A stretch of 64,000 nucleotides of DNA from IMG/VR virus record IMGVR_UViG_3300049217_000071, positions 204,345 to 268,344 of that record; one strand, given 5' to 3'. This document shows, in pieces, positions 1-64,000 of this stretch (within the stretch, counting starts at the first letter, position 1; every line of letters begins with the position of its first letter). Under the pieces are notes generated by a model. The model was not told the DNA's origin and ran no database searches. It saw only the letters and a program-made list of their open reading frames with translations. Both the position numbers and the translations under genes were made by a program.

Positions 1-2
1 TG

Positions 3-2282
3 TTAGGAATCCATCAAGCGGATCCTATCAAGTATAATCTGATCTTCGCCCGATTCCACAACAAGGAGAAGTCTAGCTTCCCAGATATTGATACGGACTT
101 TGCTCCATCAGGTCGTGAGAAAGTGCAGAACTATCTCCGACAGAAATATGGTGACGACCACGTAGCTCACGTGTCCAACGTCAATACCATTACGCCCAAA
201 GTGTATGCCAGAGATATTGCACGTGCTTGCGAACTAGGCGGTTCCAAAGATGAGGCGGTCAAGATTGGTAATGAGGTGGCAGACTGTTTGCCAGCCGAAA
301 TCCATTCCATCGATGAAGCTTTGACCAAAGTTCCTTTGTTTGCCGAGTATGTCAAGAAGTATCCTGAGTTTGAGAAATACAAAGACATCTGTGGCAAGTA
401 TCGTGCTTGGTCTACTCACGCAGGTGGTATCGTTATCTCAGCCCGTCCTTTGACCGGATTGGTGCCGCTCAGAAAAGATAAGGATGGCGCTCTCGCTATT
501 GAGTATGATAAGGATAAGGCCGAAGAAAACGGTCTGGTCAAGATGGATACCTTGGGCCTTTCTACCCTGGATATCATTGGTCAAACTATGCAACTGATCA
601 AGGAAGCTGGTAAGCCATTGCCTGCTGAACCTATGGATTATGATGTGTATGACAAGGAAACCTATGACGTCATTTCTGGTGGCGATACCTTCTGCGTTTT
701 CCAGTTGGGAACCAGCGGAGGCACGGTGGATTTGTGCCGTCGTATCAAGCCTAACAGCATCAATGATTTGGCCAACATCAACGCTTTGGCCAGACCTTCC
801 GCTCGTGATATGCGCAATGACTTTATCAAGACGCGTAATGGGGAAAGGCCTATGTCTCTCTTGCACCCCAACCTAGGCCGTGCTTTCAATAGCACCTACG
901 GATTCGGTTTGTATGAAGAGTGTTTGATGTATCTGGCTCAGGATATTGCCGGTTGGAGTTTGCATTCGGCTGACCGTTTGCGTAAGCTGACCAAAGAAAA
1001 AGGCAAGAACCCCAAGAAGGCTCAGGAATGGAGAACAGAGTTCATCAATGACGCTGTCAAAAACAATGTCAATGAAACCATTGCCAAGAGAATCTGGGAC
1101 GAAGTTGTGGATAAGTTCCAAGGCTACGGCTTCAACGTTTCTCACGCTGTGCTGTATTCGATGACTGGCTACAAGACGGCCTTTCTGAAAGCTCATTATC
1201 CAATTGAGTTTCTAATGGCCAACTTGATGGCGGAAGTCAAATCTAATACTCCTGATGCTAGAGGCAACATTGAGAAGATCAAGAAAGAGCTACGCAAGCA
1301 TCGTGTCAAGGTAGTGCCGCCCGATGTCAATAAGTCCCAACTGGTTTACACCATTGAAGATGGCAATCGACTCATCACCGGCTTGGATGCTATCAAGTTT
1401 GTGGGTGAGGACGCCATTAAAGACATTATCAGTAAGAGGCCCTTCAAGGACTTTTTCGATTTTATGGTGCGTGTCAGCTCTAAAGCTGTGCGAGCCAATA
1501 GCATTCAAGCTCTGGCTGCCTGTGGCGCCTTGGACTCTTTCAAGATTCCGCGTAAGCTAATGTTCTTGTATTGCTCGGACTATCGCAAGAAGCTACAAGT
1601 TTGGTTGAAGAAGCACGATCCCAATGTGGATCAGTTTGTGTATCCATATCCGTCCGAACCGGATTGGAGCGATCCTGAGCTATATGCTTTGGAACAGTAT
1701 TATTTGGGTGAGTCTTTCATCTGTCGACCGGCCCTGGCCTATGGCAATTTCTTCAAGGATGATCACAAGACAACCCAAGATGTCAAGAAGGCCAAAGACA
1801 AAACCAACGTCAGTTCTTTCAAGGGAATTGTGCGTAGCTTCTTTGAGTTCCGAGTCAAAAAGGAAACCAGTAAGTATTACGGCAAGCCAATGATCAAAGC
1901 TGTCTTGGAAGATAAGAATGGTGATCAATGCACCTGCACCATCTTCCCCGATCGTTGGGAAACGGTCAAGCAACGTATTCAGGAACTCAACAAGAAGGTG
2001 GAATTTGGGGTGGGCATTGCTCTGCACTTTGCTGGCAACACCAATAGCTATGAAGATTATATGGGTATCATCTTGGACAATCTGTTCAATATAGCTATTC
2101 CGCCTGGATTGCCGGTTGACTTGAAAGCCAAGAGAATCAATCTCAAGGAAGCTAGAGCCAAGCTTTCGCCGCAAGAGTTGGGTAAAAAGGTCAGAGATAT
2201 CAAGGACTTGTTTGAGGAAATTGAAGACGTCCTATATGACGAGGGCCTCATCGATTTAGAGGATGATCCCGAAGATGACTGA
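3..2282 (+). CDS. dnaE: DNA polymerase III alpha subunit (DnaE), 5'-truncated by the window edge
   Basis: The frame is open from position 3 and includes SFPDIDTDF (catalytic motif) upstream of the listed ORF. Also HAGGIVIS, KMDTLGL, GYGFNVSHA and a C-terminal OB-fold-like region. Confidence 0.95.
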   Translation, partial: LGIHQADPIKYNLIFARFHNKEKSSFPDIDTDFAPSGREKVQNYLRQKYGDDHVAHVSNVNTITPKVYARDIARACELGGSKDEAVKIGNEVADCLPAEIHSIDEALTKVPLFAEYVKKYPEFEKYKDICGKYRAWSTHAGGIVISARPLTGLVPLRKDKDGALAIEYDKDKAEENGLVKMDTLGLSTLDIIGQTMQLIKEAGKPLPAEPMDYDVYDKETYDVISGGDTFCVFQLGTSGGTVDLCRRIKPNSINDLANINALARPSARDMRNDFIKTRNGERPMSLLHPNLGRAFNSTYGFGLYEECLMYLAQDIAGWSLHSADRLRKLTKEKGKNPKKAQEWRTEFINDAVKNNVNETIAKRIWDEVVDKFQGYGFNVSHAVLYSMTGYKTAFLKAHYPIEFLMANLMAEVKSNTPDARGNIEKIKKELRKHRVKVVPPDVNKSQLVYTIEDGNRLITGLDAIKFVGEDAIKDIISKRPFKDFFDFMVRVSSKAVRANSIQALAACGALDSFKIPRKLMFLYCSDYRKKLQVWLKKHDPNVDQFVYPYPSEPDWSDPELYALEQYYLGESFICRPALAYGNFFKDDHKTTQDVKKAKDKTNVSSFKGIVRSFFEFRVKKETSKYYGKPMIKAVLEDKNGDQCTCTIFPDRWETVKQRIQELNKKVEFGVGIALHFAGNTNSYEDYMGIILDNLFNIAIPPGLPVDLKAKRINLKEARAKLSPQELGKKVRDIKDLFEEIEDVLYDEGLIDLEDDPEDD

Positions 2283-2423
2283 TATATATGATAAGAATCG
2301 ACACAGAAAATAACAAATAATAACAAAACCTACTAATAGTTGGTCATTTCGATATGCACGATGTCAAAAAGTGTTATATATGTGATGACACCAGGCTCTC
2401 TGGGAAATGATAAGAAAGTATTT

Positions 2424-3425
2424 ATGAAGCTGAATGATTGGGCCAAAAAGGCAGGAGTGAAGTATTTGACCGCTTACAGGTGGTTCAAGAACGGCACCCT
2501 ACCTGTGCCAGCTTATCAAACTGATTCAGGAACCATCATTGTGCAAGACAATTCTGAAGTATCGGAGCAAAATATGTCTGGCAACTCTGGTGATGCAATG
2601 TCCGTCTTATTGAAAAAGACGGTCGAGTTTAGTAAGAACAATTCTTCTATCGAAGACTTTGCCGCTTATGTTATTTCCAACTTTCAACTAAAATTGAATG
2701 GCACAGCTCCCGATGGTCCAAGATATTCCAAGAACAAGCCAAAGTCAGAAGATATACAGAAGCATTTTCAGCAGTTTATTCCTGATAAAGGAAAAGAAGA
2801 ACAGCTAAAGAGTATCAAAGCTCTTATCAAAGAACAAAACAAGGGAAAAGAAACTCTCTGTTATCCAGCCTCTGCTGTTGACAAGAGGATGAATGAAGAC
2901 AAACAAAATCTCGGCCAGCTACCAACCACCGATGATCTAGGATTTATCAGCTCTGATGAATTCGTAAGTGATGATCGTGTCGATGATTGGTGTGCCGGCG
3001 ATATTGTTGAAGGTTCGGTTACACAAAGTGTTGATTTAGATTCAACTCCACAACAAATCAACTATACTGGCTCTACTAATCTAGCCTTCAACAATAACTC
3101 TAATACTCTATCAGCCAATGATAACACTATGCCTGGCACCAACTTAGGCAGTAGTGGCACCGTATCTAGTGCTTTGGCCGATTATCGCACACTTGCTGCT
3201 GTTCTTGGTGGCACTGCAACTGCCTGTTCCGCTACCCCTTTTCAGGGCACGGCATCTTCCTGGGCCCCAACTGATGGTGGCGTTTATTTCAACTCGGTTC
3301 AGCAGTCGGCTACTCCCTTTATGCCTACCAAAAAGGAACTACAATCGGCTGTCAAGGTTATAGAAACGGCAGATACTGATCAACCACGTAGCAGACGCGG
3401 CCGTAAGCCGTTCAAGAAGGTATAA
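2424..3425 (+). CDS. Hypothetical protein with N-terminal IS607 TnpA-like HTH and low-complexity C-terminus
   Basis: MKLNDWAKKAGVKYLTAYRWFKNGTLPVPAYQTDSGTIIV resembles the MerR-like DNA-binding N-terminus of IS607 serine transposases. No serine-recombinase catalytic domain follows. The start could be further upstream (ORF open from 2340). Confidence 0.7.
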   Translation: MKLNDWAKKAGVKYLTAYRWFKNGTLPVPAYQTDSGTIIVQDNSEVSEQNMSGNSGDAMSVLLKKTVEFSKNNSSIEDFAAYVISNFQLKLNGTAPDGPRYSKNKPKSEDIQKHFQQFIPDKGKEEQLKSIKALIKEQNKGKETLCYPASAVDKRMNEDKQNLGQLPTTDDLGFISSDEFVSDDRVDDWCAGDIVEGSVTQSVDLDSTPQQINYTGSTNLAFNNNSNTLSANDNTMPGTNLGSSGTVSSALADYRTLAAVLGGTATACSATPFQGTASSWAPTDGGVYFNSVQQSATPFMPTKKELQSAVKVIETADTDQPRSRRGRKPFKKV

Positions 3426-3514
3426 TGACTAAGTTTATCAAGAAACATCCCTGGCTTTTATTTCAAGAAGGTATAATGACTAAGTTTATCAAGAAACATC
3501 CCTGGCTTTTATTT
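3411..3514. repeat. Perfect 51-bp tandem duplication spanning a stop/RBS/start junction
   Basis: ttcaagaaggtataatgactaagtttatcaagaaacatccctggcttttat occurs at 3411 and again at 3462; identity runs to 3514. Confidence 0.95.
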
Positions 3515-3994
3515 AAGTGCATTGCACTTACCTCCTGGTTTTGCGGCTTCTTGGCCAAGCATTTGACCAAAGCTATGCTCCTTTTGCTAGACCTCAAGAA
3601 TAAAGATCCTAACCCACCTCCGCCACCCGCTCCAAGAGAGCCTTCTTTCGAAGATCAGATGCAAACTACCGCTCAAAAAGGCAATCTCTTCTCCGTTGCG
3701 ACTCGTGAGAGACCTAAATTCAATTTCCCGTATATTCCTGAGTGGGTAGCCAAGTCTTTCAAGGATCATACTAAGCACCCGCTTCATAATGTGAAGTTGA
3801 AGCCACCATCATTTTTGCCAATGGCCTCCAAACCGGCTCCAGAAGCACCGCTGGCTCCTACCGTAGCTCTCGAAACCACGCTTGAGGTAGGACGTGCAGC
3901 GATTGATAATCTGCGCCAAGCTGTTTCCAATATAGAAAAGGCTGTAGAGCTACCACCAACCCGCAAACTCAAGAAATCAAGTAAGAAGGGCTAA
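3425..3994 (+). CDS. Hypothetical Pro-rich protein with possible N-terminal hydrophobic segment
   Basis: 189-aa ORF abutting both neighbours, with aagaagg before the ATG. The duplication gives a second in-frame start at 3476. Confidence 0.7.
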   Translation: MTKFIKKHPWLLFQEGIMTKFIKKHPWLLFKCIALTSWFCGFLAKHLTKAMLLLLDLKNKDPNPPPPPAPREPSFEDQMQTTAQKGNLFSVATRERPKFNFPYIPEWVAKSFKDHTKHPLHNVKLKPPSFLPMASKPAPEAPLAPTVALETTLEVGRAAIDNLRQAVSNIEKAVELPPTRKLKKSSKKG

Positions 3995-3995
3995 T

Positions 3996-5165
3996 ATGCA
4001 ATTACATCCTACTCAACTCGTCAAGACTTTTCTTCAGGACAAACCAGATTTAATGCAATCCTATGTGGATTGGGGAACTGTATTTGTGGAATACGCCCTT
4101 GCTCCTTTGGGAGGCATTCTATTGTATCTAATAGATGTGCAAGGATTAGACCCAAACACTTCATCTATCCAAAAGTATTGCCGAGAATTAGAAGAGGCTG
4201 TGGCTAATGTGCAAGACACCAAAGATTTCGATTCTGATTATGATCTTTCTTGGGTAACTAAGAAGTGGCAAGATGCCAATAGGGGACTGAAGGCTGTGCA
4301 ATTGACTCAGGAGAAATTCAGGGAACTAACTGATTTGAGCGATATAGCAGATAAGCCGGCCGAAGTAGTCGTCAATGGTCGAGTAGCAGACAGTGAGGAT
4401 GAGTTCTTTGCCAAATGCACCGAAATCAACCGTGTAGCGCCCCCTGCCCCAAAGCGAGAAATTCCTATCACCACTGAAGAGCAAGAAGCTCGTGATCAGC
4501 GTAAGCGCGATGTTCTAGAAAAAATGAAAGCCAAGATAGATTTGAGCAGCAAGTATGGTCGTCAAGAGTATAGAAAAGTGGTAGCAGAAGAGGATATCTT
4601 GGACAATAATACCAAGTTCAATCCAGGTGGTTTTATGGAAGACAAGCTTAATGAATTAGAAGAGCTACTTCAAAAAATGGAAAAGGACTCTCCTCCAAAG
4701 TCTAAGCCAACCAAGAAGGCTAACAAGATTACTAAGGTCAATCGAATCAATAAGCGCCCTTTCATCAAGAAGGAGCCGGCTACTCGTTTGTCCGATGATA
4801 ATCTGTTGCGTGCCGAGAAGTTAGCTCGTGAAATGGTGGTCAAGGGGCTTTGCGATGACAACAATGTTGCCATTGAAGCACAGATTGCTGAATTGGCTAG
4901 TCTCTCGAAGCCTTTAGAGGATTTGGCAAAGATTATCAAACGTCATACGCCCAAGATACAGTTTTCCAAACGGGCTCATAAAGAAGCAGAGGAGATACAA
5001 ACCCTAATCAAAAAGGGTCATTTAGATCCGAAAGATTTAGATGAACTGGTAAACAATGGTGCTCGTCAAGAAAGTGTTGATTGTTGGAAGCAACAACATA
5101 ATCACGAGTATAATGAAGCTACCAAGTTCAAGGGCAACTTCAGAAGGTCTCCTTCCAAAGGATAA
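3996..5165 (+). CDS. Hypothetical protein; C-terminus paralogous to the protease-scaffold C-terminus
   Basis: RAEKLAREMVVKGLC...RHTP and HKEAEEIQTLIKKGHLDPKDLDELV...W align by eye with segments of 34805..38494. Confidence 0.75.
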   Translation: MQLHPTQLVKTFLQDKPDLMQSYVDWGTVFVEYALAPLGGILLYLIDVQGLDPNTSSIQKYCRELEEAVANVQDTKDFDSDYDLSWVTKKWQDANRGLKAVQLTQEKFRELTDLSDIADKPAEVVVNGRVADSEDEFFAKCTEINRVAPPAPKREIPITTEEQEARDQRKRDVLEKMKAKIDLSSKYGRQEYRKVVAEEDILDNNTKFNPGGFMEDKLNELEELLQKMEKDSPPKSKPTKKANKITKVNRINKRPFIKKEPATRLSDDNLLRAEKLAREMVVKGLCDDNNVAIEAQIAELASLSKPLEDLAKIIKRHTPKIQFSKRAHKEAEEIQTLIKKGHLDPKDLDELVNNGARQESVDCWKQQHNHEYNEATKFKGNFRRSPSKG

Positions 5166-5167
5166 TT

Positions 5168-5626
5168 ATGCCAATCAGAAGAGTCAAGCAATATTCCGAT
5201 CGCGGAAGTATCAAGAACCTGCACAACGAGGACGATGACAACTATCCTCCGACTGATTTAGAGCTACGACTTAAGCAACTGTATGAGCGTGCCGTAGAAA
5301 CCAGAGACCAGGGCCTATCGGATTCCTTAGGTTTCATTACGATGAATAGTAAATCTATTGATCCGGTATCTGTTTATAGACACCGAGAATATGTTGAGTC
5401 TCTAAAGTCTAAACTAACTACTACTGAAAATATGAAGCAGATAGTGGATGCTATGCCCTTTGTTGACCCAGCGCTCGCTTGCCATCCACTTTCTCTATCC
5501 GATATCAGGAAAGCGCAGGCCAACTCTACTTACGCCATTCATCGAGTAGAAGAGTTTGTCAAGACGGCTGACGCCAATGGAAACATTTCCCACCGCAGCC
5601 TTAGAAGTTTTAGAAGAGTGAGTTAA
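5168..5626 (+). CDS. Hypothetical protein
   Basis: 152-aa ORF tightly packed between neighbours on the coding strand. Confidence 0.7.
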   Translation: MPIRRVKQYSDRGSIKNLHNEDDDNYPPTDLELRLKQLYERAVETRDQGLSDSLGFITMNSKSIDPVSVYRHREYVESLKSKLTTTENMKQIVDAMPFVDPALACHPLSLSDIRKAQANSTYAIHRVEEFVKTADANGNISHRSLRSFRRVS

Positions 5627-5627
5627 T

Positions 5628-6455
5628 ATGAAGTGTATAAGCTGTGAAACAGAAATCAATCCAAAGTGGAAACACGCCATTGATATCAACGTCTGCCCTT
5701 TTTGTGGACAGAACATTCTCGAAGAGCATCTCAAGAACTTGTTGGCGGATCTAGCCAAAACGATGCTCGCTTTGCAACAGTATCCTGATCAAGTCAATGA
5801 TTGGCTGCTCTCTAACTACAACTATGTCAAGACCGACTCCCCAGATCTAGCCTCTTTCATTCCAAAGGATACTATCAAGGAACTTCGTAAGGCCATTGAT
5901 GATGAAGAGTTTGAGAATAAGAAGCGCACTATCAAAGTCAAGACCGCTGACGGGGAACAGGAGGTGGAGGTGCAAAAGATTCAATCTGATGCGAAAACCA
6001 ACTCCTTTTTCGAGCGAGCCGAAGCCCTCCGAGATCCTCCCAAGAAAAAAGGAGAGGAGCCGGAAGCCCCTAAAAGTATTGCCGAAAAGACTCAGCATAT
6101 TAAGCAAATGGCGCAGCGAATCAAAAAAGAAGCCTCCCAAGGTATTGTCGGCCAAGCTGACCTGGCATCTATGATGTCGGCCGAGGGCGGTGGTGAAGTA
6201 GAAAATCCTGAGTTCGTGGCCGAATTACAGTCCGTGCTTTCGGGCGGTGATATAGTCAGTTCAGCCTTGCCAGAACCGGCCGGAGGTGACGATGACGTTA
6301 TTCCGGGTGCCGAGAATGTAGTTTCTAGAATGGCTAATATGGTGGGTAACAAGACTACAGCTCAAGAACGCGATATGAAGACTTTGCAGGAAATGCAAAA
6401 CAGAGTGCAGAACACCTCTAAGAAATTGGGTAAGGGTGGTTTCAGTCGAGCTTGA
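5628..6455 (+). CDS. Hypothetical protein with N-terminal Zn ribbon
   Basis: MKCISC...CPFCG at the N-terminus; charged, probably disordered remainder. Confidence 0.75.
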   Translation: MKCISCETEINPKWKHAIDINVCPFCGQNILEEHLKNLLADLAKTMLALQQYPDQVNDWLLSNYNYVKTDSPDLASFIPKDTIKELRKAIDDEEFENKKRTIKVKTADGEQEVEVQKIQSDAKTNSFFERAEALRDPPKKKGEEPEAPKSIAEKTQHIKQMAQRIKKEASQGIVGQADLASMMSAEGGGEVENPEFVAELQSVLSGGDIVSSALPEPAGGDDDVIPGAENVVSRMANMVGNKTTAQERDMKTLQEMQNRVQNTSKKLGKGGFSRA

Positions 6456-6476
6456 TTTTCAGAAAGAGTAAGTGCA

Positions 6477-6767
6477 ATGGGAATCCGAGTAGTCGACAAC
6501 AAAAAGCTGGATATGACGGATGATGAGTGGACGATGTATCAGCAAATCATCAAGTCTTACACAACCCTCAGTAATAAGGGCGAAGACCTTTTTATGGAGC
6601 TTTTCGAAACTGATGACGAAGGAATTATTGTCTTTCTTAGGCCACCTTCCAAACGTCAAACCAGCTTGCAGGTCTTCCTCTTTTTGATGGCCCTGATGCA
6701 GCACCAACACCTGCGATCTATGCGGAAACAGGTGACCGAAGCCATCGCGGAAATGAAGAAGAAATAA
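6477..6767 (+). CDS. Hypothetical protein
   Basis: 96-aa ORF in operon position. Confidence 0.7.
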   Translation: MGIRVVDNKKLDMTDDEWTMYQQIIKSYTTLSNKGEDLFMELFETDDEGIIVFLRPPSKRQTSLQVFLFLMALMQHQHLRSMRKQVTEAIAEMKKK

Positions 6768-6835
6768 GCGCGTTCATTAGTTTATTTTGTCGAGATAAAG
6801 TTCGTTATATTACGTATTACAGAAAGAAGACAGAC

Positions 6836-7345
6836 ATGAGCCAACAAGTAAGACTTGGTGATTTGATAGGTTCTAACCCTGAGGAAGACTTCAGGAATTT
6901 CGACCTCACCGAGGTGCAGCAAGTGCTGAACCAACTTCAACAGGTAGACGCCATTGACTTGGCGCACGCAGAATTTTTACAGCAACAAGCATTGAGAGGA
7001 GCCGACATCCTGGTAGAGTTTATGGCCAAGGTTGTCAAGACAGTAGGATATCTAGAAGCGAGAGTAAATAGCACGAAGAACAAAGTATCATTAGAATATG
7101 TGGCACCGGACGGTGCACGAACGACAGCAGATATGAAAAGATGGGCAGCCGATACATCGCCCGAAGTAGAAAATGTGCAAAACAGACTAGCAGAAGCCAA
7201 GGGAGCCAAGGTTGCCCTGGAACGAAAATTCGATATAATCGTCAAAGCCCATCATCATTATAAAGACATTGCGACCGGGCTGCGCAAGACGATCCTCGGA
7301 TATAGTTCAGACATCAACGAAAAGGCGCCCGAAGGCTACGAATGA
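6836..7345 (+). CDS. Helical protein, possibly a UvsY-like recombination mediator
   Basis: Predicted all-helical 169-aa protein immediately upstream of RecA. The function is inferred from size, composition and position only. Confidence 0.4.
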   Translation: MSQQVRLGDLIGSNPEEDFRNFDLTEVQQVLNQLQQVDAIDLAHAEFLQQQALRGADILVEFMAKVVKTVGYLEARVNSTKNKVSLEYVAPDGARTTADMKRWAADTSPEVENVQNRLAEAKGAKVALERKFDIIVKAHHHYKDIATGLRKTILGYSSDINEKAPEGYE

Positions 7346-7356
7346 TGGGAGATAAA

Positions 7357-8559
7357 ATGTCAGATGATAAGAAAAAGAAAGACGATAAGCTAACCGCGTT
7401 TTTCCGAAGTTTCGCCGAAGCTGATGCTGAATTGGATTTCAAGATGGCTCACGAAATGGTGGGCGCCAAATTGCCAGGTAGTTCAACTGGTTCATTAGCA
7501 TTAGATGATGCGTTATCATCTGGTAATCTGCCAAAGGGCAGGCTCTTTCAATATTACGGTCCCACCGGTTCTGGTAAGACGCTGATGGCGATGCTAGCCC
7601 TCAAAGAAGCTCAGATTGCGGAACCAGGCACTCAGCAAGTTTTTATCGATGCTGAAGGCACTTTCGATTCTAATTGGGCAGAGGCTCTAGGATTAGACAC
7701 TTCTAGGATCATCCATATCTTCGGTGAACAAGCCGTCAACGGACGTGATTGTTTCGAGATGCTTTTGGGTGTTCCCAAAGAAGATAAGAAGACTCACGAG
7801 TTGGTCGGCAAAAGCAAGGAAGGTTTGCTAGACAACATTATGAACGGTACCTTCAACATCAATTTCGTGGTGTTGGATTCTCTGGGCGCCATCATCCCGC
7901 CAGGGGAAGATATCTCCCGAGTTGGTAAGATGAATATGGCCTTGCAGGCTAGATTCCTTACTACTACTTTCCGTAAGCTGTCTCTAGACGCCAACAAGGC
8001 TCAAGTCCCCTTTATTTTCATCAACCATCAGAAAGCTGGTATGGATCCTTACGGACCTGACCACACCTTCTCGGGTGGTAATAGCTACGCTCACTTTTTG
8101 TCTGCCAACATCTATTTCGAGGCAGTGCAGAGAGCAGACGCTCAGATTCTAGATGCCAAGGAGCAGAAAATTGGGCATACGATGCGCGCCACTATTGAAA
8201 AGTCCAAGTTTGGACCGTGGCCAAGAAAATGTGAATTCAAGGTAAACTTCGGAATCGGTGTTATAGACAGGCACGAGGAAATCGCCCAACTGGCCGTGGA
8301 TTACAACGTCGTTGTCAAGACGTCCACTGTCTCCCATGAATACGGAGATAAAAAGTGGGTAGGCTTTCCCAAGTTTTGTGAAGCAGTAAAAGAGGACCAA
8401 AACTTTGCGAATGAACTAGTTGTCAAAATTAGTGCAGCTCGTGAAGCAAAATGGGAAACAGCACGTAAAGAACAAGAAGCAAAAAAGAATGCCCTACTTG
8501 GAGTTGCAGTATCTGAAGAGGATATTGAAGCTTCTAAGAAAGGTAAGAAGGGTAAGTAA
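7357..8559 (+). CDS. recA: RecA/UvsX-like recombinase
   Basis: Walker A YYGPTGSGKT, FIDAEG, Walker B VVLDSLGA, IFINHQ, KSKFGP. RBS gggag precedes the ATG at 7357. Confidence 0.93.
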   Translation: MSDDKKKKDDKLTAFFRSFAEADAELDFKMAHEMVGAKLPGSSTGSLALDDALSSGNLPKGRLFQYYGPTGSGKTLMAMLALKEAQIAEPGTQQVFIDAEGTFDSNWAEALGLDTSRIIHIFGEQAVNGRDCFEMLLGVPKEDKKTHELVGKSKEGLLDNIMNGTFNINFVVLDSLGAIIPPGEDISRVGKMNMALQARFLTTTFRKLSLDANKAQVPFIFINHQKAGMDPYGPDHTFSGGNSYAHFLSANIYFEAVQRADAQILDAKEQKIGHTMRATIEKSKFGPWPRKCEFKVNFGIGVIDRHEEIAQLAVDYNVVVKTSTVSHEYGDKKWVGFPKFCEAVKEDQNFANELVVKISAAREAKWETARKEQEAKKNALLGVAVSEEDIEASKKGKKGK

Positions 8560-8561
8560 TA

Positions 8562-8939
8562 ATGCCAAGTGATATTGCCGTTGGGGCTAATATAAATACT
8601 CCAGAAGGGGCGTTTGCAGTTCTCCCCCGAGGAGCCGCACAACTCAAGAAGCCTCCCTATCTAATTACATTGATAGAGACCAGCGGCAAAACGCAAACAG
8701 TTTCCAGGTTCGTATCTTTGGATAAACCAGAACTCCAGAATGGGTTTATTCAAGTTAGAGGAATCTTTTGCGACAAAGCGGAAGACGTAATTGTCAAAAG
8801 CTTTCAAGACATCTTGACGACTGAACCCAAGGAATCAATCTTGGAGATGATGTTTCCCATCCATAGAATACACAGCATTAGAAGTTTAGTGTATAGTGCT
8901 GTCAAAACGCTAACACCAACTAAGCAAGAAGGAAAGTGA
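8562..8939 (+). CDS. Hypothetical protein
   Basis: 125-aa ORF, operon-packed. Confidence 0.7.
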   Translation: MPSDIAVGANINTPEGAFAVLPRGAAQLKKPPYLITLIETSGKTQTVSRFVSLDKPELQNGFIQVRGIFCDKAEDVIVKSFQDILTTEPKESILEMMFPIHRIHSIRSLVYSAVKTLTPTKQEGK

Positions 8940-9277
8940 GCAGTATAATGAAGAGCAATGTGAGGAAAGTTTATCTAGGAACTGTGTGGCCAGATAATAT
9001 AGATGTGAATGAATTAACTTTTACGAAGCTTATTACGGTAATAGAAAACCTCTCTGGGAGAACCTGGACCGGCACGATGACTAATTTGACGACAGCTCTG
9101 AACAAAGTTTCGAGTCGCAATCAAAGAAATCTTCTACCCCGTTCCCCAGGTGCTCTGAGAGTGGTGATAAACAGAATAGCCAACAGGCTACGCAACAGAG
9201 GTATTGGCGTCAAGTTTGCACGTACCACTGATCACGCAAGAACACGCACCGTAAGATTTACACGCACATCATTCTGA
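8936..9277 (+). CDS. Small basic protein, possible stand-alone winged-helix DNA-binding domain
   Basis: WTGTMTNL...LPRSPGALRVVINRIANRLRNRGIGVKF resembles the C-terminal wHTH of phage/plasmid primase-helicases (recognised by eye). Confidence 0.45.
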   Translation: MSSIMKSNVRKVYLGTVWPDNIDVNELTFTKLITVIENLSGRTWTGTMTNLTTALNKVSSRNQRNLLPRSPGALRVVINRIANRLRNRGIGVKFARTTDHARTRTVRFTRTSF

Positions 9278-9311
9278 TGTGATGAATAGATTACGATCGA
9301 TGTTTGTTAAG

Positions 9312-9340
9312 TAGATAGTAAACGTACCTTTGTGTACAAT
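9312..9340 (+). promoter_or_regulatory. Sigma70-like promoter for the SSB-like gene
   Basis: TAGATA (9312-9317), 17 nt, TACAAT (9335-9340). RBS aggag lies downstream. Confidence 0.45.
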
Positions 9341-9364
9341 AGAAAATAACAGTTAGGAGATCAT

Positions 9365-10072
9365 ATGACTACATTCGGTGAAATTAATTGGAGTGATGAC
9401 GTTTTTGGTGGCCAAGATGGCAAAAAGAACACCAACTCTAAGGACCTGTTCCTTAGACTAGATGAAGGCCCAAACGAGGTGAGACTGATTACTCAGCCTT
9501 TCCAGTATTTGGTCCACAAGTACAAGAAGGCTGATGACACTGGCTTCGGTCAGAAGGTCCCATGCTCCGCTATCCACGGAAGCTGCCCGCTCTGTGCTAT
9601 GGGCGACAAGGCCAAGCCACGTTGGTTGCTCGGTGTAATTAGCCGCAAGACCAACACCTACAAGATCTTGGACATTTCTTTCGCTGTTTTCGGACAGATC
9701 AGAAAGTACGCTAAGAACGCTGCTCGTTTTGGTGATCCAACCAAGTACGATATCAACATTGAGGTGGATAAGAACGGTGGAGCCACTGGCTACTACTCAG
9801 TTCAAGCGCTCAATAAAGAAGCTCTTTCCGCTACGGATCAAGACATCAAAGACAAAGTTGACTTCGATGATTTGAAGCGTAGGGTCACTCCTCCAACTCC
9901 TGACATCGTTCAGAAGAGAATGGATAAGATTGACGGCGTTGCTACCCCAGCAACCGGAACTGCCCCAGCTTCGGCTGCCAAGAAAGCTGCGCCTAAGGCT
10001 GCAACCCCTCCAGTTAGCATGACTGATGAAGAGACTTTAGATGAGTCCTTCCCCGCTCATGATGCATCATAA
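9365..10072 (+). CDS. Phage single-stranded DNA-binding protein (gp32-like, Zn-binding)
   Basis: FLRLDEGPNEVRL, CSAIHGSCPLC, KYDINIEV, acidic/flexible C-terminal tail. Located between RecA and the resolvase; strong RBS. Confidence 0.7.
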   Translation: MTTFGEINWSDDVFGGQDGKKNTNSKDLFLRLDEGPNEVRLITQPFQYLVHKYKKADDTGFGQKVPCSAIHGSCPLCAMGDKAKPRWLLGVISRKTNTYKILDISFAVFGQIRKYAKNAARFGDPTKYDINIEVDKNGGATGYYSVQALNKEALSATDQDIKDKVDFDDLKRRVTPPTPDIVQKRMDKIDGVATPATGTAPASAAKKAAPKAATPPVSMTDEETLDESFPAHDAS

Positions 10073-10094
10073 TCTAAGTTCCCCTTAGAGAACA

Positions 10095-10128
10095 AAAAGG
10101 TCCAAGGCTCCCCCGCTTTGGTCCTTTT
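10095..10128 (+). terminator. Probable intrinsic terminator
   Basis: aaaaggtccaagg-ctcccccg-ctttggtcctttt imperfect hairpin directly after the SSB-like gene. Confidence 0.5.
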
Positions 10129-10138
10129 CTATTTACAC

Positions 10139-10154
10139 TGATATATTACTTGGT
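10139..10154 (+). promoter_or_regulatory. TGATATAT-N8-ATG motif (extended -10-like, probable leaderless promoter)
   Basis: The same motif and spacing occur at 13364, 41737 and on the minus strand at 25595; there is no SD before the ATG. Confidence 0.6.
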
Positions 10155-10715
10155 ATGTCCAAGATTATATTAGGGTTTGACGTTTCCAGTACCACCATCG
10201 GTTGGTGCGTTTTGAGTCTCGATGAGAAAAACAATATCTCTTTTGTCAAAGCAGATTATGTGAAGCCAGTCAAGAAAGGCTCTATTATTGAGAGAATAGT
10301 AGATACCAGAGATAAAATCCAAAAAATCATTGACGAAGTCAAGCCAGACTATATTGGTATCGAAGATATCATCAAGTTTATGGCAGGGAAGAGTAGCGCT
10401 CAAACCATCATAATGCTAACTACATTCAATCGAATGATTGGATTATGTGCTTATGATTATCTACATAGGTCTCCTGAATTGTTTAGTGTTATGACCATCA
10501 GACACGGACTCAAACTGGATAATGTCTTTCCAAAAAAAGAAGATATGCCCGCTCTTGTCTCGCAACGTTTAGGAATTATATTCCCTTACCAGCTCGGAAA
10601 AAAGGGCGCTCTCAAAGTGGAGAACTATGATATGGCGGACGGTATTGCCGTAGCGTTATATTATGCATTGGTTCTGACCGGGCAAACCAAGGTCAAGCGC
10701 AAGGGTAAGAAATGA
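10155..10715 (+). CDS. ruvC: RuvC-like Holliday junction resolvase
   Basis: ILGFDVSSTTIGW, IGIED and DMADGIAVA supply the RuvC acidic catalytic set; 186 aa. Confidence 0.85.
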   Translation: MSKIILGFDVSSTTIGWCVLSLDEKNNISFVKADYVKPVKKGSIIERIVDTRDKIQKIIDEVKPDYIGIEDIIKFMAGKSSAQTIIMLTTFNRMIGLCAYDYLHRSPELFSVMTIRHGLKLDNVFPKKEDMPALVSQRLGIIFPYQLGKKGALKVENYDMADGIAVALYYALVLTGQTKVKRKGKK

Positions 10716-11671
10716 ATCTCAAGGAAGCCTACGCAACTCTAGAACTTGCCGAGGGTGATACCCCGGAAGAGGCTAAGAAACAATACCGCAAGTTGACCAA
10801 GAAATATCATCCAGATGTTAGCAAAGAAAAAGATGCGGATGAGAAGATCAAGAAGATCAATGAAGCCTATGAGTGTGTCAAGAATGGCAAAGGCAATGAT
10901 CGCGAACCCGCTATGCAGCGTGGTAATGGGAGGTATAACCCTTTCCATAGACAACAAGTTGTGCAAATAGAGAATGTAGAGCTGCATCTAAGTATTGATT
11001 TCAAGGAATCCGTTTTAGGTTGTAAGAAAGAGGTCAAGTATTCTCGCAAAACCAAGTGTCAAAGCTGCGATGGATCTGGAGAGGTTGTTCTCAACAATGG
11101 ATGTAAGAAATGTGGTGGTCGTGGTCAAGTAACCAGTCAGAGAAGTGGCATGATCTTTATGCAAACTTGTCCCGAGTGTTTTGGCAAGACCCACGTAACC
11201 GAGTGTACGGTTTGTCACGCGCAGGGGCTCACACAGACGGACGTGTCTGTGCAGGTGTCCGTACCTGCGGGCATAACTGATAAAGCCGTTTTGCGTTTGC
11301 AGGGTATGGGTAACTATGCTGGTTCGCTGATGGGATTTGTAGATCAGTATGCGGATGTCTTTTGCCATGTCAATGTAGCTTCAGAGCCGGGCCTTCGTAT
11401 AGAGGGTAAAAGCGTAGTAACGGATCTCAGTATCTCTTTGTTAGACGCTTTGCGCGGCTGTGAACGACAGGTCAAGACCATTTTTGGTACCAAGGGTATT
11501 ACCATAAAGCCACATTCTAGAAACCATGACGAGGTGATTATTCCCCATCATGGAGTGGGTGGAACGGGAGATCAAAAGGTCATTCTGGACGTCCAATACC
11601 CCAAGAACGTAGATAAACTGATTGCTCTTTTAGCAGATGAGGTGAACCATGGCTTTGGCTCTGTACTGTAA
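10712..11671 (+). CDS. dnaJ: DnaJ-family co-chaperone
   Basis: J domain with HPD, four CxxC(xGxG)-type Zn motifs, C-terminal substrate-binding region. The G/F linker is short. Confidence 0.92.
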   Translation: MNLKEAYATLELAEGDTPEEAKKQYRKLTKKYHPDVSKEKDADEKIKKINEAYECVKNGKGNDREPAMQRGNGRYNPFHRQQVVQIENVELHLSIDFKESVLGCKKEVKYSRKTKCQSCDGSGEVVLNNGCKKCGGRGQVTSQRSGMIFMQTCPECFGKTHVTECTVCHAQGLTQTDVSVQVSVPAGITDKAVLRLQGMGNYAGSLMGFVDQYADVFCHVNVASEPGLRIEGKSVVTDLSISLLDALRGCERQVKTIFGTKGITIKPHSRNHDEVIIPHHGVGGTGDQKVILDVQYPKNVDKLIALLADEVNHGFGSVL

Positions 11672-12011
11672 TAATACCTATGTGGATGCTTTTGGTAAGA
11701 CCAAGAGGTGTGGTCAGATGGAGCCCTTCATCGATCCTAAAACCGATAAGGTCTATTGTGCTAACTGCGAGCAAGAGATGTCGGGTGTGACACATTTCAC
11801 CAAGGTGACGCTCAAGAACCTCAAGCAATTTAGAGCTAAGAAAGTCATTGCCTTCGGGGTCAAGTGTCAAAACTGTGGTCGTGAGGATCGCCCCAAGATT
11901 GTAGGTGATGATATAGTGTGTCCAGCGTGCAACAAGCCGCATACGCATCTCAGCGCCCCTTTCAAGGCGATGTTGAAGGAGAAGCTCAAGACGGCCGGAA
12001 AAGACGTGTAA
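11649..12011 (+). CDS. Small multi-Cys Zn-finger protein
   Basis: YCNN...RCG, CANC, CQNC, CPAC in 120 aa. Confidence 0.8.
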   Translation: MALALYCNNTYVDAFGKTKRCGQMEPFIDPKTDKVYCANCEQEMSGVTHFTKVTLKNLKQFRAKKVIAFGVKCQNCGREDRPKIVGDDIVCPACNKPHTHLSAPFKAMLKEKLKTAGKDV

Positions 12012-12017
12012 GGTCCT

Positions 12018-12794
12018 ATGTTAGATAAGATAGTTCAAGAGTGCCACTTCCTGTTGAAGAATTTTCCAGGAGCGGAAGGGTGCCGATCCTACTTGGACGC
12101 TCGCCTGAGCGCTCAAGCACAGGAAGAGTTCCAGTTTGGTTATTTCCCTGGGGTGCAAAATATGCCAGTCCTGACCGATTTGGTTGGGGAGGATCTGCTT
12201 CGTCAAGCGGAACTGTATGGCACCCGTATGATTGAAGATTCTCTGTTTCCTCGCACCATCGGATGGAGTTCCTTCGAGAACCATCCTTTGATTATGCCTT
12301 ATCGCAATCCTTATGGTCAGGTGGTGGCTTTGGTAGGCAGAACCATCTTGCCAGAGACAGAGTATAAAGAAAAGAAAATCTCCAAATACAAGAATACCGC
12401 AGAGAGCGGTTTGTTTGTCAAAGGCAACAATTTATTCGGTTTATACGAGAATAAGCAAGCTATTGTAGATCTTGGCTGCGTTTACATCGTAGAAGGACAG
12501 TTCGATGTAATTAAGGCTTATGAGATCGGTTTTAGGAATATTGTGGCATTAGGCAACAATAATATGACAGCCTATCAATTTTCTGTCATTAGCAGATACT
12601 CCAACAACCTGTTTTTGTTGCTGGATAACGATGAAGCTGGACAAAAAGGGAGGAAAAGCATCATTAGTAAGTTCGGCGCACATGCCGACATTCGTAATTT
12701 TTACTTGCCAGATGAATACAAAGATGTAGACGAATACATTACTAAGGGGAAGATTAGTAGTTATGCGGAGATGTCTTTTCTGATCAAAGGTTGA
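12018..12794 (+). CDS. dnaG: DnaG-type primase catalytic core (no N-terminal Zn-binding domain)
   Basis: FGYFP, LIMPYRN...GRTI, KYKNT, TOPRIM YIVEGQFDV and LLDNDEAGQKG, KDVDEY. Confidence 0.9.
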   Translation: MLDKIVQECHFLLKNFPGAEGCRSYLDARLSAQAQEEFQFGYFPGVQNMPVLTDLVGEDLLRQAELYGTRMIEDSLFPRTIGWSSFENHPLIMPYRNPYGQVVALVGRTILPETEYKEKKISKYKNTAESGLFVKGNNLFGLYENKQAIVDLGCVYIVEGQFDVIKAYEIGFRNIVALGNNNMTAYQFSVISRYSNNLFLLLDNDEAGQKGRKSIISKFGAHADIRNFYLPDEYKDVDEYITKGKISSYAEMSFLIKG

Positions 12795-12894
12795 AATAAA
12801 AGAAATTCTCAGCCTTTCTCTATTGTTATATTGCAATTGCATATTCACAGGTTTATATCGCAGTGTTCAATAATCAACGGGGAAATGAGGTTCT

Positions 12895-13335
12895 ATGGTC
12901 AAGAGACAAAACAGAAGTGATCGCTACCAGTGGGTGCTCTTGGAAACAGTGTGTTCCAATGATATGATGGAAGCTTTTTGCAATGAAGACAGCATCTCGG
13001 CAAGACTGAATCCTTTCGAGTATAACGAAAACCTGATCGAGTTGGAAGAACAACTCAAGAAAGAGTTTTGGAGAGTGGTAGATACTCTACTCACCCCACG
13101 ACAGAAGCAAGTGATCCGCCTGTATGCTGACGGCTATACCCAAATGGAGATAGCTAAGATGCTAAATGTGAACCAGAGTTCCATTACCAAGTCTCTCAAC
13201 GGTAATGTCGATTACAAGAATGGTAAAAAGGTATACGGCGGGGCCAGGAAAAAGATCAAGAAGATCATAGAGATGGACGACAAGATCAAATCCATTTTGG
13301 AGCAGATGCGGGCTTGTCGTGACGAAAAATGGTAA
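12895..13335 (+). CDS. Sigma-70 region 4-like HTH protein
   Basis: LLTPRQKQVIRLYADGYTQMEIAKMLNVNQSSITKSL. At 146 aa, no clear region 2. Confidence 0.8.
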   Translation: MVKRQNRSDRYQWVLLETVCSNDMMEAFCNEDSISARLNPFEYNENLIELEEQLKKEFWRVVDTLLTPRQKQVIRLYADGYTQMEIAKMLNVNQSSITKSLNGNVDYKNGKKVYGGARKKIKKIIEMDDKIKSILEQMRACRDEKW

Positions 13336-13363
13336 GAAAAAATATTGAGAGCACGCAATAAGC

Positions 13364-13379
13364 TGATATATGTATCAGT
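13364..13379 (+). promoter_or_regulatory. TGATATAT-N8-ATG motif, overlapping an AATA-N6-TAT motif (13357)
   Basis: gcaataagctgatatatgtatcagtATG. Confidence 0.6.
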
Positions 13380-14285
13380 ATGAAAACTTGCTCTATGTGC
13401 GGAAAACCCAAAGATATCGGCTGCTTTGTCAAACAGGCAAAGTCAGCCGATGGTCTTTTTCCGTGGTGTGAAGATTGTCGTCGACAATACCGTAAAGATA
13501 AGTATAACGAAGATTTACAGAAGAGTCGCGATTACACCAATGATTGGAGAGCCTCTCGCATTCAATGGTTTCAAGAGCTAAAGTCTAACACGCCCTGTGT
13601 AGATTGTGTTCAGATATACGAACCATTCTGTATGGACTATGATCACGTCCCAGGTCGAGGTGAAAAAATCAAGAGTGTTAGTCGTATGGTAATAGATAAC
13701 ACATCAAAGGAAGTTATCCTTGCCGAGATAGAGAAGTGTGATCTTGTGTGCTTGTTGTGCCACAATAAACGCACATATAGTCGTTTTGATGAAGTTTTAG
13801 GAAGCGACAGAAAATATCCGCCACATGTGCAACGAAACATTGATATGATCAATAAGTTCAAGACGCATCTGTGCGTCATCTGTGGTAATCAATATGAGCA
13901 TTATAATATGCAGATTGATCACATTGATTCGATGACTAAGCTGTATGATGTATGTCAGTTGAAAAGTTGTAAAGTGGAAAAACTATTGATCGAGCTAGCA
14001 AAATGCCAAGTTCTATGCGCCCTGTGTCATCGTAGAAAATCCATTGTTGAGCAGCAGGACGACAAATACTCGGCACCCCGCCATACCCCACCCAAGCGTC
14101 AGCAGTTGTTCTACGATCCTATCACCAACACAAAAGAATGTGGACTATGTCATCAAATCAAAGATGGATCATTATTTCGCGCAAACAGTAAAACTGTGTC
14201 AGGGTTGGATACATATTGTAAGGAGTGTTTCAATGAGTATCGAAGAGAAAAACGAGCAGGAGAGGCACATACAAAAACTTCGTAA
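13380..14285 (+). CDS. HNH homing-endonuclease-like protein with two HNH domains and terminal Zn ribbons
   Basis: CVDC...DYDHV...CDLVCLLCHNKRT and CVIC...QIDHID...CQVLCALCHRRKS. Confidence 0.85.
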   Translation: MKTCSMCGKPKDIGCFVKQAKSADGLFPWCEDCRRQYRKDKYNEDLQKSRDYTNDWRASRIQWFQELKSNTPCVDCVQIYEPFCMDYDHVPGRGEKIKSVSRMVIDNTSKEVILAEIEKCDLVCLLCHNKRTYSRFDEVLGSDRKYPPHVQRNIDMINKFKTHLCVICGNQYEHYNMQIDHIDSMTKLYDVCQLKSCKVEKLLIELAKCQVLCALCHRRKSIVEQQDDKYSAPRHTPPKRQQLFYDPITNTKECGLCHQIKDGSLFRANSKTVSGLDTYCKECFNEYRREKRAGEAHTKTS

Positions 14286-14442
14286 TGCTATCGATCTGAT
14301 GAAGATATTAGGTATCTCAACTGTGAATGAAGCTCGAAATAGTTATGCATATGTGTCGGTGCTTGATCTGTATGACATCCTGATGGATGACAAGAAATAC
14401 AAAGACCTGATCTCCAAGCTCAAATTGAAAGCTTTTTGGTAG
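14233..14442 (+). CDS. Small hypothetical protein
   Basis: aggag RBS before the ATG at 14233; MSIEEKNEQ...KLKAFW, 69 aa. Confidence 0.65.
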   Translation: MSIEEKNEQERHIQKLRNAIDLMKILGISTVNEARNSYAYVSVLDLYDILMDDKKYKDLISKLKLKAFW

Positions 14443-14576
14443 TCGGCAAAGTCGTTTTGTTGTGGAGATGGTAATATTCTGTAATTTATCTAGCGGGTCC
14501 GCCTGCTGATAAAGTGCAGAATAGTATCAATATTCTTCTATCTAAGGTAGGTAGATTCTGCGCAATGGGAGACGTA

Positions 14577-15038
14577 ATGCCGAAAATTAGTATCGATTAC
14601 TCAAGTTTAGCCACACAGATCACTAAAAAAGCGTATCGACTTGCTGATGTCAAAGATCAGTTGGAGACGGTAGCATTCGACATTGTGAGATTCAAGGACG
14701 GCGATAAAGGCGCGGACTTATGGCAAGTTCAGAACGCCTCCGATGGTGATTACATCGTAGCGCTGTATGATGACGAAGAGGCCGAGAAGACCGCCGCCTC
14801 CGTGTGGGGAGTGTTGGTTTCTAAGGGCGGCAATGATTTGCAGATCTCCTACAAGGGCGATCCTTTGGTTCGACTCTCGGCTGCTAAGCTGGGTATCCCA
14901 AGTTCCGAATTACATAAGGCTGAGCAGTATCTACCAGAAAGATTGGCCACCAATCAAAAGTTGGTCAAGGCTCTTCTTAGTGAATTGACGGACGCAGCTA
15001 GACTAGAGGTATCCAAGAGATACCCAGAACTGGTATAA
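14577..15038 (+). CDS. Hypothetical protein (probable virion/head-block protein)
   Basis: RBS gggag before the ATG at 14577; first gene after the AATA-N6-TAT motif at 14529. Confidence 0.75.
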   Translation: MPKISIDYSSLATQITKKAYRLADVKDQLETVAFDIVRFKDGDKGADLWQVQNASDGDYIVALYDDEEAEKTAASVWGVLVSKGGNDLQISYKGDPLVRLSAAKLGIPSSELHKAEQYLPERLATNQKLVKALLSELTDAARLEVSKRYPELV

Positions 15039-15055
15039 CGGAATAGGTGTATAAT

Positions 15056-16663
15056 ATGAGCCTCGACAAATTACATCAGATGGTAGGTTCTCTAACAAAG
15101 GCAATAGAGGACAATCAAAAACTGGCTACTCCTATTTTGGCTGCCAAGCTAAACAGGTATTCGGCTGCTAATCCACATGACCAAACCATCGGAACGATGG
15201 CTAGAGTTATGGGCGATTTGGTGGATCATAACACTCTCTTCATTCGCAAGTCTGAATTGAAGTCTCTCTACAATAAGCTCTATTCTCGTGGCACCAAGTT
15301 TGCCGAGTTGTTTCAAGAAGAGTTAGGAGAAACTCCTAAGGAGCCAGAGCTTACCCTCAATCAACGCGATGAATCCTTTAAGCACAATCCATATCATGTG
15401 GGTGATCAGGTATTGGCTAACGCTCTAGAGAGTGTTTTCGATAAGCATACTCCACTCAAGATGTATTCCCAGCCGTTGGCTGATAAGGCTATCAAGTCAG
15501 TTGCTACTACCTTGAATGCCTGGAACCTACGTCCTTCTAAGCTCTCCGTCAGTGATGGTAGCGATAAGTTCATCGTTATCAAGGCTGACTACGAAACTCC
15601 TAAGGGAGTGACTAGCTTCTACGTTCCCGTGGAAGTAACCAAGACAGACGCTATTGATCCAGAAGTTTTTATGGGCAACACTGGCCCCCAAGATCTCAAC
15701 AACACCACCATCAAAGCTTACTTGCACCAGCAAGCTGGCACTAAGATGAAAGTGGCCGGCACCGATATCCTCAAGGCTCTTACTACCGCTTCTTCCGAGA
15801 AGCGTGAAGTAACGGCTGCGGAACTAGCTGTGACCCGACTCAACGCTACCCGTCAGGGCAGGTCTGAGTTTGCCGGTTCACCAGACGGTTGGCTTGGTCT
15901 CAAGGTGGAAGCTGCTGCTAAGGAAGATGTCAAGCTTCCTAAGTCAGATGAGTTCTTCTCTTTCGAGAAGCAGTTTACCTCTCCTCAGGGCCTAGCCTCT
16001 TGGAGATTTGGTGCTGACAAAGTAGTGGCTGCTCGCGACCATATCGCTCGTGAATTGGTCTCTATCGGTTTCACTCGTCCACAAGTCGTGGTGCGTGATA
16101 ACGATGAGAACACCATTTTCTACAGTGTCTCTTTGGACACCGGCAAAGTTGCCTTTACCGTTCCAGTCAAGATTGCGGATGGTAAGATTACTAAACCAAC
16201 TATCTTACTATGCAACGGTTCTATTGCTCCGTTTGATAGAGAAGGTATCAATCAACTCGTCAGCACTAATAAGGTTGATGCTAAGGCTGCTGCCGTCGCC
16301 TCTACTATGGCCTCTCTCAAGCCAAGCGAAGTCATCACCGACCTACGCAAGGCTGTTTCTGAAGGCAATCTTTCCAAGGCGGAAGACGCCCTCAACGTAT
16401 TGGCCAATTCAGGAGATGCCAAGGCTTATGCCACCGCATTCTCTATCTATATGACTGCCATGGCTGGCAACAAGGTCGAAGAGACTCACTGTGCCAAGAT
16501 GGTCAAGGGTAAAGTTAGCGAATACCCAATCTGTACACACACCGGTTTGCCCATCAACAAGGTATACCAAGACAAGGATGGAAACTGTCGTCCATTGTAT
16601 CGTAGAGGTATGGATGAGACTTACGAGGGAGCTTCTTTTCTCAACGCTAAGATCTTAGGGTGA
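15056..16663 (+). CDS. Hypothetical protein (probable virion protein)
   Basis: Long ORF with an internal repeated F(Y/T)VPV(E/K)(V/I) element and a Cys-containing C-terminus. Confidence 0.8.
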   Translation: MSLDKLHQMVGSLTKAIEDNQKLATPILAAKLNRYSAANPHDQTIGTMARVMGDLVDHNTLFIRKSELKSLYNKLYSRGTKFAELFQEELGETPKEPELTLNQRDESFKHNPYHVGDQVLANALESVFDKHTPLKMYSQPLADKAIKSVATTLNAWNLRPSKLSVSDGSDKFIVIKADYETPKGVTSFYVPVEVTKTDAIDPEVFMGNTGPQDLNNTTIKAYLHQQAGTKMKVAGTDILKALTTASSEKREVTAAELAVTRLNATRQGRSEFAGSPDGWLGLKVEAAAKEDVKLPKSDEFFSFEKQFTSPQGLASWRFGADKVVAARDHIARELVSIGFTRPQVVVRDNDENTIFYSVSLDTGKVAFTVPVKIADGKITKPTILLCNGSIAPFDREGINQLVSTNKVDAKAAAVASTMASLKPSEVITDLRKAVSEGNLSKAEDALNVLANSGDAKAYATAFSIYMTAMAGNKVEETHCAKMVKGKVSEYPICTHTGLPINKVYQDKDGNCRPLYRRGMDETYEGASFLNAKILG

Positions 16664-16666
16664 TCC

Positions 16667-17632
16667 ATGAGGCTATTTAGACTAGCTGCCCTGATGGAAA
16701 ACAAATACCACCTTACTTCCACGGCAGCCGCTTGGAACGAGGAGGCTAAGAGGGCGGTGAAGAATGCCTTCAATTTGTATGTCAATCCAGATAGTCCTTC
16801 TTTGAAGGAACCCATTCTACAGATGTTGGCTGACAGCGGAGAGCCTGTTTCTAAGAGCATTCTCGCCAAAATGAATAGCGTAGTGGCTAATCTAGATCAC
16901 CCAAATCACGAAAAGATTTTAGGTCTGATCAAGGAGGTAGTCGACACCATCACTCCAGAATCCAAAAAGGAAGTGAGAAACTTCATTCATACTCATACTA
17001 AAGGAACTACTGAGGCTCAGCGTAATCATCGTGAGCGCCTCAAGTCTAAGTTTGATACCGTGACCGTTCCTCTCATCTCCGTTCTTTCCAAGATCGTGGG
17101 TAAGGAGAGAGTTCTGCCAATTCAGAGAATGGAATTGAGTAAAGAGAAACTGCTGATGTTCTCTCGCACAGCCGCCGCCCAGAAATATGGCTTCGATAAT
17201 CTAGATGTTTTACAGCGTTTACTGCAATATCCTGACCTAAAAGAAAGACTAACTACTCTTATTAATGCCGTGGATCGAGGCCATATTCCAGTAGATGGAC
17301 CTGAGATTATGAAGGAAACCGGCGAAATCAAAGCTTTATTGGCACAGAAAGCTGCTACTAATGAGCCATTTTTAGAGGCAGGTGAGGATGAAGCTCAAAG
17401 AGCACTACAACAACCAGCTCCGGAGACTATAGTGTCTAAACAAATGCTAGCTCGTAAAGAAGAGATCAAACAAGAGCGTGAAGAAGAAGAGGCAGCCCAA
17501 CAAAGAGATGCCGAAAATGCTGAGAGAGAAAAAGCCTTTCAACAAGAACAGATAGAAAAAGATAGGGAACGTCACATCGGGCACAACACTAGCAGTCTTT
17601 CCCTAGAGAGACTATTGAGGAAATATCAATGA
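16667..17632 (+). CDS. Hypothetical protein
   Basis: 321-aa ORF with a charged coiled-coil-like C-terminus. Confidence 0.75.
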   Translation: MRLFRLAALMENKYHLTSTAAAWNEEAKRAVKNAFNLYVNPDSPSLKEPILQMLADSGEPVSKSILAKMNSVVANLDHPNHEKILGLIKEVVDTITPESKKEVRNFIHTHTKGTTEAQRNHRERLKSKFDTVTVPLISVLSKIVGKERVLPIQRMELSKEKLLMFSRTAAAQKYGFDNLDVLQRLLQYPDLKERLTTLINAVDRGHIPVDGPEIMKETGEIKALLAQKAATNEPFLEAGEDEAQRALQQPAPETIVSKQMLARKEEIKQEREEEEAAQQRDAENAEREKAFQQEQIEKDRERHIGHNTSSLSLERLLRKYQ

Positions 17633-18342
17633 GAACCGCTGAATTACTACAGGCCATGGCTTCGTGGCTAGAAAGTCCAAACAATGAAGCGATGCTGCTA
17701 GCCGAAGGTGACGAAAAGTGCCTGAGTGTAGTCGCCGAGTCTTGTGTTTTGGCCGCCGCCCTCCTCAAGAAGGCTGCCGAAGAAGTGGATGCTATCGAGC
17801 CTCCAGACCCTTCCACCATCACTCCACAATCCGTAGCAGAGATCGCTGCTTTAGCTGACGCTTTGGATGCTTCTGGTGATCTTCAACTTAAGAAGCAAGC
17901 TTCTGTTTTGGATGAACTATTGATGACCATTGCTGCTCCGCCTAATGCTTATGCCGCTAGAAAAGATTTGCAAGACCAACGAGCCATTGAACTCAAGAAA
18001 AAGTATGAGCAGCCTGGTGAAGAATTGCGTAAGCAAATGAAGGTTAGCGAGACTGAGAAGGCTATCGAGAAGAGCAATATGACTAAGCAGTACAAGATCC
18101 TAGAAGCTCCCCTCAGTACCCGCTATTGTCCAGACCATGCCGGTGCTCAAATCGCCCGTATCGGTGAACACATGTGGCAGTGCGAATTAGATAAGAAGAC
18201 CTATAATTTCGAGACTGGTTTTGAGCTGAACAACGGTGTCAGAGTTCCGGGTGGAGATGTAGCTCAGCAGACCCAAGGTCTCAACATCCCTTACCACGCT
18301 ATCTTCGATACTCGTGAAGGCCGTCTTGGATACAACAAGTGA
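17629..18342 (+). CDS. Hypothetical protein with helical hairpin motif and C-terminal Cys/His cluster
   Basis: ALADALDASG...ASVLD hairpin; RYCPDH...WQC. Confidence 0.75.
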   Translation: MRTAELLQAMASWLESPNNEAMLLAEGDEKCLSVVAESCVLAAALLKKAAEEVDAIEPPDPSTITPQSVAEIAALADALDASGDLQLKKQASVLDELLMTIAAPPNAYAARKDLQDQRAIELKKKYEQPGEELRKQMKVSETEKAIEKSNMTKQYKILEAPLSTRYCPDHAGAQIARIGEHMWQCELDKKTYNFETGFELNNGVRVPGGDVAQQTQGLNIPYHAIFDTREGRLGYNK

Positions 18343-18347
18343 ACGAA

Positions 18348-18488
18348 ATGATCAACAAATCTTACGAAGCTATTAAAGAAGCCCTCTCAAGAATGCCTCT
18401 TGAAGAAGCTAAAGAGTTTGTGAGACTTTTCAACGAGAAACTAGATGAACAAAAACGCACTCAAGAAAATTCTGGAGCACCCAGATAA
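18348..18488 (+). CDS. Possible small protein (46 aa)
   Basis: MINKSYEAIKEALSRMPLEEAKEFVRLF...; fills the gap between ORFs but overlaps the next gene by 44 bp. Confidence 0.35.
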   Translation: MINKSYEAIKEALSRMPLEEAKEFVRLFNEKLDEQKRTQENSGAPR

Positions 18489-19200
18489 AGATGAAATCAT
18501 TACCAAGTTAGTCTTGGATTTCCCAGCCAAAGATATTCACGAGTGGTTAAAAGATAAATACACCAATGTAAATGAAGCTAAACTAGTTATTCCAGAAAAG
18601 AACATCAAGACATTCAGAGATAATTACCTCGACATCTACAATATGATTCGAGATGATATTGCCAAGAGTAAGCAGGCCTTGGCCACCAGCACAGAAGTGG
18701 CCTTGGAGTTATCTGTTCAGAATAATCCAACTTATAAGAGTAAGATGTTGGAACTGGCTGATAAAGAAATCGATGTACGTAAAACGGTGGCCCGTATGTG
18801 TGCTGCCCTGGAAACCCGTTTTGGTCAACTTTTGGATAGGATTCAAGAGGACCCAAGCGATATCAACACTAAAGTAGAGCGCGTCACCATTGAATATGGT
18901 GAATTGCTCGGCGGCCTTCTAGAGAAATACTATAAGTTCACTGAGTCCCCAGCCGACCAGATTATTCAGCACAATGTCACCGTCCAAATGGTGGATCAGC
19001 ATATTTCCGTATTTCATGATGTAGTCCGCGAGGTTCTATCTCAAATGGATTTGGAAAGCTCTATGCTATTTATGGAGCTTTTCAGTGAGAAAATGGCCAA
19101 ACTAAAAGCCACTCTTCCTGAACCAGGTCTCAATACAGATATGAAGGTTGCGGAAGCCAAACTACTCAACGAAACCATCAATCAAAAGCTGAACAAATAA
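18445..19200 (+). CDS. Hypothetical protein, candidate small terminase
   Basis: HTH-like N-terminus (HPDKDEIITKLVLDFPAKDIHEWLKDKY) followed by a long helical region. The function is an inference. Confidence 0.35.
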   Translation: MNKNALKKILEHPDKDEIITKLVLDFPAKDIHEWLKDKYTNVNEAKLVIPEKNIKTFRDNYLDIYNMIRDDIAKSKQALATSTEVALELSVQNNPTYKSKMLELADKEIDVRKTVARMCAALETRFGQLLDRIQEDPSDINTKVERVTIEYGELLGGLLEKYYKFTESPADQIIQHNVTVQMVDQHISVFHDVVREVLSQMDLESSMLFMELFSEKMAKLKATLPEPGLNTDMKVAEAKLLNETINQKLNK

Positions 19201-21107
19201 TGCCGCACGATCCTTCCTACCCAGTTTCTTCTCCTAAAGTGCAGGAAGCGATCCGTCCATATTCTGATGAAGAACTATCTACCGATAAAGATATGGATGA
19301 AAAAATCGAGAAGCTAATGAAGTTTTTCGATGAGCACGGTATCACTTATGATAAGTTTGTTTCTCCGTCCAGAGATTTTATGGACACCAGTAAGAAAGCC
19401 TATCCTAACTATGAGCATTTTGCGTATGTGCCAGGTCAGCATGACACACAGAAATGGTTGATGGCCGTTAAGGACATGTATTACAAGAAGAAGAGGGGCG
19501 TACCCTTTGAAGAGGCTGTTCGCCAGACAACGGGTGGTTGGAAGAAAATGGAGACTTATGACTTCCTAAATTGGCTCAAGTTTTACGAAGAGGGTGCACA
19601 CATGAAATACAAATTCGCACAGGTATGGTATGAAAATGGACAGCCAGGATACTTTCTGCACATCAAGCAGGACACCCAGCAGGTCGCCACACCAACTGTG
19701 GATGTGGATGCCGCCCGTGAAGAAGTAAGTCACCAAGAAGAGAAAAGGCAGATCATTGAGAAGCAACGAGCCAAGATTATTGGTCGTTTGGATTCCGCTG
19801 AAAAGCTACTTCGCTCTCCTGATGGACAAATTTTTGCCGGTCCCGAATTAGAAGGTTTGATGGAGGCCATTTATGGTCTCAAGAAAAAGGTTCAGTTAGT
19901 CAATAAGCTTAGCGTTTCTACTCGTCTCTATGAAGATATGATTGTTCGTGAGTCCAACGTTTTGAGACGTAAAGGTTTTGTCAAAGCCGCTAGCTTGCTT
20001 TACTCTGTAGCTCAAACCCCCGGTGCGGATGCTGTACTCGGTCCCGATGGACAAGCTACCGGTGGTGCCGTACCTCCTCCAGCTCCTCCGCCCGATCCCT
20101 CTGGTGCAGGCCAATCAGGAACTATGGTAGGCTTACCAGCTACTACCCCAGGTACTAACCCAAATACTCCAGTGGATGGCGCGGCCCAAACAGAAAGCCA
20201 ACCATCTGCCGCAGGTCTTCAGCCGCCAGCCGGCCCTCCTGGGACCGCTCAGTCTAGTCCTGCCATTATGCCTCAAGAAGATCCGCAGCCAGCCGGTATC
20301 AAAGAGTTCATGGAGAATATGAACGATGGCAATAAAACCGATGCAGATGATTTGGAAGTGACTGACAATTTGGAAGTGGATGATCCAGAGCAACAACTCA
20401 TGGTATCAGAAGCTCAAGCTATGCCCACCGCCCCAGGTGGACCACCTCCAGCTACTTTGGAAGATGTTCCTATGACGGACACTCCTCCACCAGCACCACT
20501 CAATCCGGTAGATCCAATTCCTGCTATTCCTGAAGCTAAACCTGTCGCAGCTCCAGTAGCTCCAGCTGGTGAAGAACCTTTGGAAGTAACAGAAGACGAT
20601 ATCCCACAAGACACTCCATCAGGTGGTAGCAGTGGTAGTTTAGAGAGCAAGCTAGACAGCACATTTGAGAGCGTCACGATGGAAGAAATTGTGGCCGAGC
20701 TAAAGGACATTTCCCAATACTACAAGGTTAGAGAAATGCCAAGACGTCTTGCCCGCCTAGACATGATGTTTGATAGCAAGGGTATTTCTGCTTACTTCCC
20801 TTCTTTAGCAGAAGCTCAAAGAAGCGCCCTAGAAGCTAACAACTATATCTCTACCCGTATCGATGATATCTTATCTAAGGTCAGCGGTTCCCTTGCTTCC
20901 AAGGATGTAGGCGCCAAACTCAAGGAAGATCAAGATAAAGAGAAGGCTCGTAAGCAGATGAGAAAAGATCAAGAGAATGCCGAACTAGAAGGTGGCGGGG
21001 CTGCCCCTGCCGCTGGTAAAGAAACTCCACAAGTAGAGATGGGTGAGTTAGCTCCTCCAGCCGGTGCTCCCGCTAAAGCTCCGGTAGCTCCACGACCGTT
21101 AGGCTAA
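19200..21107 (+). CDS. Hypothetical protein with long Pro/acidic disordered regions (probable virion protein)
   Basis: 635 aa; KKAY, KFAQ, SVAQ motifs; LEV(T/D)D repeats. Confidence 0.8.
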   Translation: MPHDPSYPVSSPKVQEAIRPYSDEELSTDKDMDEKIEKLMKFFDEHGITYDKFVSPSRDFMDTSKKAYPNYEHFAYVPGQHDTQKWLMAVKDMYYKKKRGVPFEEAVRQTTGGWKKMETYDFLNWLKFYEEGAHMKYKFAQVWYENGQPGYFLHIKQDTQQVATPTVDVDAAREEVSHQEEKRQIIEKQRAKIIGRLDSAEKLLRSPDGQIFAGPELEGLMEAIYGLKKKVQLVNKLSVSTRLYEDMIVRESNVLRRKGFVKAASLLYSVAQTPGADAVLGPDGQATGGAVPPPAPPPDPSGAGQSGTMVGLPATTPGTNPNTPVDGAAQTESQPSAAGLQPPAGPPGTAQSSPAIMPQEDPQPAGIKEFMENMNDGNKTDADDLEVTDNLEVDDPEQQLMVSEAQAMPTAPGGPPPATLEDVPMTDTPPPAPLNPVDPIPAIPEAKPVAAPVAPAGEEPLEVTEDDIPQDTPSGGSSGSLESKLDSTFESVTMEEIVAELKDISQYYKVREMPRRLARLDMMFDSKGISAYFPSLAEAQRSALEANNYISTRIDDILSKVSGSLASKDVGAKLKEDQDKEKARKQMRKDQENAELEGGGAAPAAGKETPQVEMGELAPPAGAPAKAPVAPRPLG

Positions 21108-21112
21108 AATGA

Positions 21113-21886
21113 ATGAAACTCCGAGAGCTACTAGATATGATGCAAAAAACTGCTGTCGAAATTGGTGCCTCTGCTCCAATGATTTGCGGTGGTACGCCCA
21201 GAGATAAGTTTCTTGGACGTTTGGAAAACATTGCAGATATCGATGTAACGACCGGTGATAAGACGGTAGACTATCTTTCCCAAGAGTTTGCTATCAAGTT
21301 GCGTAAGCAATTCAACATTACCAGAAAAACGATGGAAGACGGTCATAGCACCATTTTTGTGGGTAGCTTGAAGGTGGATTTCTCATCCAATTTCATGGTG
21401 CCCAATATCGACACCATCCTGGGTCAGATGAACATCCCTAACCCTTCCGATATGCAAAGAGAGATGTATAGTCGAGACTTCACTTGCAACGCTCTATTGC
21501 TGTCGCTAGATCTCAAGAAGATTACCGATCCTACGGGGCACGGCTTTCAAGACATTCGAGACCGTAAAATCAAGACTTGCCTATCGCCTGAGATTACTCT
21601 TACCTCTAATAGAAACCGTGTCGTCAGGGCCATCTATTTGGCTTGCAAGTTGGATTTCGATATCGATGAGGCTATTATCGATTACGTGCGAAAGAACCCT
21701 CAGACAGTCAAGATATCCACTACTAAATCAATGTCAGATAAGCTAACAGAAGCTTTTACCAGAGATGCCGATAAAGCTTCTAAACTGATTACTAGAATGG
21801 GTTTATGGAATTACATTCCTATCAATGAAAAGATGTATCCATACTATCAAGCACAACTGAAAGGTAATCTCAATGTCGGTCAATAA
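21113..21886 (+). CDS. tRNA nucleotidyltransferase/poly(A) polymerase-family head domain (atypical)
   Basis: GGTPRD...DIDVTT, SRDFTCNAL, DPTGHGFQDI, RVVRAIYLA. The motif normally reading EDxxR reads SNRNR. Confidence 0.85.
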   Translation: MKLRELLDMMQKTAVEIGASAPMICGGTPRDKFLGRLENIADIDVTTGDKTVDYLSQEFAIKLRKQFNITRKTMEDGHSTIFVGSLKVDFSSNFMVPNIDTILGQMNIPNPSDMQREMYSRDFTCNALLLSLDLKKITDPTGHGFQDIRDRKIKTCLSPEITLTSNRNRVVRAIYLACKLDFDIDEAIIDYVRKNPQTVKISTTKSMSDKLTEAFTRDADKASKLITRMGLWNYIPINEKMYPYYQAQLKGNLNVGQ

Positions 21887-23207
21887 GAAGGCTTATTTTC
21901 AAGGTGGGGGCGGAGTCAACGAACCTACGCCAGGCAAAAAGAAATACAAGTCAGATCCGGCCCTGGTGGTGCAGCCCCGTTTTAAAGAGCCATTTTATCG
22001 CAACTACGATTTGTATACGATTCCAGGAATGGAAGAGGTGGGTCCTGGCACCGGTTGGCATGGCCTGCAAAATTATAAAAGCGTTCAGAACTTCTTGAAA
22101 GATCGAAGAAAGCGCCTGCAACCCCGTTATGTAGCCGATGATTCTTGGCAAATTGATTCAGGGGAAAGAGTCAAGAAGAACCCAGACAAAAAAGCCAGAA
22201 TGACTATTCTAGAAAGAATCATCAAACAAGCGGTAGCCTGTCAAGATTCGGATATTGAGTATTCTGATGGAAGAGACGCTTGGATTTGCGGCAATTGCTT
22301 ACACATGGGACCAAATGCCGGAGGTCCAACTCCATCTGTCAAGGAGCTACACGCTGGTAAAAATCATAACTCGGATAAGATAGATTGGCGAAATGGCCAC
22401 TATGAAAATGACCCTAAGTATCTGGCTCTCAAAGAAGAGAGGCGCCACAGAGATGAAAACGATGGTCCCAATTTCGATTATGGTCATGGGGCTTATGACG
22501 CCATGAACAAAGGCGAAAAGATGAAGACTATCACCGATTTCAAGCGCACTAGCCCAGGTGCCCTAATGGGTGTCAAAGCTGATCATATGATGGCACCTAA
22601 AGAACACGGCACCAGTATTTACAACTGGAAGAATAGTCCTTATCAAGGAACTCCGGGTGCCAAGAACAAGAGAAAGAAAGATACCAACAATATCGATTTC
22701 CCCATTGATGAAGAAGTAAATCATCAAGGTGAAATGGTGTATCCCGGAGAAGAGAACTATCAAGCTCCTAAGCACTTAGTTGGTCCCGCAGGACCTCCTG
22801 GTGATGTCAGCACCTATCCTGGTGATGTAGGGCCAACCGACCAATCTTCCTACATCAACTCCGCTCAGATAGCCGGAGAGCATTCTTATCTTCCCAAGTC
22901 AGATGAAGAGTCTAGATCCGATGAGGCTTTGGATTTCGGAAGAGATTATACAGACGAAACTCTCTTAGGCCGCCCTAATGGTGGGGGTGAGTCTTTGTCT
23001 GATGAGATGCAAGATGACGATAAAGAAATGGATTTGGATGCGCTAGAGGCTAAGTATCTAGGATCCACAGAAATTGGATTATTTGGCTTGCCAGATGGGG
23101 TAGATCCCGAAGGCCATGATGCCGATCAAACCGAACAAATAGAACAGCCTTTTACTGGCACATCTGATATTGGCACTCAAATGTATGAAGACAAATGGAA
23201 CATCTAA
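21873..23207 (+). CDS. Hypothetical acidic protein (probable virion protein)
   Basis: The N-terminal KKAYFQGGGGVNEPTP module is shared with the protease-scaffold. Confidence 0.8.
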   Translation: MSVNKKAYFQGGGGVNEPTPGKKKYKSDPALVVQPRFKEPFYRNYDLYTIPGMEEVGPGTGWHGLQNYKSVQNFLKDRRKRLQPRYVADDSWQIDSGERVKKNPDKKARMTILERIIKQAVACQDSDIEYSDGRDAWICGNCLHMGPNAGGPTPSVKELHAGKNHNSDKIDWRNGHYENDPKYLALKEERRHRDENDGPNFDYGHGAYDAMNKGEKMKTITDFKRTSPGALMGVKADHMMAPKEHGTSIYNWKNSPYQGTPGAKNKRKKDTNNIDFPIDEEVNHQGEMVYPGEENYQAPKHLVGPAGPPGDVSTYPGDVGPTDQSSYINSAQIAGEHSYLPKSDEESRSDEALDFGRDYTDETLLGRPNGGGESLSDEMQDDDKEMDLDALEAKYLGSTEIGLFGLPDGVDPEGHDADQTEQIEQPFTGTSDIGTQMYEDKWNI

Positions 23208-23265
23208 AACCAAGCAATATCATTGCATATAACCATATGAAGAAAGCAGACCCAGAGGTATCTCA

Positions 23266-24228
23266 ATGACTTTACAATCCCAAGCCCAAGAGCTATTCGT
23301 TATGGATATGAGCCCGCCTAAGGCTTCGCAGTTGCCAGCTATGGATACTCATATGATGGACGAGCAGCAACACGAGCATCACCACGAAATGGAAAGTGGC
23401 CACCACATGATGGGAGGCCCAGCCGCCATTGAAGTGGGTGAACCAGTTGATATCTCTATCGTAGTAGAAGAGTTGCCAGGCGCACCAGCCGGCACCAAAG
23501 ACCCTGAGCCGATGATTGAGGTTCAAGAGGAACCTATTCACGCCACCGAAAAAGAAGATGCCAATGATGCGAAGAAAAGCGACAAGGGCGGCAAAGGCGA
23601 AAAGTGGGATTGGGCTAAGCAAGGTCCACACGGTTTCGTGGCTTGGATCAAGAGTAGAATCGAAGATGTGCCACAGCACTCTGGTTATGATTCTGCCGGT
23701 CTAGAACGTGCTATGGCTTATATGGAAAGAGTGGACAACGAAATCTCCAAGGCTATGAGAATGGACTTGGATGGTGAACTAGACGCTAACAAGATTGAGA
23801 AAGTGCGTTCCGAGTTAGATGAAGGTATCGCTAGACTACAAGCTCGTCTTGATAAAGTCAAGGACGCTAAGAAGTCCTCCAAAAAGCGTAAGAAGTCCGC
23901 TGAATATGAAATGGACAGCGAAGGGTTTGTCAAAGAAGCTCAGAAGATTACTGGTGTGCAAGGCGTTTACGTCACCGTTCCACTTCTCATTTCTAGAGTA
24001 GCTCGTGTATGTGTCAACGGCACCGTATCAGCAGGTCACGACATTGAAGACTTGTATGCACGTCAAGTCAAGATGTATAATCTTGACAAGCGTGAGCAGG
24101 CTGAAGTAATGCAGCTTTTGTTTGATATGGGATACCCACTTCGTCAAGATCGTGGCTTTATGCCAGACGACAACTTGGAAATTTGGGACAGCGACAATAT
24201 GGATTGGGCCGCCAACTATAGAGGTTAA
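23266..24228 (+). CDS. Hypothetical protein (probable virion protein)
   Basis: RBS gagg; His-rich patch; KKSAE and VKEAQ motifs. Confidence 0.8.
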   Translation: MTLQSQAQELFVMDMSPPKASQLPAMDTHMMDEQQHEHHHEMESGHHMMGGPAAIEVGEPVDISIVVEELPGAPAGTKDPEPMIEVQEEPIHATEKEDANDAKKSDKGGKGEKWDWAKQGPHGFVAWIKSRIEDVPQHSGYDSAGLERAMAYMERVDNEISKAMRMDLDGELDANKIEKVRSELDEGIARLQARLDKVKDAKKSSKKRKKSAEYEMDSEGFVKEAQKITGVQGVYVTVPLLISRVARVCVNGTVSAGHDIEDLYARQVKMYNLDKREQAEVMQLLFDMGYPLRQDRGFMPDDNLEIWDSDNMDWAANYRG

Positions 24229-24230
24229 TA

Positions 24231-24893
24231 ATGGCTAAACAACCAAGACAACAGCCGGTCATTCACCGTCAGTCTGAAGAAGAGGTCAGTGAAGACCATT
24301 GGCTGCGTCAGTTCGAGCAGAAGCTACAAAAGACCAGCGTGCAACCACGTGGTAATGAGTCTTTGTTCGAGCAGATCAATACCATTATGAATGGCAAATC
24401 TAAGTATCCTTCCGTGCAAGCTGCCGTGGATGATATGATGCACCGTAGTGGTTTGTCTGGTTATCTAGACAATGTCAAGACTTCCGAAACAGAAGCTCCT
24501 ACCCAGCCGAAAAAAGTGGCCCAGCAAGTGGATCGAGCTAGACTGCAAGAAGTCAAAACTAATCCGAAGACACCTAAGGTCATCGAAGAGAAGCCAAGCA
24601 TTCTACACACTCTGGAAAACATCATTCGAGACTCCAAGGGTAATCTTTCTGTGCCAACCATCATCAGCCGTCTTCACGCTTTGCATGCCTCTGATGTGAC
24701 GGATGAATCGGCTTGGGACGATGATAAACTCATTCGTTTGGTTAGCTATTTCAACATCAAGGCCAAGAAAGACAACCCAGCTAACTTCGAGAATTTCGAT
24801 AACCTGGGCAAGCGAGATCATTCTACCGCCGACTCCGATATTGATCCATCCAACACAGACGCTTTCAATGTGTTGATGCCTGCCAAACTTTGA
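24231..24893 (+). CDS. Hypothetical protein
   Basis: 220-aa ORF; its 3' end overlaps the convergent HNH gene. Confidence 0.75.
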   Translation: MAKQPRQQPVIHRQSEEEVSEDHWLRQFEQKLQKTSVQPRGNESLFEQINTIMNGKSKYPSVQAAVDDMMHRSGLSGYLDNVKTSETEAPTQPKKVAQQVDRARLQEVKTNPKTPKVIEEKPSILHTLENIIRDSKGNLSVPTIISRLHALHASDVTDESAWDDDKLIRLVSYFNIKAKKDNPANFENFDNLGKRDHSTADSDIDPSNTDAFNVLMPAKL

Positions 24894-25579
24894 GGTTTTT
24901 CTGGTGGATATTTAGCGAGAGATATCTTGCTACAATTACAGTTGAAACATAAAGCCTGCAATCCTAGGTTTTGTGGGAATTCGTGATTTATTAACCAACG
25001 ATAAAAGGCTGATCCGGTTTTGTATCCATATTTACGACGTTGTTCTGCTCCGTCATTATTTTTATGGTCGATGGTTAGTCGCTCGATTCTATCTTCTGAA
25101 CATTCTGCACAACAACCACCATATATTGCAATTACTATCTTCTTTTTCTGTAGTGCACGTTTATCTTTGTAAACGACATTTTTACTACAATTGCAGTTGT
25201 AGCATAGAACTTGGTATACATCTCTATTTATCAAATTGTTATACAAGTGATCAATTAGGTTTCCTGTCATTTCTCTACGATGGGCATTCCCACCACCATT
25301 GATGTGATCGATAGTGAGTTTGGTATAATCATCTTCTCCACAACCAGCGCATTGATTGCCATAAAAAAGAATAACCGCACTACGTCTCATACGTTGTCTG
25401 TCAAGTTGTTTTTTACCGTAGTTAGGATCACTTTTATGGTATGTTCTGCCGTACTCTCGGAAACAGGGCGTGCATAGATAATTGCTGCGTTTGACCAGAT
25501 ATTTGAGCCAGTTTTCCCTGGTTAGCTTTACATTGCATTTGATACATCTTTTGAGACTACGATTTTTTTGTGAGTGCAT
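24818..25579 (-). CDS. HNH homing-endonuclease-like protein with two HNH domains
   Basis: CAGC...LTIDHINGGG...VLCYNCNCSK and CAEC...LTIDHKNNDG...ALCFNCNCSK; N-terminal Zn ribbon. Confidence 0.85.
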   Translation of the reverse strand: MHSQKNRSLKRCIKCNVKLTRENWLKYLVKRSNYLCTPCFREYGRTYHKSDPNYGKKQLDRQRMRRSAVILFYGNQCAGCGEDDYTKLTIDHINGGGNAHRREMTGNLIDHLYNNLINRDVYQVLCYNCNCSKNVVYKDKRALQKKKIVIAIYGGCCAECSEDRIERLTIDHKNNDGAEQRRKYGYKTGSAFYRWLINHEFPQNLGLQALCFNCNCSKISLAKYPPEKPQSLAGINTLKASVLDGSISESAVE

Positions 25580-25600
25580 ATAGAGTAATATATCACTATT
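25580..25600. promoter_or_regulatory. Compact divergent promoter region between the HNH gene and terminase
   Basis: AATAtatcacTATT (25587-25600) fits AATA-N6-YAT on both strands. The minus strand also reads TGATATAT-N8-ATG into the HNH gene. Confidence 0.5.
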
Positions 25601-25606
25601 CCTAGT

Positions 25607-27484
25607 ATGCCCACTCTAGAAATCGAAAATAAAGACATGTTCAATAAGCTGAAGAAACAGCTAATGATGTACGATCCTGTTTATTTCGCAGAGGAGAATC
25701 TAACCTTAGAAGGTAAGCCCTTCACCTTACACGGCAACGGATATAAGCCCTTCAGCGAAATCTACCGATACGTAGGAGTCAAAGCTTTAGAGCCAGATTC
25801 TAAACCGATTCTCATCGTGAAAGGCCGTCAGGTTGGCGCTACTACTATGGCTAGTGCCCTAGAGATGTATTTTATGGGCTGTGGGCTTTTTGGCAACGGT
25901 ATTCGTCCACCTATCCGTGTCATTCACGCTTTTCCACAGTTAGAACTAGCTGCCGCTTATTCTAAGACCAAGCTCAATCAGATTATTGCTACTGCCAAAA
26001 TCCCAGAAGGCACCAATACAACCAAAGGTTCCCGCCCTAAGTCTTGTATGCAACTTCTCTTGGATCAATCAGCAGCTACCAACGATTCCTTGCACTTCAA
26101 GCAGTTTGCAGGCGGCAACCATTTATGGGTAGAGTCTACTGGTATTGATGCTGACAGAATTATGGGTCGTACTGCCGACATCATCTTTTTTGACGAAGTG
26201 CAGAAGACGACTGCCCAGGCTATGGGAAATGCTCTCAAGATTTTGACCAACGCCGCCTATGGTAGACCTACTAAAGGCGTGCAAGTTTACTTCGGAACCC
26301 CGAGACGTAAAGGCTCTGATTTTCACGGTATGTGGGAGAAGTCTTCTCAACAGTATTACTACCTAGGATGTGAGAAATGCGAAAAGCACTTTCCATTTTA
26401 CACTCCAGGCTCTGATGACTGGGAAAAGATTTGGATCCATGGTAAGGTAGTCAAGTGCCCATTGTGCGGCCACGAGCAAGATAAACTAGAAGCTCAAGAA
26501 CGTGGCAAGTGGGTTGGTCTGAAAGATGCCAGCGAGTCCGATTTCATTGGGTTTCACATCAATCAACTCTACATGCCAAGATTTACCCGTGAAGACATAG
26601 AAAATGAAAAGCCGGGCAAGCATCCTATCAACACGGAGAGAGTTTATCAGAACGAAGTTTTGGGAGAGTTCTTTCAAGGAGATTCCAGTCCTATTACTCC
26701 AGAAGAGATTCGTTTGCTATGCAGAGATGAGGGTAGAAAATTCAGTGCTCGTATTGTGCCCACCAAGGGATTGACGCAGCAACTAGCTATTCTGGGCATC
26801 GACTATGGTGCTCGTTCCGATTTGGAGCAGTTAGCTCAGCCCGATAAAATCAAAGCTACCGGGCAATCTTACAGTACGGCCGTAGTTCTATTGACTAAGG
26901 GCCCAGGATTACTTTCTATCGAGATGGCTCTCAAGTTCAAGCGCAATGACCCGGCCAGTAAGAAAGGTATCATCGATCAATTGATGAGGCAATACAACAT
27001 CAGTTTGGCGGTAGGAGATATTGGTTATTCCAATGACTTCTCTTATGACTTGCACCAAACTTATGGAGACAAATATCTCGTCTCTCGTGCTCATAACAGA
27101 GTCAATGATCACGTCAAGGTCAATGCAGATGCCTTTCCTAAAGAGATCATCTTTGAGAGAGATTTCTATATCGGTGAACTGTATGAACAAATGAAGAAGG
27201 GTATGATCAGATTTCCTTATGGTGATTATGAGAAGATAGCTTGGTTAATTGATCATTGTTGCAGTATGGAACTCAAGCCCTCTATTTCTAGATACGGAGA
27301 TCCTAGCATCCATTATGTCAAGGGCGGCACCCCAAACGACGGTTTCATGGCGTTATTGAACGCCTACATTGCCTATAAGTTTTTGGTTAGTCGAGGCTTT
27401 ACCAATAACAATCCACTCTTGCAAACCACTAAAAATGCCAATAAACCATTGGTTATCTCTGGGTATGTGCCCCGAAGAATATGA
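25607..27484 (+). CDS. terL: Terminase large subunit
   Basis: KGRQVGATT (Walker A), RIMGRTADIIFFDEVQ (Walker B), FGTP coupling motif, CEKC...CPLC Zn ribbon as in lambda gpA-type terminases, nuclease GIDYG. Confidence 0.92.
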   Translation: MPTLEIENKDMFNKLKKQLMMYDPVYFAEENLTLEGKPFTLHGNGYKPFSEIYRYVGVKALEPDSKPILIVKGRQVGATTMASALEMYFMGCGLFGNGIRPPIRVIHAFPQLELAAAYSKTKLNQIIATAKIPEGTNTTKGSRPKSCMQLLLDQSAATNDSLHFKQFAGGNHLWVESTGIDADRIMGRTADIIFFDEVQKTTAQAMGNALKILTNAAYGRPTKGVQVYFGTPRRKGSDFHGMWEKSSQQYYYLGCEKCEKHFPFYTPGSDDWEKIWIHGKVVKCPLCGHEQDKLEAQERGKWVGLKDASESDFIGFHINQLYMPRFTREDIENEKPGKHPINTERVYQNEVLGEFFQGDSSPITPEEIRLLCRDEGRKFSARIVPTKGLTQQLAILGIDYGARSDLEQLAQPDKIKATGQSYSTAVVLLTKGPGLLSIEMALKFKRNDPASKKGIIDQLMRQYNISLAVGDIGYSNDFSYDLHQTYGDKYLVSRAHNRVNDHVKVNADAFPKEIIFERDFYIGELYEQMKKGMIRFPYGDYEKIAWLIDHCCSMELKPSISRYGDPSIHYVKGGTPNDGFMALLNAYIAYKFLVSRGFTNNNPLLQTTKNANKPLVISGYVPRRI

Positions 27485-27566
27485 AAGCGGCCTAAATACT
27501 TGGGTTTTCTACTGATATATCACATATAGGGTATTAGTAGAGAGTATAGTGGAACTATGAGGCAAT

Positions 27567-29480
27567 ATGGGCAGCATTAAAAAATCAGGTTTAGGGAATG
27601 ATCAATCCTTCTCAGCAAGGTTTATTTCCAACAGATCTAATATTCCACACGTTAGTGCGATTATGGCTAACGGTATTTCTGAAGAGAGAAGGGTTATTCT
27701 TTCTGATGAAGTCGATCAAGGTTTCTTTCGAGACGGCTCTGGCCCCAATTACAACAAGCTTTCGATGGAAAATGCAGAAACGACCAATGCCCGTGTAGTG
27801 TCTTCCGCTCATTCTCAGCCATCCATCATTTCCAAATACGCTCAATCTGTCAGCAGTGTAGGTGGTATGTTCCGTGGTATCCACGGAGACTCTGTCAAAC
27901 AGACTCCAGAAGTATATTCTCCTCTTTGGTTGAATTCTAACCTCAATCTTCCACGTGATCGTGCTACTATCAATGCTTGGTGCCGCAGCTTTTTCGCCCT
28001 CAATCCCTTTGTGCATAACGCTATCAGCTTGCATAGCACTTATCCAATCAGTAAATTGAACATCAAGTCTCCCAACAAGGACATCGAAAAGTTCTTCAAT
28101 GACATGATCGAAGAAATCGATTTGATGAACATCTGCGTGCAGATCGCACAAGAGTATTTTTTGCTGGGTGAAGCCTTTGTTTACGCTGAATTAGACGAAG
28201 GTAAGGGAAAATGGAGCCGCCTTCACATCCAAAACCCAGACTTCATGATTGTCAAGCGTACGGTAGTAGCTTCCGAGCCTATCATCATGCTTCGTCCTGA
28301 TGAAAACCTCAAGAAGATCATCTTCTCTAACCGTCCCACCGATATTGAGCAGCGTAAGCAGCTCAACGCTCACATTATTGACTCCGTGAGACGTGGTGAG
28401 AACATTCCGCTCGACAATTTCCACGTTTCTCACTTAGCTCGTAGGATTAGCCCTTATGAAATCAGAGGCACCGGTCTCCCCGTTTGTATTTTCCGTCAGT
28501 TGATGCTCTTTGACAAGCTAAGAGAGTCAAAGTATGCTCAAGCTGACAATATGATCAACCCACTTACCATCGTCAAGATTGGTTCGGCCGATTACAAGCC
28601 AACTTTTGCTGACTTGGAAGCTTGGAGAGGCGTCTTTGAGGGAGCTCAATACGATAAGGACTTCAAGATCTTTACCCACGAAGGTGTAGATGTTACCAGG
28701 GTCGGTTATGGCCAAGGTATCTACGATATCTCTAACGATATCACACAACTCATCAAGGAAATTTACGTAGGTTTACAGGTTCCACCTGTTATGATGGACG
28801 GTGGTGCGGATACTACTTACGCTAATGGTGGTGTAGCTTTAGATGTGTTGCGTCAGAGATACATGCAGTTCCGTAATATGATGTCTCACTGGCTGAAGAC
28901 CAAAATCTTCGCCCCTATCTCTAAGATTCAGGGATTCTACGATTACTCGGGTGGTGATAAGCAACTCATCGTTCCAGAAATCGATTGGAACCACATGAGT
29001 TTGTTTGATGCAGGCGACTACATCAACGGACTCGTGACTTTGACTCAAGGTGGTCCAGATCAGAAGAGAGTTTCTTTGCAAACTCTGTATCGTTCTATGG
29101 GCCTAGAGTTTGAGGACGAAATGCGTAAGATGCGTAAGGAAAATATCCAGCAAGCTATCTCCAAGAAAGAAGTGGCCGCTTTGGAAAAGATGGATCTCAA
29201 TGCTCTACGTGCTTTGGATGATGAGGACGAGATTCCAGAGCCATCTACCAGTGACCAAGCTGTGGAACCAGCCGTTCCGGGTGAAGTGGCGGGCGGACCT
29301 CCAGGAACACCTCCAGATGGTATGCCTGATCTAGGATTACCGGGTGGCGCACCAGGTGGTGGGCCTCCCCCTCCGCCCCCACCAGGTCCTCCACCACCAG
29401 CCGCTCCACCAGGAGGCGGAGCAGGCAGTCCAGGTGGCGGTGGCGCATCCCCAGCCGCTCCGGCAGCTCCTCCAGGCTAA
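27567..29480 (+). CDS. Portal protein
   Basis: Follows terL. Helical core with YFLLGEAFVY, IQNPDFM, HLARRISPYEIRGT, IYVGLQVP; Pro/Gly-rich tail. Confidence 0.85.
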   Translation: MGSIKKSGLGNDQSFSARFISNRSNIPHVSAIMANGISEERRVILSDEVDQGFFRDGSGPNYNKLSMENAETTNARVVSSAHSQPSIISKYAQSVSSVGGMFRGIHGDSVKQTPEVYSPLWLNSNLNLPRDRATINAWCRSFFALNPFVHNAISLHSTYPISKLNIKSPNKDIEKFFNDMIEEIDLMNICVQIAQEYFLLGEAFVYAELDEGKGKWSRLHIQNPDFMIVKRTVVASEPIIMLRPDENLKKIIFSNRPTDIEQRKQLNAHIIDSVRRGENIPLDNFHVSHLARRISPYEIRGTGLPVCIFRQLMLFDKLRESKYAQADNMINPLTIVKIGSADYKPTFADLEAWRGVFEGAQYDKDFKIFTHEGVDVTRVGYGQGIYDISNDITQLIKEIYVGLQVPPVMMDGGADTTYANGGVALDVLRQRYMQFRNMMSHWLKTKIFAPISKIQGFYDYSGGDKQLIVPEIDWNHMSLFDAGDYINGLVTLTQGGPDQKRVSLQTLYRSMGLEFEDEMRKMRKENIQQAISKKEVAALEKMDLNALRALDDEDEIPEPSTSDQAVEPAVPGEVAGGPPGTPPDGMPDLGLPGGAPGGGPPPPPPPGPPPPAAPPGGGAGSPGGGGASPAAPAAPPG

Positions 29481-29555
29481 AGAGCTAAATCCATAGATAA
29501 TCCCTCTACATATTAGAGCATACTTTTAGTAATTGCACAAAGTAAAGGGACTGCT

Positions 29556-30794
29556 ATGCAGAAAACTGCTCAAAAACGAAGTCTTCTCAACCAATTAAGA
29601 GAAAAAGCCAACATTCCTGGCGCCATGATCGAGGGTTTCTTCAAGCCGGAACTCGACAGGATTATGAACGATCTCAGAATGAAGGATGATAACATCCGCA
29701 CCATCCTGACCGGTCAAAAGATTGGTAAGGCTGAGGTGAATTTCACTCCAGGTGCTTCTATCAAAGAATTGGTCAAGTCGGCCCGCAGAAACTTCAACCG
29801 TCGTGAGTACATGGCAGGAGTTGCTGATCTAGGACAGTTTCATAAGAGAATGTTCGAGGTCAAGAAGTATATCAAGGAGCTAGAACTAAGTGTGGCTAGA
29901 ATTCATCATAACTTTTTGTTCCAACACCTGACCCCTAAGCAAAGAGAGCATATTGAAGGTTTAGAAAGCCATATGTCCGCCGTCCCCGAAGCTACTGCCG
30001 ATCTACAAATCGATAACTTTATCAAGCGCGCTGGTTTGGTTGACTTTTTGCACAACATCGTTGATAAGCGTGGTCGTGCCTTAGCTATCTGGGAGAAAAA
30101 GTATCCTAACGTGGCTAAAGATTTGCGTGAAGGTGGCAATCGTCTCATTGATGCAGCCGATTCCATTTTAGCTGACACTCTTTCACTATTGAGAGAGATG
30201 GCTACCTACCGCGCCACTCGTAGTGTCGATAATTACCTAGAGTCTGCCAAGAAAATCGTCAAGTGTTTTGATCGTTTTGATGCAGGCGACAGAGGTTTCC
30301 GTAGCTTCTATGAAAAAACCGTCAAGCCATATCTAATCACTCAGAAGCAAATAGAAAAAGAACAAGGCAGCTCTACTCCTGAACAAGCTCCAGCTCCTAC
30401 CGCTACGGTTCCTGATCCAGGCGCTATGGGCGCCCAACCCGTAGCATCACCTGCGGAAGAGACCCCAGTTACCGAGAGAAGTGGTCCGCCATCTATGCAA
30501 GAAGATCCCGAAGCGTTTCTTGTCAATCAAAAACCAGCTACTCCACCAGCTAATGTGCCAGCTCAACTTGGTCCAACTCCCGACAAGTTGGCCCCAGTTG
30601 CTCCTGCGCCTAATCCACAACTTCCTTTGCCAGGAATTGCTCACAGCAAATTCATGGAATCACTAGAGTCTATGAGTGGGGAAGATCCTCGTATTTTGGC
30701 CAGCTACATTGCTAAGTATGCTAGATCAGTTCAGAGCAGTGATCCAGAAACGGCCCTCAAACTATTTGAAGTAGCAAGAAAAATCAAGGAGTAA
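29556..30794 (+). CDS. Hypothetical protein (probable virion protein)
   Basis: Begins MQKTAQ; IKRAG; Pro-rich linker. Confidence 0.8.
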   Translation: MQKTAQKRSLLNQLREKANIPGAMIEGFFKPELDRIMNDLRMKDDNIRTILTGQKIGKAEVNFTPGASIKELVKSARRNFNRREYMAGVADLGQFHKRMFEVKKYIKELELSVARIHHNFLFQHLTPKQREHIEGLESHMSAVPEATADLQIDNFIKRAGLVDFLHNIVDKRGRALAIWEKKYPNVAKDLREGGNRLIDAADSILADTLSLLREMATYRATRSVDNYLESAKKIVKCFDRFDAGDRGFRSFYEKTVKPYLITQKQIEKEQGSSTPEQAPAPTATVPDPGAMGAQPVASPAEETPVTERSGPPSMQEDPEAFLVNQKPATPPANVPAQLGPTPDKLAPVAPAPNPQLPLPGIAHSKFMESLESMSGEDPRILASYIAKYARSVQSSDPETALKLFEVARKIKE

Positions 30795-30796
30795 GA

Positions 30797-31945
30797 ATGG
30801 CCAATTTAGGATCCAATTTTTATCCTAAACTAGTTCAGATGACCACTGAGCTAGGGATGAAACCAGAAGATCTCATCGCAGTGATGACGTCTGAATCTGG
30901 TATGAATCCGGACGCTCATAATCCTGGTGGTGCTTCTGGCCTGATTCAATTTATGCCTGGCACCCTCAAAGGCTTAGGATTTTCTGGGAGTACTGCCGAG
31001 TTTAGGCAGTTATCTGGAGAAGACCAACTTCCTTGGATAGAGAAGTATATCAAACAACATATGGCCCAACAGGGTGGCAAATCATTTACCTCTGGTGGTC
31101 AATATTACGTAGCTAATCTCTGGCCGGTAGCTTTGCAACTACCAGGCGTACAACGAAGCGATCCTAATACTGTCATTCTAGAAAAGAATCCACAAGGACA
31201 GGGCGGATTTAGCCAAAAATATCTGGCTATCGGCTCTAAAATACCCGTATCAAATGAGGCTGCTGCCTATAAAGAAAACTACCCATTGTTTGACAAGGAA
31301 AAAAAGGGATACATCACATTAGGAGATCTAAATCGTCAGATAGATCAGAATAGGGGCACTCACATTTATCATAATAGCGTTTCCTCTATGCAAAATTCTA
31401 CTGGATATCAGCCAACCAATCATCCAGTATTTCCGCAGCAAAACTTACCGCGTAAAGCGCCGGCTAACACCAATATGTTGGCCGAACTTAGTGGCCCTGG
31501 CGATCTAGACACCATTCTCAACAGATTCATTTCGATGTTTTCCGTAGCTTCCACAAAGATTTCTCTCAAGAGACTCTACAAGGAAGCTCTACCATCTCAC
31601 GATATTCTCATCCAAATCAAAGCTCCTGATTATACGAGCGCTATCGAGTTCTCTCGAATTTTGTGCACAGCATTAGATGAGGAACTGCTCTCTACTTCTT
31701 TCACACACACGGATAGTCGTCAGGTGGAAGTGGAGTGCTCTATCCAAGGTCCCGCCAAGGAATGTTTTGCGGCCGTTCAGCAGTTAGCTCAGGCGGTAGC
31801 CGAAACTTTTCAAGATGCCACCGTTAAAATAGGTGGAATTGCAATTAAGACCAATTGCATTATGAATAAGAAGTCATTCTATCAACCTATTAGTTTGAGA
31901 ACAGCCGACACTAACTATAGAAAATTCATCCTCAAATTTGTCTAA
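30797..31945 (+). CDS. Lysozyme-like/SLT lytic transglycosylase domain fused to an unknown C-terminal domain
   Basis: LIAVMTSESG (catalytic Glu) and GASGLIQFMP. Confidence 0.8.
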   Translation: MANLGSNFYPKLVQMTTELGMKPEDLIAVMTSESGMNPDAHNPGGASGLIQFMPGTLKGLGFSGSTAEFRQLSGEDQLPWIEKYIKQHMAQQGGKSFTSGGQYYVANLWPVALQLPGVQRSDPNTVILEKNPQGQGGFSQKYLAIGSKIPVSNEAAAYKENYPLFDKEKKGYITLGDLNRQIDQNRGTHIYHNSVSSMQNSTGYQPTNHPVFPQQNLPRKAPANTNMLAELSGPGDLDTILNRFISMFSVASTKISLKRLYKEALPSHDILIQIKAPDYTSAIEFSRILCTALDEELLSTSFTHTDSRQVEVECSIQGPAKECFAAVQQLAQAVAETFQDATVKIGGIAIKTNCIMNKKSFYQPISLRTADTNYRKFILKFV

Positions 31946-31951
31946 GGAAAT

Positions 31952-32368
31952 GTGATGCCATCAGAAAAAGAAGTCATAGATGCAATTAAGTTAGTCCAAG
32001 GCTCTGGCAAAACATTCGCTGAGTTCTTGGCCGAATTATTCAAGGACAAAATCATCGAAGTCTATGTAGGTGATGCCTATGAAGACGTCAGCACCGAACA
32101 AATCTCTACTACTTACCCTGCCGTCTTCTGTGGCAAGGTAGTGGCCGCTTACCGTGAATGTCTAGTTCTCAACTGTGCCTTCGTCAATAACAACCGCCAT
32201 TTACAATTAGGTAATTTGATGTTTGTCAATGAGAGAGCCATCCGAGCCCTCAATGAAGTCGATGGTCTCGGCACTCTAGAAGATATGATGCTTCGCAGCA
32301 AAGAAACTTTGGATATCAAGCGATCTTTTCCAAATACTAAACCACATGTCAAACCACCTACCAAATGA
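31952..32368 (+). CDS. Hypothetical protein
   Basis: 138-aa ORF with RBS aagga. Confidence 0.75.
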   Translation: MMPSEKEVIDAIKLVQGSGKTFAEFLAELFKDKIIEVYVGDAYEDVSTEQISTTYPAVFCGKVVAAYRECLVLNCAFVNNNRHLQLGNLMFVNERAIRALNEVDGLGTLEDMMLRSKETLDIKRSFPNTKPHVKPPTK

Positions 32369-33108
32369 ACGATGTCAACACTATCATACAACTGGCCAAC
32401 GCCTATGAAAATGGGTGTTTAGAGAGCCTGGTCAAGCTTGCAAAAATTCGCAAGATGCCAGACGGTAGGTATCGTGTATTGTCTCCAACGGGTAAGAATC
32501 TAGGGACTTATAAATCTCAAGAGGCTGCTAAGAAGCGTCATGAGCGAGAAGAGTTCGTCAAGAAATTTGATCATTCTAACGCAGAAGATGGGGCCAAGAT
32601 CATTGACCTAACTGACATTGATGAATTCAGCTATTCAGCTATTATGCGTAAAGTTCGTGCTAAATGTAGTCCCGAACAGGTTAGGCAGTTTCTTGTTTTA
32701 TACAAGAACCAATTTGATAGAGCTGTCAAGGGCAAGCTACACAGGCCAGAGCGAATAGCTTTACAAACAGCTATGATCAAATTCAATAAGCTGTATAAGG
32801 TCAAGATTGATAAGAAGATGATCAAGAGTGCCGCTATTTCAGAATTGGGCAACTCTGAGCAAGTAGGGCAATATCTATCTGACATTGTCAAATTCGTTCT
32901 CAATAGATTGCCATTAGATAAGCGTCAACACGCCTTAGATAGTCTCAAACAAAAGTTTAGCACCTTGAGCGAACTAGATATTTCCAGCAAAGTGTTGCCA
33001 CAGTCTTCCGCGCTGGGCCAATCTATTACCTTCGTCAAAACCGTCTTGTTCAACCACGATGCCCGCTACGTTCGAGAAGTTCTAAACAGCCTGGTGAAAC
33101 ATCTATGA
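32365..33108 (+). CDS. Hypothetical protein (probable virion protein)
   Basis: Contains RYRVLSPTGKNLGTYKSQEAAKKR, a small module I recognise from other phage proteins. Confidence 0.75.
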   Translation: MNDVNTIIQLANAYENGCLESLVKLAKIRKMPDGRYRVLSPTGKNLGTYKSQEAAKKRHEREEFVKKFDHSNAEDGAKIIDLTDIDEFSYSAIMRKVRAKCSPEQVRQFLVLYKNQFDRAVKGKLHRPERIALQTAMIKFNKLYKVKIDKKMIKSAAISELGNSEQVGQYLSDIVKFVLNRLPLDKRQHALDSLKQKFSTLSELDISSKVLPQSSALGQSITFVKTVLFNHDARYVREVLNSLVKHL

Positions 33109-33872
33109 TTCAACGATTTCGCAAGGTGGCGCCTGGCTTGTATCGTGGTTCCGCACCCGACCCGCAAGATGTTATGAAGCTCAAAGAACAATTGGGCATT
33201 CGCAAAATTGTGAGTCTAGATAAAGAGACTGGCGAAAAGATTGATCGTGCCTGTAAGTTATTGGGTATCAAACACATCAAACTATATTTGGATGGTAGTC
33301 GTAAAACTCTATTGCACTTTCTATCTCAAGATCTAAAAAAGGTTTTTTTAGAAGGTGGCCCCACTTTTATGCATTGCCACGAAGGCAAAGATAGAACTGG
33401 ATTTGTTTCTGCTTTAGTGAAGTGTAAGTATTTAGGAATGGATCCTGAAAAAGCTATTGAAGAGGCTAAATCCTTAGGCTTTGGTATTGGTGTGGATCCC
33501 TCTATTATACATCTCTACGAAAAGATCATTCGCTCTTGTAAAAAGGTCAAAGATACTAATAATGCCGATATAGTGTCTACTGAAAGAGAATACCAAGGAG
33601 ATAATCGTGATGGCTTTTTGGATGAAGTCAATCAAGGCTCCTTCGCCCCATATCTAGATCATACCCGTCAAAACCCAATGGACGCCCTTTATCCTTATAC
33701 GCTAGATCAATCACCTACCCGTGAAAACTATCCAGATACATCATTATTTCAGTATGATCCTAGTAAGGGAGACGCTGTTCCCAATGTTGGAGAGTTTGAC
33801 AACGATGCAGGTCAGCGTGGTTTCGGCCCTTCCGAAAATTACAATGGATTCTTTTCAGATGTAGGTAAATAA
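33105..33872 (+). CDS. Protein tyrosine/dual-specificity phosphatase-family protein
   Basis: LYRGSAP, GIRKIVSLD and the P-loop HCHEGKDRTG (CX5R). Confidence 0.88.
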   Translation: MIQRFRKVAPGLYRGSAPDPQDVMKLKEQLGIRKIVSLDKETGEKIDRACKLLGIKHIKLYLDGSRKTLLHFLSQDLKKVFLEGGPTFMHCHEGKDRTGFVSALVKCKYLGMDPEKAIEEAKSLGFGIGVDPSIIHLYEKIIRSCKKVKDTNNADIVSTEREYQGDNRDGFLDEVNQGSFAPYLDHTRQNPMDALYPYTLDQSPTRENYPDTSLFQYDPSKGDAVPNVGEFDNDAGQRGFGPSENYNGFFSDVGK

Positions 33873-34522
33873 TGATCAAGAAGGCATACAGTATACAAAT
33901 GAGTTATGACGTGTCTGATAGTGAAAAACATCAGGCAGAGAAGGCACTTTTGTATTTCAATGTTACCGAGAAGTTGCTAATGCAAGCCTCGGACTACATG
34001 AATGTGATGAAGACTCCTTTTAAGGATAATCCAGACATGCAGCCAGATGACATTATGAAGGCCCGCGCGGCTATCCGTCGTTTTAGAGATCATTGCATTG
34101 ATGATTTCGATAAGTTCAAGCGTTCTGCTTTTCAGTGCGTCAATGCTATGCAGACTTTTTCCACTGACACCCAAACTCTCAAACTAATGAAGTCTTTCAT
34201 CACCTCTATTGACGAATTAGAGACAAAAGTGAACGCTTTCTCAGATATCTTCAATGACTTGCAATCCAAAGACTTTGCCAAGGACGTGGTAACGCACATC
34301 GAAGACATTCAGAAGCAGTGTGATGATATCGAAGAAATCATTGACGAAAGAGTCAAAAACCATATTCAGACTAATATTCTAGCTACCAGTTGGGTAGATG
34401 CTATTAGCAGCGATTTACAGATGAAGATTGAGCAAAAAACTCCTCTTATATTGGATCTTTACAATAAAAGAGAAGATCAGCTCAACGATGCTATTGAAGA
34501 AAGGGGCACAGTGGGGAACTGA
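33872..34522 (+). CDS. Hypothetical helical protein
   Basis: Begins MIKKAY; 216 aa. Confidence 0.78.
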   Translation: MIKKAYSIQMSYDVSDSEKHQAEKALLYFNVTEKLLMQASDYMNVMKTPFKDNPDMQPDDIMKARAAIRRFRDHCIDDFDKFKRSAFQCVNAMQTFSTDTQTLKLMKSFITSIDELETKVNAFSDIFNDLQSKDFAKDVVTHIEDIQKQCDDIEEIIDERVKNHIQTNILATSWVDAISSDLQMKIEQKTPLILDLYNKREDQLNDAIEERGTVGN

Positions 34523-34543
34523 GGTTTCGGCTTCAAGGATGGT

Positions 34544-34605
34544 AATATCCTTACATAATAAATGAAGTTGAGGCAACGCTGCAAATTGTAGCAATATTGC
34601 CTTAT
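34544..34605 (+). promoter_or_regulatory. Two copies of the AATA-N6-YAT motif upstream of the protease-scaffold unit
   Basis: AATAtccttaCAT at 34544 and AATAttgcctTAT at 34593. Confidence 0.5.
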
Positions 34606-34637
34606 AATTATGTAGAGTCTCCGTTCGGAGAGAATAT

Positions 34638-34799
34638 ATGTCATTTATCAAACACGGTGATGGAAAAATAGTAGATGTTCTCGATGAGACCGATCTGACT
34701 GCTGAGCAAAAACAAGCGGTCAAGAAGATGTCGGAACAACTCGTCAAGCAATCTGACGATGCAACTGATTCTTCTAAAACGAAGAAGTCAGGGAGTTAA
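34638..34799 (+). CDS. Small hypothetical protein (53 aa)
   Basis: ggag RBS; MSFIKHGDGKIVDVLDETDL...KKSGS; below the length cutoff of the ORF track. Confidence 0.65.
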   Translation: MSFIKHGDGKIVDVLDETDLTAEQKQAVKKMSEQLVKQSDDATDSSKTKKSGS

Positions 34800-34804
34800 T
34801 ATAC

Positions 34805-37800
34805 ATGACCATAATCAAACTGGGCGAAGCACACGAAATCAAACTAGAGTCGGCGGAGTCCTGTATTCCAGAAGTGAGCCCCGAGGTTCTAGAGAACTTT
34901 AGGAAGTTTGCTCAAAACCTCAAGAAGATCGCCCCTAAGGCTGAAGACTTCTTGTATTTCTCTGCCGTTATGATGCATGCTGCCGAGGCCTCTTGTCTCA
35001 ATGACGATGGCACTCCTAAACTAAATGTTCGAGGTGAAGCTGTCCAAGTAGGCTGGGATACCAGTAATGGAACTTGGAAATGGACTACCAATGATCCTAG
35101 CATTAAGCCTTATAAGAATTCTAATGGGGATATCTTCCCAGAATTAGAGTTAATCAAAGCTTACAAGAAATGGAAGCACAAGCCCCTCTGCGTGGATCAT
35201 AAATCGAATTCGGTTGATCACGTCAGGGGCTTTATTGTTGATACTCACTACGATCGTAATCTCAAAAGAGTGATCGCATTATGTGCCTTAGATAAGGCTG
35301 GGTTTCCTCAACTAGCTCGTCAAATTTCTACTGGCGTTTCTAACTGCGTATCTATGGGTACGGCAGTGGGTCGTGCCATTTGCTATGATTGTCAAAGAGT
35401 CGCCCGCACGGAAGCCGATTTCTGCACTCATATGAAGAACAAGTCTTGCTACGGTGAAATAAACGTAGACCTCAATCCTATTGAACTTTCGATTGTGGTC
35501 AACGGTGCCGATCCTAGAGCCAGCATCAAGCATATTATCGCCGCAGCAAATACTCTTAATACCTATGTGGAGAATAAACAAAAGGAATTAGCTAAGTTAG
35601 CTGATCTTAACTTCAATGCTTCATTAAGTGTTGATGACCCACAAGGACAAGAAGGTTTGAGCCATACTCAGTTTCAAGTCAATGGCAATAATCTAGAAAA
35701 GTTCAAAGCTGACCTAGATCAAGCCTTTGCTAAACTATCTGAAATAGCCGGTACCGTAAAAAATACTGAAAAAGATACTAATCTTTCTGCATCTAATCAG
35801 TCGTCGGGTTCAATTGCGATGGATGAAGGCGCCCCGACTGATTCTGGATTGGCTCTCCAAACTCCGCAGACTGCAAGGTTTGCATCAGCAAGTGTAGAGG
35901 CGGAATCTCTAGCTGAACTTCACGAAATAACAGCCACTATTGAAGCAAAGCTAAATCAAATGAAGCAGGGCTTAGAAAAACTAGCAGCTACTTCTACAAA
36001 AACACAAGAGGAAAATATGTCTGGATCAGAAAAACTAAAAGCACAAGGTTATTTCCAGGGCGCTGGTGGTGTTAACGAGCCTACTCCAGGCCAAGTTAAG
36101 TACCCTAAGGACCCACTTAATGAGCAACTTCGTGAACACGAAGACAAGCAGATGGTGGGCGAGCCTCCTTTCCCAGAAGTGGGACCAGTGGACGGCATGC
36201 ATCCTTCTCCAAGTTCGGCTGATCCTTCCGACGAGTTAGCTCGTAAGAAGATGTTAGCTCGTGCTGATCTAGAAGAGCGCGCTATGAAGCGTAATGCCAT
36301 CGTTCAGTTGGCAAAAGAAGCTCTAGAGAGCAAGTCTTACTTTCAAGGTGGCGGTGGCGTCAATGAGCCAACCCCAAACAAGCCAAAGTATCCAAAGGAC
36401 AAGCTCAACGAAGAGCTACGTGAATACGAAGACAAGCAAATGGTTGGTCAACCACCATTCCCAGGCGTAGGTCCTGTCGACGGTCTTCACCCATCCCCAT
36501 TCTCCGCAGATCCAAAGGATGAATTGAAGCGTAAGAAAATGCTCGCCAGAGCTTCCTTGAGAGCCAGATTCGTCAAGGCTGCCAATGGTGACGGTACCCA
36601 GAACAAGTCCAAGAGTGCTTGGGAAGTTTTCCTAGGCGACAAGCTCCTATTGACTGCTTCTGTCGATGAACTATCCGGTGGACACACCGACATGTTGTAT
36701 GACAGCATTGCTACCAAGGAATTTGGTGGTAAATTGATCGAAAAGGTCAAGGTCAATGGTGCTCCAGCCGTAGCCCAACTAATCAAGAAGGCTCAGCCTA
36801 TGCCTCCAGCCCCTCCGGGTGGTGATGCAGGTGCCCCTCCAGAAGCTCCAGACCCAGATGCTGGTCCTCCAGTAGAAGATGCTGGTAAGTCTGGTGATCC
36901 AAAGCAACACGCTATGGAATTGGCTAAGACAGTTAGAGACACTGCCTCCGATTTGATGGAAGCTGTTCGCGCCCTTACCGGCGAGAGCGCTGAAATGGGT
37001 GGTGAAGGTTCTAGCGCACCAGAAGGTGGCGTTGGTGGACCAGCAGGTGGACCAGCCGCGATGGCTGATGACTCCTCAGGTTCCGGCTCTGCTACAGGCA
37101 AGACCTCTACCGCTGAAGGTTTTAGTACTGCAACTCTCAATAACTTGAGAAAGGAACTCAACAGTTCTCTAACTCTCGCTATGAAAGAAGCTGTCGCTGA
37201 ACTCAACGATCACGGTCAAGAATTGGACATGATTGTCAGCATGTACGACAAGGGTGCTGTTACCGATCAAAACTCTGACTTCGTCAACAACGTCGTAACC
37301 GACGCCTTGAATGAAGCCAAGACTACCGTGGCTGACGGATTCAAGCTAATGACCGCTTTCGTCAAGTATGCCCGTGGTACTCAAGCTATTGTCAAGCGTG
37401 CTGAGATCGAAACCGAACTTCAAGCACTTGCAACTGAAGGAGATACTATGAGCGATACAAAAGATAGTCACTCCGCAGATGGCGGTGACTTAATGGGACT
37501 AATCAACGACACCAACGCAGATCTAGACGCTGTCAAGATGATGGTTGATGATAATGACCACGAAGGTGGCATGGAAGGACTAGATGACTTAGATGACTTA
37601 GGTGATCTAGGACTCGATGGTCTATCCGAAGGTTTAGTTGATGATAACGCTGGTGTGATGGTTGATACCCCAGCCAAAGCCGCAGAGGTTACCAAAATGA
37701 ATCCAGATGCTAGTGTAAAAGTTGCCTCCTTTGATACCAAAGAGGGCCGCGCAGCTCTAAGAGCCAAGTTGGCCGCTGATGCTACCGGCAAGGAAGAGAA

Positions 37801-38494
37801 TGGAGAAATCCAGGATGCTTCCAAGATTAAGTTCAGTGATATGTTGGATCAAGCCGACAAGTTGACTGATGGTCAAACTCAATTGGATGTTAAGCCATCC
37901 GATAGTCTTGGATTGGTAGAAACTCTACCAGAAGTTAATAAGGCTATGTTGGAACTTGCTAAGGCTCCACCAAACGTCCGTAAGGAAGCTGCTGCAATCC
38001 AGAAACTCGTTTCTGAAGGCAAGCTAGATCCAAAGGATGTGGACGCTCTAGTCGCAGAAGGTCTAGACAAGGAAGCTGTCTCTTACTGGAAGAAATACTA
38101 CGGTGAAGTTGATGGTGGCGGTGAATTTGCCAGTGAATTGGTGAAGGAACATGTCAAGTCCGCAATGGCCGAAGAACTAAACCAGTTCAGAGTCAAGCTA
38201 GCTCGTGCCTACGAATTAGCTTATGATATGGCTGACCGTGGACTATGTCATCACGAAAGACCAGCAATTAGCGCTCAAGTGGATGAAATCATGAAGTTCA
38301 ATGATGAATCCTTTGACTCTCTCAAGAGAGTAGTTGCTCGTCACACTCCATTACTTCACAAGGAAGCTGGACGTATCCCACAAGTTGGTTTGAGAGGTGA
38401 TCAAGATGTCACCCCATCTACCCAAGCAGTGGTTGAAGAGGATGCATATGCACAGCTATCTTCAATGTTCGGCACCAAACGCGGTGTGTTCTAA
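34805..38494 (+). CDS. Prohead (capsid maturation) protease fused to a long scaffold-like region
   Basis: N-terminal PLCVDH...RG, VSMG and ELSIVVNGADPRA resemble the HK97/herpes-type (clan SH) protease signature. About 1000 aa of helical and low-complexity sequence follow. Confidence 0.8.
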   Translation: MTIIKLGEAHEIKLESAESCIPEVSPEVLENFRKFAQNLKKIAPKAEDFLYFSAVMMHAAEASCLNDDGTPKLNVRGEAVQVGWDTSNGTWKWTTNDPSIKPYKNSNGDIFPELELIKAYKKWKHKPLCVDHKSNSVDHVRGFIVDTHYDRNLKRVIALCALDKAGFPQLARQISTGVSNCVSMGTAVGRAICYDCQRVARTEADFCTHMKNKSCYGEINVDLNPIELSIVVNGADPRASIKHIIAAANTLNTYVENKQKELAKLADLNFNASLSVDDPQGQEGLSHTQFQVNGNNLEKFKADLDQAFAKLSEIAGTVKNTEKDTNLSASNQSSGSIAMDEGAPTDSGLALQTPQTARFASASVEAESLAELHEITATIEAKLNQMKQGLEKLAATSTKTQEENMSGSEKLKAQGYFQGAGGVNEPTPGQVKYPKDPLNEQLREHEDKQMVGEPPFPEVGPVDGMHPSPSSADPSDELARKKMLARADLEERAMKRNAIVQLAKEALESKSYFQGGGGVNEPTPNKPKYPKDKLNEELREYEDKQMVGQPPFPGVGPVDGLHPSPFSADPKDELKRKKMLARASLRARFVKAANGDGTQNKSKSAWEVFLGDKLLLTASVDELSGGHTDMLYDSIATKEFGGKLIEKVKVNGAPAVAQLIKKAQPMPPAPPGGDAGAPPEAPDPDAGPPVEDAGKSGDPKQHAMELAKTVRDTASDLMEAVRALTGESAEMGGEGSSAPEGGVGGPAGGPAAMADDSSGSGSATGKTSTAEGFSTATLNNLRKELNSSLTLAMKEAVAELNDHGQELDMIVSMYDKGAVTDQNSDFVNNVVTDALNEAKTTVADGFKLMTAFVKYARGTQAIVKRAEIETELQALATEGDTMSDTKDSHSADGGDLMGLINDTNADLDAVKMMVDDNDHEGGMEGLDDLDDLGDLGLDGLSEGLVDDNAGVMVDTPAKAAEVTKMNPDASVKVASFDTKEGRAALRAKLAADATGKEENGEIQDASKIKFSDMLDQADKLTDGQTQLDVKPSDSLGLVETLPEVNKAMLELAKAPPNVRKEAAAIQKLVSEGKLDPKDVDALVAEGLDKEAVSYWKKYYGEVDGGGEFASELVKEHVKSAMAEELNQFRVKLARAYELAYDMADRGLCHHERPAISAQVDEIMKFNDESFDSLKRVVARHTPLLHKEAGRIPQVGLRGDQDVTPSTQAVVEEDAYAQLSSMFGTKRGVF
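36050..36555 (+). repeat. Two copies of a ~75-aa module (288-nt period) inside the protease-scaffold
   Basis: YFQG(A/G)GGVNEPTP...KYPKD.LNE.LRE.EDKQMVG.PPFP.VGPVDG.HPSP.SADP.DEL.RKKMLARA occurs twice. Confidence 0.95.
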
Positions 38495-38524
38495 AGCTTA
38501 ACCTGACTCCAAGAGGATGAATAA

Positions 38525-39307
38525 ATGAAAAACCAAAGCGTATCAGATTTTGTCGCTGCAACTATGGATGCAGTGCTAAACAGCCCAGAACACAAAGCCT
38601 TGTTCGGCTCCCAATACAAGTATGCACAGTCCAAGGATGCTATGTGCGCCAAGCACGGCAAAATGGACTCTTGCGCAGCCGATGATCAAGATGCCAAGAA
38701 GAAGGACTCTAGCTCTGCCTCTGACATGAACGATGCCAGAAAAGTAAAGAAGTATGACTCTTCTGATGCAGATGACCAGGATGCTAAGAAGAAAGACTCT
38801 TCCGATGCTGATGATCAAGATGCTAAGAAGATGCCACCATGGCTAAAGAAGAGGGACGAATCTTCTGCTGACGATCAAGATGCCAAGAAGAAAGATTCTT
38901 CTGACGCAGATGATCAAGACGCCAAGAAGAAAGACTCTTCCGATGCTGACGATCAAGATGCCAAAAAGAAGGACTCTTCTGACGCTGATGATGACGACCT
39001 AGAGGCTTCTGCCGCTTTTGATATTGCTATCGATAGTTTGCTCACCGCCTCCGCCGCTCTTGATTCCGTGGGTCTCGGTAAGGGCTCTTCAGTTATCTTG
39101 AAGGTAGCTTCTTTGGTTGTTGAAGCCAAGAAGAAGGAAAAGGATTCCAAGAAAAAGAAGAAGGAAGACTCTAAGAAGAGTGATTCCAAGAAGTCTTCTA
39201 CCAAGGATTCTCAATCCGCTAAGGACAAGAAGTCTCCTCCAAAGAAAGACTCCAAGAAGGATGAGAAGAAATCCTCTTCCAAGCCTTCCTCTTCTTCCAA
39301 GAAGTAA
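38525..39307 (+). CDS. Low-complexity charged protein (possible DNA-condensing core protein)
   Basis: DSSDADDQDAKKK repeats and a Lys/Ser-rich C-terminal tail; RBS gagga. Confidence 0.8.
   Translation: MKNQSVSDFVAATMDAVLNSPEHKALFGSQYKYAQSKDAMCAKHGKMDSCAADDQDAKKKDSSSASDMNDARKVKKYDSSDADDQDAKKKDSSDADDQDAKKMPPWLKKRDESSADDQDAKKKDSSDADDQDAKKKDSSDADDQDAKKKDSSDADDDDLEASAAFDIAIDSLLTASAALDSVGLGKGSSVILKVASLVVEAKKKEKDSKKKKKEDSKKSDSKKSSTKDSQSAKDKKSPPKKDSKKDEKKSSSKPSSSSKK
38680..39000 (+). repeat. Coding tandem repeat, 39-nt/13-aa unit (DSSDADDQDAKKK)
   Basis: Six ADDQDAKK copies plus degenerate ones, with synonymous divergence. Confidence 0.9.
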
Positions 39308-39320
39308 ATCGTAATAGTTG

Positions 39321-39390
39321 CACCCTCAGAAGGAATTGAACCTCCGCTCCCATAGTTTAGCAGACCTGGGCAGGAACCACCAATGAGGGT
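39321..39390 (-). tRNA. Atypical tRNA-Ser(GCU)-like element (reduced D arm, no long variable arm)
   Basis: The minus strand folds with acceptor ACCCTCA/TGAGGGT, T arm GGAGG-TTCAATT-CCTTC, loop CT-GCT-AA closed by a bulged 7-bp stem, a 13-nt D region and a 3-nt variable region. No encoded CCA. Confidence 0.55.
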
Positions 39391-39433
39391 GTAACTATAT
39401 GTCGAATTAAACATACGTTACAGCTACTTATCG

Positions 39434-39994
39434 ATGAATACAACCATCTGTTCAATATATAAAATTGTCAATAATATGGACGGCAATGTATATATTGGGC
39501 AAACATGGATTCCTGTTCAAGCTAGATTTAGGAGGCACAAGTATGCTTCCAGTAATTGCATCAAGCTTGCAAGAGCCATAAAAAAGTACGGAGAAGATAA
39601 CTTCAAAGTCGAACTAATTACTGTCTGTGGCACCCAAGAGGTTGCAGATTATTTGGAAGCCTATTTTATCAACAAATTTGACTCTATCAGGAGTGGATAC
39701 AACATACTGGCTGGTGGTAAGACAAGTAGCAGAAGGGGAGCAAAACACTCCCAAGAAACTAAGGATAAACTGTCAAAATTAGCCACAGGGCGTAGGCACT
39801 CGATCGAGACAAAAGAAACTCTGTCCGCACTAAGAAAAGGCATTCCACTCTCGATCGAACATAGATCCAAGTTATCAGAGGCTAAGAAAGGCAAAAAGTT
39901 CACCGAAGAGCATAAATCTAAATTACTTGGAAATCATAAGGGCATGACGTGGAATATAGTAGACGGCAAAAGAGTGTGGATGGAGAAACGATGA
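39434..39994 (+). CDS. GIY-YIG homing-endonuclease-like protein
   Basis: SIYKIVN...VYIGQT, conserved Arg and Glu, GYN, NUMOD3-like H(S/T)xETKxKLS repeats. Confidence 0.9.
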   Translation: MNTTICSIYKIVNNMDGNVYIGQTWIPVQARFRRHKYASSNCIKLARAIKKYGEDNFKVELITVCGTQEVADYLEAYFINKFDSIRSGYNILAGGKTSSRRGAKHSQETKDKLSKLATGRRHSIETKETLSALRKGIPLSIEHRSKLSEAKKGKKFTEEHKSKLLGNHKGMTWNIVDGKRVWMEKR

Positions 39995-40224
39995 GCGTCA
40001 AATTATTCAATATGTCTAATTTTGAGGACGAAATCTATCGTTCTATGGAAACAACCCTGGCCAAAAACCAGACGGAAAATACCTACCGGTTCCAAAAACT
40101 CGCCAAGGCTGTCGATTTCTTGAACACTGCCGCTGAGATCTTTGATCAAGCTGGCATGTTAGAGGAATCTCGTCAAATCACTGAGATTTTACGTAGTTTA
40201 GCCAAGGACTTCTCCAATGAATAA
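39991..40224 (+). CDS. Small helical-hairpin protein
   Basis: ggag RBS before the ATG at 39991; paralogous to the N-terminus of the next gene (FEDE...A.EIF...G). Confidence 0.75.
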   Translation: MSVKLFNMSNFEDEIYRSMETTLAKNQTENTYRFQKLAKAVDFLNTAAEIFDQAGMLEESRQITEILRSLAKDFSNE

Positions 40225-40921
40225 GAAGATGTTTGAGGACGAACTAATCGTTGGTATGCAACAAGAGTTGCGCAAGCAAGCTTCGGCCGATCCGCCTAAC
40301 CTTGTCAAGGCAGCAGAATGTTTGCATGCTGCCCTGGAAATCTTTGAGGGCGTTGGTTTACAAGCCAAGGCCGATCAAGTCCTACAAGTTTTGGAAGGTA
40401 TTAGCAAGCAAGCTGTTCCATATTCTAAAGCAGAGAAAGTGCCCGCTCCTGAAGAACTTATGGCCGCCGGCATTACGCAGCGCGACATGCAGGGTCTGGC
40501 CAAGGGTGATAAATCCTCTGTGGCAAAGTTTAACATTGTCCTACGTCAAATGGGAATCTCTGACCATGCCATGGGCCAGCTCATCGGGCCCACCAATGTG
40601 ATGTCTGAAGAAGATGCCCGCAAGGTCATCAATCCTAACCTCGCATTCAGTAAGGTATGGGAAATGCAGGCTGTTGGTCAAGACGTTATGCAGGCTAAGC
40701 ACAAGCAACCAAGTCGTCCAGATAAGATTCATGATCCTCATACCAAAGGACTCACTCCTGATAAAGAAGTAGAGAACCTCAAACATCATGGCATTGTTTT
40801 TAATATGGCCGATGATGGTGCTGCTGAAGATGCATTAATGAATATGGAAGTCCAAGACGATGCTTTGGAAGTTTCCGATCAAGATGTTCCATTAGCTGAT
40901 TTTGAGGACGAAAGAAACTGA
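40217..40921 (+). CDS. Hypothetical protein (probable virion protein)
   Basis: RKQAS, helical hairpin, NMADD and LEVSD motifs. Confidence 0.78.
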   Translation: MNKKMFEDELIVGMQQELRKQASADPPNLVKAAECLHAALEIFEGVGLQAKADQVLQVLEGISKQAVPYSKAEKVPAPEELMAAGITQRDMQGLAKGDKSSVAKFNIVLRQMGISDHAMGQLIGPTNVMSEEDARKVINPNLAFSKVWEMQAVGQDVMQAKHKQPSRPDKIHDPHTKGLTPDKEVENLKHHGIVFNMADDGAAEDALMNMEVQDDALEVSDQDVPLADFEDERN

Positions 40922-40987
40922 CCGTTTAGATAATCCTTTTGTTTCGTTATATGTAATAGAGAGCCATATAGATGACGAAGGATATTT

Positions 40988-41677
40988 ATGCTTAGATTAG
41001 TACAAGTTGGTAATACTTTACCCGTCAGTTTTATTTGCGATCCCTCGGCTGAGTTCCAGCCTGGTATGGTAGCCGAACTTACTGTTATTGGTAATCAGGT
41101 AATGGCTACTGTTAGTAATGGAACTGCCCCAATTGGTATTATTGATGATATCAAAACCAAAGCTTTTACCAACGTTTCCTGGAATGAAACGGTTATTGTG
41201 CCAGCCGTCCCTGCGGTAGGCCCCAACAATACCATCGTTACCCCAGTAGATATCAAGGCCGAATTACGCCGACCTAACATCATCCCTTCTAGTTTCAATT
41301 CTACTGTCAATGTGGTGCTCAATCCTATCAACGGTATTATTACCTTCATAGCGGGCACCCCACTCAATATCGATTTAAATGGATCTGGTTCTCCCAATGG
41401 TATCAAGGCTATTGTTAGCTACACCTATATGGTATCCAATATTCCAGGTGATGATAGCACGGCCGGTTCTGGTAGAATGACCGTTTGGTTTGAGAGAATG
41501 TTCTTCCAAACCGAACAGTATGAAACTAACCAGCAATATCCAGTGCGCGCCAATGTGTATGTGAGTGAAGTGGGGCTTCTGACCACTCGTAGGCCAAGCC
41601 CAATTCATCCAGCCGTGGGTATGGTAACAGCCCCTCCTACCCCGATGAATGCTATGGTAGAAATTTTGTGGTTCTGA
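40988..41677 (+). CDS. Probable capsid decoration/cement-like protein
   Basis: Beta-rich; DDSTAGSGRMTVW parallels HTATGSGKVTCW of 48503..49303; preceded by the AATA-N6-CAT motif at 40955. Confidence 0.5.
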   Translation: MLRLVQVGNTLPVSFICDPSAEFQPGMVAELTVIGNQVMATVSNGTAPIGIIDDIKTKAFTNVSWNETVIVPAVPAVGPNNTIVTPVDIKAELRRPNIIPSSFNSTVNVVLNPINGIITFIAGTPLNIDLNGSGSPNGIKAIVSYTYMVSNIPGDDSTAGSGRMTVWFERMFFQTEQYETNQQYPVRANVYVSEVGLLTTRRPSPIHPAVGMVTAPPTPMNAMVEILWF

Positions 41678-41736
41678 CCTAACCTGTTGATTTTGTTACG
41701 GTAATCGACTATGGGCCGCTAAAATATGTTCGTAGG

Positions 41737-41752
41737 TGATATATAGGTTTGT
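41737..41752 (+). promoter_or_regulatory. TGATATAT-N8-ATG motif
   Basis: gtgatatataggtttgtATG. Confidence 0.6.
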
Positions 41753-42472
41753 ATGGAAACGCACTACCTATACAAAATCACGGATACGCTAAATAACAAG
41801 GTTTACATCGGTCAAACGGCTGATAACAAAAAGAGATGGTCGCAACACAAGGCTTACGCCAAACATCCTGAAAAAACGGGCCAATACATCCATCGTGCGA
41901 TAGCAAAATATGGTGTGGAGAATTTTATATTCGAAATCATTGCTGCCTGCAAGACACAAGAAGATACTGATGAAACTGAGAGTGTTCTAATTGAGCAATA
42001 TGATAGTCGCAATAAAGAGCACGGATATAATCTGATGATTGGTGGCAGCCATGGAGGACATTCAGAAGAAACGAAGAAGAAACAATCCGATGCTACTTTC
42101 AAGCAAATTGCCGAGAAAGGTCATCCCGCCCAAGGCACCAAACGAACTCCCGAACAAATCCAACATCTTGTGCAAGCTCGTCAAGAAAACCCGGTGGAAT
42201 ATACACCAGAAATCAGACAACGAATGTCAGAAGCACATATAGGACATACGGAGTCAGAAGAAACCAAGCAAAAGAAATCGGAAGCTGCTACCTCAGATTG
42301 GGAGAAACGCAATGCCATCCGAGAGGCAACGGGAGAATTGAAATGCAACGCCCCTGGTTGTAATATCTCTGGCAGCAAGCAAGCCTACAAAATGATCAAT
42401 GGTATCAGCTATTGCAACAAGCACGGACTGCGTCTGTGGCGCTATGGCAGACTAGATCGCATAAACCCCTGA
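41753..42472 (+). CDS. GIY-YIG homing-endonuclease-like protein
   Basis: YLYKITD...VYIGQT, GYN, NUMOD3-like repeats, C-terminal CNAPGC...YCNKH Zn module. Confidence 0.9.
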   Translation: METHYLYKITDTLNNKVYIGQTADNKKRWSQHKAYAKHPEKTGQYIHRAIAKYGVENFIFEIIAACKTQEDTDETESVLIEQYDSRNKEHGYNLMIGGSHGGHSEETKKKQSDATFKQIAEKGHPAQGTKRTPEQIQHLVQARQENPVEYTPEIRQRMSEAHIGHTESEETKQKKSEAATSDWEKRNAIREATGELKCNAPGCNISGSKQAYKMINGISYCNKHGLRLWRYGRLDRINP

Positions 42473-42491
42473 ATACCTTTGTGATAATGTT

Positions 42492-42520
42492 TTGCTGGCC
42501 TATGCAAAATCCCGTATAAT
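42492..42520 (+). promoter_or_regulatory. Sigma70-like promoter
   Basis: TTGCTG (42492-42497), 17 nt, TATAAT (42515-42520), upstream of 42549. Confidence 0.45.
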
Positions 42521-42548
42521 ATTGACAATCTCCACCCGTTGAGGCCAA

Positions 42549-43712
42549 ATGACATTCAAGCACGTAAAATTCGCGGATTCTCCTACCATGCGATCCCTAG
42601 AAAAGGTAGCTTATGACAAAGGCTGGGTCAAACCAGAGCCATTGGTCAGAACATCCTCTCCAAAGGCGCCTAATTTGGCACCTACTGATAACCTGATGAC
42701 CAACATACTCAAGTTGTGTGCTGGCCTTCGTGGAACTCAGAGTATGGAAAAGTATGCTGATGAATTAGAGACCTGCTACCTCAACTACAAGAGTGCCCAA
42801 ACAATGTATGATGCACACGGTGAAAAAGGTGAAGATGTTATTCACTCGGCTCATCCAAAGGGGAGCCATAAGTTAGAGGGCGTAGATAGCAGCGAAGCTG
42901 TCTTCGAGGATATTCTTGACCAACACGTCAAGTCATTACAGATGATTGAGAAGAAGCCAAGTGGCAAATTGAGCGACGCTGCCCAGATTATGGGTGCCGT
43001 AAAAAAAGCCTTGGGGGCGGAAACAACTCTTGATGAACTTTATGCGACTGCCGGTGAGGCTTTCCAAAAGTTTAGAAGATTGTATTTTGCCATCGTTCTC
43101 AAGCTAGGTGAAGAGGGAACATATAACGAGCAATTTTTAGATGCCGTTCAAAACTATAACCTTGGACAAAAAAAGATTGACAGTAGTATTAGGGACTCTG
43201 CTTTAGTTAGCTCACTTGATGGTCTAAAAGAAGAAAAGGCCCCAGGAATGTTGTCCGGTGGTACTGCCAGGGCTACTTGGGCAAATGAAATACTACCAAT
43301 ATTTAAGATTGCTTATCGATATGCAGAACAATTTAGAGATGCTATTGCTAAGATACGTACACTGGAAGCAAGATCCGTGCAGCAGTCTACTACTAAAGAA
43401 TTTGATCCCGAATCTCTTTCTGTTACACCAATTTCTTCCGATCCAACAACTAGCGGTGTAGCTCAACAATTGCTGCCGCTTTACAATGAGATTACACAAA
43501 GTATTGGGCAATCCAAAACTAAAGCTGCCACCCTACCTAATGGCGCCGCCCTTTCTGTTTGGTTTGACAAGGCTCAACAGCTTGCTAAAACCACTTTCGA
43601 ACTTGGTTTTCAACAAGCCGCTAAAAATCCTGCGGCAGCTCAACAGCTCTTGAGTAAACTGACGGATATCAAAGCTAAAGTTGATAGGGCTCAGCAGAAA
43701 TTATCGGTATGA
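42549..43712 (+). CDS. Hypothetical protein (probable internal virion protein)
   Basis: N-terminal part paralogous to 47111..48334 (K.A..KG; AHPK; K.P.G.L). Confidence 0.8.
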   Translation: MTFKHVKFADSPTMRSLEKVAYDKGWVKPEPLVRTSSPKAPNLAPTDNLMTNILKLCAGLRGTQSMEKYADELETCYLNYKSAQTMYDAHGEKGEDVIHSAHPKGSHKLEGVDSSEAVFEDILDQHVKSLQMIEKKPSGKLSDAAQIMGAVKKALGAETTLDELYATAGEAFQKFRRLYFAIVLKLGEEGTYNEQFLDAVQNYNLGQKKIDSSIRDSALVSSLDGLKEEKAPGMLSGGTARATWANEILPIFKIAYRYAEQFRDAIAKIRTLEARSVQQSTTKEFDPESLSVTPISSDPTTSGVAQQLLPLYNEITQSIGQSKTKAATLPNGAALSVWFDKAQQLAKTTFELGFQQAAKNPAAAQQLLSKLTDIKAKVDRAQQKLSV

Positions 43713-44872
43713 ACAAACAAGCAATAGTCAGTCTGATCAAAAAGATGGGCCAGGGATTAGAAGAAGCTCCGGGTCTGGGCGGAGGTTTGGAAGAAGCTCC
43801 AGGTCTAACCAAAATCGGACCTACTCCGAGTGGAGGTTTAGAAGAAGCCCCAGGCGTGACCAGGATAGGGCCAGGTGGTGTCATGCCTGGCACTGTAACC
43901 CCACCTTCCGCTAATGCCCTGCATTCTATCAAGGTGATGCAACAGGCTCTTGTTGATTTGGCTAGAGACGTCATGCAACAGCTTAGCGTGCAGAACATTG
44001 CCCAACCAGGACAGCAGGCCGGACAAGCCGCTGGTAGAAATGCTTTCGGTGATTTTATCACCAAAAACTATTTAGCTAACTCTGATGTACCTGGCGTGGA
44101 ATTCAATCCTGATGCTAATGCACAATACATGGCACAGAAGCAGCCTACCGAGCCTAGCAAACTCAACGTGGTCATGGATACTATGCGAAGGATTGGCGAT
44201 CCAAAGACCGGAGAGTTTGCCGTGGATGGTAAGTGGGGACCTCGTACCAATGCAGCCCTACACAACGCCTATGCTTATGGTTTCGCTTTACTCAAGTTGG
44301 CGGGAGACTTTCATTTCCAACCTACTTCCTACACGCCAGAAAATCTAGCCGCTTTCAGAGGTGAAATCCCGGCAGAATACACGGATTTCGATCTAACACA
44401 GAAAGTAGATGCGGCTCCTGACGCTGCTAAACAAATAGAAGCTATTCGTAAGTTGTTTGGTGAAGTCAAGACCCACATCTTAGAGAAGCCGGCCTATCGA
44501 GCCTATATCGAAGGTGACCAACCTCTACATACCTATACAAAACCAGGCTCCGCTTACATGCTGGACCCTAAAGCTATTGATAGTATGAGTCAGCAATTCA
44601 ATACTAGACTTCGTGTTAGCCTCAAGACTCCTAACGGAGGATGGGTGAACCAGCCTATCACCGTCAACGATTTGACTAGCTTAGATGCGCTCAAGAAATG
44701 GCAACAGGCTCATGCTCCGCAGGCACCACTACCTACTATCCTCAATTCACTCAAATCAAATCTCGATATGATGGACGGTAATCATCCTGTCAGTGCTGAA
44801 CAACCAGTCCAAAGACCACAGCAACCTCAACCTACGCATCGTCAGCATAACAGAAGACGCCAAGGCCAATAA
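43709..44872 (+). CDS. Hypothetical protein with peptidoglycan-binding-like motif
   Basis: AVDGKWGPRTNAAL resembles the PG_binding_1 motif; three GLEEAPG repeats at the N-terminus. Confidence 0.7.
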   Translation: MNKQAIVSLIKKMGQGLEEAPGLGGGLEEAPGLTKIGPTPSGGLEEAPGVTRIGPGGVMPGTVTPPSANALHSIKVMQQALVDLARDVMQQLSVQNIAQPGQQAGQAAGRNAFGDFITKNYLANSDVPGVEFNPDANAQYMAQKQPTEPSKLNVVMDTMRRIGDPKTGEFAVDGKWGPRTNAALHNAYAYGFALLKLAGDFHFQPTSYTPENLAAFRGEIPAEYTDFDLTQKVDAAPDAAKQIEAIRKLFGEVKTHILEKPAYRAYIEGDQPLHTYTKPGSAYMLDPKAIDSMSQQFNTRLRVSLKTPNGGWVNQPITVNDLTSLDALKKWQQAHAPQAPLPTILNSLKSNLDMMDGNHPVSAEQPVQRPQQPQPTHRQHNRRRQGQ

Positions 44873-45957
44873 TGTCTTTTCTACACACCGATCCACAACT
44901 ACTTAGCGAGTTACTCAAATACGGCCAGAACCCTGACGCCTATGCGCAGCAGACTGCCAATTTTGCGAACATCCGTCAGTTGATTGGTAATTTGGAAAGC
45001 CAACTTGTGCCGGGTGCCGAGAACGAAGTGTCTCACGAGGGTGATCCGGGAACAGCCGCTGTCCTCCGAACGCAAAACCTAGAGAGCCTAGGAGCTTTGG
45101 TCAATTTTTTGGAGACCAACAAGATTACCATCAATGGCAAGAGAATTGCTTACTCTCCGGGCGAAAATCCGCACACCGAAGATTATGTTCCCTATCAATT
45201 AGAGCCGGGTGGATCTTTACTAGAGCCGGTCGACAGAAGCAAAATGACGCAAGGTTTCGTAGTCAACAAAGATCTCTTAGCTGCTTATCTAGTTTCGCTA
45301 CAACAGCGTCAACAAGAGAAGCCTAATCCAGTGATGAATGTGATGCTAACTAAACTGATCAAAGAGACCAATGACCTCTTGGAAACCAAGATCAGTGAGA
45401 AGTATGTGGCGCCTGCTAAACCTGGACAAACTGTTGCGCCATCTGGTGCTAAATCAGAACAATCGGGGGCCGCTGTCCCAGATATGGGCGCTACTTTGGA
45501 ATACTTGGCCGATTTGGTGCCTTTCAATAGTCAGTTTATCAACCTCGACTCTCTCAAAGATTTTGCTGATAGGTTTGCCGCCCTCATGCCTAATGATGCT
45601 GGTATTACTAATCAAGCTCGTCAAGTGGATCAGTCCATCGGTATTGCTAAGAGTTTGATGCTAACACCTAGCGATGTTATTCAATTGAACAACTTGACCT
45701 CTAGTCAATTTAGCCTCTTGACCCATCAACCACAGCAATTAGTGTTGTCTCTCAATACTGTCATTACACAGGCCGGCTCTCTTTACAATAGATTCATGCT
45801 CTTAGCTAAGGGTAAAGTTAGTGCATCAGCTTACAGAAAAGTGCAGCAACAGATTATGAGCGGAGGCCCGCAAGAAACCAACATCGGTACTCTCAACGAG
45901 ATTTTGTCTAACCTACAATCCCAACACCAACTTGAAATGCAAAGAACGAGGCGATAA
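44872..45957 (+). CDS. Hypothetical protein (probable internal virion protein)
   Basis: 361-aa ORF translationally coupled to both neighbours. Confidence 0.78.
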   Translation: MSFLHTDPQLLSELLKYGQNPDAYAQQTANFANIRQLIGNLESQLVPGAENEVSHEGDPGTAAVLRTQNLESLGALVNFLETNKITINGKRIAYSPGENPHTEDYVPYQLEPGGSLLEPVDRSKMTQGFVVNKDLLAAYLVSLQQRQQEKPNPVMNVMLTKLIKETNDLLETKISEKYVAPAKPGQTVAPSGAKSEQSGAAVPDMGATLEYLADLVPFNSQFINLDSLKDFADRFAALMPNDAGITNQARQVDQSIGIAKSLMLTPSDVIQLNNLTSSQFSLLTHQPQQLVLSLNTVITQAGSLYNRFMLLAKGKVSASAYRKVQQQIMSGGPQETNIGTLNEILSNLQSQHQLEMQRTRR

Positions 45958-47060
45958 TGTCCAGCGAGATTAGTCTCTGCACAGATCTACTGCTGATAGA
46001 AAGTCTTTTGGGAGATTCCAAGCTCACCAAGAGGGCAGGGGTGGTGTCTGATCTTTTGGATCGCATGAAGGAATATTTTGGTAAGCGTATCGACAAGAGC
46101 CAACCGACCGAAAGCGTTCTCAATCTCTTAGCTCCCGGCACTTTATGGATGGTTCTTCAAGGCGTTGGCCTAGGCAAATGGGGCCTACTCATTGGTTTAC
46201 TCTTAGAAGTTTTTCACGTCAATGTTGTCGGTTTACTAGAGACACTGTGGACAGAAGTGAAATCATTGTTAGCCACTCACGGTAAAGTTTCTTCAGGACA
46301 AATCGACAGCGTGGTCAATAGCGCCATTGCGGCTAATAACGATCCGGGCAATGAAGATGAGGCCAGAAAGGGTTATCAAGTTTTACAGCGGAATCCTGAT
46401 TTGGCCAAGGTAGAAGAAAACCTTTTTGCTGATGATCACGTTTATTCTTCTGCCGAGCTACTCAAAGAAACTCGTTTCCTTAGTTTGTCCATGATCGCTT
46501 ATGAGGATCAAAAGATGAGGCTTACCAAGCAAGCTGATTTATCTAGCTTCTTAGGTGGCTATAGTAAGGGTAATGCTAAGTACACCAGTATTCTAGGTAG
46601 AATCTTAGGCTTTGTTTTCACAGTAGCTCTAGCCTCTGCCGGTTTGATGGTGGCCGGAGACAAGATCAATAAGTTCCTCGGACGTCCAAATGCTATTGAT
46701 GGCACTTACCAAGCGGGACAACCCGAAAGTGAAGCACCTGCGGCTCCAGTATATCATTCCACTCAGACCAAATTTCCATCCAAAGGTGATTCGCCTTTGC
46801 CTCGCTCGTGGCCTTTGATGAACAACCCCGCTAACATCGAAAGTATGTTGGTACAGTTTGCCAAGGATACCTATTCCGGTTTGGATGGTAAGGAAGGTCT
46901 CATCACGGGCTCTTCGGCATTTCAAGCTATTGCTCAACAGATAGATTGGTTCAATATCCATAACAAAGGTAGTGCGGCTATTTTTCTTCCGCCCAGCTAC
47001 ACTTCTAAAAAGCAATTAGTGGATGCTTTCATTGATGATGTGGCTAAAGCGGCTGGATAA
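45957..47060 (+). CDS. Hypothetical protein with hydrophobic segments
   Basis: LWMVLQGVGLGKWGLLIGLLLEVF and ILGFVFTVALASAGLMVAG; TKRAG and TKQAD motifs. Confidence 0.78.
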   Translation: MSSEISLCTDLLLIESLLGDSKLTKRAGVVSDLLDRMKEYFGKRIDKSQPTESVLNLLAPGTLWMVLQGVGLGKWGLLIGLLLEVFHVNVVGLLETLWTEVKSLLATHGKVSSGQIDSVVNSAIAANNDPGNEDEARKGYQVLQRNPDLAKVEENLFADDHVYSSAELLKETRFLSLSMIAYEDQKMRLTKQADLSSFLGGYSKGNAKYTSILGRILGFVFTVALASAGLMVAGDKINKFLGRPNAIDGTYQAGQPESEAPAAPVYHSTQTKFPSKGDSPLPRSWPLMNNPANIESMLVQFAKDTYSGLDGKEGLITGSSAFQAIAQQIDWFNIHNKGSAAIFLPPSYTSKKQLVDAFIDDVAKAAG

Positions 47061-47110
47061 TTCGGCATATCATCGCATAACAATGTGATTTTCTATAGGT
47101 GGACATCAAT

Positions 47111-48334
47111 ATGAGAAAAAGTGAAATCTTCGAGTCGTTCGTCAAAATAGCCCAAGAAAAGGGCCTTACTTCCGCAACCGAAAAGGGTGATGGTGAGCAC
47201 GAATTTGCCGAACATACGGAAAAGAACTTAGATGATCCAAGATGGGACTCTCTGAGCATTGAGCAAATTGGCAAGCTATACGGCACCAAGCCAAAGGCCC
47301 CCAAGGAGATGGAATATGAGCGCAACATCATCGAGAACGCTCATCCAAAGCCAGTTGTTTTCTTCATGTCCCACGATAAGCTCAATAGTTTGGTAGAAAA
47401 CGAAAACGAAGGCCAAGACGCCCGCATTCACATTTCTCTCAAAGAACCTGATGGTCATTTGACTCAACGCAAATATGCGGAGAAGAAACTAGTTCTTTCT
47501 TTGGTCAGATTAGCTAACGATTTGGACAATCGCAATCAAGATGAACTACGCGCTTTAGCTGATGTCTGTTTAGTTCAGACCGCCACCCCAGGTCTCAAGA
47601 AAACCGCTATTCCACTTTTAGTGTATCCTATTGCCGCCACTATAGGTGCCATTTACGCTAAGAATCACCTAGATTTCCATAGTGATGGCTTTACGGCTGA
47701 CTATGAAAAGACAGTAGGCGAAATAGATGACCTGCTCAATTCTAACAGCAGCTTGCAAACTACAGTAGGGGCCGGATACACTTATACCCCGCAATTCTTA
47801 CAAACCGTCAATCAACTCAAGACTGATTTGGCCGAGTTGAATACAGAGAGGCAGAAGGCTTTGACTATCATAGCAAATCTAAAAACCCCTAGAAACGCCG
47901 ATGAACTCAAGGTGTTAGCTCAGCAACCAGAAACTCATGAGGCGGTGCAAGCTCTCAACGATCTCAATACGGTAATGAATAAAATTGCTACTTTCATTTT
48001 GAAGATAGGCCGTGATTTTAGTAGCGCCTCCTATAAGCAGCAAGCTATTGAACACAAAGGCTTTTTATCCTCTTTGGTAGATTACACAGGAGTTCTCCAT
48101 GGTGGGGCTGGTTTAGTGGCCGATGACTTCGATGATGTGCGTAATGCCCTCAAGACTTTGATGAACGATGTTGTTGAAATTGTTGGAGAATTGAAGAATT
48201 CCGAAACTCTTCGAAAAACTGTTATACGAGAGTTATCTGCTGCCCAAGGTGCCGTTTCTAGAATGACAGAACAGGCTCCCGCCGCTAAACCGGCTGAAAA
48301 TCCAGTAGCAGAACTTGATGAAGAAGTAGGATAA
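47111..48334 (+). CDS. Hypothetical protein (probable internal virion protein)
   Basis: aggtgg RBS; VKIAQ, RKYAE and KKTAI followed by hydrophobic PLLVYPIAATIGAIYA; helical hairpin RLANDLD. Confidence 0.8.
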   Translation: MRKSEIFESFVKIAQEKGLTSATEKGDGEHEFAEHTEKNLDDPRWDSLSIEQIGKLYGTKPKAPKEMEYERNIIENAHPKPVVFFMSHDKLNSLVENENEGQDARIHISLKEPDGHLTQRKYAEKKLVLSLVRLANDLDNRNQDELRALADVCLVQTATPGLKKTAIPLLVYPIAATIGAIYAKNHLDFHSDGFTADYEKTVGEIDDLLNSNSSLQTTVGAGYTYTPQFLQTVNQLKTDLAELNTERQKALTIIANLKTPRNADELKVLAQQPETHEAVQALNDLNTVMNKIATFILKIGRDFSSASYKQQAIEHKGFLSSLVDYTGVLHGGAGLVADDFDDVRNALKTLMNDVVEIVGELKNSETLRKTVIRELSAAQGAVSRMTEQAPAAKPAENPVAELDEEVG

Positions 48335-48502
48335 CTAATCCCTGGATCCGCTATCTAATCTGGGCATACCCAAATATATAGATGACTTTCAAGGAACTTT
48401 TGTTGAAATACATATCAATAACGGAGTATCCTTCATAGATTTGTAAGTTCATAGGTGTAAGTAACTATGCCCTCGGGGCATTAAGATTATAGGAAAATAA
48501 CA

Positions 48503-49303
48503 ATGTCTCTAAAACTTTTGCAACCAGGCACTCAGCCTTTAGGTCAGTTTGACGGTCTCGATGTTGATTGCTTGACCCTCAAGGGAGGCGAATGCGTTTC
48601 TTTCGCCCAAGTTACTACATCCGGTCAACCAGGTGTCACCACCGCAGGTCTTGACCAAGCAGCTTATGACGTGTTTGACGGTTACGTCAACGTGGGTGGC
48701 TCTCCAGCCGTCTTCAAGCGTCCAGCCGTTACCCGTCTTTGGGGTTTCGGTGGTTATCTAAGCGACGGTTATGCTCGTCCAGTCATGCTAGCAGACGAAG
48801 GTATCATCGGATACGGCACACTTTTCGGAGCTGTCGTTGGTGGTACTGTTGGTCAGCAAGTGAACGGCCCAACCACCTTTACTGGTGCTATCTTGGGACC
48901 TCACACTGCAACCGGTTCTGGCAAGGTAACTTGCTGGGATAAGCCAGGTCTCTACGCTGTCTCTCTAGACGCCGTTGACACCAGCGCCTCTGTTGGTCTC
49001 CAGCCAACTAACACCAGCTTGACTGTTGGTGCACCTCTCTCCTTCACCGTTTCAACCGGTTTGGGAACTGGTGGTCTTTTGACCCCATGGAACGGTGCCA
49101 ACGCCATCAACGGTGCTGGTGCAACAAACAGCCCAATCGTTGGACACTTCATTGAGTTCAACACAAACCAGTCCCTCGTGACTACGCCTAACTACTTGGT
49201 GGCCGCTCTAAACAGCCCATCCGGTGTTGTCAGCTCCGTAGGCCCAAGAGCCTTCCAGTTTGCAACCATTTACTTCCAGCCACCAGCTCAGTCTCCATAC
49301 TAA
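48503..49303 (+). CDS. Probable capsid decoration/cement protein
   Basis: Gly/Thr/Val-rich beta protein directly upstream of the MCP, with highly biased codons; motif at 48417 upstream. Confidence 0.6.
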   Translation: MSLKLLQPGTQPLGQFDGLDVDCLTLKGGECVSFAQVTTSGQPGVTTAGLDQAAYDVFDGYVNVGGSPAVFKRPAVTRLWGFGGYLSDGYARPVMLADEGIIGYGTLFGAVVGGTVGQQVNGPTTFTGAILGPHTATGSGKVTCWDKPGLYAVSLDAVDTSASVGLQPTNTSLTVGAPLSFTVSTGLGTGGLLTPWNGANAINGAGATNSPIVGHFIEFNTNQSLVTTPNYLVAALNSPSGVVSSVGPRAFQFATIYFQPPAQSPY

Positions 49304-49342
49304 TCTAACTAGTTAGTATAGCGAATAGCTACAAGATAAAAC

Positions 49343-49370
49343 AAAAAGAGCCCGCAAGGGCTCTTTTTTT
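49343..49370. terminator. Bidirectional intrinsic terminator
   Basis: aaaaagagccc-gcaa-gggctcttttttt: perfect stem, GNRA loop and U tract. Confidence 0.9.
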
Positions 49371-49384
49371 GTTTGTCGTATGGT

Positions 49385-49397
49385 AATAATCCGTTAT
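49385..49397 (+). promoter_or_regulatory. AATA-N6-TAT motif upstream of the major capsid gene
   Basis: gtAATAatccgtTATT lies between the terminator and the MCP RBS. Confidence 0.55.
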
Positions 49398-49465
49398 TCA
49401 TTTATCACGCAGTCTTGCGTGGCTGGTTTTTACCGGCAACTAATTCCAATAAACGTGGAGACACA

Positions 49466-50479
49466 ATGAATATGTTTTCTAGCCAAGGTCAAGTAAACGC
49501 CTCTAATCTAAAGGACGCATTACAGGCCCTAGTAAAGTACGCAGCCATTCTCGAAGAGAATGTTCCTGCTAACCAAGGTCTCGCAGGCCAACCAGCCTTG
49601 AGCGATGACAAGCGTGACGAACTAATTTCTCGCGCTATCTTGACCCAAGACGGTAAGATTGCTCTAGCTCAGGCTATGGCAAACCCAATCCGTAGAAACT
49701 TGGATTACCACGGTATTGCACGTCGTGCTCTAGTCGTTGACCCATTGCCACAAGGTGCAATGCCAACCTACGATAGAGATATCGATGTTGCCGCTGTCGT
49801 TATTTCCAGCAACGGTACTGGCCCAGAGTCCAGAGTTTTCGGTGACAGAGTAGTTGTCCCTGAATTCGAAATCTACGCAAACCCAACTGTGCGTATTGCA
49901 GAAGTAAAGCGTCGTAGATTTAACGTAATTGACAGAGCTGTTCAGAAGGCACGTCAAGAAATCATGGCTCAAGAAGATGCAAACATCTTCGCAGCTCTTG
50001 ATGCAGCTTCTTCTGTTGAAAACACTCTAACTGACATCGCTGATGCAGGTTTGCTCAAGAGAGATCTTGTCGAAATCAAGCAACAGATTGATCGTTGGGA
50101 CTTAGTTACCACCAAGTACTTCATGAACATCAATGAGTTCACTGATATTTTGAAGTGGGGTTCAGGTGGTGGACAAGGCGTAGGCGGCGGAGATTTCGAT
50201 CCTGTCACCATGCGTGAAGTTCTACAAACTGGTCTATATGCTCACATCTGGGGTACAGACATCATGGTCAGCAAGATCGTTCCACCAGGAACCATCTACG
50301 GCGTTGCAGACCCTGAGTTTGTCGGCGTCATGCCTATCCGTCAAGACATTGAAGTCTTGCCGGCCGATGAGCCAAAGCAACTAAAGTTGGGCTGGGTAGT
50401 TTCCGAGATTATCGGTATTGCTATCGTAAACCCAAGAGGTTGTTCCGCAGGTCGTAAGTCAGTCGTAATCGGTGCGTAA
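49466..50479 (+). CDS. Major capsid protein (HK97-like fold inferred)
   Basis: ggag RBS before the ATG at 49466; 337 aa; ALAQAMANPIRRNLDY, VPEFEIYANP, GLYAHIWGTDIMVS, GWVVSEIIGIAIVNP; terminators on both sides. Confidence 0.88.
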   Translation: MNMFSSQGQVNASNLKDALQALVKYAAILEENVPANQGLAGQPALSDDKRDELISRAILTQDGKIALAQAMANPIRRNLDYHGIARRALVVDPLPQGAMPTYDRDIDVAAVVISSNGTGPESRVFGDRVVVPEFEIYANPTVRIAEVKRRRFNVIDRAVQKARQEIMAQEDANIFAALDAASSVENTLTDIADAGLLKRDLVEIKQQIDRWDLVTTKYFMNINEFTDILKWGSGGGQGVGGGDFDPVTMREVLQTGLYAHIWGTDIMVSKIVPPGTIYGVADPEFVGVMPIRQDIEVLPADEPKQLKLGWVVSEIIGIAIVNPRGCSAGRKSVVIGA

Positions 50480-50511
50480 TTCAGCCTGATTGACTAACTA
50501 AAGATACAGAG

Positions 50512-50540
50512 AAGGTCCATAGGAAACTATGGACCTTTTC
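50512..50540. terminator. Intrinsic terminator after the MCP (shared with the convergent HNH gene)
   Basis: aaggtccatag-gaaa-ctatggacctt, perfect 11-bp stem. Confidence 0.85.
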
Positions 50541-51117
50541 GCTTTTGTAATGTCTGGTAAAGTTGTTCCGCCCAAATCTCAAACTCGACAACCGATCTTT
50601 CCCTCTTAGCAAAGTTGCACCATTTGCAACAGGGAACCACGTTGTCTAACGTATGCGGCAGAGAGCTGTCTATGCGATCAAGCCCGTTGTAGACGAAATC
50701 ACCATTGTCTTTGGCGAATTGTGAGGCTTTCTTGTCTTCCATTGCTGCATTTTGCGTGTTATTAGGTTTCGCCCCACAATAACAACAGTCCATTTGTGAC
50801 AAGCGCAGGAAATCTTCGAATGAGAGATCGCCATCGCTATACCTCTTTTTCCAAACTCGGCGTGCCGATGTTTCACTTGGATGAAATTGGACATTAGAGG
50901 CCCCCATTTGGTGTCCTCTTCCAATATTAAGCTCTTTGTTTAGACACCCACAAGATTGGGTGCCACCACCTTTCAGTTCGTCTGTTTTGACAATCTTTTG
51001 ATTGCCGCAATCGCACTGACACAGCCAGGCTGATCTTCGTCTGGCACCGACAGGCTCCGCCTCGGCAATGACCAATAATCTGACGAATTTCCGCCCTAAC
51101 AGGTTTTCTTTCTTCAT
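50527..51117 (-). CDS. HNH-type homing-endonuclease-like protein
   Basis: N-terminal LLGRKFVRLLV...WLCQCDCG...SCGC module; CCYCG...GLDRIDS...NVVPCCKWCNFAK. Confidence 0.85.
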   Translation of the reverse strand: MKKENLLGRKFVRLLVIAEAEPVGARRRSAWLCQCDCGNQKIVKTDELKGGGTQSCGCLNKELNIGRGHQMGASNVQFHPSETSARRVWKKRYSDGDLSFEDFLRLSQMDCCYCGAKPNNTQNAAMEDKKASQFAKDNGDFVYNGLDRIDSSLPHTLDNVVPCCKWCNFAKRERSVVEFEIWAEQLYQTLQKRKGP

Positions 51118-51123
51118 ATCCAA

Positions 51124-51152
51124 ACCTTAACCATTATCTCTGTGTTTGTCAA
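51124..51152 (-). promoter_or_regulatory. Sigma70-like promoter, probably leaderless
   Basis: TTGACA (51152-51147), 17 nt, TAAGGT (51129-51124), then 6 nt to the ATG at 51117. Confidence 0.55.
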
Positions 51153-51178
51153 GCCTTACCATTTTTTGGCATACTGAT

Positions 51179-51724
51179 ATGGATCCCAAGAAACTGCGCA
51201 AACGATATATGGAAGCCTTGCCTCAGTTGAACCAGGCGTTGGATCACCTGCAAACTCAGTTAGCAGATATGCCGCCCTCTGATTTCAAAGTAGAGACTGG
51301 CCTCAAACCTTATTCCAGCGCTAAACGCAAGATGCTAGAACAGCGTGTCAAGAGTCCGTTGGAACTCAAGGATTTGGTGCGTGGTCGCATCTATTTTTCA
51401 GACCAATTTGAGCTGAAAGATGTTATGAACATTCTCAAGCAACTCTTTGGTAAGAAGATCGTCAAATCCGATAATAAGGACACCAACAACTGCGGTCTAG
51501 AATACACCGGGATCACGGATGTCAGTTTGGATCTCGATGGAGTCACCTGCGAATTACAGTTGATGCCTGCCGAATACCAGCCGCATCAAGAACTCTCGCA
51601 ACAGATCCACGAGCAACTTCGCAGTTCCAAAAGTAAGTTGAGTGATCAAGAGAAAGAGTTCCTCCGTCATCGACACAACAAACTCTACAAGGATTTGAGT
51701 AGTAAGCGTCAATCCAAAGAATAA
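51179..51724 (+). CDS. RelA/SpoT-like nucleotidyltransferase-fold protein (divergent small alarmone synthetase-like)
   Basis: GLKPYSSAKRK, LKDLVRGRI, LEYTGI, TCELQLM and QIHEQLR follow the order of SAS motifs, with several substitutions. Confidence 0.7.
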   Translation: MDPKKLRKRYMEALPQLNQALDHLQTQLADMPPSDFKVETGLKPYSSAKRKMLEQRVKSPLELKDLVRGRIYFSDQFELKDVMNILKQLFGKKIVKSDNKDTNNCGLEYTGITDVSLDLDGVTCELQLMPAEYQPHQELSQQIHEQLRSSKSKLSDQEKEFLRHRHNKLYKDLSSKRQSKE

Positions 51725-51727
51725 TTG

Positions 51728-52960
51728 TTAGTATTGTCTGGCTATTTCTAAGAGCCTATATTTGGTATTGTGTTCAGGATGACGCAAAATCTCCAAATAA
51801 CACTCATCCAAAGCTTTCTTGATACGGGGGCCGGCCACCATTCCAGCATTTAGCAAATCATCTCCATTTATTTGCATTTCACGCTTGGAAAAGACGATTT
51901 CGGTTTGGTAGGCGTCTAATAGCTTAATCGGTATTTCTTGGGCCGCACTTAACCCTATAAATTGCTGCAAGGTCTGTTCCCAAGGGTCGGGAGCATGGTT
52001 TTTGAGGACCGCCATAAAGCTCTTATAAGATGAAATCGTGTTTTTATCCTGGAAAATAGAAAACCGCTCCCCTAATTCCAAAAGAAATAGAGTTTTCTTG
52101 ATTTCTCGGTTGGAAAACTTCAAGTTTAGCAGTTCTTCTTTGACCTGAGGGACAGGTAATTTGTTATACAGGAAGGCTAGACGAGTCTCTAGCTCCCCCA
52201 TACACCTGTCTTGGTGTGGAAGTAAAGGGAGCACTCGCCGGGCCAGTAGAGGGCAAGCAATGTCTAAAGCTCCCGATTTCTGTAGAAGCTGCAAACCATA
52301 GGAGGCTTGTCCCGTCATCAAGATTTTGCACAACTCATCTTGAATACGTTCCTTGGAAACCTTTTTGAGCGTTTCCAAACTATCTTTCATACCTTGAAAA
52401 GTAGCTTGGTCGATAGTATACCCAAAACGTGCGGCAAATCGTGCTACTCGCATGATACGCAGCCCGTCTTCTTGAAACCTAACGGTAGGTTTACCTACGG
52501 CTCGGATCAAGCCATTTTGGAGGTCAGTATATCCGTCATATGGATCTACCATACGATGAGATAGTGGATCATAGGCGATAGCGTTGATGGTCAAGTCTCG
52601 ACGGGACAAGTCTTGTTCCACATTCATGACGAAAAAGACTTCCTCCGGCCTACGACCGTCTTTGTATTCTCCTTCAATACGGAAGGTGGTCACCTCGAAA
52701 TGATTCTCCACCCCTTCATCCATACAGACGGTGACGGTTCCATGCTGCAAACCCGTAGGGATGGTTTTAGGAAAGAGCTTCAGCACCTTTTCAGGCGAAG
52801 CGTCGGTAGTAATATCCCAGTCTTTAGGGATGTGTCCAAGAATCAAATCTCGTACGCATCCGCCTACTATATAGGCCTGATAATTATGTTGATTGAGGGT
52901 ACGACATACCTCAATGGCCAAAGGGTGAATTAGGTCTAATGAAAGTTGTATGGGTTTCAT
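51728..52960 (-). CDS. cca: CCA-adding tRNA nucleotidyltransferase
   Basis: YIVGGCVRD, DWDITT, EVTTFR, Y.DGRRP loop, DLSRRDLTINA, RFQEDGLRIMRVARF, SKERI, INGDDL. Confidence 0.92.
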   Translation of the reverse strand: MKPIQLSLDLIHPLAIEVCRTLNQHNYQAYIVGGCVRDLILGHIPKDWDITTDASPEKVLKLFPKTIPTGLQHGTVTVCMDEGVENHFEVTTFRIEGEYKDGRRPEEVFFVMNVEQDLSRRDLTINAIAYDPLSHRMVDPYDGYTDLQNGLIRAVGKPTVRFQEDGLRIMRVARFAARFGYTIDQATFQGMKDSLETLKKVSKERIQDELCKILMTGQASYGLQLLQKSGALDIACPLLARRVLPLLPHQDRCMGELETRLAFLYNKLPVPQVKEELLNLKFSNREIKKTLFLLELGERFSIFQDKNTISSYKSFMAVLKNHAPDPWEQTLQQFIGLSAAQEIPIKLLDAYQTEIVFSKREMQINGDDLLNAGMVAGPRIKKALDECYLEILRHPEHNTKYRLLEIARQY

Positions 52961-52967
52961 AGCGGGC

Positions 52968-52995
52968 ATCGTAAAATTTACAAATTACGTGTCAA
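52968..52995 (-). promoter_or_regulatory. Sigma70-like promoter, probably leaderless
   Basis: TTGACA (52995-52990), 16 nt, TACGAT (52973-52968), then 7 nt to the ATG at 52960. Confidence 0.45.
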
Positions 52996-53072
52996 GGTCG
53001 CCCTCTCAAAAAACCGTCCAAAAGTGTAATAAAAAGGCATCATATTAGAGTTCTGTCTAAAGATAGAGGAAT

Positions 53073-53939
53073 ATGCGACTTTTATTCGAGGTTTCTGAAA
53101 TATACAATCTGATTTCTAGAGGCGCCCAAAATGTGCTTGCTAGAAAGCAGTCTATGTTGCTGAGAAAAATAGCTTTGGAGTCTGTATCTTCTGGTAAAGG
53201 TTTTACTAAACAGGCTTTTGATACTCGTCGAATTAACCAAGAAACGGACTACATTCCACGTAGGGGGCTACAAAGCTATCATAAAAGTGAGAAGTTTATT
53301 TCTGATGCCATGGCTGTGAAGGTACAAGCTTTTGCTAAACTGGCCAAGATATTAGATCAACTTAAACTAGAGTATGGTAGGGAGCCGGAATGGCAAGAAA
53401 GTTATACTAGAGTACTCAATGCTGCCATCAATAAAAGTCTCCGCACGGAACAGACGGACGAGGATTTTAGTGATTCGCAACCATCCATGGCTAGTCTGAG
53501 TTATTTAGAAGAACTGATGTATGTTAGATATAGGCTAACACCAGAAGGTATTATGAGTATGTCGGAAGAAAATCTGCGCACCGCTATTCTCAATAAAGAT
53601 GAGCTTTTGGTGCGTCAAGGTATTTCTAACCCAACACGTCCTATCGAAATAACTCCGGGGGATGTTTCCAAATACAGTTATGATCAAATGATGGAAAAAA
53701 TGCTATCTACCATGGCTCAAGTGATGAGCGCCTATAAGCCTCCGCAGCCTGATGATAACTTGACTAGTAAGTTATTTGATGTCAAAGCCACTAAAGAATC
53801 ACCAGAAATAGAGAGAACCGTTACTATCACCATCAAGGACAAGATTGCTGATAAACTTGAAAAGAGGAGTCAGGAATCCTTGGAGGACAAAATTACCATT
53901 GATTCACTTGATGAATTGGTTGTGGAGAACTCAAAATGA
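53073..53939 (+). CDS. Hypothetical protein (probable virion protein)
   Basis: gagga RBS; motif at 53028 upstream; RKIAL and TKQAF. Confidence 0.78.
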   Translation: MRLLFEVSEIYNLISRGAQNVLARKQSMLLRKIALESVSSGKGFTKQAFDTRRINQETDYIPRRGLQSYHKSEKFISDAMAVKVQAFAKLAKILDQLKLEYGREPEWQESYTRVLNAAINKSLRTEQTDEDFSDSQPSMASLSYLEELMYVRYRLTPEGIMSMSEENLRTAILNKDELLVRQGISNPTRPIEITPGDVSKYSYDQMMEKMLSTMAQVMSAYKPPQPDDNLTSKLFDVKATKESPEIERTVTITIKDKIADKLEKRSQESLEDKITIDSLDELVVENSK

Positions 53940-54631
53940 GTAGCGAATCAGAGTTCGCATACGCGCCCAAATACAATACTCACTTTATTGTCAAAAACAC
54001 TTGTACAGATAATCACAAAACTATCTTCATTTTCAATTATCCAATCAACTGGGGACAAACCAGAGATATTCTAGCCATTCCAGGAATAGAAGAGGCAGAC
54101 ATTCGAGCTTCTCTTCTCAAAGGTGTTCTGCGACATAAATTTCTAAATGGTGATATCAGTCTAGTGGCCAGCAATATTGATCTGTTGCAATTCAGCACCA
54201 AACAACGCGCTTTCCTGGAAAGTTTTGGTTTCAGTACAGGCGTTCAAGTCGGCTATAACGAGTTGGATGGCTATGTGCAGAGTTTGCTATCTGGTGGCGG
54301 TGGAGGTGGAATCACTCCTGCTCAACACGAAACTTTGAGACAGCTTATTCATTTTATTGATGAGGGTCCAGGTGATGGTTTTGCTTCAGGAGCTTTTAAG
54401 GTCACTCTACCACTGGCCAGTCCCTTTCCAACCTCGATTACTTGGTACCTCAGTATGGCTATGTCACAGAAACTTGTGGAAAAGTTTATTACTTACAACG
54501 CAAGTAAGTTCCCGATTACTATTCATTGGAATATGTATGATACTGATGGGGTGACAATCATTCATACCGTAATAGATACAATAGTTTACAGCGCAGCTTT
54601 CGAAGCTACCAGAACCAGGGTAATAAGCTAA
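53936..54631 (+). CDS. Hypothetical structural protein
   Basis: 231 aa, two-domain appearance split by SGGGGGG. Confidence 0.75.
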   Translation: MSSESEFAYAPKYNTHFIVKNTCTDNHKTIFIFNYPINWGQTRDILAIPGIEEADIRASLLKGVLRHKFLNGDISLVASNIDLLQFSTKQRAFLESFGFSTGVQVGYNELDGYVQSLLSGGGGGGITPAQHETLRQLIHFIDEGPGDGFASGAFKVTLPLASPFPTSITWYLSMAMSQKLVEKFITYNASKFPITIHWNMYDTDGVTIIHTVIDTIVYSAAFEATRTRVIS

Positions 54632-54657
54632 CATAGGGTAAAGAAAGAGAAAGTAAT

Positions 54658-55155
54658 ATGTCCGCCGATTCTCCAGCAGCAATACTATTTGACGAACTTG
54701 GTAATCCGGTTGGGGTTATCTTTGATGGCACAGAATATCGTTTGCAGACTCAAACCACTATTACGGATGGTTATGAGGCTGGCCCAGTAGCAGTCAAGCC
54801 GCCTTTTATTGCGGCTGATTCCGCCGACCCCGCCCTAGTAGTTGCTATCTCTCCCAACAACCCAATTACTACTTCTGTAGCTCGTCCGGCTAACAACAAC
54901 ACTACGAGTGTTGCGGCTTCCACTTCTAACGCAGTGCTACTTGCTTCCAATTCGATTAGATTGGGAGCCACTCTATATAATGATTCCTCGTCTGTACTTT
55001 ATATGAAACTAGGCGCTACCGCTAGTTTGACTGATTTTACCAACAGGATATTTCCATCTTGCTACTATGAAGTTCCATTTGGTTATACCGGAGAAATAGA
55101 CGGTTTCTGGGTGACTGCTGTTGGACATGCTAGAGTAGGCGAACTAGTTCCATAA
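54658..55155 (+). CDS. Fibre/appendage-like structural protein (shortest member of a 3-gene family)
   Basis: Shares the N-terminal SP...L(F/Y) start and the C-terminal ~80-aa domain (ND...LY...Y(Y/W)E.P..(Y/F).G.(I/V).G.W) with the next two genes. Confidence 0.7.
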   Translation: MSADSPAAILFDELGNPVGVIFDGTEYRLQTQTTITDGYEAGPVAVKPPFIAADSADPALVVAISPNNPITTSVARPANNNTTSVAASTSNAVLLASNSIRLGATLYNDSSSVLYMKLGATASLTDFTNRIFPSCYYEVPFGYTGEIDGFWVTAVGHARVGELVP

Positions 55156-55222
55156 CAATGCCACTATCTATGAATAAAAAAGTATGTTATTCGTAGGATC
55201 TTCCACACATACAGGATAAAAT

Positions 55223-56539
55223 ATGTCAAGCCAATCACCAGTAGTAGTTTTATACAGCTCGGACGGTTATGAATTAGGGGTGGATTCTGGCATTGCCATT
55301 CCAGCTAATACTAGAGGGCTTCTGTTTGCAGGCTCTGATGGAACTAATGCAAGATTTGTTTTAACAGATATTTCTGGACATTTAATTACCGTCAGTGATG
55401 GACCAACTGCTGCCACTCCTCCAGCCGATGCAAGTTTAGCAGGAGCTGTGGTTAATACCACTGCACTGTCTGGTTTAACCAACACAGATATGTATCCACT
55501 CTCACTTACGACAGCAGCTTTGCTACGTATTGACGGTGTGTATCCTACAGCGGCTGCCGCCCCCTCTACCGATGCTATGTATGTGGCTGGCGCTGTAACT
55601 ACGGCTGCACCTAGCTACACTACTGGTCAAATGGATCCACTATCCCTTAACTTGGCTGGTGGTTTACGTATTGACGGTGTTTCCGCTACCGGCGCTGCAA
55701 CTGGTGCTACCGCTATGTTGTCTGGTGGTGCTGTTACTACCGCTGCTCCAGCTTATACGACTGGCCAAATGGATCCATTGTCCCTAACTACTCTTGGAGG
55801 CTTGCGCATTGATGGCGTTTATGCCGTTGCAACTGCTAATGCTACTGCTGCTGACGTAGGAAGCGTTGGAGGTTATGTTACTACGGCTGCCCCGACTTAT
55901 ACCACGGGTCAATTGAACCCAATTTCTCTAAACACTGCTGGTGGCTTACGTCTTGACGGTGTTTCTGCTACCGCAGCTACAACTGGTGGCACGGCTATGT
56001 TGTCTGGTGGTGCTGTTACTACCGCTGCTCCAACTTACACAACCGGTCAAATGGATCCGTTGTCCCTAACTACTCTTGGAGGCTTGCGCATTGATGGCGT
56101 TTATGCCGTTGCAACTGCTAATGCTACTGCCGCAGATGTAACCAATGTAGGTGGTTATGTTACTACCGCAGCTCCAACTTATACAACGGGTCAACTCAAT
56201 CCATTATCTTTGGATACTAGTGGTAACTTGCGTGTTGCTGGATCTTTTACTGCAACCAAGTCAACTACCACCGCTCTAACCAGCGTAGCTTCTAACGGAG
56301 CCAGTGTTACTTTATTGGCCGCTAATGCTGCCCGTATTAGCGCTACATTTTTCAATGATAGTCCAACCGAAATACTTTATCTTGGAATGACTTCTAATCC
56401 AGTTTCATTAACATCTTACTCAATCAAGTTAATGCCATATTCTTATTGGGAACTTCCAATTGATTATACCGGACAAATTAACGGCATTTGGAACAACCAA
56501 GCCGGTGGTGCTGTCAGGATTACAGAACTTACTCCTTAA
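55223..56539 (+). CDS. Fibre-like structural protein with internal repeats
   Basis: Ala/Thr/Gly-rich; six TTAAP.YTTGQ..PLSL...GGLR.DG units; family C-terminal domain. Confidence 0.8.
   Translation: MSSQSPVVVLYSSDGYELGVDSGIAIPANTRGLLFAGSDGTNARFVLTDISGHLITVSDGPTAATPPADASLAGAVVNTTALSGLTNTDMYPLSLTTAALLRIDGVYPTAAAAPSTDAMYVAGAVTTAAPSYTTGQMDPLSLNLAGGLRIDGVSATGAATGATAMLSGGAVTTAAPAYTTGQMDPLSLTTLGGLRIDGVYAVATANATAADVGSVGGYVTTAAPTYTTGQLNPISLNTAGGLRLDGVSATAATTGGTAMLSGGAVTTAAPTYTTGQMDPLSLTTLGGLRIDGVYAVATANATAADVTNVGGYVTTAAPTYTTGQLNPLSLDTSGNLRVAGSFTATKSTTTALTSVASNGASVTLLAANAARISATFFNDSPTEILYLGMTSNPVSLTSYSIKLMPYSYWELPIDYTGQINGIWNNQAGGAVRITELTP
55440..56250 (+). repeat. Six coding repeats of about 46-49 aa; highest identity at a 282-nt period
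   Basis: The stretch from 55712 recurs nearly identically from 55994. Confidence 0.9.
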
Positions 56540-56606
56540 CTGATAGGCTTTGAGAGGTATTTAGCTAATAGAACTCAAAGAATATGTGAGTAGATAGGGA
56601 AAGTGT

Positions 56607-58982
56607 ATGGCAGGCGAGTCACCGGTAGTCAATTTATTTAGCTCAGATGGCTATGAAATGGCCGTGGTTAATAGTGTATCTATTCCACCTAATACCAGGG
56701 GCTATTTGGTTGCCGGAACAGATGGAACTACCACCCGTATCATTTTGATGGACGGTTCATCTAGGGTAGTCGTGGTAGGAGCCGGCACAGCCGGTACCCC
56801 AGCCGGTGGAGTTCTAACTATTCAAGGTGTGGCTCTAGGAACTGCTGTCATAACTACTGATACATCAGATGGTGCTGTTTCTGGTGGTACGGCCGGCACT
56901 ACTTCTATGTTAACTGGTGGCGTTTTTAACTCTGGAGTTTTGTCATTAACAACTGGACAGCAAGCATCTCTTCAATTGACGGCCTCTGGCCAACTTAAGA
57001 CAGTAGCACAGTCAAGTACGGCAACTGGTGCTGCTACACCAGCTAACGCTTTTCTTATGGGTGGTGCGGCAACTACCGCTGCGCCCACTTATATCACGGG
57101 TGATTTAGAACCTCTATCTCTTAATTTGGCCGGCGGTTTAAGAGTAGATGGCTCTGGTGTTACGCAACCAATTTCTAACACACAAACAGCGGAAACTACG
57201 GCAGCCTGGACCAGTGCTACGGCCGTAAATACTACCTTAGCTTTAACAGTAACTAACTATGCATCTGTTGTAGTAACTATCAATCAAGGCTCTACTATTA
57301 CAGGAGGCGCTGTTACTTTTGAGGTTTCTGATACCGTAGCTGGCACTAACTGGTATCCAGTATCTACCGTAACTAGTTTTTCTGCGTTACCATCTGCCGC
57401 CTATGTTTTTGTAGCTAGCACTAACGTTGCGTTCCAATTGAATGTTTCTGGTCTTATACAGTTCAGAGCCAGACTTTCTACGGCCATCACCGGAACGGCC
57501 ACTATCAATATAGGTATTGCTGCTAGTGCCGCCTCTGCGCCTATTCAACAAGAACAATATGCTTTGTTAACGGATGGCGCTAACGGTCCAGTAGCAGTCA
57601 AAGCACCGTCCGTATCTGCTTTGACTACTGATCCTGCATTAGTAGTAGCTATCTCTCCCAATAACGGATCTGCTGGTTTATTGCCGGTCGCTCTTGGTGG
57701 TCCAGGCACTGTTGATGTTTTTGGACAGCTAACTTCGGCCCAACGCATTAACCAAGTTTCAATACCATTTTTTCAGGCCGCCCCCAGTTCGCTAATAACT
57801 GTAACAACAACCGGATCCGCTACGGCTACCCAAGGAACAGGCACTGGTATTTTTGCGACAGGAGCCACTTCATCCTCAGAAGTAAAAGGCGTTACTGCTG
57901 CGACAGTGGCATATTCGCCTCACTATGAATTATTTGCGGCATTTACGGCGGCATTTACTGCTGGTGTAGCTGGCACATATCAGAGAATTGGTCTTTACAA
58001 TACTACGGACGGGTTCTCCTTTGGATACAATGGAACGGCCTTTGGTCTCTGGTCGCGCTACAACAGCGTTGATACTTTTGTGGCGCAAACAAGCTGGAAC
58101 ATCGACAAACTTGCCGGATCTGTAAGTTCTAAATTTACCAGCTTGGGAGTGCCCCAGACATTAGTGCAAGCTGACATAAATCTTTATCGTATCAGATTTG
58201 GTTGGCTGGGTATTTCTCCGATTGTTTATGAAGTGATGGCCCCTGATGGGAATTGGGTTGTTGTTCATACCATTCTGCTTCCAAATAGTCAGACGACTGT
58301 TAGCGTTACTAATCCTAACTTGCCAATGACTATAGATGTCAATAACCAAGCTGTAGCTACTGCTTTGACGGTCACTTGTGGTTGTTGGGTGGCTGGTAGT
58401 GATGCTCCGGCTGCTGTCAAGCCAGCTTCTACTGCTGCGGTAGCTGCGGATGCTTCCATGGTAGTAGCTTTGAGCCCCAACAGTTTGTTGGCAGAAGCGG
58501 GCGTCACATCTTTAGGAACTACAACCAGTATTGCTGCTACATTACTAAATAATCAGGTCAATATGAATATAGTTGATCTGCAAGCAGGATCTAAATTAGA
58601 TCTAATCTATTATAAACTTGATGATTTATTTAATCTAATGGTAAGTGCCGGTATTAATACATATACTCCTATAAAAACTCAACGTTCTTATTCAACTACA
58701 CATACTACTTTTGCCGCAGCTACCTCGGCCAAGACATATTTGAATGTTAATACTTCAAGAACTGGCGCGACATTTATCAATGACATTGGCTCTACCAGTA
58801 ATTTATATCTTTTATTGGGAGCGGATGTGGGTGTGGCAGTTTCCGCCACTAACTATACCGTTCTGCTTGTGCCAAACGGATATTATGAACTACCATATGG
58901 GTTTTCGGGACGTGTGGATGGTATTTGGAGCGCCACTGTGGGCAACGTCTATATTACTGAGATATCTAACGGAAACCTATGA
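56607..58982 (+). CDS. Large fibre-like structural protein
   Basis: Shares the N-terminus and repeat unit with 55223, DPALVVAISPNN with 54658, and the family C-terminal domain; carries an extra beta-rich central domain. Confidence 0.8.
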   Translation: MAGESPVVNLFSSDGYEMAVVNSVSIPPNTRGYLVAGTDGTTTRIILMDGSSRVVVVGAGTAGTPAGGVLTIQGVALGTAVITTDTSDGAVSGGTAGTTSMLTGGVFNSGVLSLTTGQQASLQLTASGQLKTVAQSSTATGAATPANAFLMGGAATTAAPTYITGDLEPLSLNLAGGLRVDGSGVTQPISNTQTAETTAAWTSATAVNTTLALTVTNYASVVVTINQGSTITGGAVTFEVSDTVAGTNWYPVSTVTSFSALPSAAYVFVASTNVAFQLNVSGLIQFRARLSTAITGTATINIGIAASAASAPIQQEQYALLTDGANGPVAVKAPSVSALTTDPALVVAISPNNGSAGLLPVALGGPGTVDVFGQLTSAQRINQVSIPFFQAAPSSLITVTTTGSATATQGTGTGIFATGATSSSEVKGVTAATVAYSPHYELFAAFTAAFTAGVAGTYQRIGLYNTTDGFSFGYNGTAFGLWSRYNSVDTFVAQTSWNIDKLAGSVSSKFTSLGVPQTLVQADINLYRIRFGWLGISPIVYEVMAPDGNWVVVHTILLPNSQTTVSVTNPNLPMTIDVNNQAVATALTVTCGCWVAGSDAPAAVKPASTAAVAADASMVVALSPNSLLAEAGVTSLGTTTSIAATLLNNQVNMNIVDLQAGSKLDLIYYKLDDLFNLMVSAGINTYTPIKTQRSYSTTHTTFAAATSAKTYLNVNTSRTGATFINDIGSTSNLYLLLGADVGVAVSATNYTVLLVPNGYYELPYGFSGRVDGIWSATVGNVYITEISNGNL

Positions 58983-59025
58983 TGAATTTCAACGCATTTT
59001 ACTACATCACGGATATAGGCAAGTT

Positions 59026-59622
59026 ATGGACTGTATTGTTTATAAGCACACTAACAAAATAAACGGAAAAATCTACGTTGGCCAAACGTGGCGGACTATT
59101 CGGCAGAGATCTAAAAATGGTACTCATTATAAAGGTAATCCACATTTTTGGGCCGCTATTCAGAAGTATGGTTGGAAAAATTTTCAGTCAGAATTGATTA
59201 CTGTCGCTCATACGCAAGAGATTGCTAATTATTGGGAACAATATTTCATCGACCAATATGATAGCCGTAACCGTGATACGGGCTATAATTTTAGAGATGC
59301 TGGAAGTCATGGCAAAATGTCTACGGAAAGCAGGCTAAAAATGTCGGAAGCTAGGATGGGCAAGGAGCCGTGGAATAAGGGAAAGTTAGGCTGTTATTCG
59401 GGTGCCGTTTTGGAACAGATGTCAAAATCTAGAAAAGGCAAGACATCATGTATGAAAGGTAAAGCTCATACCAAACAGGCCAGGCAACAAATGTCAATAT
59501 CTAGGATGGGATACCAAAATCATTTGGGTAAATCACATACCAATGAGGCCAAACAAAAGATGTCTGTGGCTTTCAGGGGTAAAACCTGGAAACTGATTGA
59601 TGGAAAAAGAGTTTGGCAATAA
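59026..59622 (+). CDS. GIY-YIG homing-endonuclease-like protein
   Basis: IVYKHTN...IYVGQT, GYN, NUMOD3-like repeats; C-terminal TWKLIDGKRVW matches the 39434 gene. Confidence 0.9.
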   Translation: MDCIVYKHTNKINGKIYVGQTWRTIRQRSKNGTHYKGNPHFWAAIQKYGWKNFQSELITVAHTQEIANYWEQYFIDQYDSRNRDTGYNFRDAGSHGKMSTESRLKMSEARMGKEPWNKGKLGCYSGAVLEQMSKSRKGKTSCMKGKAHTKQARQQMSISRMGYQNHLGKSHTNEAKQKMSVAFRGKTWKLIDGKRVWQ

Positions 59623-59653
59623 TCAGACATTACTATGAATTAGGAGATAAGTT

Positions 59654-60295
59654 ATGGCGTTCGAGATCCAAGGAAAAGTGGGACCAGGTTATGCAGCAGA
59701 CGGGTCTCTAGTCGATCCAAGAATGACTAGAGATCTAGCGACAGTGACGCAAGATGCACATGGCAGATTTTATGAAGCTGTTTATCGTGGTAACGTCTAT
59801 ACGGCTGCCACCGCATCAGCTGGTTATACTATCGTAGCGACTACCGATATTTCACCGTTACCAGCTAACACAGGTGTTCCGATCATTGGTATTTTTAATC
59901 CAACGGTATCTACAGTTAACCTGGTAGTTATGAGAACAAAGCTTGTTACAATTTCTGGCACGCCTGCTGGTCCAATATCTTGGAACGTTATTCCTGCACC
60001 ATGTGGTATTACCATTGCTGGAACGCAGGGTCTTAACAACAAAACCTTTCAGGTTGGTGGGATAGGCAGGGTTGCTCTTAACACTGCTATTACTGGTTCA
60101 GCTGCTGGTATTATGTTTAGAAGTCTCGGAGGCCCCGGCCCCGGTGCTGTTGCTGGTACCCTGATGCAAGTCGAGGAAATCACCGATGGAGACATCATTG
60201 TAGCTCCAGGTGCTTTTGCTGGTTTGGCCGCTTTTGGAACTGGTACCTCTCAAGTAGTGCTTGCCTCAATTACTTGGGAAGAAGTTGCCGTATGA
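59654..60295 (+). CDS. Hypothetical structural protein
   Basis: aggag RBS; motif at 59618 upstream; beta-rich. Confidence 0.75.
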   Translation: MAFEIQGKVGPGYAADGSLVDPRMTRDLATVTQDAHGRFYEAVYRGNVYTAATASAGYTIVATTDISPLPANTGVPIIGIFNPTVSTVNLVVMRTKLVTISGTPAGPISWNVIPAPCGITIAGTQGLNNKTFQVGGIGRVALNTAITGSAAGIMFRSLGGPGPGAVAGTLMQVEEITDGDIIVAPGAFAGLAAFGTGTSQVVLASITWEEVAV

Positions 60296-60552
60296 AAATT
60301 ACTGTCAATCCTACACAAGCAAATGAGATGTATACAAATTTTACGACCGGTGGTCCAGGGTTTCCAAATCCTCCAACGGCAAATGGTTATACAGTGCTGT
60401 ATTCTTCTAATGGTACAAATGTGTCGGATGTCACCATCATAGTAAATATCAATACATCATCGTATTGGTTACATCATACTGGATCATTTTCTGTTACGAC
60501 ACTTTTGGGATTTTTTCCTGCTGCTATTCAGGTGGACGACATATCCGAATAA
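60292..60552 (+). CDS. Small hypothetical protein
   Basis: ATGA overlap with the upstream stop; 86 aa. Confidence 0.6.
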   Translation: MKITVNPTQANEMYTNFTTGGPGFPNPPTANGYTVLYSSNGTNVSDVTIIVNINTSSYWLHHTGSFSVTTLLGFFPAAIQVDDISE

Positions 60553-60563
60553 CGGAGATAAAT

Positions 60564-60851
60564 ATGAACCAACCAACGATGATTTTCTTTTTTTATTTCA
60601 ACTATGATGGAACATCTCCAACAGTAAGTATAGACACGCGCACCGGTCCCATTATGTATGCTGCCCAAAATGGTACTTTGCCTCCGACTTTTGCGGACAC
60701 ACCAACCAGTGTCGTTGATGTACGAGCCGAAAGTCAGGCTGTCAATTTACCCACGACTGCTACAATGGTTGGTCGTAAAGTAATAGTTGATATTCCGGCT
60801 GGATTTGTGGTGGCTTTGGGATGCACTATAACCGGTACGTTTCTTTACTAA
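60564..60851 (+). CDS. Small hypothetical protein
   Basis: ggag RBS before the ATG at 60564; 95 aa. Confidence 0.65.
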   Translation: MNQPTMIFFFYFNYDGTSPTVSIDTRTGPIMYAAQNGTLPPTFADTPTSVVDVRAESQAVNLPTTATMVGRKVIVDIPAGFVVALGCTITGTFLY

Positions 60852-60872
60852 AAGGCAGAAAGTTAAGACCAT

Positions 60873-61634
60873 ATGCCAAAATTTAATCAGGTTGCCACAC
60901 TTGTCAGATATGCGATTACGGCTAATGGTAACTGGCGTTGTCCATCCGATGTTACTACTATTTTAGCCACTGGTTTTGGTGGCGGCGGTGGCGGGGCAGG
61001 CTCTTTGAGTGCCGGTAATGTGTCCGCTGGTGGTGGCGGAGGCGGCGCTATTCAGTCGACAATTTCTATTACTGTCACACCTGGCACATTGTATGCCATA
61101 GTTATTGGTGCTGGTGGTGCCGCGGTAGCAGTTGGTAATCAGGGTAACCCTGGAACTGATACAAAATTCAATGGTGGTGGAGCCGGCCCTTTAAGTGGAC
61201 AATGGAGTGGCGCCAGTGGCGGAAATTTCGGTCCTGGTGGTCAATGTTTCTTGGCAAATGGTGGTACTAATTTATTTACGGCTATTACTTCTGTTGGATT
61301 TGGATCAATGGCATCTGGAGGGGCCGGCACTGTTGGTGCTCCTTTAGCGGGTCAAAGAAATAGTGTTGGAGGATTTGTCGGAGGTGCCGCAGGCGCAATT
61401 GTAACCAACACCGGAGGTGGTGGTGGCGGTGCTGGTCCCGAAGGTGCTGGCGGTGCAGGAGGAACGGGCTCTACCACCAATGGTGGTACTGGAACTGGCG
61501 CAGCCAATAATACTGGAGCAGGTGGTGGCGGTGGTGGTTCAGGCACTAATGCTAGCGGTGGTGGTGGTAAAGGCGGTTCAGGTAAACTCTATTTAGAATA
61601 CTGGACCGTGCAAACAACAGTGGTGACAAGTTAA
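60873..61634 (+). CDS. Glycine-rich structural protein
   Basis: W.CP.DVT.I.A.G(F/Y)GGGG start and GKLY end shared with the next two genes. Confidence 0.8.
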   Translation: MPKFNQVATLVRYAITANGNWRCPSDVTTILATGFGGGGGGAGSLSAGNVSAGGGGGGAIQSTISITVTPGTLYAIVIGAGGAAVAVGNQGNPGTDTKFNGGGAGPLSGQWSGASGGNFGPGGQCFLANGGTNLFTAITSVGFGSMASGGAGTVGAPLAGQRNSVGGFVGGAAGAIVTNTGGGGGGAGPEGAGGAGGTGSTTNGGTGTGAANNTGAGGGGGGSGTNASGGGGKGGSGKLYLEYWTVQTTVVTS

Positions 61635-62401
61635 TGCCCAGCTATTATCCAACTCCATCTTTTGTTAGATATGCCATTACCGCTTCTGGTAACTGGCGTT
61701 GCCCATTAGATGTCACAGCTATTACTGCTATTGGTTATGGTGGTGGCGGTTCAGGTGGAGGAGGACTTACTACTTCGGGAGCTGGCGGCGGGGGCGGAGC
61801 ACTTCAATCTAAACAGACTATCATTACCGTACCTAATACATTGTATGCCATAGTTATTGGTGCTGGTGGTGCTTCAGTGGCAGCTGCTACGGTCGGTAAT
61901 TTTGGAACTGATACAACATTTGCAGGAGGCGGCGCTACCTTAACTTGGAGCGGCGCCAGTGGTGGTGGTAGCGCCTCAGGATTAGCGGGCGGTGGCCAAG
62001 CGTACAAAGCGGGTACAGGAGTAAATTCATTTACCAGTGGTAGCGGCATTGCTGGTGCGCAAGGAAGTTTTAATCCTGGTGCTGGCGGTCAGTCAAGCTC
62101 GGGCGGAGCCTCACCTGGAACTAGAAATCTTATTGGTGCATTTGATGGCGGATCAGCTGGCACCACTATTACTGTTTCTGGAGGTGGTGGCGGTGGTGCA
62201 GGCCCCGAAGGTGTTGGAGGTAACGGTGGCAATGGTTCTGCGACTACTGGTGTTGGAGGAACAACATTCGGCGCTAATACAGGAGCCGGCGGTGGCGGAG
62301 GAGGCGGCGGATCAACTATTGGTGGTGGTGGCGCAGCTGGTGTAGCCGGCAAACTTTATTTGGAGTATTGGACGGTTTATACCGTAGTGGTGACAAGTTA
62401 A
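61634..62401 (+). CDS. Glycine-rich structural protein (paralogue)
   Basis: Close paralogue of 60873; identical DNA patches. Confidence 0.8.
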   Translation: MPSYYPTPSFVRYAITASGNWRCPLDVTAITAIGYGGGGSGGGGLTTSGAGGGGGALQSKQTIITVPNTLYAIVIGAGGASVAAATVGNFGTDTTFAGGGATLTWSGASGGGSASGLAGGGQAYKAGTGVNSFTSGSGIAGAQGSFNPGAGGQSSSGGASPGTRNLIGAFDGGSAGTTITVSGGGGGGAGPEGVGGNGGNGSATTGVGGTTFGANTGAGGGGGGGGSTIGGGGAAGVAGKLYLEYWTVYTVVVTS

Positions 62402-62403
62402 TT

Positions 62404-63852
62404 ATGACAACTATTCTTCCATATGCTGTTGGACAACAGGCTGTCTTTACATTTAGTAAAGCATGGGTATGTCCACCTGATGTCACAAGTATTGTAGCTA
62501 CTGGTTTCGGAGGTGGTGGTGGCGGTTCAGGATCTGCGTCAGGAACTATTGGGCAGGGTGGTGGCGGCGGCTCTTTGATTACATCGATTTCCATTGTTGT
62601 TGTTCCTGGAACTGCCTATCTAATTACTATTGGAGCGGGCGGCACTGGAGGGGCAGTGTCAACTAATGGTAATGCTGGTGGAGATACTACTTTCAGTCTT
62701 AATGGTGTATCTACTGGTATATGGAGTGGCGCTAGTGGTGCTAATTTTGTAGCTGGTGGTGGTGGCGGTGGCCAACCATGCAAAGCAACAGGCGGTGGAA
62801 ATCTATATACTGGAGCTGGTACAGGAGCTGGAACTTTTGCGATGGGATCTGGTGGTAGTAGTGTGGCAGCAAGTAGCTCAGCTGGGCTTAATGGGGCGCG
62901 TAATATTGTAAGTGGCTTAAATGGCGGAACAGGTGGCGCTGCTGCTGGCACTGTTTCTGGTGGAAGTGGTGGTGGCGCTGGGCCCGAAGGTATTGGCGCT
63001 AATGGTTCAGCAGGTTCAGCTACTACGCCATTGACAGGTAGTAGTGCAGCAGTAAATACAGGGGCCGGTGGTGGTGGTTGTGGCGCAGGAACCTCAGCTG
63101 GATTTACTGGTGGTGCTGGGGGCTCGGGTAAGTTGTATATCAACTATGTCAGCAAATATGTTAACATCATACAAACGGCGCCCCCGATTAGTAATGGTAA
63201 TGTACTTTTACTTGACTCTAGAAAAGGCATTTCTATAGGAACAAATGGAGTGGCCGTTTGGCCAGATCAAAGTAGCGTGCCTGATATCAATAAAAACTGT
63301 TTACAAACTACGGGTGCCAATCAACCAATTTATACAATGGCAAACAGTCTATTTGCTGGTAAACCAAGTTTAGATTTCAATGGCACAACAGATTTTCTTG
63401 TAAGTGGTACTTGGAATCAACCGCTTGTACAACCATTCACGATTATTGCAGTTGGCGTGCTCAATAGTACGACCGGTGTTCAGGTCATTGTCGATAACTT
63501 AGCCGGTACAACTGAGTTAGATCAGAATGGTGGTACGGCTCAAATTTTTGCGGGCTCTGTTCTTGCAGATACAACTGCGACGGTTCTTACAAATCCTTTC
63601 GTTTTTGGTGGAATTTATAATGGCGCCTCATCGCAACTGTTCTTGAATAAAAAGACAGGACAGACAGTTGGTGCCGGCGGAGCTAATGGAATGACTGGTA
63701 TGACTATCGGATCGCTTGCCGGAGGTGGATCGGATTGGTGGAATGGCTCCATTGTTTTCGTTGCCGCTTGGAATAGGACACTGTCCGCCGCTGAAATGTC
63801 AGCTATGATGGATTGGTTAGGAACTACTTACGGCCTTACAATTGGCACATAA
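62404..63852 (+). CDS. Glycine-rich structural protein with C-terminal LamG/ConA-like domain
   Basis: Gly-rich N-half, then VAVWPDQS, SLDFNGTTDFL and WNGSIVFVAAWNRTLSAAE. Confidence 0.75.
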   Translation: MTTILPYAVGQQAVFTFSKAWVCPPDVTSIVATGFGGGGGGSGSASGTIGQGGGGGSLITSISIVVVPGTAYLITIGAGGTGGAVSTNGNAGGDTTFSLNGVSTGIWSGASGANFVAGGGGGGQPCKATGGGNLYTGAGTGAGTFAMGSGGSSVAASSSAGLNGARNIVSGLNGGTGGAAAGTVSGGSGGGAGPEGIGANGSAGSATTPLTGSSAAVNTGAGGGGCGAGTSAGFTGGAGGSGKLYINYVSKYVNIIQTAPPISNGNVLLLDSRKGISIGTNGVAVWPDQSSVPDINKNCLQTTGANQPIYTMANSLFAGKPSLDFNGTTDFLVSGTWNQPLVQPFTIIAVGVLNSTTGVQVIVDNLAGTTELDQNGGTAQIFAGSVLADTTATVLTNPFVFGGIYNGASSQLFLNKKTGQTVGAGGANGMTGMTIGSLAGGGSDWWNGSIVFVAAWNRTLSAAEMSAMMDWLGTTYGLTIGT

Positions 63853-63924
63853 TCAACCGAAACCATGATCTTATCTAACTAATGTCATATATGATCATAG
63901 ACCCGGAACAAGGAAGAGGTCGAG

Positions 63925-64000
63925 ATGAAAGCATTAGTTCACAGTGGTGGAGCAGCTAAAGGTGCCTGGGCTTGTGGCGTTATCCAATATTTACTAGGAG
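63925..64000 (+). CDS. Patatin-like phospholipase, 5' end only
   Basis: gagg RBS; MKALVHSGGAAKGAWACGVIQYLLG matches the patatin Gly-rich N-terminal motif. Only 25 codons are visible. Confidence 0.65.
   Translation, partial: MKALVHSGGAAKGAWACGVIQYLLG

What the first reader, a model, noticed from the sequence alone, without database searches (positions are those of the whole stretch)
1..58982. TTAA is strongly avoided in core genes but not in the fibre cassette
By manual scan I find about one TTAA each in dnaE (2.3 kb), terL (1.9 kb), portal (1.9 kb) and MCP (1 kb), against about 22 in 55223-58982 (3.8 kb). ATT/GTT/TTT codons are common in core genes, yet before AAN codons they switch to ATC/GTC/TTC/CTC. 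This points to context-specific avoidance rather than simple codon bias. The protease-scaffold is intermediate (about 10 in 3.7 kb). Inference: long-term selection against a host TTAA-recognising defence (e.g. an MseI-like restriction system), with the fibre genes more recently acquired or under different constraint. Counts are by eye and approximate.
Basis: partly seen in the sequence, partly recalled or inferred. Interest (0 to 1): 0.6.

Follow-up and report, generated by a model that had tools for sequence, protein, structure and literature searches.

The report
Phage restriction-site avoidance, fibre genes exempt
This giant uncultured phage from a moss metagenome has removed TTAA and about nine other short palindromes that are typical restriction-enzyme sites from nearly all its DNA, but not from its tail-fibre block or a few mobile genes, which look like recent arrivals; this is a clean example of a known anti-restriction strategy.

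Summary

After codon-preserving shuffling, TTAA observed/expected (O/E) is 0.17 in window core genes and 0.85 in the fibre pair (p 8e-10). NTT codons fall from 54-61% to 7% before AAN. Non-coding DNA and the base before TAA stops show the same depletion.

The window is the last 64 kb of a 268-kb, about 62%-complete megaphage contig. TTAA is only one of many avoided palindromes: GTAC, CATG, CTAG, CGCG, and the PstI, XhoI, SacI, BspEI and PvuII sites. Relatives with 74-88% portal identity do not avoid TTAA. Each has its own pattern, for example GGCC at 20 observed against 445 expected in one 447-kb genome.

TTAA tolerance follows low GC3 across the genome. It marks homing endonucleases, a restriction-modification (R-M) cassette, a sugar gene and the whole distal block 51.7-64 kb. 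The fibre pair still avoids GTAC, so it carries a different fingerprint.

Best reading: lineage-specific Type II restriction avoidance, with recently imported DNA not yet purged. The host and its TTAA enzyme were not identified. This is a known kind of phenomenon. Avoidance also changes in nested steps along the genome, which is unexplained.

The parts
1..51727 (+). Resident core of the window: DNA polymerase, terL, portal, head and tail genes, MCP. TTAA is strongly purged here.
   Evidence: TTAA O/E is 0.17 after codon-preserving shuffling, 29/171.8 excluding the protease-scaffold. The NTT-to-NTC switch before AAN is present. Family matches: DNA polymerase 3-2282, terL 25607-27484, portal 27567-29480, MCP 49373-50479.
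34805..38494 (+). Protease-scaffold fusion gene, the intermediate case.
   Evidence: TTAA is 12/19.8 = 0.61, spread evenly along the gene. It also shows no avoidance of GTAC (7/8.5), CATG (8/12.1), CTAG (21/21) or CGCG (5/4.2). The head-maturation protease domain lies at residues 105-213. No segment has unusually high nucleotide identity to any sampled relative.
51728..55155 (.). Transition zone: a tRNA nucleotidyltransferase on the minus strand and three small genes with falling GC3.
   Evidence: The TTAA changepoint is at 51724/51728. TTAA O/E of 0.37 was computed for 51146-55155, and GC3 falls from 0.46 to 0.34. phrog_2244 matches 51728-52969. Identity to relatives drops to 41-73%.
55223..56539 (+). 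Fibre-like paralogue 1, with five 47-residue tandem repeats. TTAA is tolerated.
   Evidence: TTAA is 8/9.0 and GC3 is 0.29. Repeats lie at 55586-56241. It shares its N-terminus, repeats and C-terminus with the next gene. GTAC is 0/2.4.
56607..58982 (+). Fibre-like paralogue 2, a virion structural protein. TTAA is tolerated.
   Evidence: TTAA is 13/15.7 and GC3 is 0.33, but GTAC is 3/9.9. phrog_1645 virion structural protein matches at E 1e-21. The best relatives in IMG/VR are only 52% identical, in 12 loci.
59026..59622 (+). GIY-YIG-type homing endonuclease directly after fibre gene 2.
   Evidence: phrog_314 and phrog_5123 homing endonuclease match residues 91-283 of ORF 58744-59622. The first start codon after the fibre stop is at 59026.
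59654..63852 (+). Distal block: two small ORFs and three glycine-rich paralogues. TTAA is tolerated, and so are PvuII sites.
   Evidence: TTAA is 13/16.0 and GC3 is 0.28-0.37. Gly_rich_2 (PF21722) matches three times, with phrog_863. The block holds 7 of the record's 15 CAGCTG sites. Repeat families D3-D6 lie here.

Best explanation
The phage lineage has been selected to lose recognition sites of Type II restriction enzymes carried by its unknown host or hosts. TTAA (MseI-type) is one such site. The others are GTAC, CATG, CTAG, CGCG, CTGCAG, CTCGAG, GAGCTC, TCCGGA and CAGCTG.

In resident genes the sites were removed by synonymous changes, such as NTT to NTC before AAN and TTA to other Leu codons before A. 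In non-coding DNA they were removed by neutral changes.

DNA that entered the genome recently from other phages or bacteria still has TTAA at the density expected from its own codon usage. In the window this is the fibre or receptor-binding block with its homing endonuclease. Elsewhere in the record it is homing endonucleases, an EcoRI-family R-M cassette, a PARP-like gene and a GDP-mannose dehydratase.

Shown: the depletion, its independence of reading frame, its lineage specificity, the synonymous route of removal, and the link between tolerance and atypical composition or mobile genes.

Inferred: that restriction enzymes are the selective agent, and that the tolerant block is a recent import.
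For: 1. Palindromes only. The five most depleted of 256 tetramers in the record are TTAA 0.28, GTAC 0.30, CATG 0.37, CTAG 0.43 and CGCG 0.61. The most depleted hexamers are CTGCAG 0/42, CTCGAG 1/41.5, GAGCTC 2/44, TCCGGA 4/29 and CAGCTG 15/67.
2. The depletion survives codon-preserving shuffling.
3. It acts at DNA level. It appears in both codon-junction frames. T precedes TAA stops in 14/204 genes against 41/176 for the other stops. Non-coding DNA has TTAA O/E 0.40, while TATA and ATAT stay near 1.0. All NTTAAN flank classes lie at 0.08-0.46.
4. It is lineage-specific. In 40 loci of at least 12 kb from relatives (portal 74-88% identical), TTAA O/E is 0.81-1.02 in 39. Those relatives avoid other words: GGCC near zero in about 18 loci, CTAG 0.04 in L041, ACGT 0.25 in L058. 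The complete relative G001 has GGCC 20/445 and TTAA 0.94. G003 has six-cutter sites at 0 against 13-94 expected.
5. Direct orthologue test at conserved dipeptides. Of 143 TTAA in G003, 14 are kept here (10%, against a 38% baseline). Of 229 in G001, 7 are kept (3%). Reciprocally, of 87 GGCC here, 3 are kept in G001.
6. Tolerance marks imports. TTAA O/E falls steadily from 0.68 at GC3 below 0.34 to 0.07 at GC3 above 0.54 (Spearman -0.50, p 3e-8). The tolerant genes outside the window include LAGLIDADG, HNH and GIY-YIG endonucleases, an EcoRI-family endonuclease with a D12 methylase, a PARP-like gene and Gmd.
7. The fibre block differs from its surroundings. It has the lowest GC3, shifted third-position usage (p 7e-46) and an embedded homing endonuclease. 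Relatives are at most 52-54% identical over the pieces that align, while the MCP 5 kb upstream is 90-97% identical.
8. The fibre pair has a different fingerprint: TTAA 22/21 but GTAC 3/19 and CATG 1/12 on the Markov null. Some relatives, such as L031 and L034, show a similar pattern.
9. It is not an assembly chimera. An independent 52-kb Logan contig at depth 26 runs from the core to 55741, across five TTAA of fibre gene 1. The following contigs have depth 23-26.
Against: - The host is unknown, so no cognate TTAA enzyme or methylase has been seen.
- 258 TTAA remain in the record. A four-cutter would therefore still cut the genome, and the benefit has to be per site or historical.
- No near-identical donor of the fibre block was found. 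'Recent' rests on composition and context alone.
- The core protease-scaffold gene is also tolerant (0.61), with no sign of exchange.
- Avoidance of CTAG, and of GTAC and CATG, changes in nested steps along a genome that is collinear with its relative. Simple patchwise import does not predict this.
- The phage carries at least three DNA methylases. These may protect some sites and relax selection.
Confidence: 0.62

Rival explanations
1. Positional or temporal exposure. Restriction acts mainly on the DNA that enters the cell first. Later-entering or later-needed DNA (the structural and fibre modules) would be shielded by early phage functions such as methylases or other anti-restriction proteins. 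Avoidance would then fade along the genome whatever the ancestry.
For: - Avoidance weakens in nested steps toward the structural module. CTAG switches off at about 172.5 kb of the record. GTAC and CATG weaken at about 213.5 kb. TTAA switches off at 256 kb.
- There is no synteny break against G003.
- G003 shows a milder version of the same pattern: TTAA 0.59-0.74 over 0-220 kb, and 0.7-1.0 from 220 kb to about 420 kb.
- A position effect of the first-injected region is documented for Type I R-M and Autographiviridae (PMC12455610).
- The phage encodes at least three methylases.
Against: - It does not predict the GC3 and codon-usage shift of the tolerant block.
- It does not explain isolated tolerant genes in the middle of purged regions, such as homing endonucleases and the R-M cassette.
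- It does not explain why the fibre pair still avoids GTAC.
- The contig end is an assembly break in mid-genome, not a physical end.
- The entry order of this phage's DNA is unknown.
Confidence: 0.12
2. Selection is now relaxed and the fibre genes simply turn over fast. The TTAA pressure would be historical, because of a host change or a newly gained protective methylase. Rapidly diversifying fibre genes would regain TTAA by mutation, while slowly evolving core genes keep their purged state.
For: - The fibre genes are the most divergent genes in the region.
- They contain tandem repeats and are paralogous.
- A D12 methylase lies in a low-GC3 island, so it may be a recent gain.
Against: - Regaining TTAA up to the codon-shuffle expectation would need synonymous sites to turn over completely.
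- It does not explain the lower GC3, or the retained GTAC avoidance in the same genes.
- The tolerant genes elsewhere are mobile elements, not fast-evolving residents.
Confidence: 0.1
3. The cause is not restriction. Candidates are mutational or dinucleotide bias, codon-pair or hidden-stop effects, DNA-structure constraints, avoidance of an insertion-sequence target, or self-avoidance of a phage-encoded TTAA nuclease.
For: - TpA-containing words are often somewhat rare in genomes (my own knowledge).
- TTAA contains TAA.
- The phage does encode nucleases, including an EcoRI-family enzyme.
Against: - The Markov and codon-shuffle nulls already absorb dinucleotide, trinucleotide and codon bias.
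- NTT is not avoided before A[CGT]N.
- TATA and ATAT are not depleted in non-coding DNA.
- Relatives with the same biology and the same genes do not avoid TTAA.
- The avoided set is exclusively palindromic and includes GC-rich six-mers.
- A self-nuclease would be lethal with 258 sites remaining.
Confidence: 0.05
4. Assembly artefact. The low-GC3, TTAA-rich end of the contig would come from a different, co-occurring phage joined on by the assembler.
For: - The block lies at the contig end.
- The composition changes there.
- The fibre repeats break assemblies.
Against: - A second assembler's 52-kb contig bridges from the core to 55741, inside fibre gene 1.
- Depth is the same on both sides of the repeat gap: 26, 23.3 and 25.9.
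- Gene order in 51-55 kb matches relatives G003 and L082.
- Caveat: both assemblies come from the same reads, and no contig spans 55742-56100.
Confidence: 0.04

Closest known systems
Recognition-site avoidance of orthodox Type II R-M systems by non-temperate dsDNA phages (Rusinov et al. 2018, PMC6286503; earlier work by Sharp, Karlin and Rocha cited from my own knowledge)
   Same: Short palindromic sites are under-represented against compositional expectation. Six-cutter sites are almost completely eliminated. The pattern differs between phages according to host. All of this is seen here.
   Different: No host or cognate enzyme is known here. At least ten sites are avoided at once in a genome of over 268 kb. 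The avoidance is clearly uneven within the genome, and that unevenness can be used to date imported genes.
Amelioration of horizontally acquired genes: atypical composition decays towards that of the recipient genome (Lawrence and Ochman, from my own knowledge)
   Same: Tolerant genes have atypical GC3 and codon usage and are enriched in mobile elements. TTAA O/E changes steadily with GC3.
   Different: The marker here is a selected word (a restriction site) rather than neutral base composition. No donor was identified.
Dependence of restriction on the first-injected genome region in Autographiviridae (PMC12455610)
   Same: Where a site lies in the genome matters for restriction escape. That could produce avoidance that depends on position, like the stepwise changes seen here.
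   Different: That case is a Type I system acting on a roughly 40-kb podovirus with known entry polarity. Here the sites are Type II-like, the genome is about 430 kb and the entry order is unknown. The link is a hypothesis only.
Mosaic, horizontally exchanged tail-fibre or receptor-binding cassettes of tailed phages (general knowledge)
   Same: The most divergent locus sits next to highly conserved head genes. There are paralogues with a shared N-terminal anchor and variable middle parts, and a homing endonuclease lies beside them.
   Different: The fibre function is inferred only from weak family matches (phrog_1645, Gly_rich_2, phrog_863) and from context. No structure or receptor is known.

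Membership tests
Restriction-site avoidance in a phage genome | The word is under-represented against a Markov null and a codon-preserving null | tested here: met
   TTAA O/E is 0.28 (Markov) and 0.21 (codon shuffle, z -37).
Restriction-site avoidance in a phage genome | The avoided words are short palindromes of Type II kind, not their non-palindromic neighbours | tested here: met
   The five lowest tetramers and the seven lowest hexamers are all palindromes. NTT before A[CGT]N is not avoided.
Restriction-site avoidance in a phage genome | The effect acts on DNA whatever the reading frame or coding status | tested here: met
   Both junction frames show it. The stop-codon context gives p 7e-6, and non-coding O/E is 0.40.
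Restriction-site avoidance in a phage genome | The pattern differs between related phages that have different hosts | tested here: met
   39 of 40 relatives' loci have TTAA at 0.81-1.02 and avoid other words instead. Whole genomes G001 and G003 agree, as does the orthologue test. The hosts themselves are unknown.
Restriction-site avoidance in a phage genome | The host encodes an R-M system with the avoided specificity | not testable with these tools
   No host could be predicted. terL is at most 26% identical to cultured phages. The Gmd search spread over many phyla. The window has no tRNA.
MseI-type (TTAA) enzyme as the agent | Depletion of the bare four-base word in every flanking context | tested here: met
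   All ten NTTAAN classes lie at 0.08-0.46. TTTAAA and CTTAAG are lowest, so six-base enzymes may add to the effect.
MseI-type (TTAA) enzyme as the agent | A TTAA-specific endonuclease and methylase pair, or TTAA methylation, in the host | not testable with these tools
   The host is unknown, and neither REBASE nor methylation data are available.
Recently imported, un-ameliorated DNA (fibre block 55223-63852) | Composition and codon usage unlike the resident genome | tested here: met
   GC3 is 0.28-0.37 against about 0.46. Third-position chi-square is 213, p 7e-46. NTT share is 85% against 60%.
Recently imported, un-ameliorated DNA (fibre block 55223-63852) | Association with mobile elements | tested here: met
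   A GIY-YIG homing endonuclease lies at 59026-59622. The other tolerant genes in the record are homing endonucleases and an R-M cassette.
Recently imported, un-ameliorated DNA (fibre block 55223-63852) | No close orthologues where relatives are otherwise collinear | tested here: met
   The fibre genes are at most 52-54% identical over the pieces that align, in 12 loci, and nothing matches in G001. The MCP is 90-97% identical.
Recently imported, un-ameliorated DNA (fibre block 55223-63852) | An identifiable donor with near-identical sequence, or a tree incongruent with the core | tested here: not met
   No near-identical copy exists in IMG/VR. No tree test was run, because homologues are too few and too distant.
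Tail fibre / receptor-binding proteins | Match to a fibre or structural family, and fibre-like architecture | tested here: inconclusive
   Matches are phrog_1645 'virion structural protein' at E 1e-21, Gly_rich_2 three times, and phrog_863 weakly. The two genes are paralogues with a shared N-terminus and 47-residue repeats. No fold was predicted.

The most novel reading that the evidence does not exclude
The nested steps in avoidance would be a record of how long each part of a roughly 430-kb genome lies unprotected during infection, through entry order or the timing of phage-encoded protection. They would not be a record of ancestry. The steps are: CTAG avoided only up to about 172 kb of the record, GTAC and CATG weakening at about 213 kb, and TTAA avoided up to 256 kb. 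Restriction 'shadows' would then map the infection programme of an uncultured megaphage from sequence alone.
Probability: 0.1. Interest if true: 0.75.

Novelty: new member of a known kind. Interest (0 to 1): 0.4.

Why it matters
Restriction-site avoidance is textbook knowledge, so the core finding is ordinary. Three things make this case useful.

- **A natural experiment.** More than 300 related megaphage contigs each carry a different palindrome fingerprint. That gives a host-linked signature for phages that have no cultured host. A candidate host should carry the matching set of enzymes: TTAA, GTAC, CATG, and the PstI, XhoI, SacI, BspEI and PvuII sites.
- **A marker for imports.** Local tolerance of an otherwise purged site picks out recently imported genes without any alignment. 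Here it finds the host-range block, homing endonucleases and an R-M cassette.
- **An open question.** The stepwise changes in avoidance along a collinear genome raise a testable question: does position in a very large phage genome alter exposure to restriction?

Tried and rejected
- **Megablast against cultured phages.** A 6.3-kb stretch of the window (terL, portal and two downstream genes) found no match. terL as protein is at most 26% identical to Bacillus and other phages, so it gives no host inference.
- **Host by a host-like gene.** GDP-mannose dehydratase against GTDB genomes gave a best hit of 68% (a Myxococcia MAG), then about 60% across Actinomycetota, Planctomycetota, Acidobacteriota and others.
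- **tRNAs in the window.** None found.
- **Possible host flank in relative G003.** IMG/VR labels G003 'provirus'. Its last 60 kb has GC of 0.49-0.57 and TTAA of 10 against 62 expected. The idea was rejected. The genes there are small and phage-like, and they have homologues at 13-49 kb of the complete phage G001. A stop-to-stop scan under other codes was only a coding-density check, and no alternative code is claimed. Code 11 fits the record, at 91.5% coding.
- **Assembly chimera at the composition shift.** Rejected on the Logan contigs. The repeat gap at 55742-56100 is not bridged.
- **Recent recombination patch inside the protease-scaffold gene.** There is no segment of raised identity to any relative, and TTAA is evenly spread. 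Its tolerance remains unexplained.
- **Replicate in G001.** I looked for a GGCC tolerance island in its fibre region. There are 4 sites in 307.6-316.5 kb out of 20 genome-wide. This is suggestive only.
- **C5 cytosine methylase in the record.** None found.
- This was a mistaken call of mine (the query was too short) and returned nothing.

Full report
**What the window is**

The 64-kb window is the last quarter of a 268,344-bp IMG/VR virus record (G000:C1:204345-268344). CheckV rates the record 62% complete, and its GC content is 44.7%. It reads well under code 11: 380 ORF-genes, 91.5% coding, mostly on the plus strand.

Family scans of the window give:
- a DnaE-type DNA polymerase at 3-2282
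- terL at 25607-27484
- portal at 27567-29480
- a protease-scaffold fusion at 34805-38494
- the major head protein at 49373-50479
- a tRNA nucleotidyltransferase at 51728-52969 (minus strand)
- two paralogous fibre-like structural genes at 55223-56539 and 56607-58982
- a GIY-YIG homing endonuclease at about 59026-59622
- three glycine-rich paralogues at 60873-63852

The DNA comes from a moss metagenome. More than 330 IMG/VR contigs, some up to 480 kb, encode a portal that is 72-89% identical (74-88% among the 40 longer loci analysed), so this is a large clade of uncultured megaphages. No cultured relative is close, since terL is at most 26% identical.

**Checking the observation**

There is one TTAA each in the polymerase, terL, portal and MCP, 22 in 55223-58982, and 12 in the protease-scaffold.

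TTAA is the most depleted of all 256 tetramers under a maximal-order Markov model. It is 93 observed against 216 expected in the window and 258 against 909 in the record.

It gives 208 observed against 974 +/- 21 for the record and 80 against 246 for the window.

| Group | TTAA observed/expected | O/E |
|---|---|---|
| Window core genes | 29/171.8 | 0.17 |
| Fibre pair 55223-58982 | 21/24.7 | 0.85 |
| Distal block 59654-63852 | 13/16.0 | 0.81 |
| Protease-scaffold | 12/19.8 | 0.61 |

Core against 55223-end differs at p 7.8e-10.

The codon switch is real and large. NTY codons end in T in 7% of cases before AAN, against 54% before other A-starting codons and 61% elsewhere (p 1.5e-246). The switch is absent from the fibre block.

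**What kind of depletion it is**

It acts on the DNA word.
- Both codon-junction frames show it.
- T is avoided just before TAA stop codons: 14/204 against 41/176 for the other stops.
- Non-coding DNA is depleted too (O/E 0.40), while TATA and ATAT there stay at 1.0.
- All ten NTTAAN flank classes are depleted.

TTAA is not alone.
- The five most depleted tetramers of the record are all palindromes: TTAA, GTAC, CATG, CTAG and CGCG.
- The most depleted hexamers are CTGCAG (0/42), CTCGAG (1/41.5), GAGCTC (2/44), TCCGGA (4/29) and CAGCTG (15/67).
- GTNAC and GGWCC are also low.

**Comparison with relatives**

In 40 loci of at least 12 kb around the portal of relatives, TTAA O/E is 0.81-1.02. The one exception is L081 at 0.54. 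Each relative instead has its own avoided words:
- GGCC at or near zero in about 18 loci
- CTAG 0.04 in L041
- GTAC 0.21 and CTAG 0.11 in L031
- ACGT 0.25 in L058

Two complete relatives were fetched whole. G001 (447 kb, GC 31%) has GGCC at 20 observed against 445 expected, and TTAA at 0.94. G003 (480 kb, GC 43%) has no CAGCTG, CTCGAG, CCTAGG, CCCGGG or GCGCGC at all, and TTAA at 0.75.

An orthologue test at conserved dipeptides shows the removal directly.

| Sites in one genome | Number | Kept in the other genome | Share kept |
|---|---|---|---|
| TTAA in G003, kept in this record | 143 | 14 | 10% |
| TTAA in G001, kept in this record | 229 | 7 | 3% |
| GGCC in this record, kept in G001 | 87 | 3 | 3% |

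The baseline retention of junction tetramers is 38% against G003 and 30% against G001.

So related genomes have each purged different palindromes through synonymous changes. This is what host-specific restriction pressure predicts, and it fits the literature on Type II site avoidance in virulent dsDNA phages (PMC6286503). It argues against mutational bias, codon-pair effects or any constraint shared by the clade.

**Why the fibre block is exempt**

TTAA tolerance is not a property of fibre genes as such. Across the record, TTAA O/E falls steadily from 0.68 in genes with GC3 below 0.34 to 0.07 in genes with GC3 above 0.54 (Spearman -0.50, p 3e-8).

Seven of the ten tolerant genes scanned outside the window are typical mobile or accessory genes; the other three have no Pfam match:
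- LAGLIDADG, HNH and GIY-YIG endonucleases
- an EcoRI-family endonuclease next to a D12 adenine methylase
- a PARP-like protein
- a GDP-mannose dehydratase

The block from 51.7 kb to the contig end is the largest such island. The changepoint is at 51724/51728.
- It has the lowest GC3 of the record (0.28-0.37).
- Its third-position usage differs from the core (p 7e-46).
- It contains a homing endonuclease.
- It is the least conserved part of an otherwise collinear region. The MCP is 90-97% identical to relatives, but the fibre genes reach at most 52-54% over the pieces that align, in only 12 loci, and have no match in G001.

The fibre pair is not free of avoidance in general. GTAC is 3 against 12.3 by codon shuffle and 3 against 19 by Markov. 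CATG is 1 against 12 by Markov. It therefore carries a fingerprint (TTAA present, GTAC and CATG absent) that differs from the resident genome but resembles some relatives, such as L031 and L034.

The distal glycine-rich block differs again. It holds 7 of the record's 15 CAGCTG sites.

I read these as imports from lineages exposed to other enzymes. No near-identical donor was found, so 'recent' is an inference.

**Is the block an assembly artefact?**

A second assembler's contig of 52 kb at depth 26 runs from the core to 55741. That is inside fibre gene 1 and across five of its TTAA sites. The next contigs have depths of 23 and 26.

The break lies in the 47-residue tandem repeats of fibre gene 1. 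Both assemblies use the same reads, and the 360-bp repeat gap is not bridged, so a small doubt remains.

**What remains unexplained**

1. The protease-scaffold is a core gene, yet it shows little or no avoidance of TTAA, GTAC, CATG, CTAG or CGCG. It has no sign of exchange with any sampled relative.
2. Avoidance changes in nested steps along the record.
   - CTAG O/E is 0.32 up to about 172.5 kb and 0.91 after that. In the window itself CTAG is not avoided at all (180/189).
   - GTAC and CATG weaken at about 213.5 kb, which is window position about 9 kb. Window 1-8500 has one GTAC and one CATG.
   - TTAA switches at 256 kb.
   - The record is collinear with G003 across all these points, and protein identity is similar on both sides.
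   - Successive module exchanges could produce this pattern. So could a position effect, in which late-entering DNA is shielded by early phage functions. The phage encodes at least three methylases. A position effect is documented for Type I systems and T7-like phages (PMC12455610). I give the position reading about 10%.
3. 258 TTAA sites remain. Any benefit must therefore accrue per site or be partly historical.

**Limits**

The host could not be predicted. The selective agent is inferred from pattern alone. The fibre function is inferred from weak family matches and from gene architecture.

**Verdict**

This is a clear new example of a known phenomenon, with one open question about the stepwise changes in avoidance along the genome.

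Noticed in passing
window 1-64000, and G000:C1 at about 172.5 kb: CTAG is not avoided anywhere in the window (180 observed against 189 expected by codon shuffle). In the first 172 kb of the same record it is strongly avoided (O/E 0.32). The switch is sharp (2*dLL 85), with no synteny break against relative G003.
   Followed up: partly
window 1-9000: The first 8.5 kb of the window has only one GTAC and one CATG, although about 15 and 25 are expected. From about 9 kb onward both become roughly half as depleted. The changepoints fall at record positions 213.3-213.7 kb.
   Followed up: partly
window 55223-58982: The two fibre-like genes are paralogues. They share an N-terminus (residues 1-60) and a C-terminal stretch of about 75 residues. 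A 47-residue repeat occurs five times in tandem at 55586-56241 and once more at 57060-57151. Independent contigs break inside these repeats.
   Followed up: yes
window 58744-59622 (probable start at 59026): A GIY-YIG-type homing endonuclease gene lies directly after the second fibre gene. The long ORF overlaps the end of the fibre gene, but the family match begins at residue 91.
   Followed up: yes
window 59654-64000: The three glycine-rich (PF21722) paralogues and their neighbours hold 7 of the whole record's 15 CAGCTG (PvuII) sites. This distal block therefore differs in fingerprint from both the core and the fibre pair. The contig ends inside this paralogue array.
   Followed up: partly
G000:C1:100417-101880 (locus L101), outside the window: A phage gene encodes a full WGR + PARP regulatory + PARP catalytic domain protein, that is, a poly(ADP-ribose) polymerase-like enzyme. 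It has low GC3 and tolerates TTAA.
   Followed up: no
G000:C1:186153-187965 (loci L107, L106), outside the window: An EcoRI-family restriction endonuclease lies next to a D12-class adenine methylase, so the phage carries an R-M cassette. It sits in a low-GC3, TTAA-tolerant island. Two more methylases lie at about 18965-19597 (N6_N4) and about 21808 (D12). No C5 methylase was found.
   Followed up: partly
relative G003 (IMGVR_UViG_3300028558_000791), 420-480 kb; loci L232-L234: The last 60 kb of this 480-kb relative jumps to GC 0.49-0.57. It has almost no TTAA (10 against 62 expected), although the rest of that genome avoids TTAA only mildly. IMG/VR labels the record 'provirus', but the genes there have homologues in the complete phage G001, so the segment is phage DNA.
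   Followed up: partly
relatives G001, G003 and loci L002-L081: Clade members carry very different palindrome fingerprints. GGCC is 20 against 445 expected in a 447-kb genome. CAGCTG, CTCGAG and CCTAGG are at zero in a 480-kb genome. CTAG is 0.04 in L041 and ACGT is 0.25 in L058. These fingerprints could serve as host-linkage signatures.
   Followed up: partly
window 34805-38494: The protease-scaffold gene shows no avoidance of GTAC, CATG, CTAG or CGCG and only weak avoidance of TTAA. It is nevertheless a conserved core gene, with no detectable recent exchange.
   Followed up: partly

What the first reader, a model, noticed from the sequence alone, without database searches (positions are those of the whole stretch)
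2335..59630. Candidate phage late-promoter motif AATA-N6-YAT
Exact + strand copies lie just upstream of genes at 2335, 13357, 14529, 23216, 25587, 34544, 34593, 40955, 48417, 49385, 53028, 55173 and 59618, mostly preceded by (G/T)(C/T). Near matches occur at 29499 (AATC), about 47075 (CATA) and 58985 (AATT). They mark the starts of the head block, terL, protease-scaffold, both decoration genes, the MCP (right after a strong terminator) and fibre genes. Caveat: the motif is short and AT-rich, so chance hits are expected genome-wide. The case rests on enrichment in the few short intergenic gaps and on the fixed spacing.
Basis: partly seen in the sequence, partly recalled or inferred. Interest (0 to 1): 0.6.

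Follow-up and report, generated by a model that had tools for sequence, protein, structure and literature searches.

The report
Conserved promoter box of a megaphage
The short motif AATA-N6-YAT is a real, evolutionarily conserved promoter-like signal of an uncultivated family of giant phages (about 450 kb); it heads most structural-gene operons, but it is not limited to late genes, and the polymerase form that reads it is not known.

Summary
All 13 listed copies are exact. They lie in the 4.7% of the window that is intergenic (odds ratio 32, p=4e-13; 13 observed against 1.6±1.2 in dinucleotide shuffles). Only the 6-nt spacer is enriched. The full motif is T-R-K-Y-AATA-N6-YAT.

It is under selection. 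In diverged IMG/VR relatives it is kept, with a variable spacer, before the orthologues of gene 48503 (45 of 53 distinct sequences) and of gene 53073 (36 of 39).

It behaves as a core promoter:
- tRNA 5' ends start 23-35 nt after it.
- Twenty SD-less genes in three genomes, terL included, have their ATG exactly 6-7 nt after YAT.
- At the MCP it sits between a strong terminator and a covarying 5' hairpin.

"Late" is only partly right. The plain form fills a third of the upstream regions in the structural module of two genomes. A composite form with a full extended -10 heads tRNA arrays and a homing-endonuclease gene. A box with a fuller -10-like downstream block, but no extended -10 G, heads the family's single sigma-factor gene.

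Complete relatives encode that sigma factor and no detectable phage RNA polymerase; this record is truncated before the gene. No RNA data exist, so the start site, timing and reader are inferred.

The parts
2335..2347 (+). AATA-N6-YAT copy, 50 nt before gene 2385-3425
   Evidence: Exact match, intergenic. Not strictly conserved in G001 or G002. It is the weakest of the listed copies.
13357..13369 (+). Composite copy: AATA box plus TGATAT(AT) at 13364-13369, before the HNH endonuclease gene 13380-14285
   Evidence: The ATG lies 10 nt after TGATAT, which is the geometry of the extended -10 class. The gene is absent from G001.
14529..14541 (+). AATA-N6-YAT copy, 48 nt before gene 14577-15038. A tandem AATA-N6-AAT lies at 14473-14485.
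   Evidence: Conserved at -48/-48/-49 in the window, G001 and G002, with a changed spacer.
23216..23228 (+). AATA-N6-YAT copy, 50 nt before gene 23266-24228
   Evidence: Only one-mismatch variants are found in G001 and G002.
25587..25599 (+). AATA-N6-YAT copy in the 27-nt divergent gap before terL (25607-27484). The ATG follows 7 nt after YAT and there is no SD.
   Evidence: terL by PHROG. G001 has a strict copy with the ATG 6 nt after YAT. In close relatives NATA-N6-YAT-N6-ATG is kept. It overlaps a - strand TGATAT at 25590-25595 that serves gene 24818-25579.
34544..34605 (+). Two tandem copies (34544-34556 and 34593-34605) before small ORF 34638-34799 and the 1229-aa gene with a protease-like N-terminal region, 34805-38494
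   Evidence: Both copies are conserved in G001 (-92, -39) and G002 (-121, -59). Weak PHROG match to a head maturation protease.
40955..40967 (+). AATA-N6-YAT copy, 33 nt before gene 40988-41677
   Evidence: Strict copy in G002 at -51; ACTA variant in G001 at -32.
48417..48429 (+). AATA-N6-YAT copy, 86 nt before gene 48503-49303 (the gene just upstream of the MCP)
   Evidence: A strict motif is present in 45 of 53 distinct upstream sequences of relatives, mostly 79-93 nt from the ATG, with a variable spacer.
49343..49368 (+). Strong intrinsic terminator just before the MCP promoter copy
   Evidence: 11-pair stem followed by a T run.
49385..49397 (+). AATA-N6-YAT copy, 81 nt before the MCP gene 49466-50479
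   Evidence: MCP by PHROG, E=3.5e-78. The motif is kept in 23 of 59 distinct relatives; the others read through from the upstream gene.
49405..49465 (+). Structured MCP 5' UTR: covarying hairpin (49405-49422), invariant GCTGG-loop-CCGGC hairpin (49422-49437), conserved A/T-rich tract and SD
   Evidence: The first hairpin begins 8-10 nt after YAT, which fits a transcript 5' end there.
50509..50540 (+). Strong terminator after the MCP gene
   Evidence: 14-pair stem.
53028..53040 (+). AATA-N6-YAT copy, 45 nt before gene 53073-53939, in a divergent gap
   Evidence: A strict motif is present in 36 of 39 distinct relatives at 41-52 nt (mode 45). It is followed by a YATWWT hexamer.
54622..54634 (+). 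It overlaps the end of gene 53936-54631 and lies 36 nt before gene 54658-55155.
   Evidence: Good flanking context (GGGT). Not conserved in G001 or G002.
55173..55185 (+). AATA-N6-YAT copy, 50 nt before gene 55223-56539
   Evidence: No conserved counterpart found.
59618..59630 (+). AATA-N6-YAT copy overlapping the end of gene 59026-59622, 36 nt before gene 59654-60295
   Evidence: PWM score 17.7 bits. No orthologue in G001 or G002.
29499..29511 (+). Near match (AATC), 57 nt before gene 29556-30794
   Evidence: The orthologous gap of G001 has a strict copy at -47, and G002 has a TATA variant at -50. This is probably a degenerate member.
47066..47078 (+). Variant CATA-N6-CAT, 45 nt before gene 47111-48334
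   Evidence: The same CATA variant is kept at -44 in G001 and -48 in G002.
58985..58997 (+). Near match (AATT) before gene 59026-59622; unsupported
   Evidence: No conserved counterpart.
10139..10144 (+). Second promoter class: TGATAT(AT) with the ATG of gene 10155 ten nt downstream. The same arrangement occurs at 41737-41742 (gene 41753). The box at 27513-27518 stands 48 nt before the portal gene.

Best explanation
AATA-N6-YAT (fuller form T-R-K-Y-AATA-N6-Y-A-T) is a core promoter element of this megaphage family. It has no -35 element.

Transcription most likely starts 7-10 nt downstream of the T of YAT. This gives three kinds of transcript:
- leaderless mRNAs where an ATG sits 6-7 nt after YAT, terL among them;
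- 25-70 nt SD-bearing leaders elsewhere;
- very short tRNA leaders.

The plain form is the main promoter of the structural (presumably late) module.

A composite form has a downstream block that extends to G-N-TATAWW, a full extended -10. It heads tRNA arrays and the HNH gene. The sigma gene's box carries a fuller hexamer-like downstream block (TATACT, TATAAC) without the G9.

Inferred, not shown: the plain form is read by host core RNA polymerase carrying the family's single 209-aa sigma-70-family factor. The forms with a fuller -10 can also be read by the host primary sigma. That would let the sigma gene be switched on by the host enzyme and then reinforce itself.
For: Shown:
- Enrichment specific to intergenic DNA, to the sense strand and to the 6-nt spacer.
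- Coupling of the two blocks.
- A PWM finds 65 + and 27 - strand sites in the 268-kb record, against about 10 per strand in simulated sequence.
- In G000, 13 of the best sites lie 23-35 nt before a tRNA 5' end, never closer. In G001, 9 lie at 24-31 nt.
- In three genomes the first ATG of an ORF of at least 80 aa sits 6 or 7 nt after YAT at 20 sites without SD. The background is 0-3 per offset and the reversed control gives 0.
- That peak is lost when A4, Y11, A12, T13 or the spacer length is changed.
- Orthologous conservation with a free spacer: 45 of 53, 36 of 39 and 23 of 59, plus five sites shared with both G001 and G002.
- The MCP copy lies between a terminator and a covarying 5' hairpin that starts 8-10 nt after YAT.
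- The terL copy fills a 27-nt divergent gap.
- Regional bias towards the structural module in two genomes.

Bearing on the reader of the motif:
- All 10 large relatives tested hold a Sigma70_r2 match. It is a single match in 8 of them and passes Pfam's cut-off in 9. The one ORF scanned in full (G001, 209 aa) has region 2 above cut-off and region 4 below it; G002, G003 and G005 have ORFs of the same length.
- No RNAP beta or beta' match was found in the five large relatives tested, G001-G004 for both families and G005 for beta only.
- No canonical -35/-10 enrichment in the window.
- The sigma gene carries TATCAATA-N6-TAT about 45 nt upstream in 7 relatives.
Against: - There is no transcript data, so the start site and timing are inferred.
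- The sigma gene is not in this truncated record.
- The sigma gene carries the same box. That needs either host recognition or read-through to start expression, and it fits a host-sigma reading equally well.
- The two blocks are only 10 bp apart, too close for region 4 plus region 2 of a normal sigma factor.
- If the start is at the ATG 6-7 nt after YAT, YAT would occupy -9 to -7 and the usual -11 A would be missing. If YAT is -12 to -10, the start is 3 nt too close.
- Plain copies also occur, at 2-3 times expectation, outside the structural module.
Confidence: 0.55

Rival explanations
1. The motif is read by the host primary-sigma holoenzyme. YAT is the first half of an ordinary -10 hexamer (YATNNW). 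The AATA box at about -22 to -19 is an auxiliary element, read by the polymerase itself or by a phage-made adaptor, in the manner of sigma appropriation. The phage sigma serves some other promoter set.
For: - Composite copies extend to G-N-TATAWW, a good extended -10.
- A separate class, TGNTAT without AATA, shows the canonical 9-10 nt distance to SD-less ATGs. Sequences like the downstream block therefore do act as -10 elements here.
- In the 48503 and 53073 orthologue sets the sixth hexamer base is a conserved T.
- The sigma gene itself carries the box.
Against: - SD-less ATGs tied to AATA-N6-YAT lie 6-7 nt after YAT, not 9-10. That is 3 nt too close for a hexamer starting at Y.
- Plain copies lack TG and often lack a T at the last hexamer position.
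- No -35 element is present.
- No adaptor protein was identified.
Confidence: 0.3
2. A different register. The upstream block (TRKY-AATA) is the -10-like element, as in T4 late promoters or the AR9 late promoter A(-11)ACA-N6-U-A/G(+1). Transcription starts at the A of YAT.
For: - The architecture is the same as the AR9 consensus (PMC7598289).
- Most of the information lies in one contiguous 8-nt block.
- Y-A is the usual -1/+1 pair.
- TATCAATA matches the T4 late TATAAATA (my own knowledge) at 7 of 8 positions.
- ATG overlapping YAT starts ORFs of at least 80 aa at 7 sites.
Against: - The first A, which would be the key -11 base, is the most replaceable position.
- This register would give SD-less leaders of exactly 8-9 nt at 20 genes with no reason for the fixed length.
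- It would leave a 9-10 nt tail before the MCP 5' hairpin.
- tRNA ends pile up at 23-27 nt with a sharp lower limit.
- No phage multisubunit RNAP was found.
Confidence: 0.15
3. The motif is not a promoter core. It is an operator for a phage DNA-binding regulator, or an RNA-level signal such as a processing site.
For: - Two NATA half-sites one helical turn apart would suit a protein bound to one face of the DNA.
- Orientation with the genes would also fit an RNA signal.
Against: - It stands directly after strong terminators and in divergent gaps where no upstream transcript exists.
- Its distance to SD-less ATGs and tRNA ends is fixed.
- Many of these gaps hold no other promoter-like element.
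Confidence: 0.05

Closest known systems
Extended -10 bacterial promoters (TGnTATAAT, no -35 needed)
   Same: No -35 element. All information lies within about 25 bp of the start. Composite copies contain G-N-TATAWW, and a sister class (TGNTAT) in the same genomes shows canonical spacing to leaderless ATGs.
   Different: Plain copies lack TG. They have an invariant AATA exactly 6 nt upstream of YAT. Their coupled ATGs lie 3 nt closer than in the TGNTAT class.
Phage T4 late promoter TATAAATA, read by gp55 with gp33 and the sliding clamp (my own knowledge)
   Same: A short A/T-rich box without -35, heading the structural genes of a large phage that encodes its own sigma-like factor. TATCAATA matches at 7 of 8 positions.
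   Different: - The consensus here is TRKY-AATA plus an obligatory second block, YAT, after 6 nt.
- The family's sigma has both region 2 and region 4, whereas gp55 does not (my own knowledge).
- No gp55, gp33 or clamp dependence was tested.
Late promoter of Bacillus jumbo phage AR9, A(-11)ACA-N6-U-A/G(+1), read by its non-virion RNA polymerase (PMC7598289)
   Same: The same layout: a 4-mer, six free bases, then pyrimidine-purine.
   Different: - AR9 uses its own multisubunit polymerase and uracil DNA, and reads the template strand.
- No beta or beta' homologue was found here or in the five relatives tested.
- The indirect evidence places the start downstream of YAT, not at it.
Phage-encoded sigma-70-family factors that redirect host polymerase (SPO1 gp28 and gp33/34, phiEco32 gp36; my own knowledge)
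   Same: A single small sigma-70-family gene in every large relative tested, and a phage-specific motif before the structural genes.
   Different: - No experimental link exists between this sigma and this motif.
- The sigma has no close relative among deposited phages: one tblastn hit at 25% identity.
- The sigma gene itself carries the motif.

Membership tests
Canonical sigma-70 promoter | A -35 hexamer 16-18 bp upstream of a TATAAT-like -10 | tested here: not met
   Consensus sites are not enriched in the window: 37 against 33, 27 against 31 and 23 against 34 in shuffles. The logo shows no conserved block beyond T at -3 relative to AATA.
Extended -10 promoter | TG one base upstream of a -10 hexamer, with the start about 7 nt after the hexamer | tested here: inconclusive
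   The feature is met by the composite copies and by the separate TGNTAT class, whose ATGs lie 9-10 nt after TGNTAT. Plain copies lack TG, and their coupled ATGs lie 6-7 nt after YAT.
T4-type late promoter | A single 8-bp TATAAATA box at -10; dependence on gp55, gp33 and the sliding clamp | tested here: not met
   The motif is two-part with an obligatory YAT. The consensus of the upstream block is TRKYAATA. Factor dependence cannot be tested here.
AR9-type non-virion RNAP late promoter | A phage-encoded multisubunit RNA polymerase | tested here: not met
   PF00562 gave no match in G000 or in G001-G005. PF00623 gave no match in G000-G004. Both models detected all 14 control genomes. Very divergent jumbo-phage subunits could still escape these models.
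AR9-type non-virion RNAP late promoter | Start at the purine that follows the pyrimidine of the second block | not testable with these tools
   No RNA runs hold this sequence. Indirect evidence points downstream of that position.
Late temporal class | Transcripts appear late in infection and depend on phage protein synthesis | not testable with these tools
   The phage is uncultivated and has no RNA runs. The only evidence is positional bias towards the structural module.
Functional promoter | Primary transcript 5' ends at a fixed distance from the motif | not testable with these tools
   Proxies only: tRNA 5' ends, the SD-less ATG offset, and the terminator-motif-hairpin order at the MCP.
Sigma-70 family (the factor proposed as reader) | Region 2 and region 4 domains | tested here: inconclusive
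   Tested on the G001 orthologue only (209 aa): Sigma70_r2 scores 30 bits against a cut-off of 24, so region 2 is met. Sigma70_r4 scores 19.7 bits against 24.1, below cut-off. TIGR02937 scores 56 bits against 42.9. The gene lies beyond the end of this record.

The most novel reading that the evidence does not exclude
The plain AATA-N6-YAT box is a new kind of sigma-dependent promoter. A megaphage-encoded sigma-70-family factor would read two short blocks one helical turn apart, at about -19 to -16 and -9 to -7. It would need neither a -35 element nor the usual -11 adenine. It would fire directly onto start codons, so that terL and some twenty other genes are made from leaderless mRNAs. The sigma gene would reinforce its own expression through a copy of the box that also has a fuller -10.
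Probability: 0.3. Interest if true: 0.65.

Novelty: new variant of a known kind. Interest (0 to 1): 0.5.

Why it matters
Giant uncultivated phages are known almost only from contigs, and their gene-expression programmes are essentially unknown.

This work gives, for one widespread soil, freshwater and moss clade (317 IMG/VR contigs share the MCP at E<=1e-3; the 80 best are 90-97% identical):
- a usable promoter model;
- transcription-unit boundaries for the structural module;
- evidence for at least two promoter geometries, plus a third, unrelated, strand-specific word in a GC-rich block of relatives;
- evidence that many genes lack any leader;
- a concrete, testable pairing of a phage sigma factor with a motif.

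The motif can also be used to annotate starts and operons in related contigs.

For a promoter specialist the unusual point is the geometry: two blocks 10 bp apart, with the start apparently 7-8 nt after the second. The finding remains a member of the broad, well-known class of phage-specific promoters.

Tried and rejected
- **Similar deposited phages.** Megablast of 20 kb against deposited phages found nothing. terL has only about 26% identity to Bacillus siphophage terminases.
- **Transcript data.** No run on record as RNA holds the MCP region. The only full holders are two moss metagenome samples that may be the source. Read laying was therefore not used: contigs of DNA runs cannot show transcript ends.
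- **Known RNA families.** Rfam found nothing in the window.
- **Sigma and RNAP in the own record.** Nothing was found. The record is only 62% complete, and the T7-type RNAP model detected none of its control genomes, so that blank says little.
- **PWM in G002.** The PWM trained here was uninformative in the AT-rich relative G002 (89 against 77 sites on the two strands). It gave only 46 against about 28 expected in G001. The upstream-region and orthologue tests were used instead.
- **Short contigs as mRNA ends.** Reading short IMG/VR contigs (L017, L027, L042) as possible mRNA ends gave contig ends unrelated to the motif.
- **Host.** MCP relatives are binned in Bacteroidia, Chitinophagales and Ca. 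Berkiella MAGs. This is too weak to name a host.
- **Sigma-motif correlation.** All 10 large relatives tested have a sigma gene, so presence or absence cannot be correlated with the motif. The most distant relative (G006, terL 46% identical) shows no motif excess, and its best sigma match is a longer ORF (285 aa).
- **TAG recoding.** Two tRNA(CUA) genes suggested it, but it is not supported: only two ORF pairs would join. No other genetic code was used anywhere.
Full report
**What the window is**

- The window is the last 64 kb of a 268,344-bp IMG/VR virus record. CheckV rates the record 62% complete.
- Nearly all genes lie on the + strand.
- PHROG profiles identify four structural genes: terL (25607-27484), portal (27567-29480), a 1229-aa protein with a weak protease-like N-terminal match (34805-38494) and the major capsid protein (49466-50479).
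- No deposited phage is similar at the DNA level.
- The MCP has 317 relatives in IMG/VR at tblastn E<=1e-3. The 80 best are 90-97% identical, and complete genomes among them measure 447-481 kb. DNA around the MCP is only about 70-75% identical, which makes these relatives useful for footprinting.
- The sequence was found in moss metagenomes, with partial matches in lake-water and soil metagenomes.

- Every listed coordinate is exact.
- Over the whole window the excess is modest: 33 hits against 20.8±4.8 in shuffles.
- The signal lies in where the hits are:
  - Thirteen of the 23 + strand hits lie wholly inside the 2,984 nt (4.7%) of intergenic DNA. The odds ratio is 32 and p=3.6e-13.
  - Dinucleotide-preserving shuffles of those same gaps give 1.59±1.24, never more than 7 in 2000.
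  - The opposite strand of the gaps has 2 hits.
  - Among spacers of 2-11 nt, only 6 is enriched (13 against 0-4).
- An unbiased count of gapped words across the whole record ranks AATA-N7-ATA, AATA-N6-TAT, AATA-N6-CAT and GATATAT directly after tRNA T-arm words.
- The logo extends upstream to T-R-K-Y-AATA. It shows a weak G two bases before Y and an A after YAT.
- The two blocks are coupled. Given TNKYAATA, YAT follows in 16 of 32 intergenic copies and 5 of 102 coding copies.

**Conservation**

- With the complete relatives G001 (480 kb, GC 43%) and G002 (452 kb, GC 36%) fetched, I compared orthologous gaps:
  - The copies at 14529, 34544, 34593, 48417 and 53028 are present in both relatives at nearly the same distance from the start codon, with different spacer letters.
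  - The terL copy is kept in G001.
  - The AATC near-match at 29499 corresponds to a strict copy in G001.
  - The site near 47075 is a CATA-N6-CAT variant (47066-47078). It is kept as CATA in all three genomes.
- Across the MCP-flank loci of IMG/VR, the strict motif is found upstream of:
  - the 48503 orthologue in 45 of 53 distinct sequences (proteins 48-79% identical);
  - the 53073 orthologue in 36 of 39 (39-70% identical; modal distance 45 nt);
  - the MCP in 23 of 59.
- Where the MCP copy is missing, the MCP follows the upstream gene directly.
- AATA and YAT stay fixed while the six bases between them drift. That is the pattern expected of a two-block recognition site.

**Evidence that it is a promoter, and where transcription starts**

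1. tRNA genes.
   - The record has 53 tRNA genes and a tmRNA, all on the + strand.
   - Thirteen of the best-scoring copies lie 23-35 nt (from the first A of AATA) before a tRNA 5' end, never closer.
   - In G001, nine copies do the same at 24-31 nt.
2. SD-less start codons.
   - Over G000, G001 and G002, the first ATG of an ORF of at least 80 aa sits exactly 6 or 7 nt after the T of YAT at 20 sites, none with a Shine-Dalgarno sequence.
   - Other offsets have 0-3 sites, and a reversed-pattern control has none at those two offsets.
   - terL is one of the 20. Its copy fills a 27-nt divergent gap, and close relatives keep NATA-N6-YAT-N6-ATG.
3. Natural variants serve as a mutational scan.
   - The 6-7 nt peak survives replacement of the first or second A.
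   - It weakens on loss of T3.
   - It vanishes on loss of A4, Y11, A12 or T13, or with spacers of 5 or 7.
4. The MCP unit is ordered as follows:
   - a strong terminator (49343-49368);
   - the motif (49385-49397);
   - a hairpin with compensatory changes that starts 8-10 nt after YAT;
   - an invariant second hairpin;
   - the SD and the gene;
   - a terminator (50509-50540).
5. Canonical -35/-10 sites are not enriched anywhere in the first 60 kb of the window.

Together these place the start most likely 7-10 nt after YAT. No RNA run holds the sequence, so this is inference.

**A second promoter geometry**

- TGNTAT without AATA shows its own sharp peak. The first ATG of long SD-less ORFs lies 9-10 nt after it at 27 sites, and GATATAW gives 16 sites at 10 nt. 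That is the textbook spacing for an extended -10 promoter that starts at the A of the ATG.
- Window examples are genes 10155, 41753, 24818-25579 (- strand) and the HNH endonuclease gene 13380-14285.
It is a composite of AATA box plus TGATATAT.
- The tRNA copies are composites of this kind, with a G at position 9 and TATAWW.
- The sigma-gene copies are different. Their downstream block reads TATACT or TATAAC, which looks like a -10 hexamer, but the G lies at position 8 or 10 rather than 9.
- The 3-nt difference between the two ATG peaks is the main unexplained detail. It is also the main reason to think that the plain box is read differently from an ordinary -10.

**Is it 'late'?**

I counted copies only in true upstream regions and compared them with shuffles of those regions.

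| Genome and region | Plain copies | Regions holding a plain copy | Composite copies | Expected, all copies |
|---|---|---|---|---|
| G000, this window (204-268 kb) | 13 | 12 of 40 | 2 | 2.1 |
| G001, syntenic 210-300 kb module | 15 | 14 of 42 | 0 | 2.4 |
| G000, first 30 kb | 0 | 0 of 26 | 0 | 0.8 |
| G001, first 40 kb | 0 | 0 of 33 | 0 | 1.1 |
| G001, GC-rich block (420-480 kb) | 1 | 1 of 70 | 0 | 1.0 |

- Elsewhere the plain form runs at 2-3 times expectation.
- Composite copies cluster at the tRNA arrays.
- So the plain box is the characteristic promoter of the structural module. The box as such is not exclusive to it, and the time of use cannot be tested.

**Who reads it?**

- The record itself has no Sigma70_r2, RNAP beta or T7-type RNAP match, but it ends 14 kb after the MCP.
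- All 10 large relatives tested hold a Sigma70_r2 match, a single one in 8 of them. In G001 it lies about 87 kb past the MCP.
- The one ORF scanned in full, from G001, is 209 aa, with region 2 above Pfam's cut-off and region 4 below it. It matches PHROG sigma factors.
- The five relatives tested, G001-G004 for both families and G005 for beta only, have no beta or beta' match.
- The sigma has no close kin among deposited phages.
- Its gene is preceded, about 45 nt upstream, by TATCAATA-N6-TAT in G001, G002, G003, G005, G008, G009 and G010.
- I therefore favour host core polymerase plus this sigma for the plain box. The copies with a fuller -10 would serve both the host sigma and the phage sigma. 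This step is inferred.
- The host-sigma reading and the AR9/T4-late register (start at the A of YAT; AR9 consensus from PMC7598289) remain open and are scored as rivals.

**Limits**

- Gene calls outside the window come from a simple script of mine.
- The host is unknown.
- No alternative genetic code was used.

Noticed in passing
window 10139-10144, 41737-41742, 25590-25595 (-), 13364-13369; genome-wide in G000, G001 and G002: A second promoter class, TGNTAT(AT), has the first ATG of long SD-less ORFs exactly 9-10 nt downstream at 27 sites. This is canonical extended -10 geometry and implies widespread leaderless mRNAs in this phage family.
   Followed up: partly
window 49405-49465 and the same place in 19 relatives (alignment A1): The MCP 5' UTR is structured and conserved. 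It has a first hairpin with compensatory changes, an invariant GCTGG-loop-CYGGC hairpin, then AAATAATTCYTATAAA and the SD. It is kept even in relatives that lack the promoter copy. It has no Rfam match.
   Followed up: partly
G001 420-480 kb (loci L136-L138) and G002 400-452 kb plus 0-100 kb; absent from G000: Relatives carry a GC-rich block (50-56% against about 42%) of small genes, almost every one preceded by a strand-specific word. In G001 the core of that word, TCCCATTCA (fuller form GGCTCCCATTCAC), occurs 60 times forward and once reverse. In G002 it is CCCATC, 360 forward and 7 reverse. This is a third, unrelated promoter-like or regulatory class, possibly the early region. This record lacks the block.
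   Followed up: partly
G000 32-72 kb, 109-114 kb and 157-165 kb (outside the window): There are 53 tRNA genes and a tmRNA (tag ADEFAFAEAA), all on the + strand. Two are tRNAs with a CUA anticodon, at 161750 and 163289. TAG ends only 19 of 383 called genes, and no clear TAG recoding was found.
   Followed up: partly
window 13380-14285: An HNH homing-endonuclease gene (PHROG E=7e-39) is inserted in the structural region with its own composite promoter copy. G001 has no counterpart.
   Followed up: partly
window 25580-25606: The 27-nt divergent gap between gene 24818-25579 (-) and terL holds two overlapping, near-palindromic promoter boxes, one on each strand. Both genes lack an SD.
   Followed up: partly
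G001 343260-343935 (L090) and the same place in G002, G003, G005, G008, G009 and G010: The family's sigma-factor gene always carries TATCAATA-N6-TAT about 45 nt upstream. This suggests self-reinforcing expression.
   Followed up: partly
L139, L140, L141: MCP relatives sit on contigs binned into Bacteroidia, Ca. Berkiella and Chitinophagales MAGs, the last on a 383-kb contig. This is a weak host hint, or a binning artefact.
   Followed up: no
window 52968-52995 (-): One of the few good canonical -35/-10 matches (TTGACA-16-TACGAT) lies just upstream of the - strand gene 51728-52969, overlapping its first codon, in the same divergent gap as the 53028 copy.
   Followed up: no

What the first reader, a model, noticed from the sequence alone, without database searches (positions are those of the whole stretch)
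3996..5165. Permuted paralogue of the scaffold C-terminus sitting in the replication block
Two segments match the end of the protease-scaffold 33 kb away, but in swapped order. Segment A: RAEKLAREMVVKGLCDDNNVAIEAQIAEL...IIKRHTP (from 4809) vs RAYELAYDMADRGLCHHERPAISAQVDEI...VVARHTP (from 38204). Segment B: HKEAEEIQTLIKKGHLDPKDLDELVNNG..ESVDCWK (about 4978-5090) vs RKEAAAIQKLVSEGKLDPKDVDALVAEG..EAVSYWK (about 37976-38090). The scaffold has B then A; this protein has A then B, joined near the KEA present at both places. Scaffold C-termini generally bind coat protein. This could be an early-expressed assembly modulator, a capsid-targeting tag for an unrelated N-terminal domain, or a decoy that interferes with competing related phages.
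Basis: partly seen in the sequence, partly recalled or inferred. Interest (0 to 1): 0.72.

Follow-up and report, generated by a model that had tools for sequence, protein, structure and literature searches.

The report
Replication-block protein carrying shuffled scaffold modules
A gene sitting among the replication genes of a huge phage related to Bacillus phage G really does carry two small helical modules copied from the end of the head-scaffold protein, but these are independent, freely shuffled building blocks of a fast-evolving protein family (relatives also carry a copy of the capsid protein's own N-terminus), which points to a protein that docks into the assembling head.

Summary
ORF 3996..5165 (389 aa) matches the C-terminus of the protease-scaffold fusion (34805..38494) in two segments, in swapped order. 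BLASTP gives E=4e-8 (A) and 1e-8 (B); shuffle z-scores are 16 and 20. A and B are unrelated to each other, and there is no DNA-level similarity.

It is not a circular permutation. The ORF belongs to a family of at least 248 clusters in phage-G-like megaphages, with this layout:
- a conserved ~115-aa N-domain of unknown fold;
- a basic linker;
- optional A and/or B modules;
- a near-invariant basic tail (KFKGxFRR).

Seven orders of A, B and tail occur among the relatives, besides forms with neither module. So A and B are autonomous modules. The family-wide shared element is A (hhalign 98%, E=4e-14).

45 of 160 relatives, though not this ORF, also carry a module homologous to the capsid protein's N-terminal extension. 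The reciprocal HMM finds only the capsid protein in this genome (E=5e-12).

Most likely mechanism (inferred, ~50%): the family docks into the procapsid by mimicking both sides of the scaffold-capsid interface. Binding is untested. The N-domain function is unknown.

The parts
3996..5165 (+). ORF P0001 (389 aa), member of a modular family of phage-G-like megaphages
   Evidence: 248 representative clusters at E<=1e-3; synteny kept between DNA polymerase and UvsX
3996..4355 (+). Conserved N-domain (about residues 1-120; motifs GLDPNT, D.DYD[LF]SW, LT..F..LTDLS), acidic, fold and function unknown
   Evidence: alignments A1/A2/A4; no Pfam, PHROG, PDB-sequence or Atlas match; AF2 pLDDT about 50
4608..4691 (+). 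Helix at the position where relatives carry module M (capsid-protein N-terminus-like); not detectably M here
   Evidence: M found in 45 of 160 relatives but not in the P0001 clade; AF2 helix 211-230 at low confidence
4686..4781 (+). Basic, probably disordered linker (residues 231-262, pI 10.8)
   Evidence: AF2 pLDDT <50 for 232-265
4803..4952 (+). Module A (residues 270-319), three short helices, homologous to scaffold residues 1128-1182
   Evidence: (hhalign 98.2%, E=3.9e-14); AF2 helices 265-282, 290-301, 307-316 with pLDDT 70-84
4980..5093 (+). Module B (residues 329-366), three short helices, homologous to scaffold residues 1059-1100; lies between A and the tail in this clade
   Evidence: (HMM E=4e-12)
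5124..5147 (+). Near-invariant basic C-terminal tail KFKGNFRR
   Evidence: the same kind of tail ends the next two genes
34805..38494 (+). Protease-scaffold fusion P0002 (1229 aa), the stable home of B then A
   Evidence: 314 homologues, C-terminal 190 aa 65-81% identical
37979..38104 (+). Scaffold module B (residues 1059-1100)
   Evidence: AF2 pLDDT 60-65
38186..38350 (+). Scaffold module A (residues 1128-1182)
   Evidence: AF2 pLDDT 87-90; also present in phage G gp21
49466..50479 (+). Major capsid protein (337 aa from the ATG, not the upstream TTG)
   Evidence: homologues 86-97% identical, nearly all 335-339 aa
49475..49564 (+). Capsid-protein N-terminal extension (residues 4-33), the prototype of module M found in relatives of P0001
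   Evidence: (reciprocal HMM E=5e-12, the only significant hit in the genome)
5168..6455 (+). Two downstream genes (152 aa and a 275-aa zinc-ribbon protein) ending in the same kind of tail (..SFRRVS, ..GKGGFSRA)

Best explanation
ORF 3996..5165 belongs to a fast-evolving, modular protein family confined to environmental relatives of Bacillus phage G. Every member has a conserved N-domain of about 115 aa and unknown function, and most complete members end in a basic tail (consensus KFKGxFRR). Between the two lie a basic linker and an optional set of small helical modules. A and B are homologous to the two conserved modules at the C-terminus of the protease-scaffold fusion. M, found in many relatives, is homologous to the N-terminal extension of the major capsid protein. 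The modules are autonomous and have been lost, kept or rearranged many times. The window's A-then-B order is one such arrangement, not a circular permutation.

Shown: the homology, the modularity, the distribution and the synteny.

Inferred: in tailed phages and herpesviruses the scaffold C-terminus contacts the capsid protein, often its N-arm. The family therefore carries copies of one or both sides of that interface and uses them to dock into the assembling procapsid. It would bind the capsid shell through A/B as the scaffold does, and in relatives bind the scaffold core through M as the capsid protein does. That would take the N-domain and the basic linker inside the head as a passenger or auxiliary core component. 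What the N-domain does afterwards is unknown.
For: Homology of A and B.

Autonomy and shuffling:
- A-only, B-only, B-A-tail, A-B-tail, A-tail-B and B-tail-A members exist.
- A protein with three tandem A modules and no N-domain exists.
- At least 23 architecture changes occur on the N-domain tree of 86 complete members.

The scaffold is the stable home of the modules. There are 314 homologues with the C-terminal 190 aa 65-81% identical, all those examined in B-A order. The A module is also present in gp21 of cultured phage G, two genes after its protease.

Third head-assembly module:
- The HMM of the capsid-protein N-terminus hits the middle of relatives (best E=6e-8).
- An HMM built from family segments alone gives one significant hit in the six-frame ORFs of this genome, the capsid-protein N-terminus (E=5e-12; the next best is E=0.5).
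- In record G012 one 262-aa protein has M immediately followed by A.

The capsid protein is 86-97% identical across the clade. Modules that bind it, or the scaffold, would therefore stay compatible when shuffled.

Precedent: the 80alpha scaffold and SaPI1 CpmB share a C-terminal helix-and-hook that binds the capsid-protein N-arm (PMC5644958). T4 propeptides target proteins into the prohead core (PMC10052503).
Against: - No binding has been shown or predicted for any module.
- The window's own protein has no detectable M module.
- The gene lies in a tightly packed operon with replication and recombination genes, not in the head block.
- The conserved tail is shared with the next two genes of that operon, not with the scaffold: the scaffold-tail HMM finds nothing in the family. 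This points to a partner outside the head.
- The family was not found in five related records, two of them >=97% complete. That is a weak negative.
- No virion proteome exists for any member.
- Phage G, the only cultured relative, seems to lack the family.
Confidence: 0.5

Rival explanations
1. Assembly modulator or decoy. By copying the scaffold's C-terminal modules (and, in relatives, the capsid protein's N-terminus), the protein competes for the scaffold-capsid interface. It would delay or tune head assembly while replication proceeds, or poison assembly of co-infecting relatives or satellites, without being a stable head component.
For: - Same module evidence as above.
- The gene sits in a replication operon, probably expressed before the head genes.
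- Evolution is very fast: about 30% identity between genomes whose capsid proteins are about 90% and scaffold ends about 75% identical. Architectures also turn over quickly, as expected for conflict genes.
- CpmB competes with the 80alpha scaffold in exactly this way.
Against: - The capsid protein is nearly identical across the clade, so a decoy would hit the phage's own assembly as much as a competitor's.
- The gene is a syntenic core gene of the phage, not a satellite gene.
- Many members have neither A nor B.
Confidence: 0.2
2. A and B are generic protein-protein or oligomerisation modules with a partner outside the capsid shell, such as a chaperone, the membrane, DNA or each other. The scaffold and this replication-block protein share them for that reason. 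The protein's real job would lie with the replication/recombination cluster, together with the two neighbours that share its C-terminal tail.
For: - Operon context and the shared tail in three consecutive genes, conserved in G001 and G002.
- A strongly acidic conserved tail on the adjacent DNA polymerase.
- A basic linker.
- A triple-A protein in a non-head context.
- No fold match tying A or B to any known capsid-binding domain.
Against: - It does not explain why relatives also carry a copy of the capsid protein's N-terminus.
- In the scaffold, A and B lie in its most conserved part, at the end that binds capsid protein in other systems.
Confidence: 0.2
3. True circular permutation. B-A in the scaffold and A-B here are one fold unit rearranged by duplication (B-A-B-A) and truncation, with the RKEA-like stretch after the scaffold's A as a remnant of the second B.
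For: Swapped order. An RK.AG stretch is conserved after A in scaffolds and resembles the RKEA start of B.
Against: - A and B occur separately and in other positions, including B after the tail.
- Distant family members have A followed directly by the tail.
- The remnant is only 4 residues.
- AF2 models them as two separate three-helix units.
Confidence: 0.05
4. Chance similarity between helical, charged, low-complexity segments.
For: Both proteins are helical and rich in charged residues.
Against: E=1e-8 and 4e-8 with composition adjustment; z=16-20 with 0 of 2000 shuffles reaching the score; profile-profile E=3.9e-14; conserved signature positions such as M..[RK]GLC and Q..E[IL].
Confidence: 0.01

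Closest known systems
SaPI1 CpmB versus the phage 80alpha scaffolding protein (PMC5644958)
   Same: A second protein carries a copy of the scaffold's C-terminal capsid-contacting element on a different N-terminal part. The copy lets it occupy the scaffold's site on the capsid-protein N-arm.
   Different: CpmB is encoded by a satellite and shares only the last ~16-21 residues (helix-and-hook, RIIK). Here the gene is a syntenic gene of the phage's own replication block. The shared elements are two ~40-55-aa helical modules upstream of the extreme C-terminus, and the extreme tails are not homologous. Relatives add a capsid-protein N-terminus mimic. Binding and any size redirection are untested.
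T4 capsid-targeting sequences on internal proteins (IPI-III, Alt) and propeptides of giant-phage head proteins (background knowledge; PMC10052503)
   Same: Short portable elements direct otherwise unrelated proteins into the prohead core. Module M ends in a conserved L-E-[EDN], reminiscent of the T4 gp21 L/I-x-E cleavage context (inference only).
   Different: T4 targeting sequences are ~10-20 aa at the extreme N-terminus and are not copies of the scaffold or capsid protein. Here the modules are internal or C-terminal and are recognisable paralogues of scaffold and capsid-protein segments.
Nested or fused protease-scaffold genes (lambda C/Nu3, P2 gpO, herpesvirus UL26/UL26.5; background knowledge)
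   Same: Two proteins share the same scaffold C-terminus, which contacts the capsid protein. P0002 is itself a protease-scaffold fusion.
   Different: There the sharing comes from in-frame nested translation of one gene. Here it is an old paralogy between genes 33 kb apart with no DNA similarity.
Encapsulin cargo-loading peptides (background knowledge)
   Same: A short C-terminal peptide anchors cargo to the inside of an HK97-fold shell. This is conceptually like a docking role for the conserved tail or modules.
   Different: No sequence relationship was tested or claimed. The tail here is shared with neighbouring replication-block genes rather than with head proteins.

Membership tests
Circularly permuted single domain | The two swapped segments form one obligate fold unit and always occur together | tested here: not met
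   A-only (27+ members), B-only (5), B-A, A-B, A-tail-B and B-tail-A architectures exist. AF2 gives two separate three-helix units.
Circularly permuted single domain | Same segments in swapped order with significant similarity | tested here: met
Phage scaffolding protein | Encoded in the head-morphogenesis block next to protease/capsid genes | tested here: not met
   The gene lies between DNA polymerase and UvsX, 30 kb from the head block. The same synteny holds in relatives.
Phage scaffolding protein | C-terminal region that binds the major capsid protein | not testable with these tools
   Modules homologous to the scaffold C-terminus are present, but binding is not established for the scaffold or for this ORF.
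CpmB-type competing scaffold of a satellite | Shares the scaffold's extreme C-terminal capsid-binding motif | tested here: not met
   Sharing concerns A and B. The HMM of the scaffold's last 47 residues finds nothing significant in the family.
CpmB-type competing scaffold of a satellite | Encoded by a satellite or other parasite of the phage | tested here: not met
   Conserved position inside the phage's replication operon in at least four of the records examined.
T4-type CTS-bearing internal head protein | Short N-terminal targeting peptide removed by the prohead protease | tested here: not met
   The N-terminus is the conserved N-domain. The head-related modules are internal or C-terminal. 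Cleavage is not testable.
T4-type CTS-bearing internal head protein | Protein present in proheads or virions | not testable with these tools
   No proteome is available. The cultured relative phage G appears to lack the family.
The family defined here (N-domain / linker / optional M, A, B / basic tail) | N-domain matching the family profile | tested here: met
   P0001 is the first row of profiles A2 and A4. 83 clusters match at E<=1e-30.
The family defined here (N-domain / linker / optional M, A, B / basic tail) | C-terminal tail F.G.F[RK]R | tested here: met
   KFKGNFRR at residues 377-384

The most novel reading that the evidence does not exclude
The family is a bivalent mimic of the scaffold-capsid interface. 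It carries the capsid protein's N-terminal peptide (M) and the scaffold's C-terminal modules (A, B) on one chain, which implies that M and A/B are each other's natural binding partners. Encoded in the replication/recombination operon, and sharing a docking tail with two neighbours, it would physically couple genome replication or recombination to procapsid assembly. Alternatively it would act as a rapidly evolving weapon against the assembly of co-infecting relatives. No such kind of phage protein has been described.
Probability: 0.15. Interest if true: 0.85.

Novelty: new variant of a known kind. Interest (0 to 1): 0.64.

Why it matters
How very large capsids (phage G is T=52) recruit their many internal components is poorly understood, and portable 'address labels' are known for only a few model phages. 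This family offers a natural experiment: three small, recognisable modules copied from the scaffold end and the capsid-protein N-terminus, attached in many combinations to one N-domain.

If the modules are docking elements, they do three things:
- They define the scaffold-capsid contact of a whole clade of ~450-500-kb environmental phages from sequence alone.
- They predict a specific peptide-domain interaction (M with A/B) that can be tested with small recombinant pieces.
- They could serve as tags for loading cargo into HK97-fold shells.

If the protein is instead a regulator or decoy, it would be the first phage-encoded, rather than satellite-encoded, competitor of its own scaffold.

Tried and rejected
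- **Complex prediction.** Capsid protein (alignment A5) with P0001 residues 255-389 (alignment A6) scored 0.24 against a mark of 0.32. No verdict was given and the controls were not run. This is no evidence either way.
- **Fold searches of the scaffold C-terminus model.** Foldseek against PDB gave nothing at E<=0.001. VIA-align wide gave a best Z of 5.7, within the noise for helical models.
- **Whole-protein AF2 of P0001.** Mean pLDDT was 57.6 and the N-domain was not modelled, so no fold search was run on it.
- **Function of the N-domain.** Pfam, PHROGs, PDB sequences by profile, and the ESM Atlas by features and structure gave no usable hit.
- **Recent duplication or gene conversion.** There is no DNA similarity between the two genes. 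Own-genome against other-genome identity of A modules in 8 genomes was 0.373 against 0.366, permutation p=0.27. An earlier impression that the P0001-clade A is closer to its own scaffold is therefore not supported.
- **Repeated recent capture of A from scaffolds.** Family A modules and scaffold A modules fall on opposite sides of one branch (SH-aLRT 95, quick tree, long branches). One old origin followed by losses is the simpler reading. The B tree is unresolved (support 14).
- **A and B as repeats of each other.** z<1.
- **M module in the window's own protein.** Not detected by HMM or by hhalign.
- **Transmembrane helix in the N-domain.** Hydropathy is borderline (median 1.3; conserved charged residues inside), so none is claimed.
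- **Promoter and terminator scan of 1..9500.** Counts were at the shuffle expectation.
- **Genomic context of the triple-A protein P0261.** Uninformative.
- **tblastn of P0001 against cultured phages.** No match.

Full report
**Setting.** The window is the last 64 kb of a 268-kb IMG/VR virus record (linear, CheckV completeness 62%). Its major capsid protein is 54% identical to that of Bacillus phage G. Its protease matches phage G gp19 best among cultured phages. The scaffold and capsid genes have hundreds of close homologues on environmental contigs of 330-510 kb. This is therefore an uncultured phage-G-like megaphage.

**The observation.**
- ORF 3996..5165 (P0001, 389 aa) and the 1229-aa ORF 34805..38494 (P0002) share two segments in swapped order. 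Segment B covers residues 329-369 against 1060-1100 (49% identity, E=1e-8). Segment A covers residues 270-344 against 1132-1201 (34% identity, E=4e-8).
- Against 2000 shuffles the local alignment scores lie 15.9 and 19.9 standard deviations above the mean. A against B is at background in every combination.
- No DNA similarity remains, so the relationship is old.
- P0002 has a head-maturation-protease N-terminus. It lies between terminase/portal (25607.., 27567..) and the capsid protein.
- P0001 lies between a DNA polymerase and a UvsX-like recombinase, a possible SSB (weak match) and a RuvC-like resolvase. Gene spacing is 1-2 nt, suggesting one operon.

**The family.**
- A word-based search found 12 relatives. 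In the distant ones A is followed directly by a near-invariant tail (KFKGSFRR) with no B.
- In five related virus records the scaffold C-terminus is 70-79% identical to the window's. The P0001 orthologue, by contrast, is only about 30% identical and matches the scaffold in A alone.
- Profile-profile comparison of the family (A2) with 61 scaffold C-termini (A3) gives one match, module A, at 98.2% probability and E=3.9e-14.
- An exhaustive HMMER search with the family profile found 248 representative clusters, 83 of them at E<=1e-30.

**Module architectures.** HMMs of scaffold A and B were scored on the 160 members held. 59 have A and 18 have B. Seven orders of A, B and tail occur, besides forms with neither module:

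| Architecture | Examples |
|---|---|
| N-tail | many short members |
| N-A-tail | commonest long form |
| N-B-tail | P0180, P0195, P0200, P0204 |
| N-B-A-tail (scaffold order) | P0155, P0162, P0176 |
| N-A-B-tail | window's clade; P0166, P0189 |
| N-A-tail-B | P0147, P0175 |
| N-B-tail-A | P0229 |
| three tandem A modules, no N-domain | P0261 |

- On a tree of the N-domain (86 complete members) the architecture changes at least 23 times.
- A and B are therefore autonomous modules. The window's order is one of several arrangements, not a circular permutation of one domain.
- AF2 agrees. In P0001 only residues 265-370 are modelled with pLDDT above 70, as two groups of three short helices. In the scaffold C-terminus, A has pLDDT 87-90.

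**Origin of the modules.**
- The scaffold is the stable home. All scaffold homologues examined have B then A, with 65-81% identity.
- Phage G's gp21, two genes after its protease, carries an A module (E=2.7e-5).
- In a tree of A modules, the family's copies and the scaffolds' copies fall on opposite sides of one branch (SH-aLRT 95). This is a quick tree with long branches, so the support deserves caution. One old capture followed by losses is the simplest reading.
- The B tree is unresolved.
- Own-genome pairs of A modules are no more alike than cross-genome pairs (p=0.27, 8 genomes). There is thus no sign of gene conversion.

**A third module.**
- While reading the middle regions I noticed a motif (LKDAL..L.KYA..LEE) that also opens the capsid protein.
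- The capsid protein starts at the ATG at 49466 (337 aa), not the TTG of the mechanical ORF list. Homologues agree.
- An HMM of its first 60 residues hits the middle of many family members, between the N-domain and the basic linker. The best E-values are 6e-8 to 1e-5 in a set of 160 sequences.
- An HMM built only from 22 family segments gives a single significant hit in all six-frame ORFs of this genome: the capsid-protein N-terminus (residues 4-33, E=5e-12). The only other row is at E=0.5.
- 45 of 160 members carry this module M.
- In record G012 one 262-aa protein has M immediately followed by A and the tail.
- The window's own clade has no detectable M. The helix at residues ~205-232 sits in the equivalent place but cannot be called M.
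- Phage G's capsid protein lacks this ~42-residue extension.

**Interpretation.**
- In systems where it is known, the scaffold C-terminus binds the capsid protein, in 80alpha its N-arm. SaPI1 CpmB exploits this by carrying the same C-terminal element (PMC5644958). T4 propeptides target proteins to the prohead core (PMC10052503).
- A family that collects copies of the scaffold's conserved end and of the capsid protein's N-terminus is most simply a family that docks into the assembling head.
- That step is inference. No binding has been shown, and the window's protein has only A and B.
- The operon context points the other way. The conserved tail is shared not with the scaffold but with the next two genes..SFRRVS at 5168..5626 and ..GKGGFSRA at 5628..6455. 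This holds in G001 and G002 too, and no other ORF in those 12-21-kb stretches has it. The tail probably serves a partner common to this small cluster.
- I put the docking reading at about 0.5, a modulator or decoy at 0.2, a non-capsid partner at 0.2, true circular permutation at 0.05 and chance at 0.01.

**Novelty.** Sharing a scaffold's capsid-binding end with a second protein is known from CpmB and from nested protease-scaffold genes. Four things are new here:
- the shared elements are modular and shuffled;
- a capsid-protein N-terminus copy occurs in the same family;
- the gene sits in the phage's own replication operon;
- the family is widespread in a clade of huge environmental phages.

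The N-domain has no match in Pfam, PHROGs, PDB or the ESM Atlas.

**Limits.**
- Module detection relies on scaffold-derived HMMs at E<1e-2. Very divergent copies may be scored as absent, although protein lengths agree with the calls.
- Some representatives may be truncated at contig ends; only members with a tail were used for the tree.
- The absence of the family from five related records and from phage G rests on a filtered search and is weak.

Noticed in passing
window 3996..6455; L007 10001..12451; L009 10001..12379; L011 9983..12297: Three consecutive genes end in the same kind of basic tail ([GS].F[RS]R): the P0001 family, a ~150-aa ORF and a ~280-aa N-terminal zinc-ribbon protein. No other ORF >=90 aa in these stretches has it. 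The adjacent DNA polymerase ends in a conserved, strongly acidic tail. This may be a shared docking peptide for one partner.
   Followed up: partly
window 49466..49600 (capsid-protein N-terminus); relatives P0171, P0188, P0154, L109 ORF from 1495: The capsid protein has an N-terminal extension of ~42 residues that phage G lacks. A copy of it (module M) sits in the middle of 45 of 160 P0001-family members. It ends in a conserved L-E-[EDN], possibly a prohead-protease site.
   Followed up: yes
window 3411..3514: Perfect 51-bp tandem duplication (2.0 copies, 100% identity) across the stop of ORF 2340..3425 and the start of ORF 3425..3994. It duplicates the ribosome-binding site, the start codon and the first 13 codons. 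It may be a recent duplication or an assembly artefact.
   Followed up: partly
window 42549..47060: Four tandem ORFs of 361-387 aa between the scaffold and the capsid protein. The two scanned against Pfam and all four against PHROGs gave no match. Possibly paralogous head proteins.
   Followed up: no
window 39434..39994 and 41753..42472: Two likely homing endonucleases inside the head-gene block. The second is confirmed as GIY-YIG by PHROGs; the first is judged from its sequence only. Some scaffold homologues elsewhere (P0100, P0105; ~1570 aa) carry intein-type Pfam domains.
   Followed up: no
window 36040..36600 (P0002 residues ~415-600): The scaffold has an internal tandem duplication of ~95 aa (YFQG.GGVNEPTP ... 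KKMLARA, twice). The N-terminus of phage G gp21 resembles one unit.
   Followed up: no
window 38525..39307: 260-aa protein just after the scaffold with 39-bp repeats encoding DADDQDAKKKDSS units and a lysine/serine-rich end. No family match.
   Followed up: partly
NC_023719.1 18268..19728 (L021 8269..9729): Phage G gp21 (486 aa, unannotated) carries an A module. It resembles the window's scaffold at its N-terminus and at its extreme C-terminus. It is probably phage G's scaffold, separate from the protease gp19.
   Followed up: partly
G006 186219..187230 (L103, L106): The P0001 orthologue is split into two ORFs: an N part of 244 aa and an A+tail part of 129 aa. This may be a frameshift, a sequencing error or a real split.
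   Followed up: no
P0261 (L124 8001..9035): A 344-aa protein made of three tandem A-like modules without the N-domain, on a 23.7-kb contig among unrelated large-phage genes.
   Followed up: partly
window 49373..49465: The mechanical ORF for the capsid protein starts at a TTG 31 codons upstream of the real ATG. Homologues (nearly all 335-339 aa) support 49466.
   Followed up: yes
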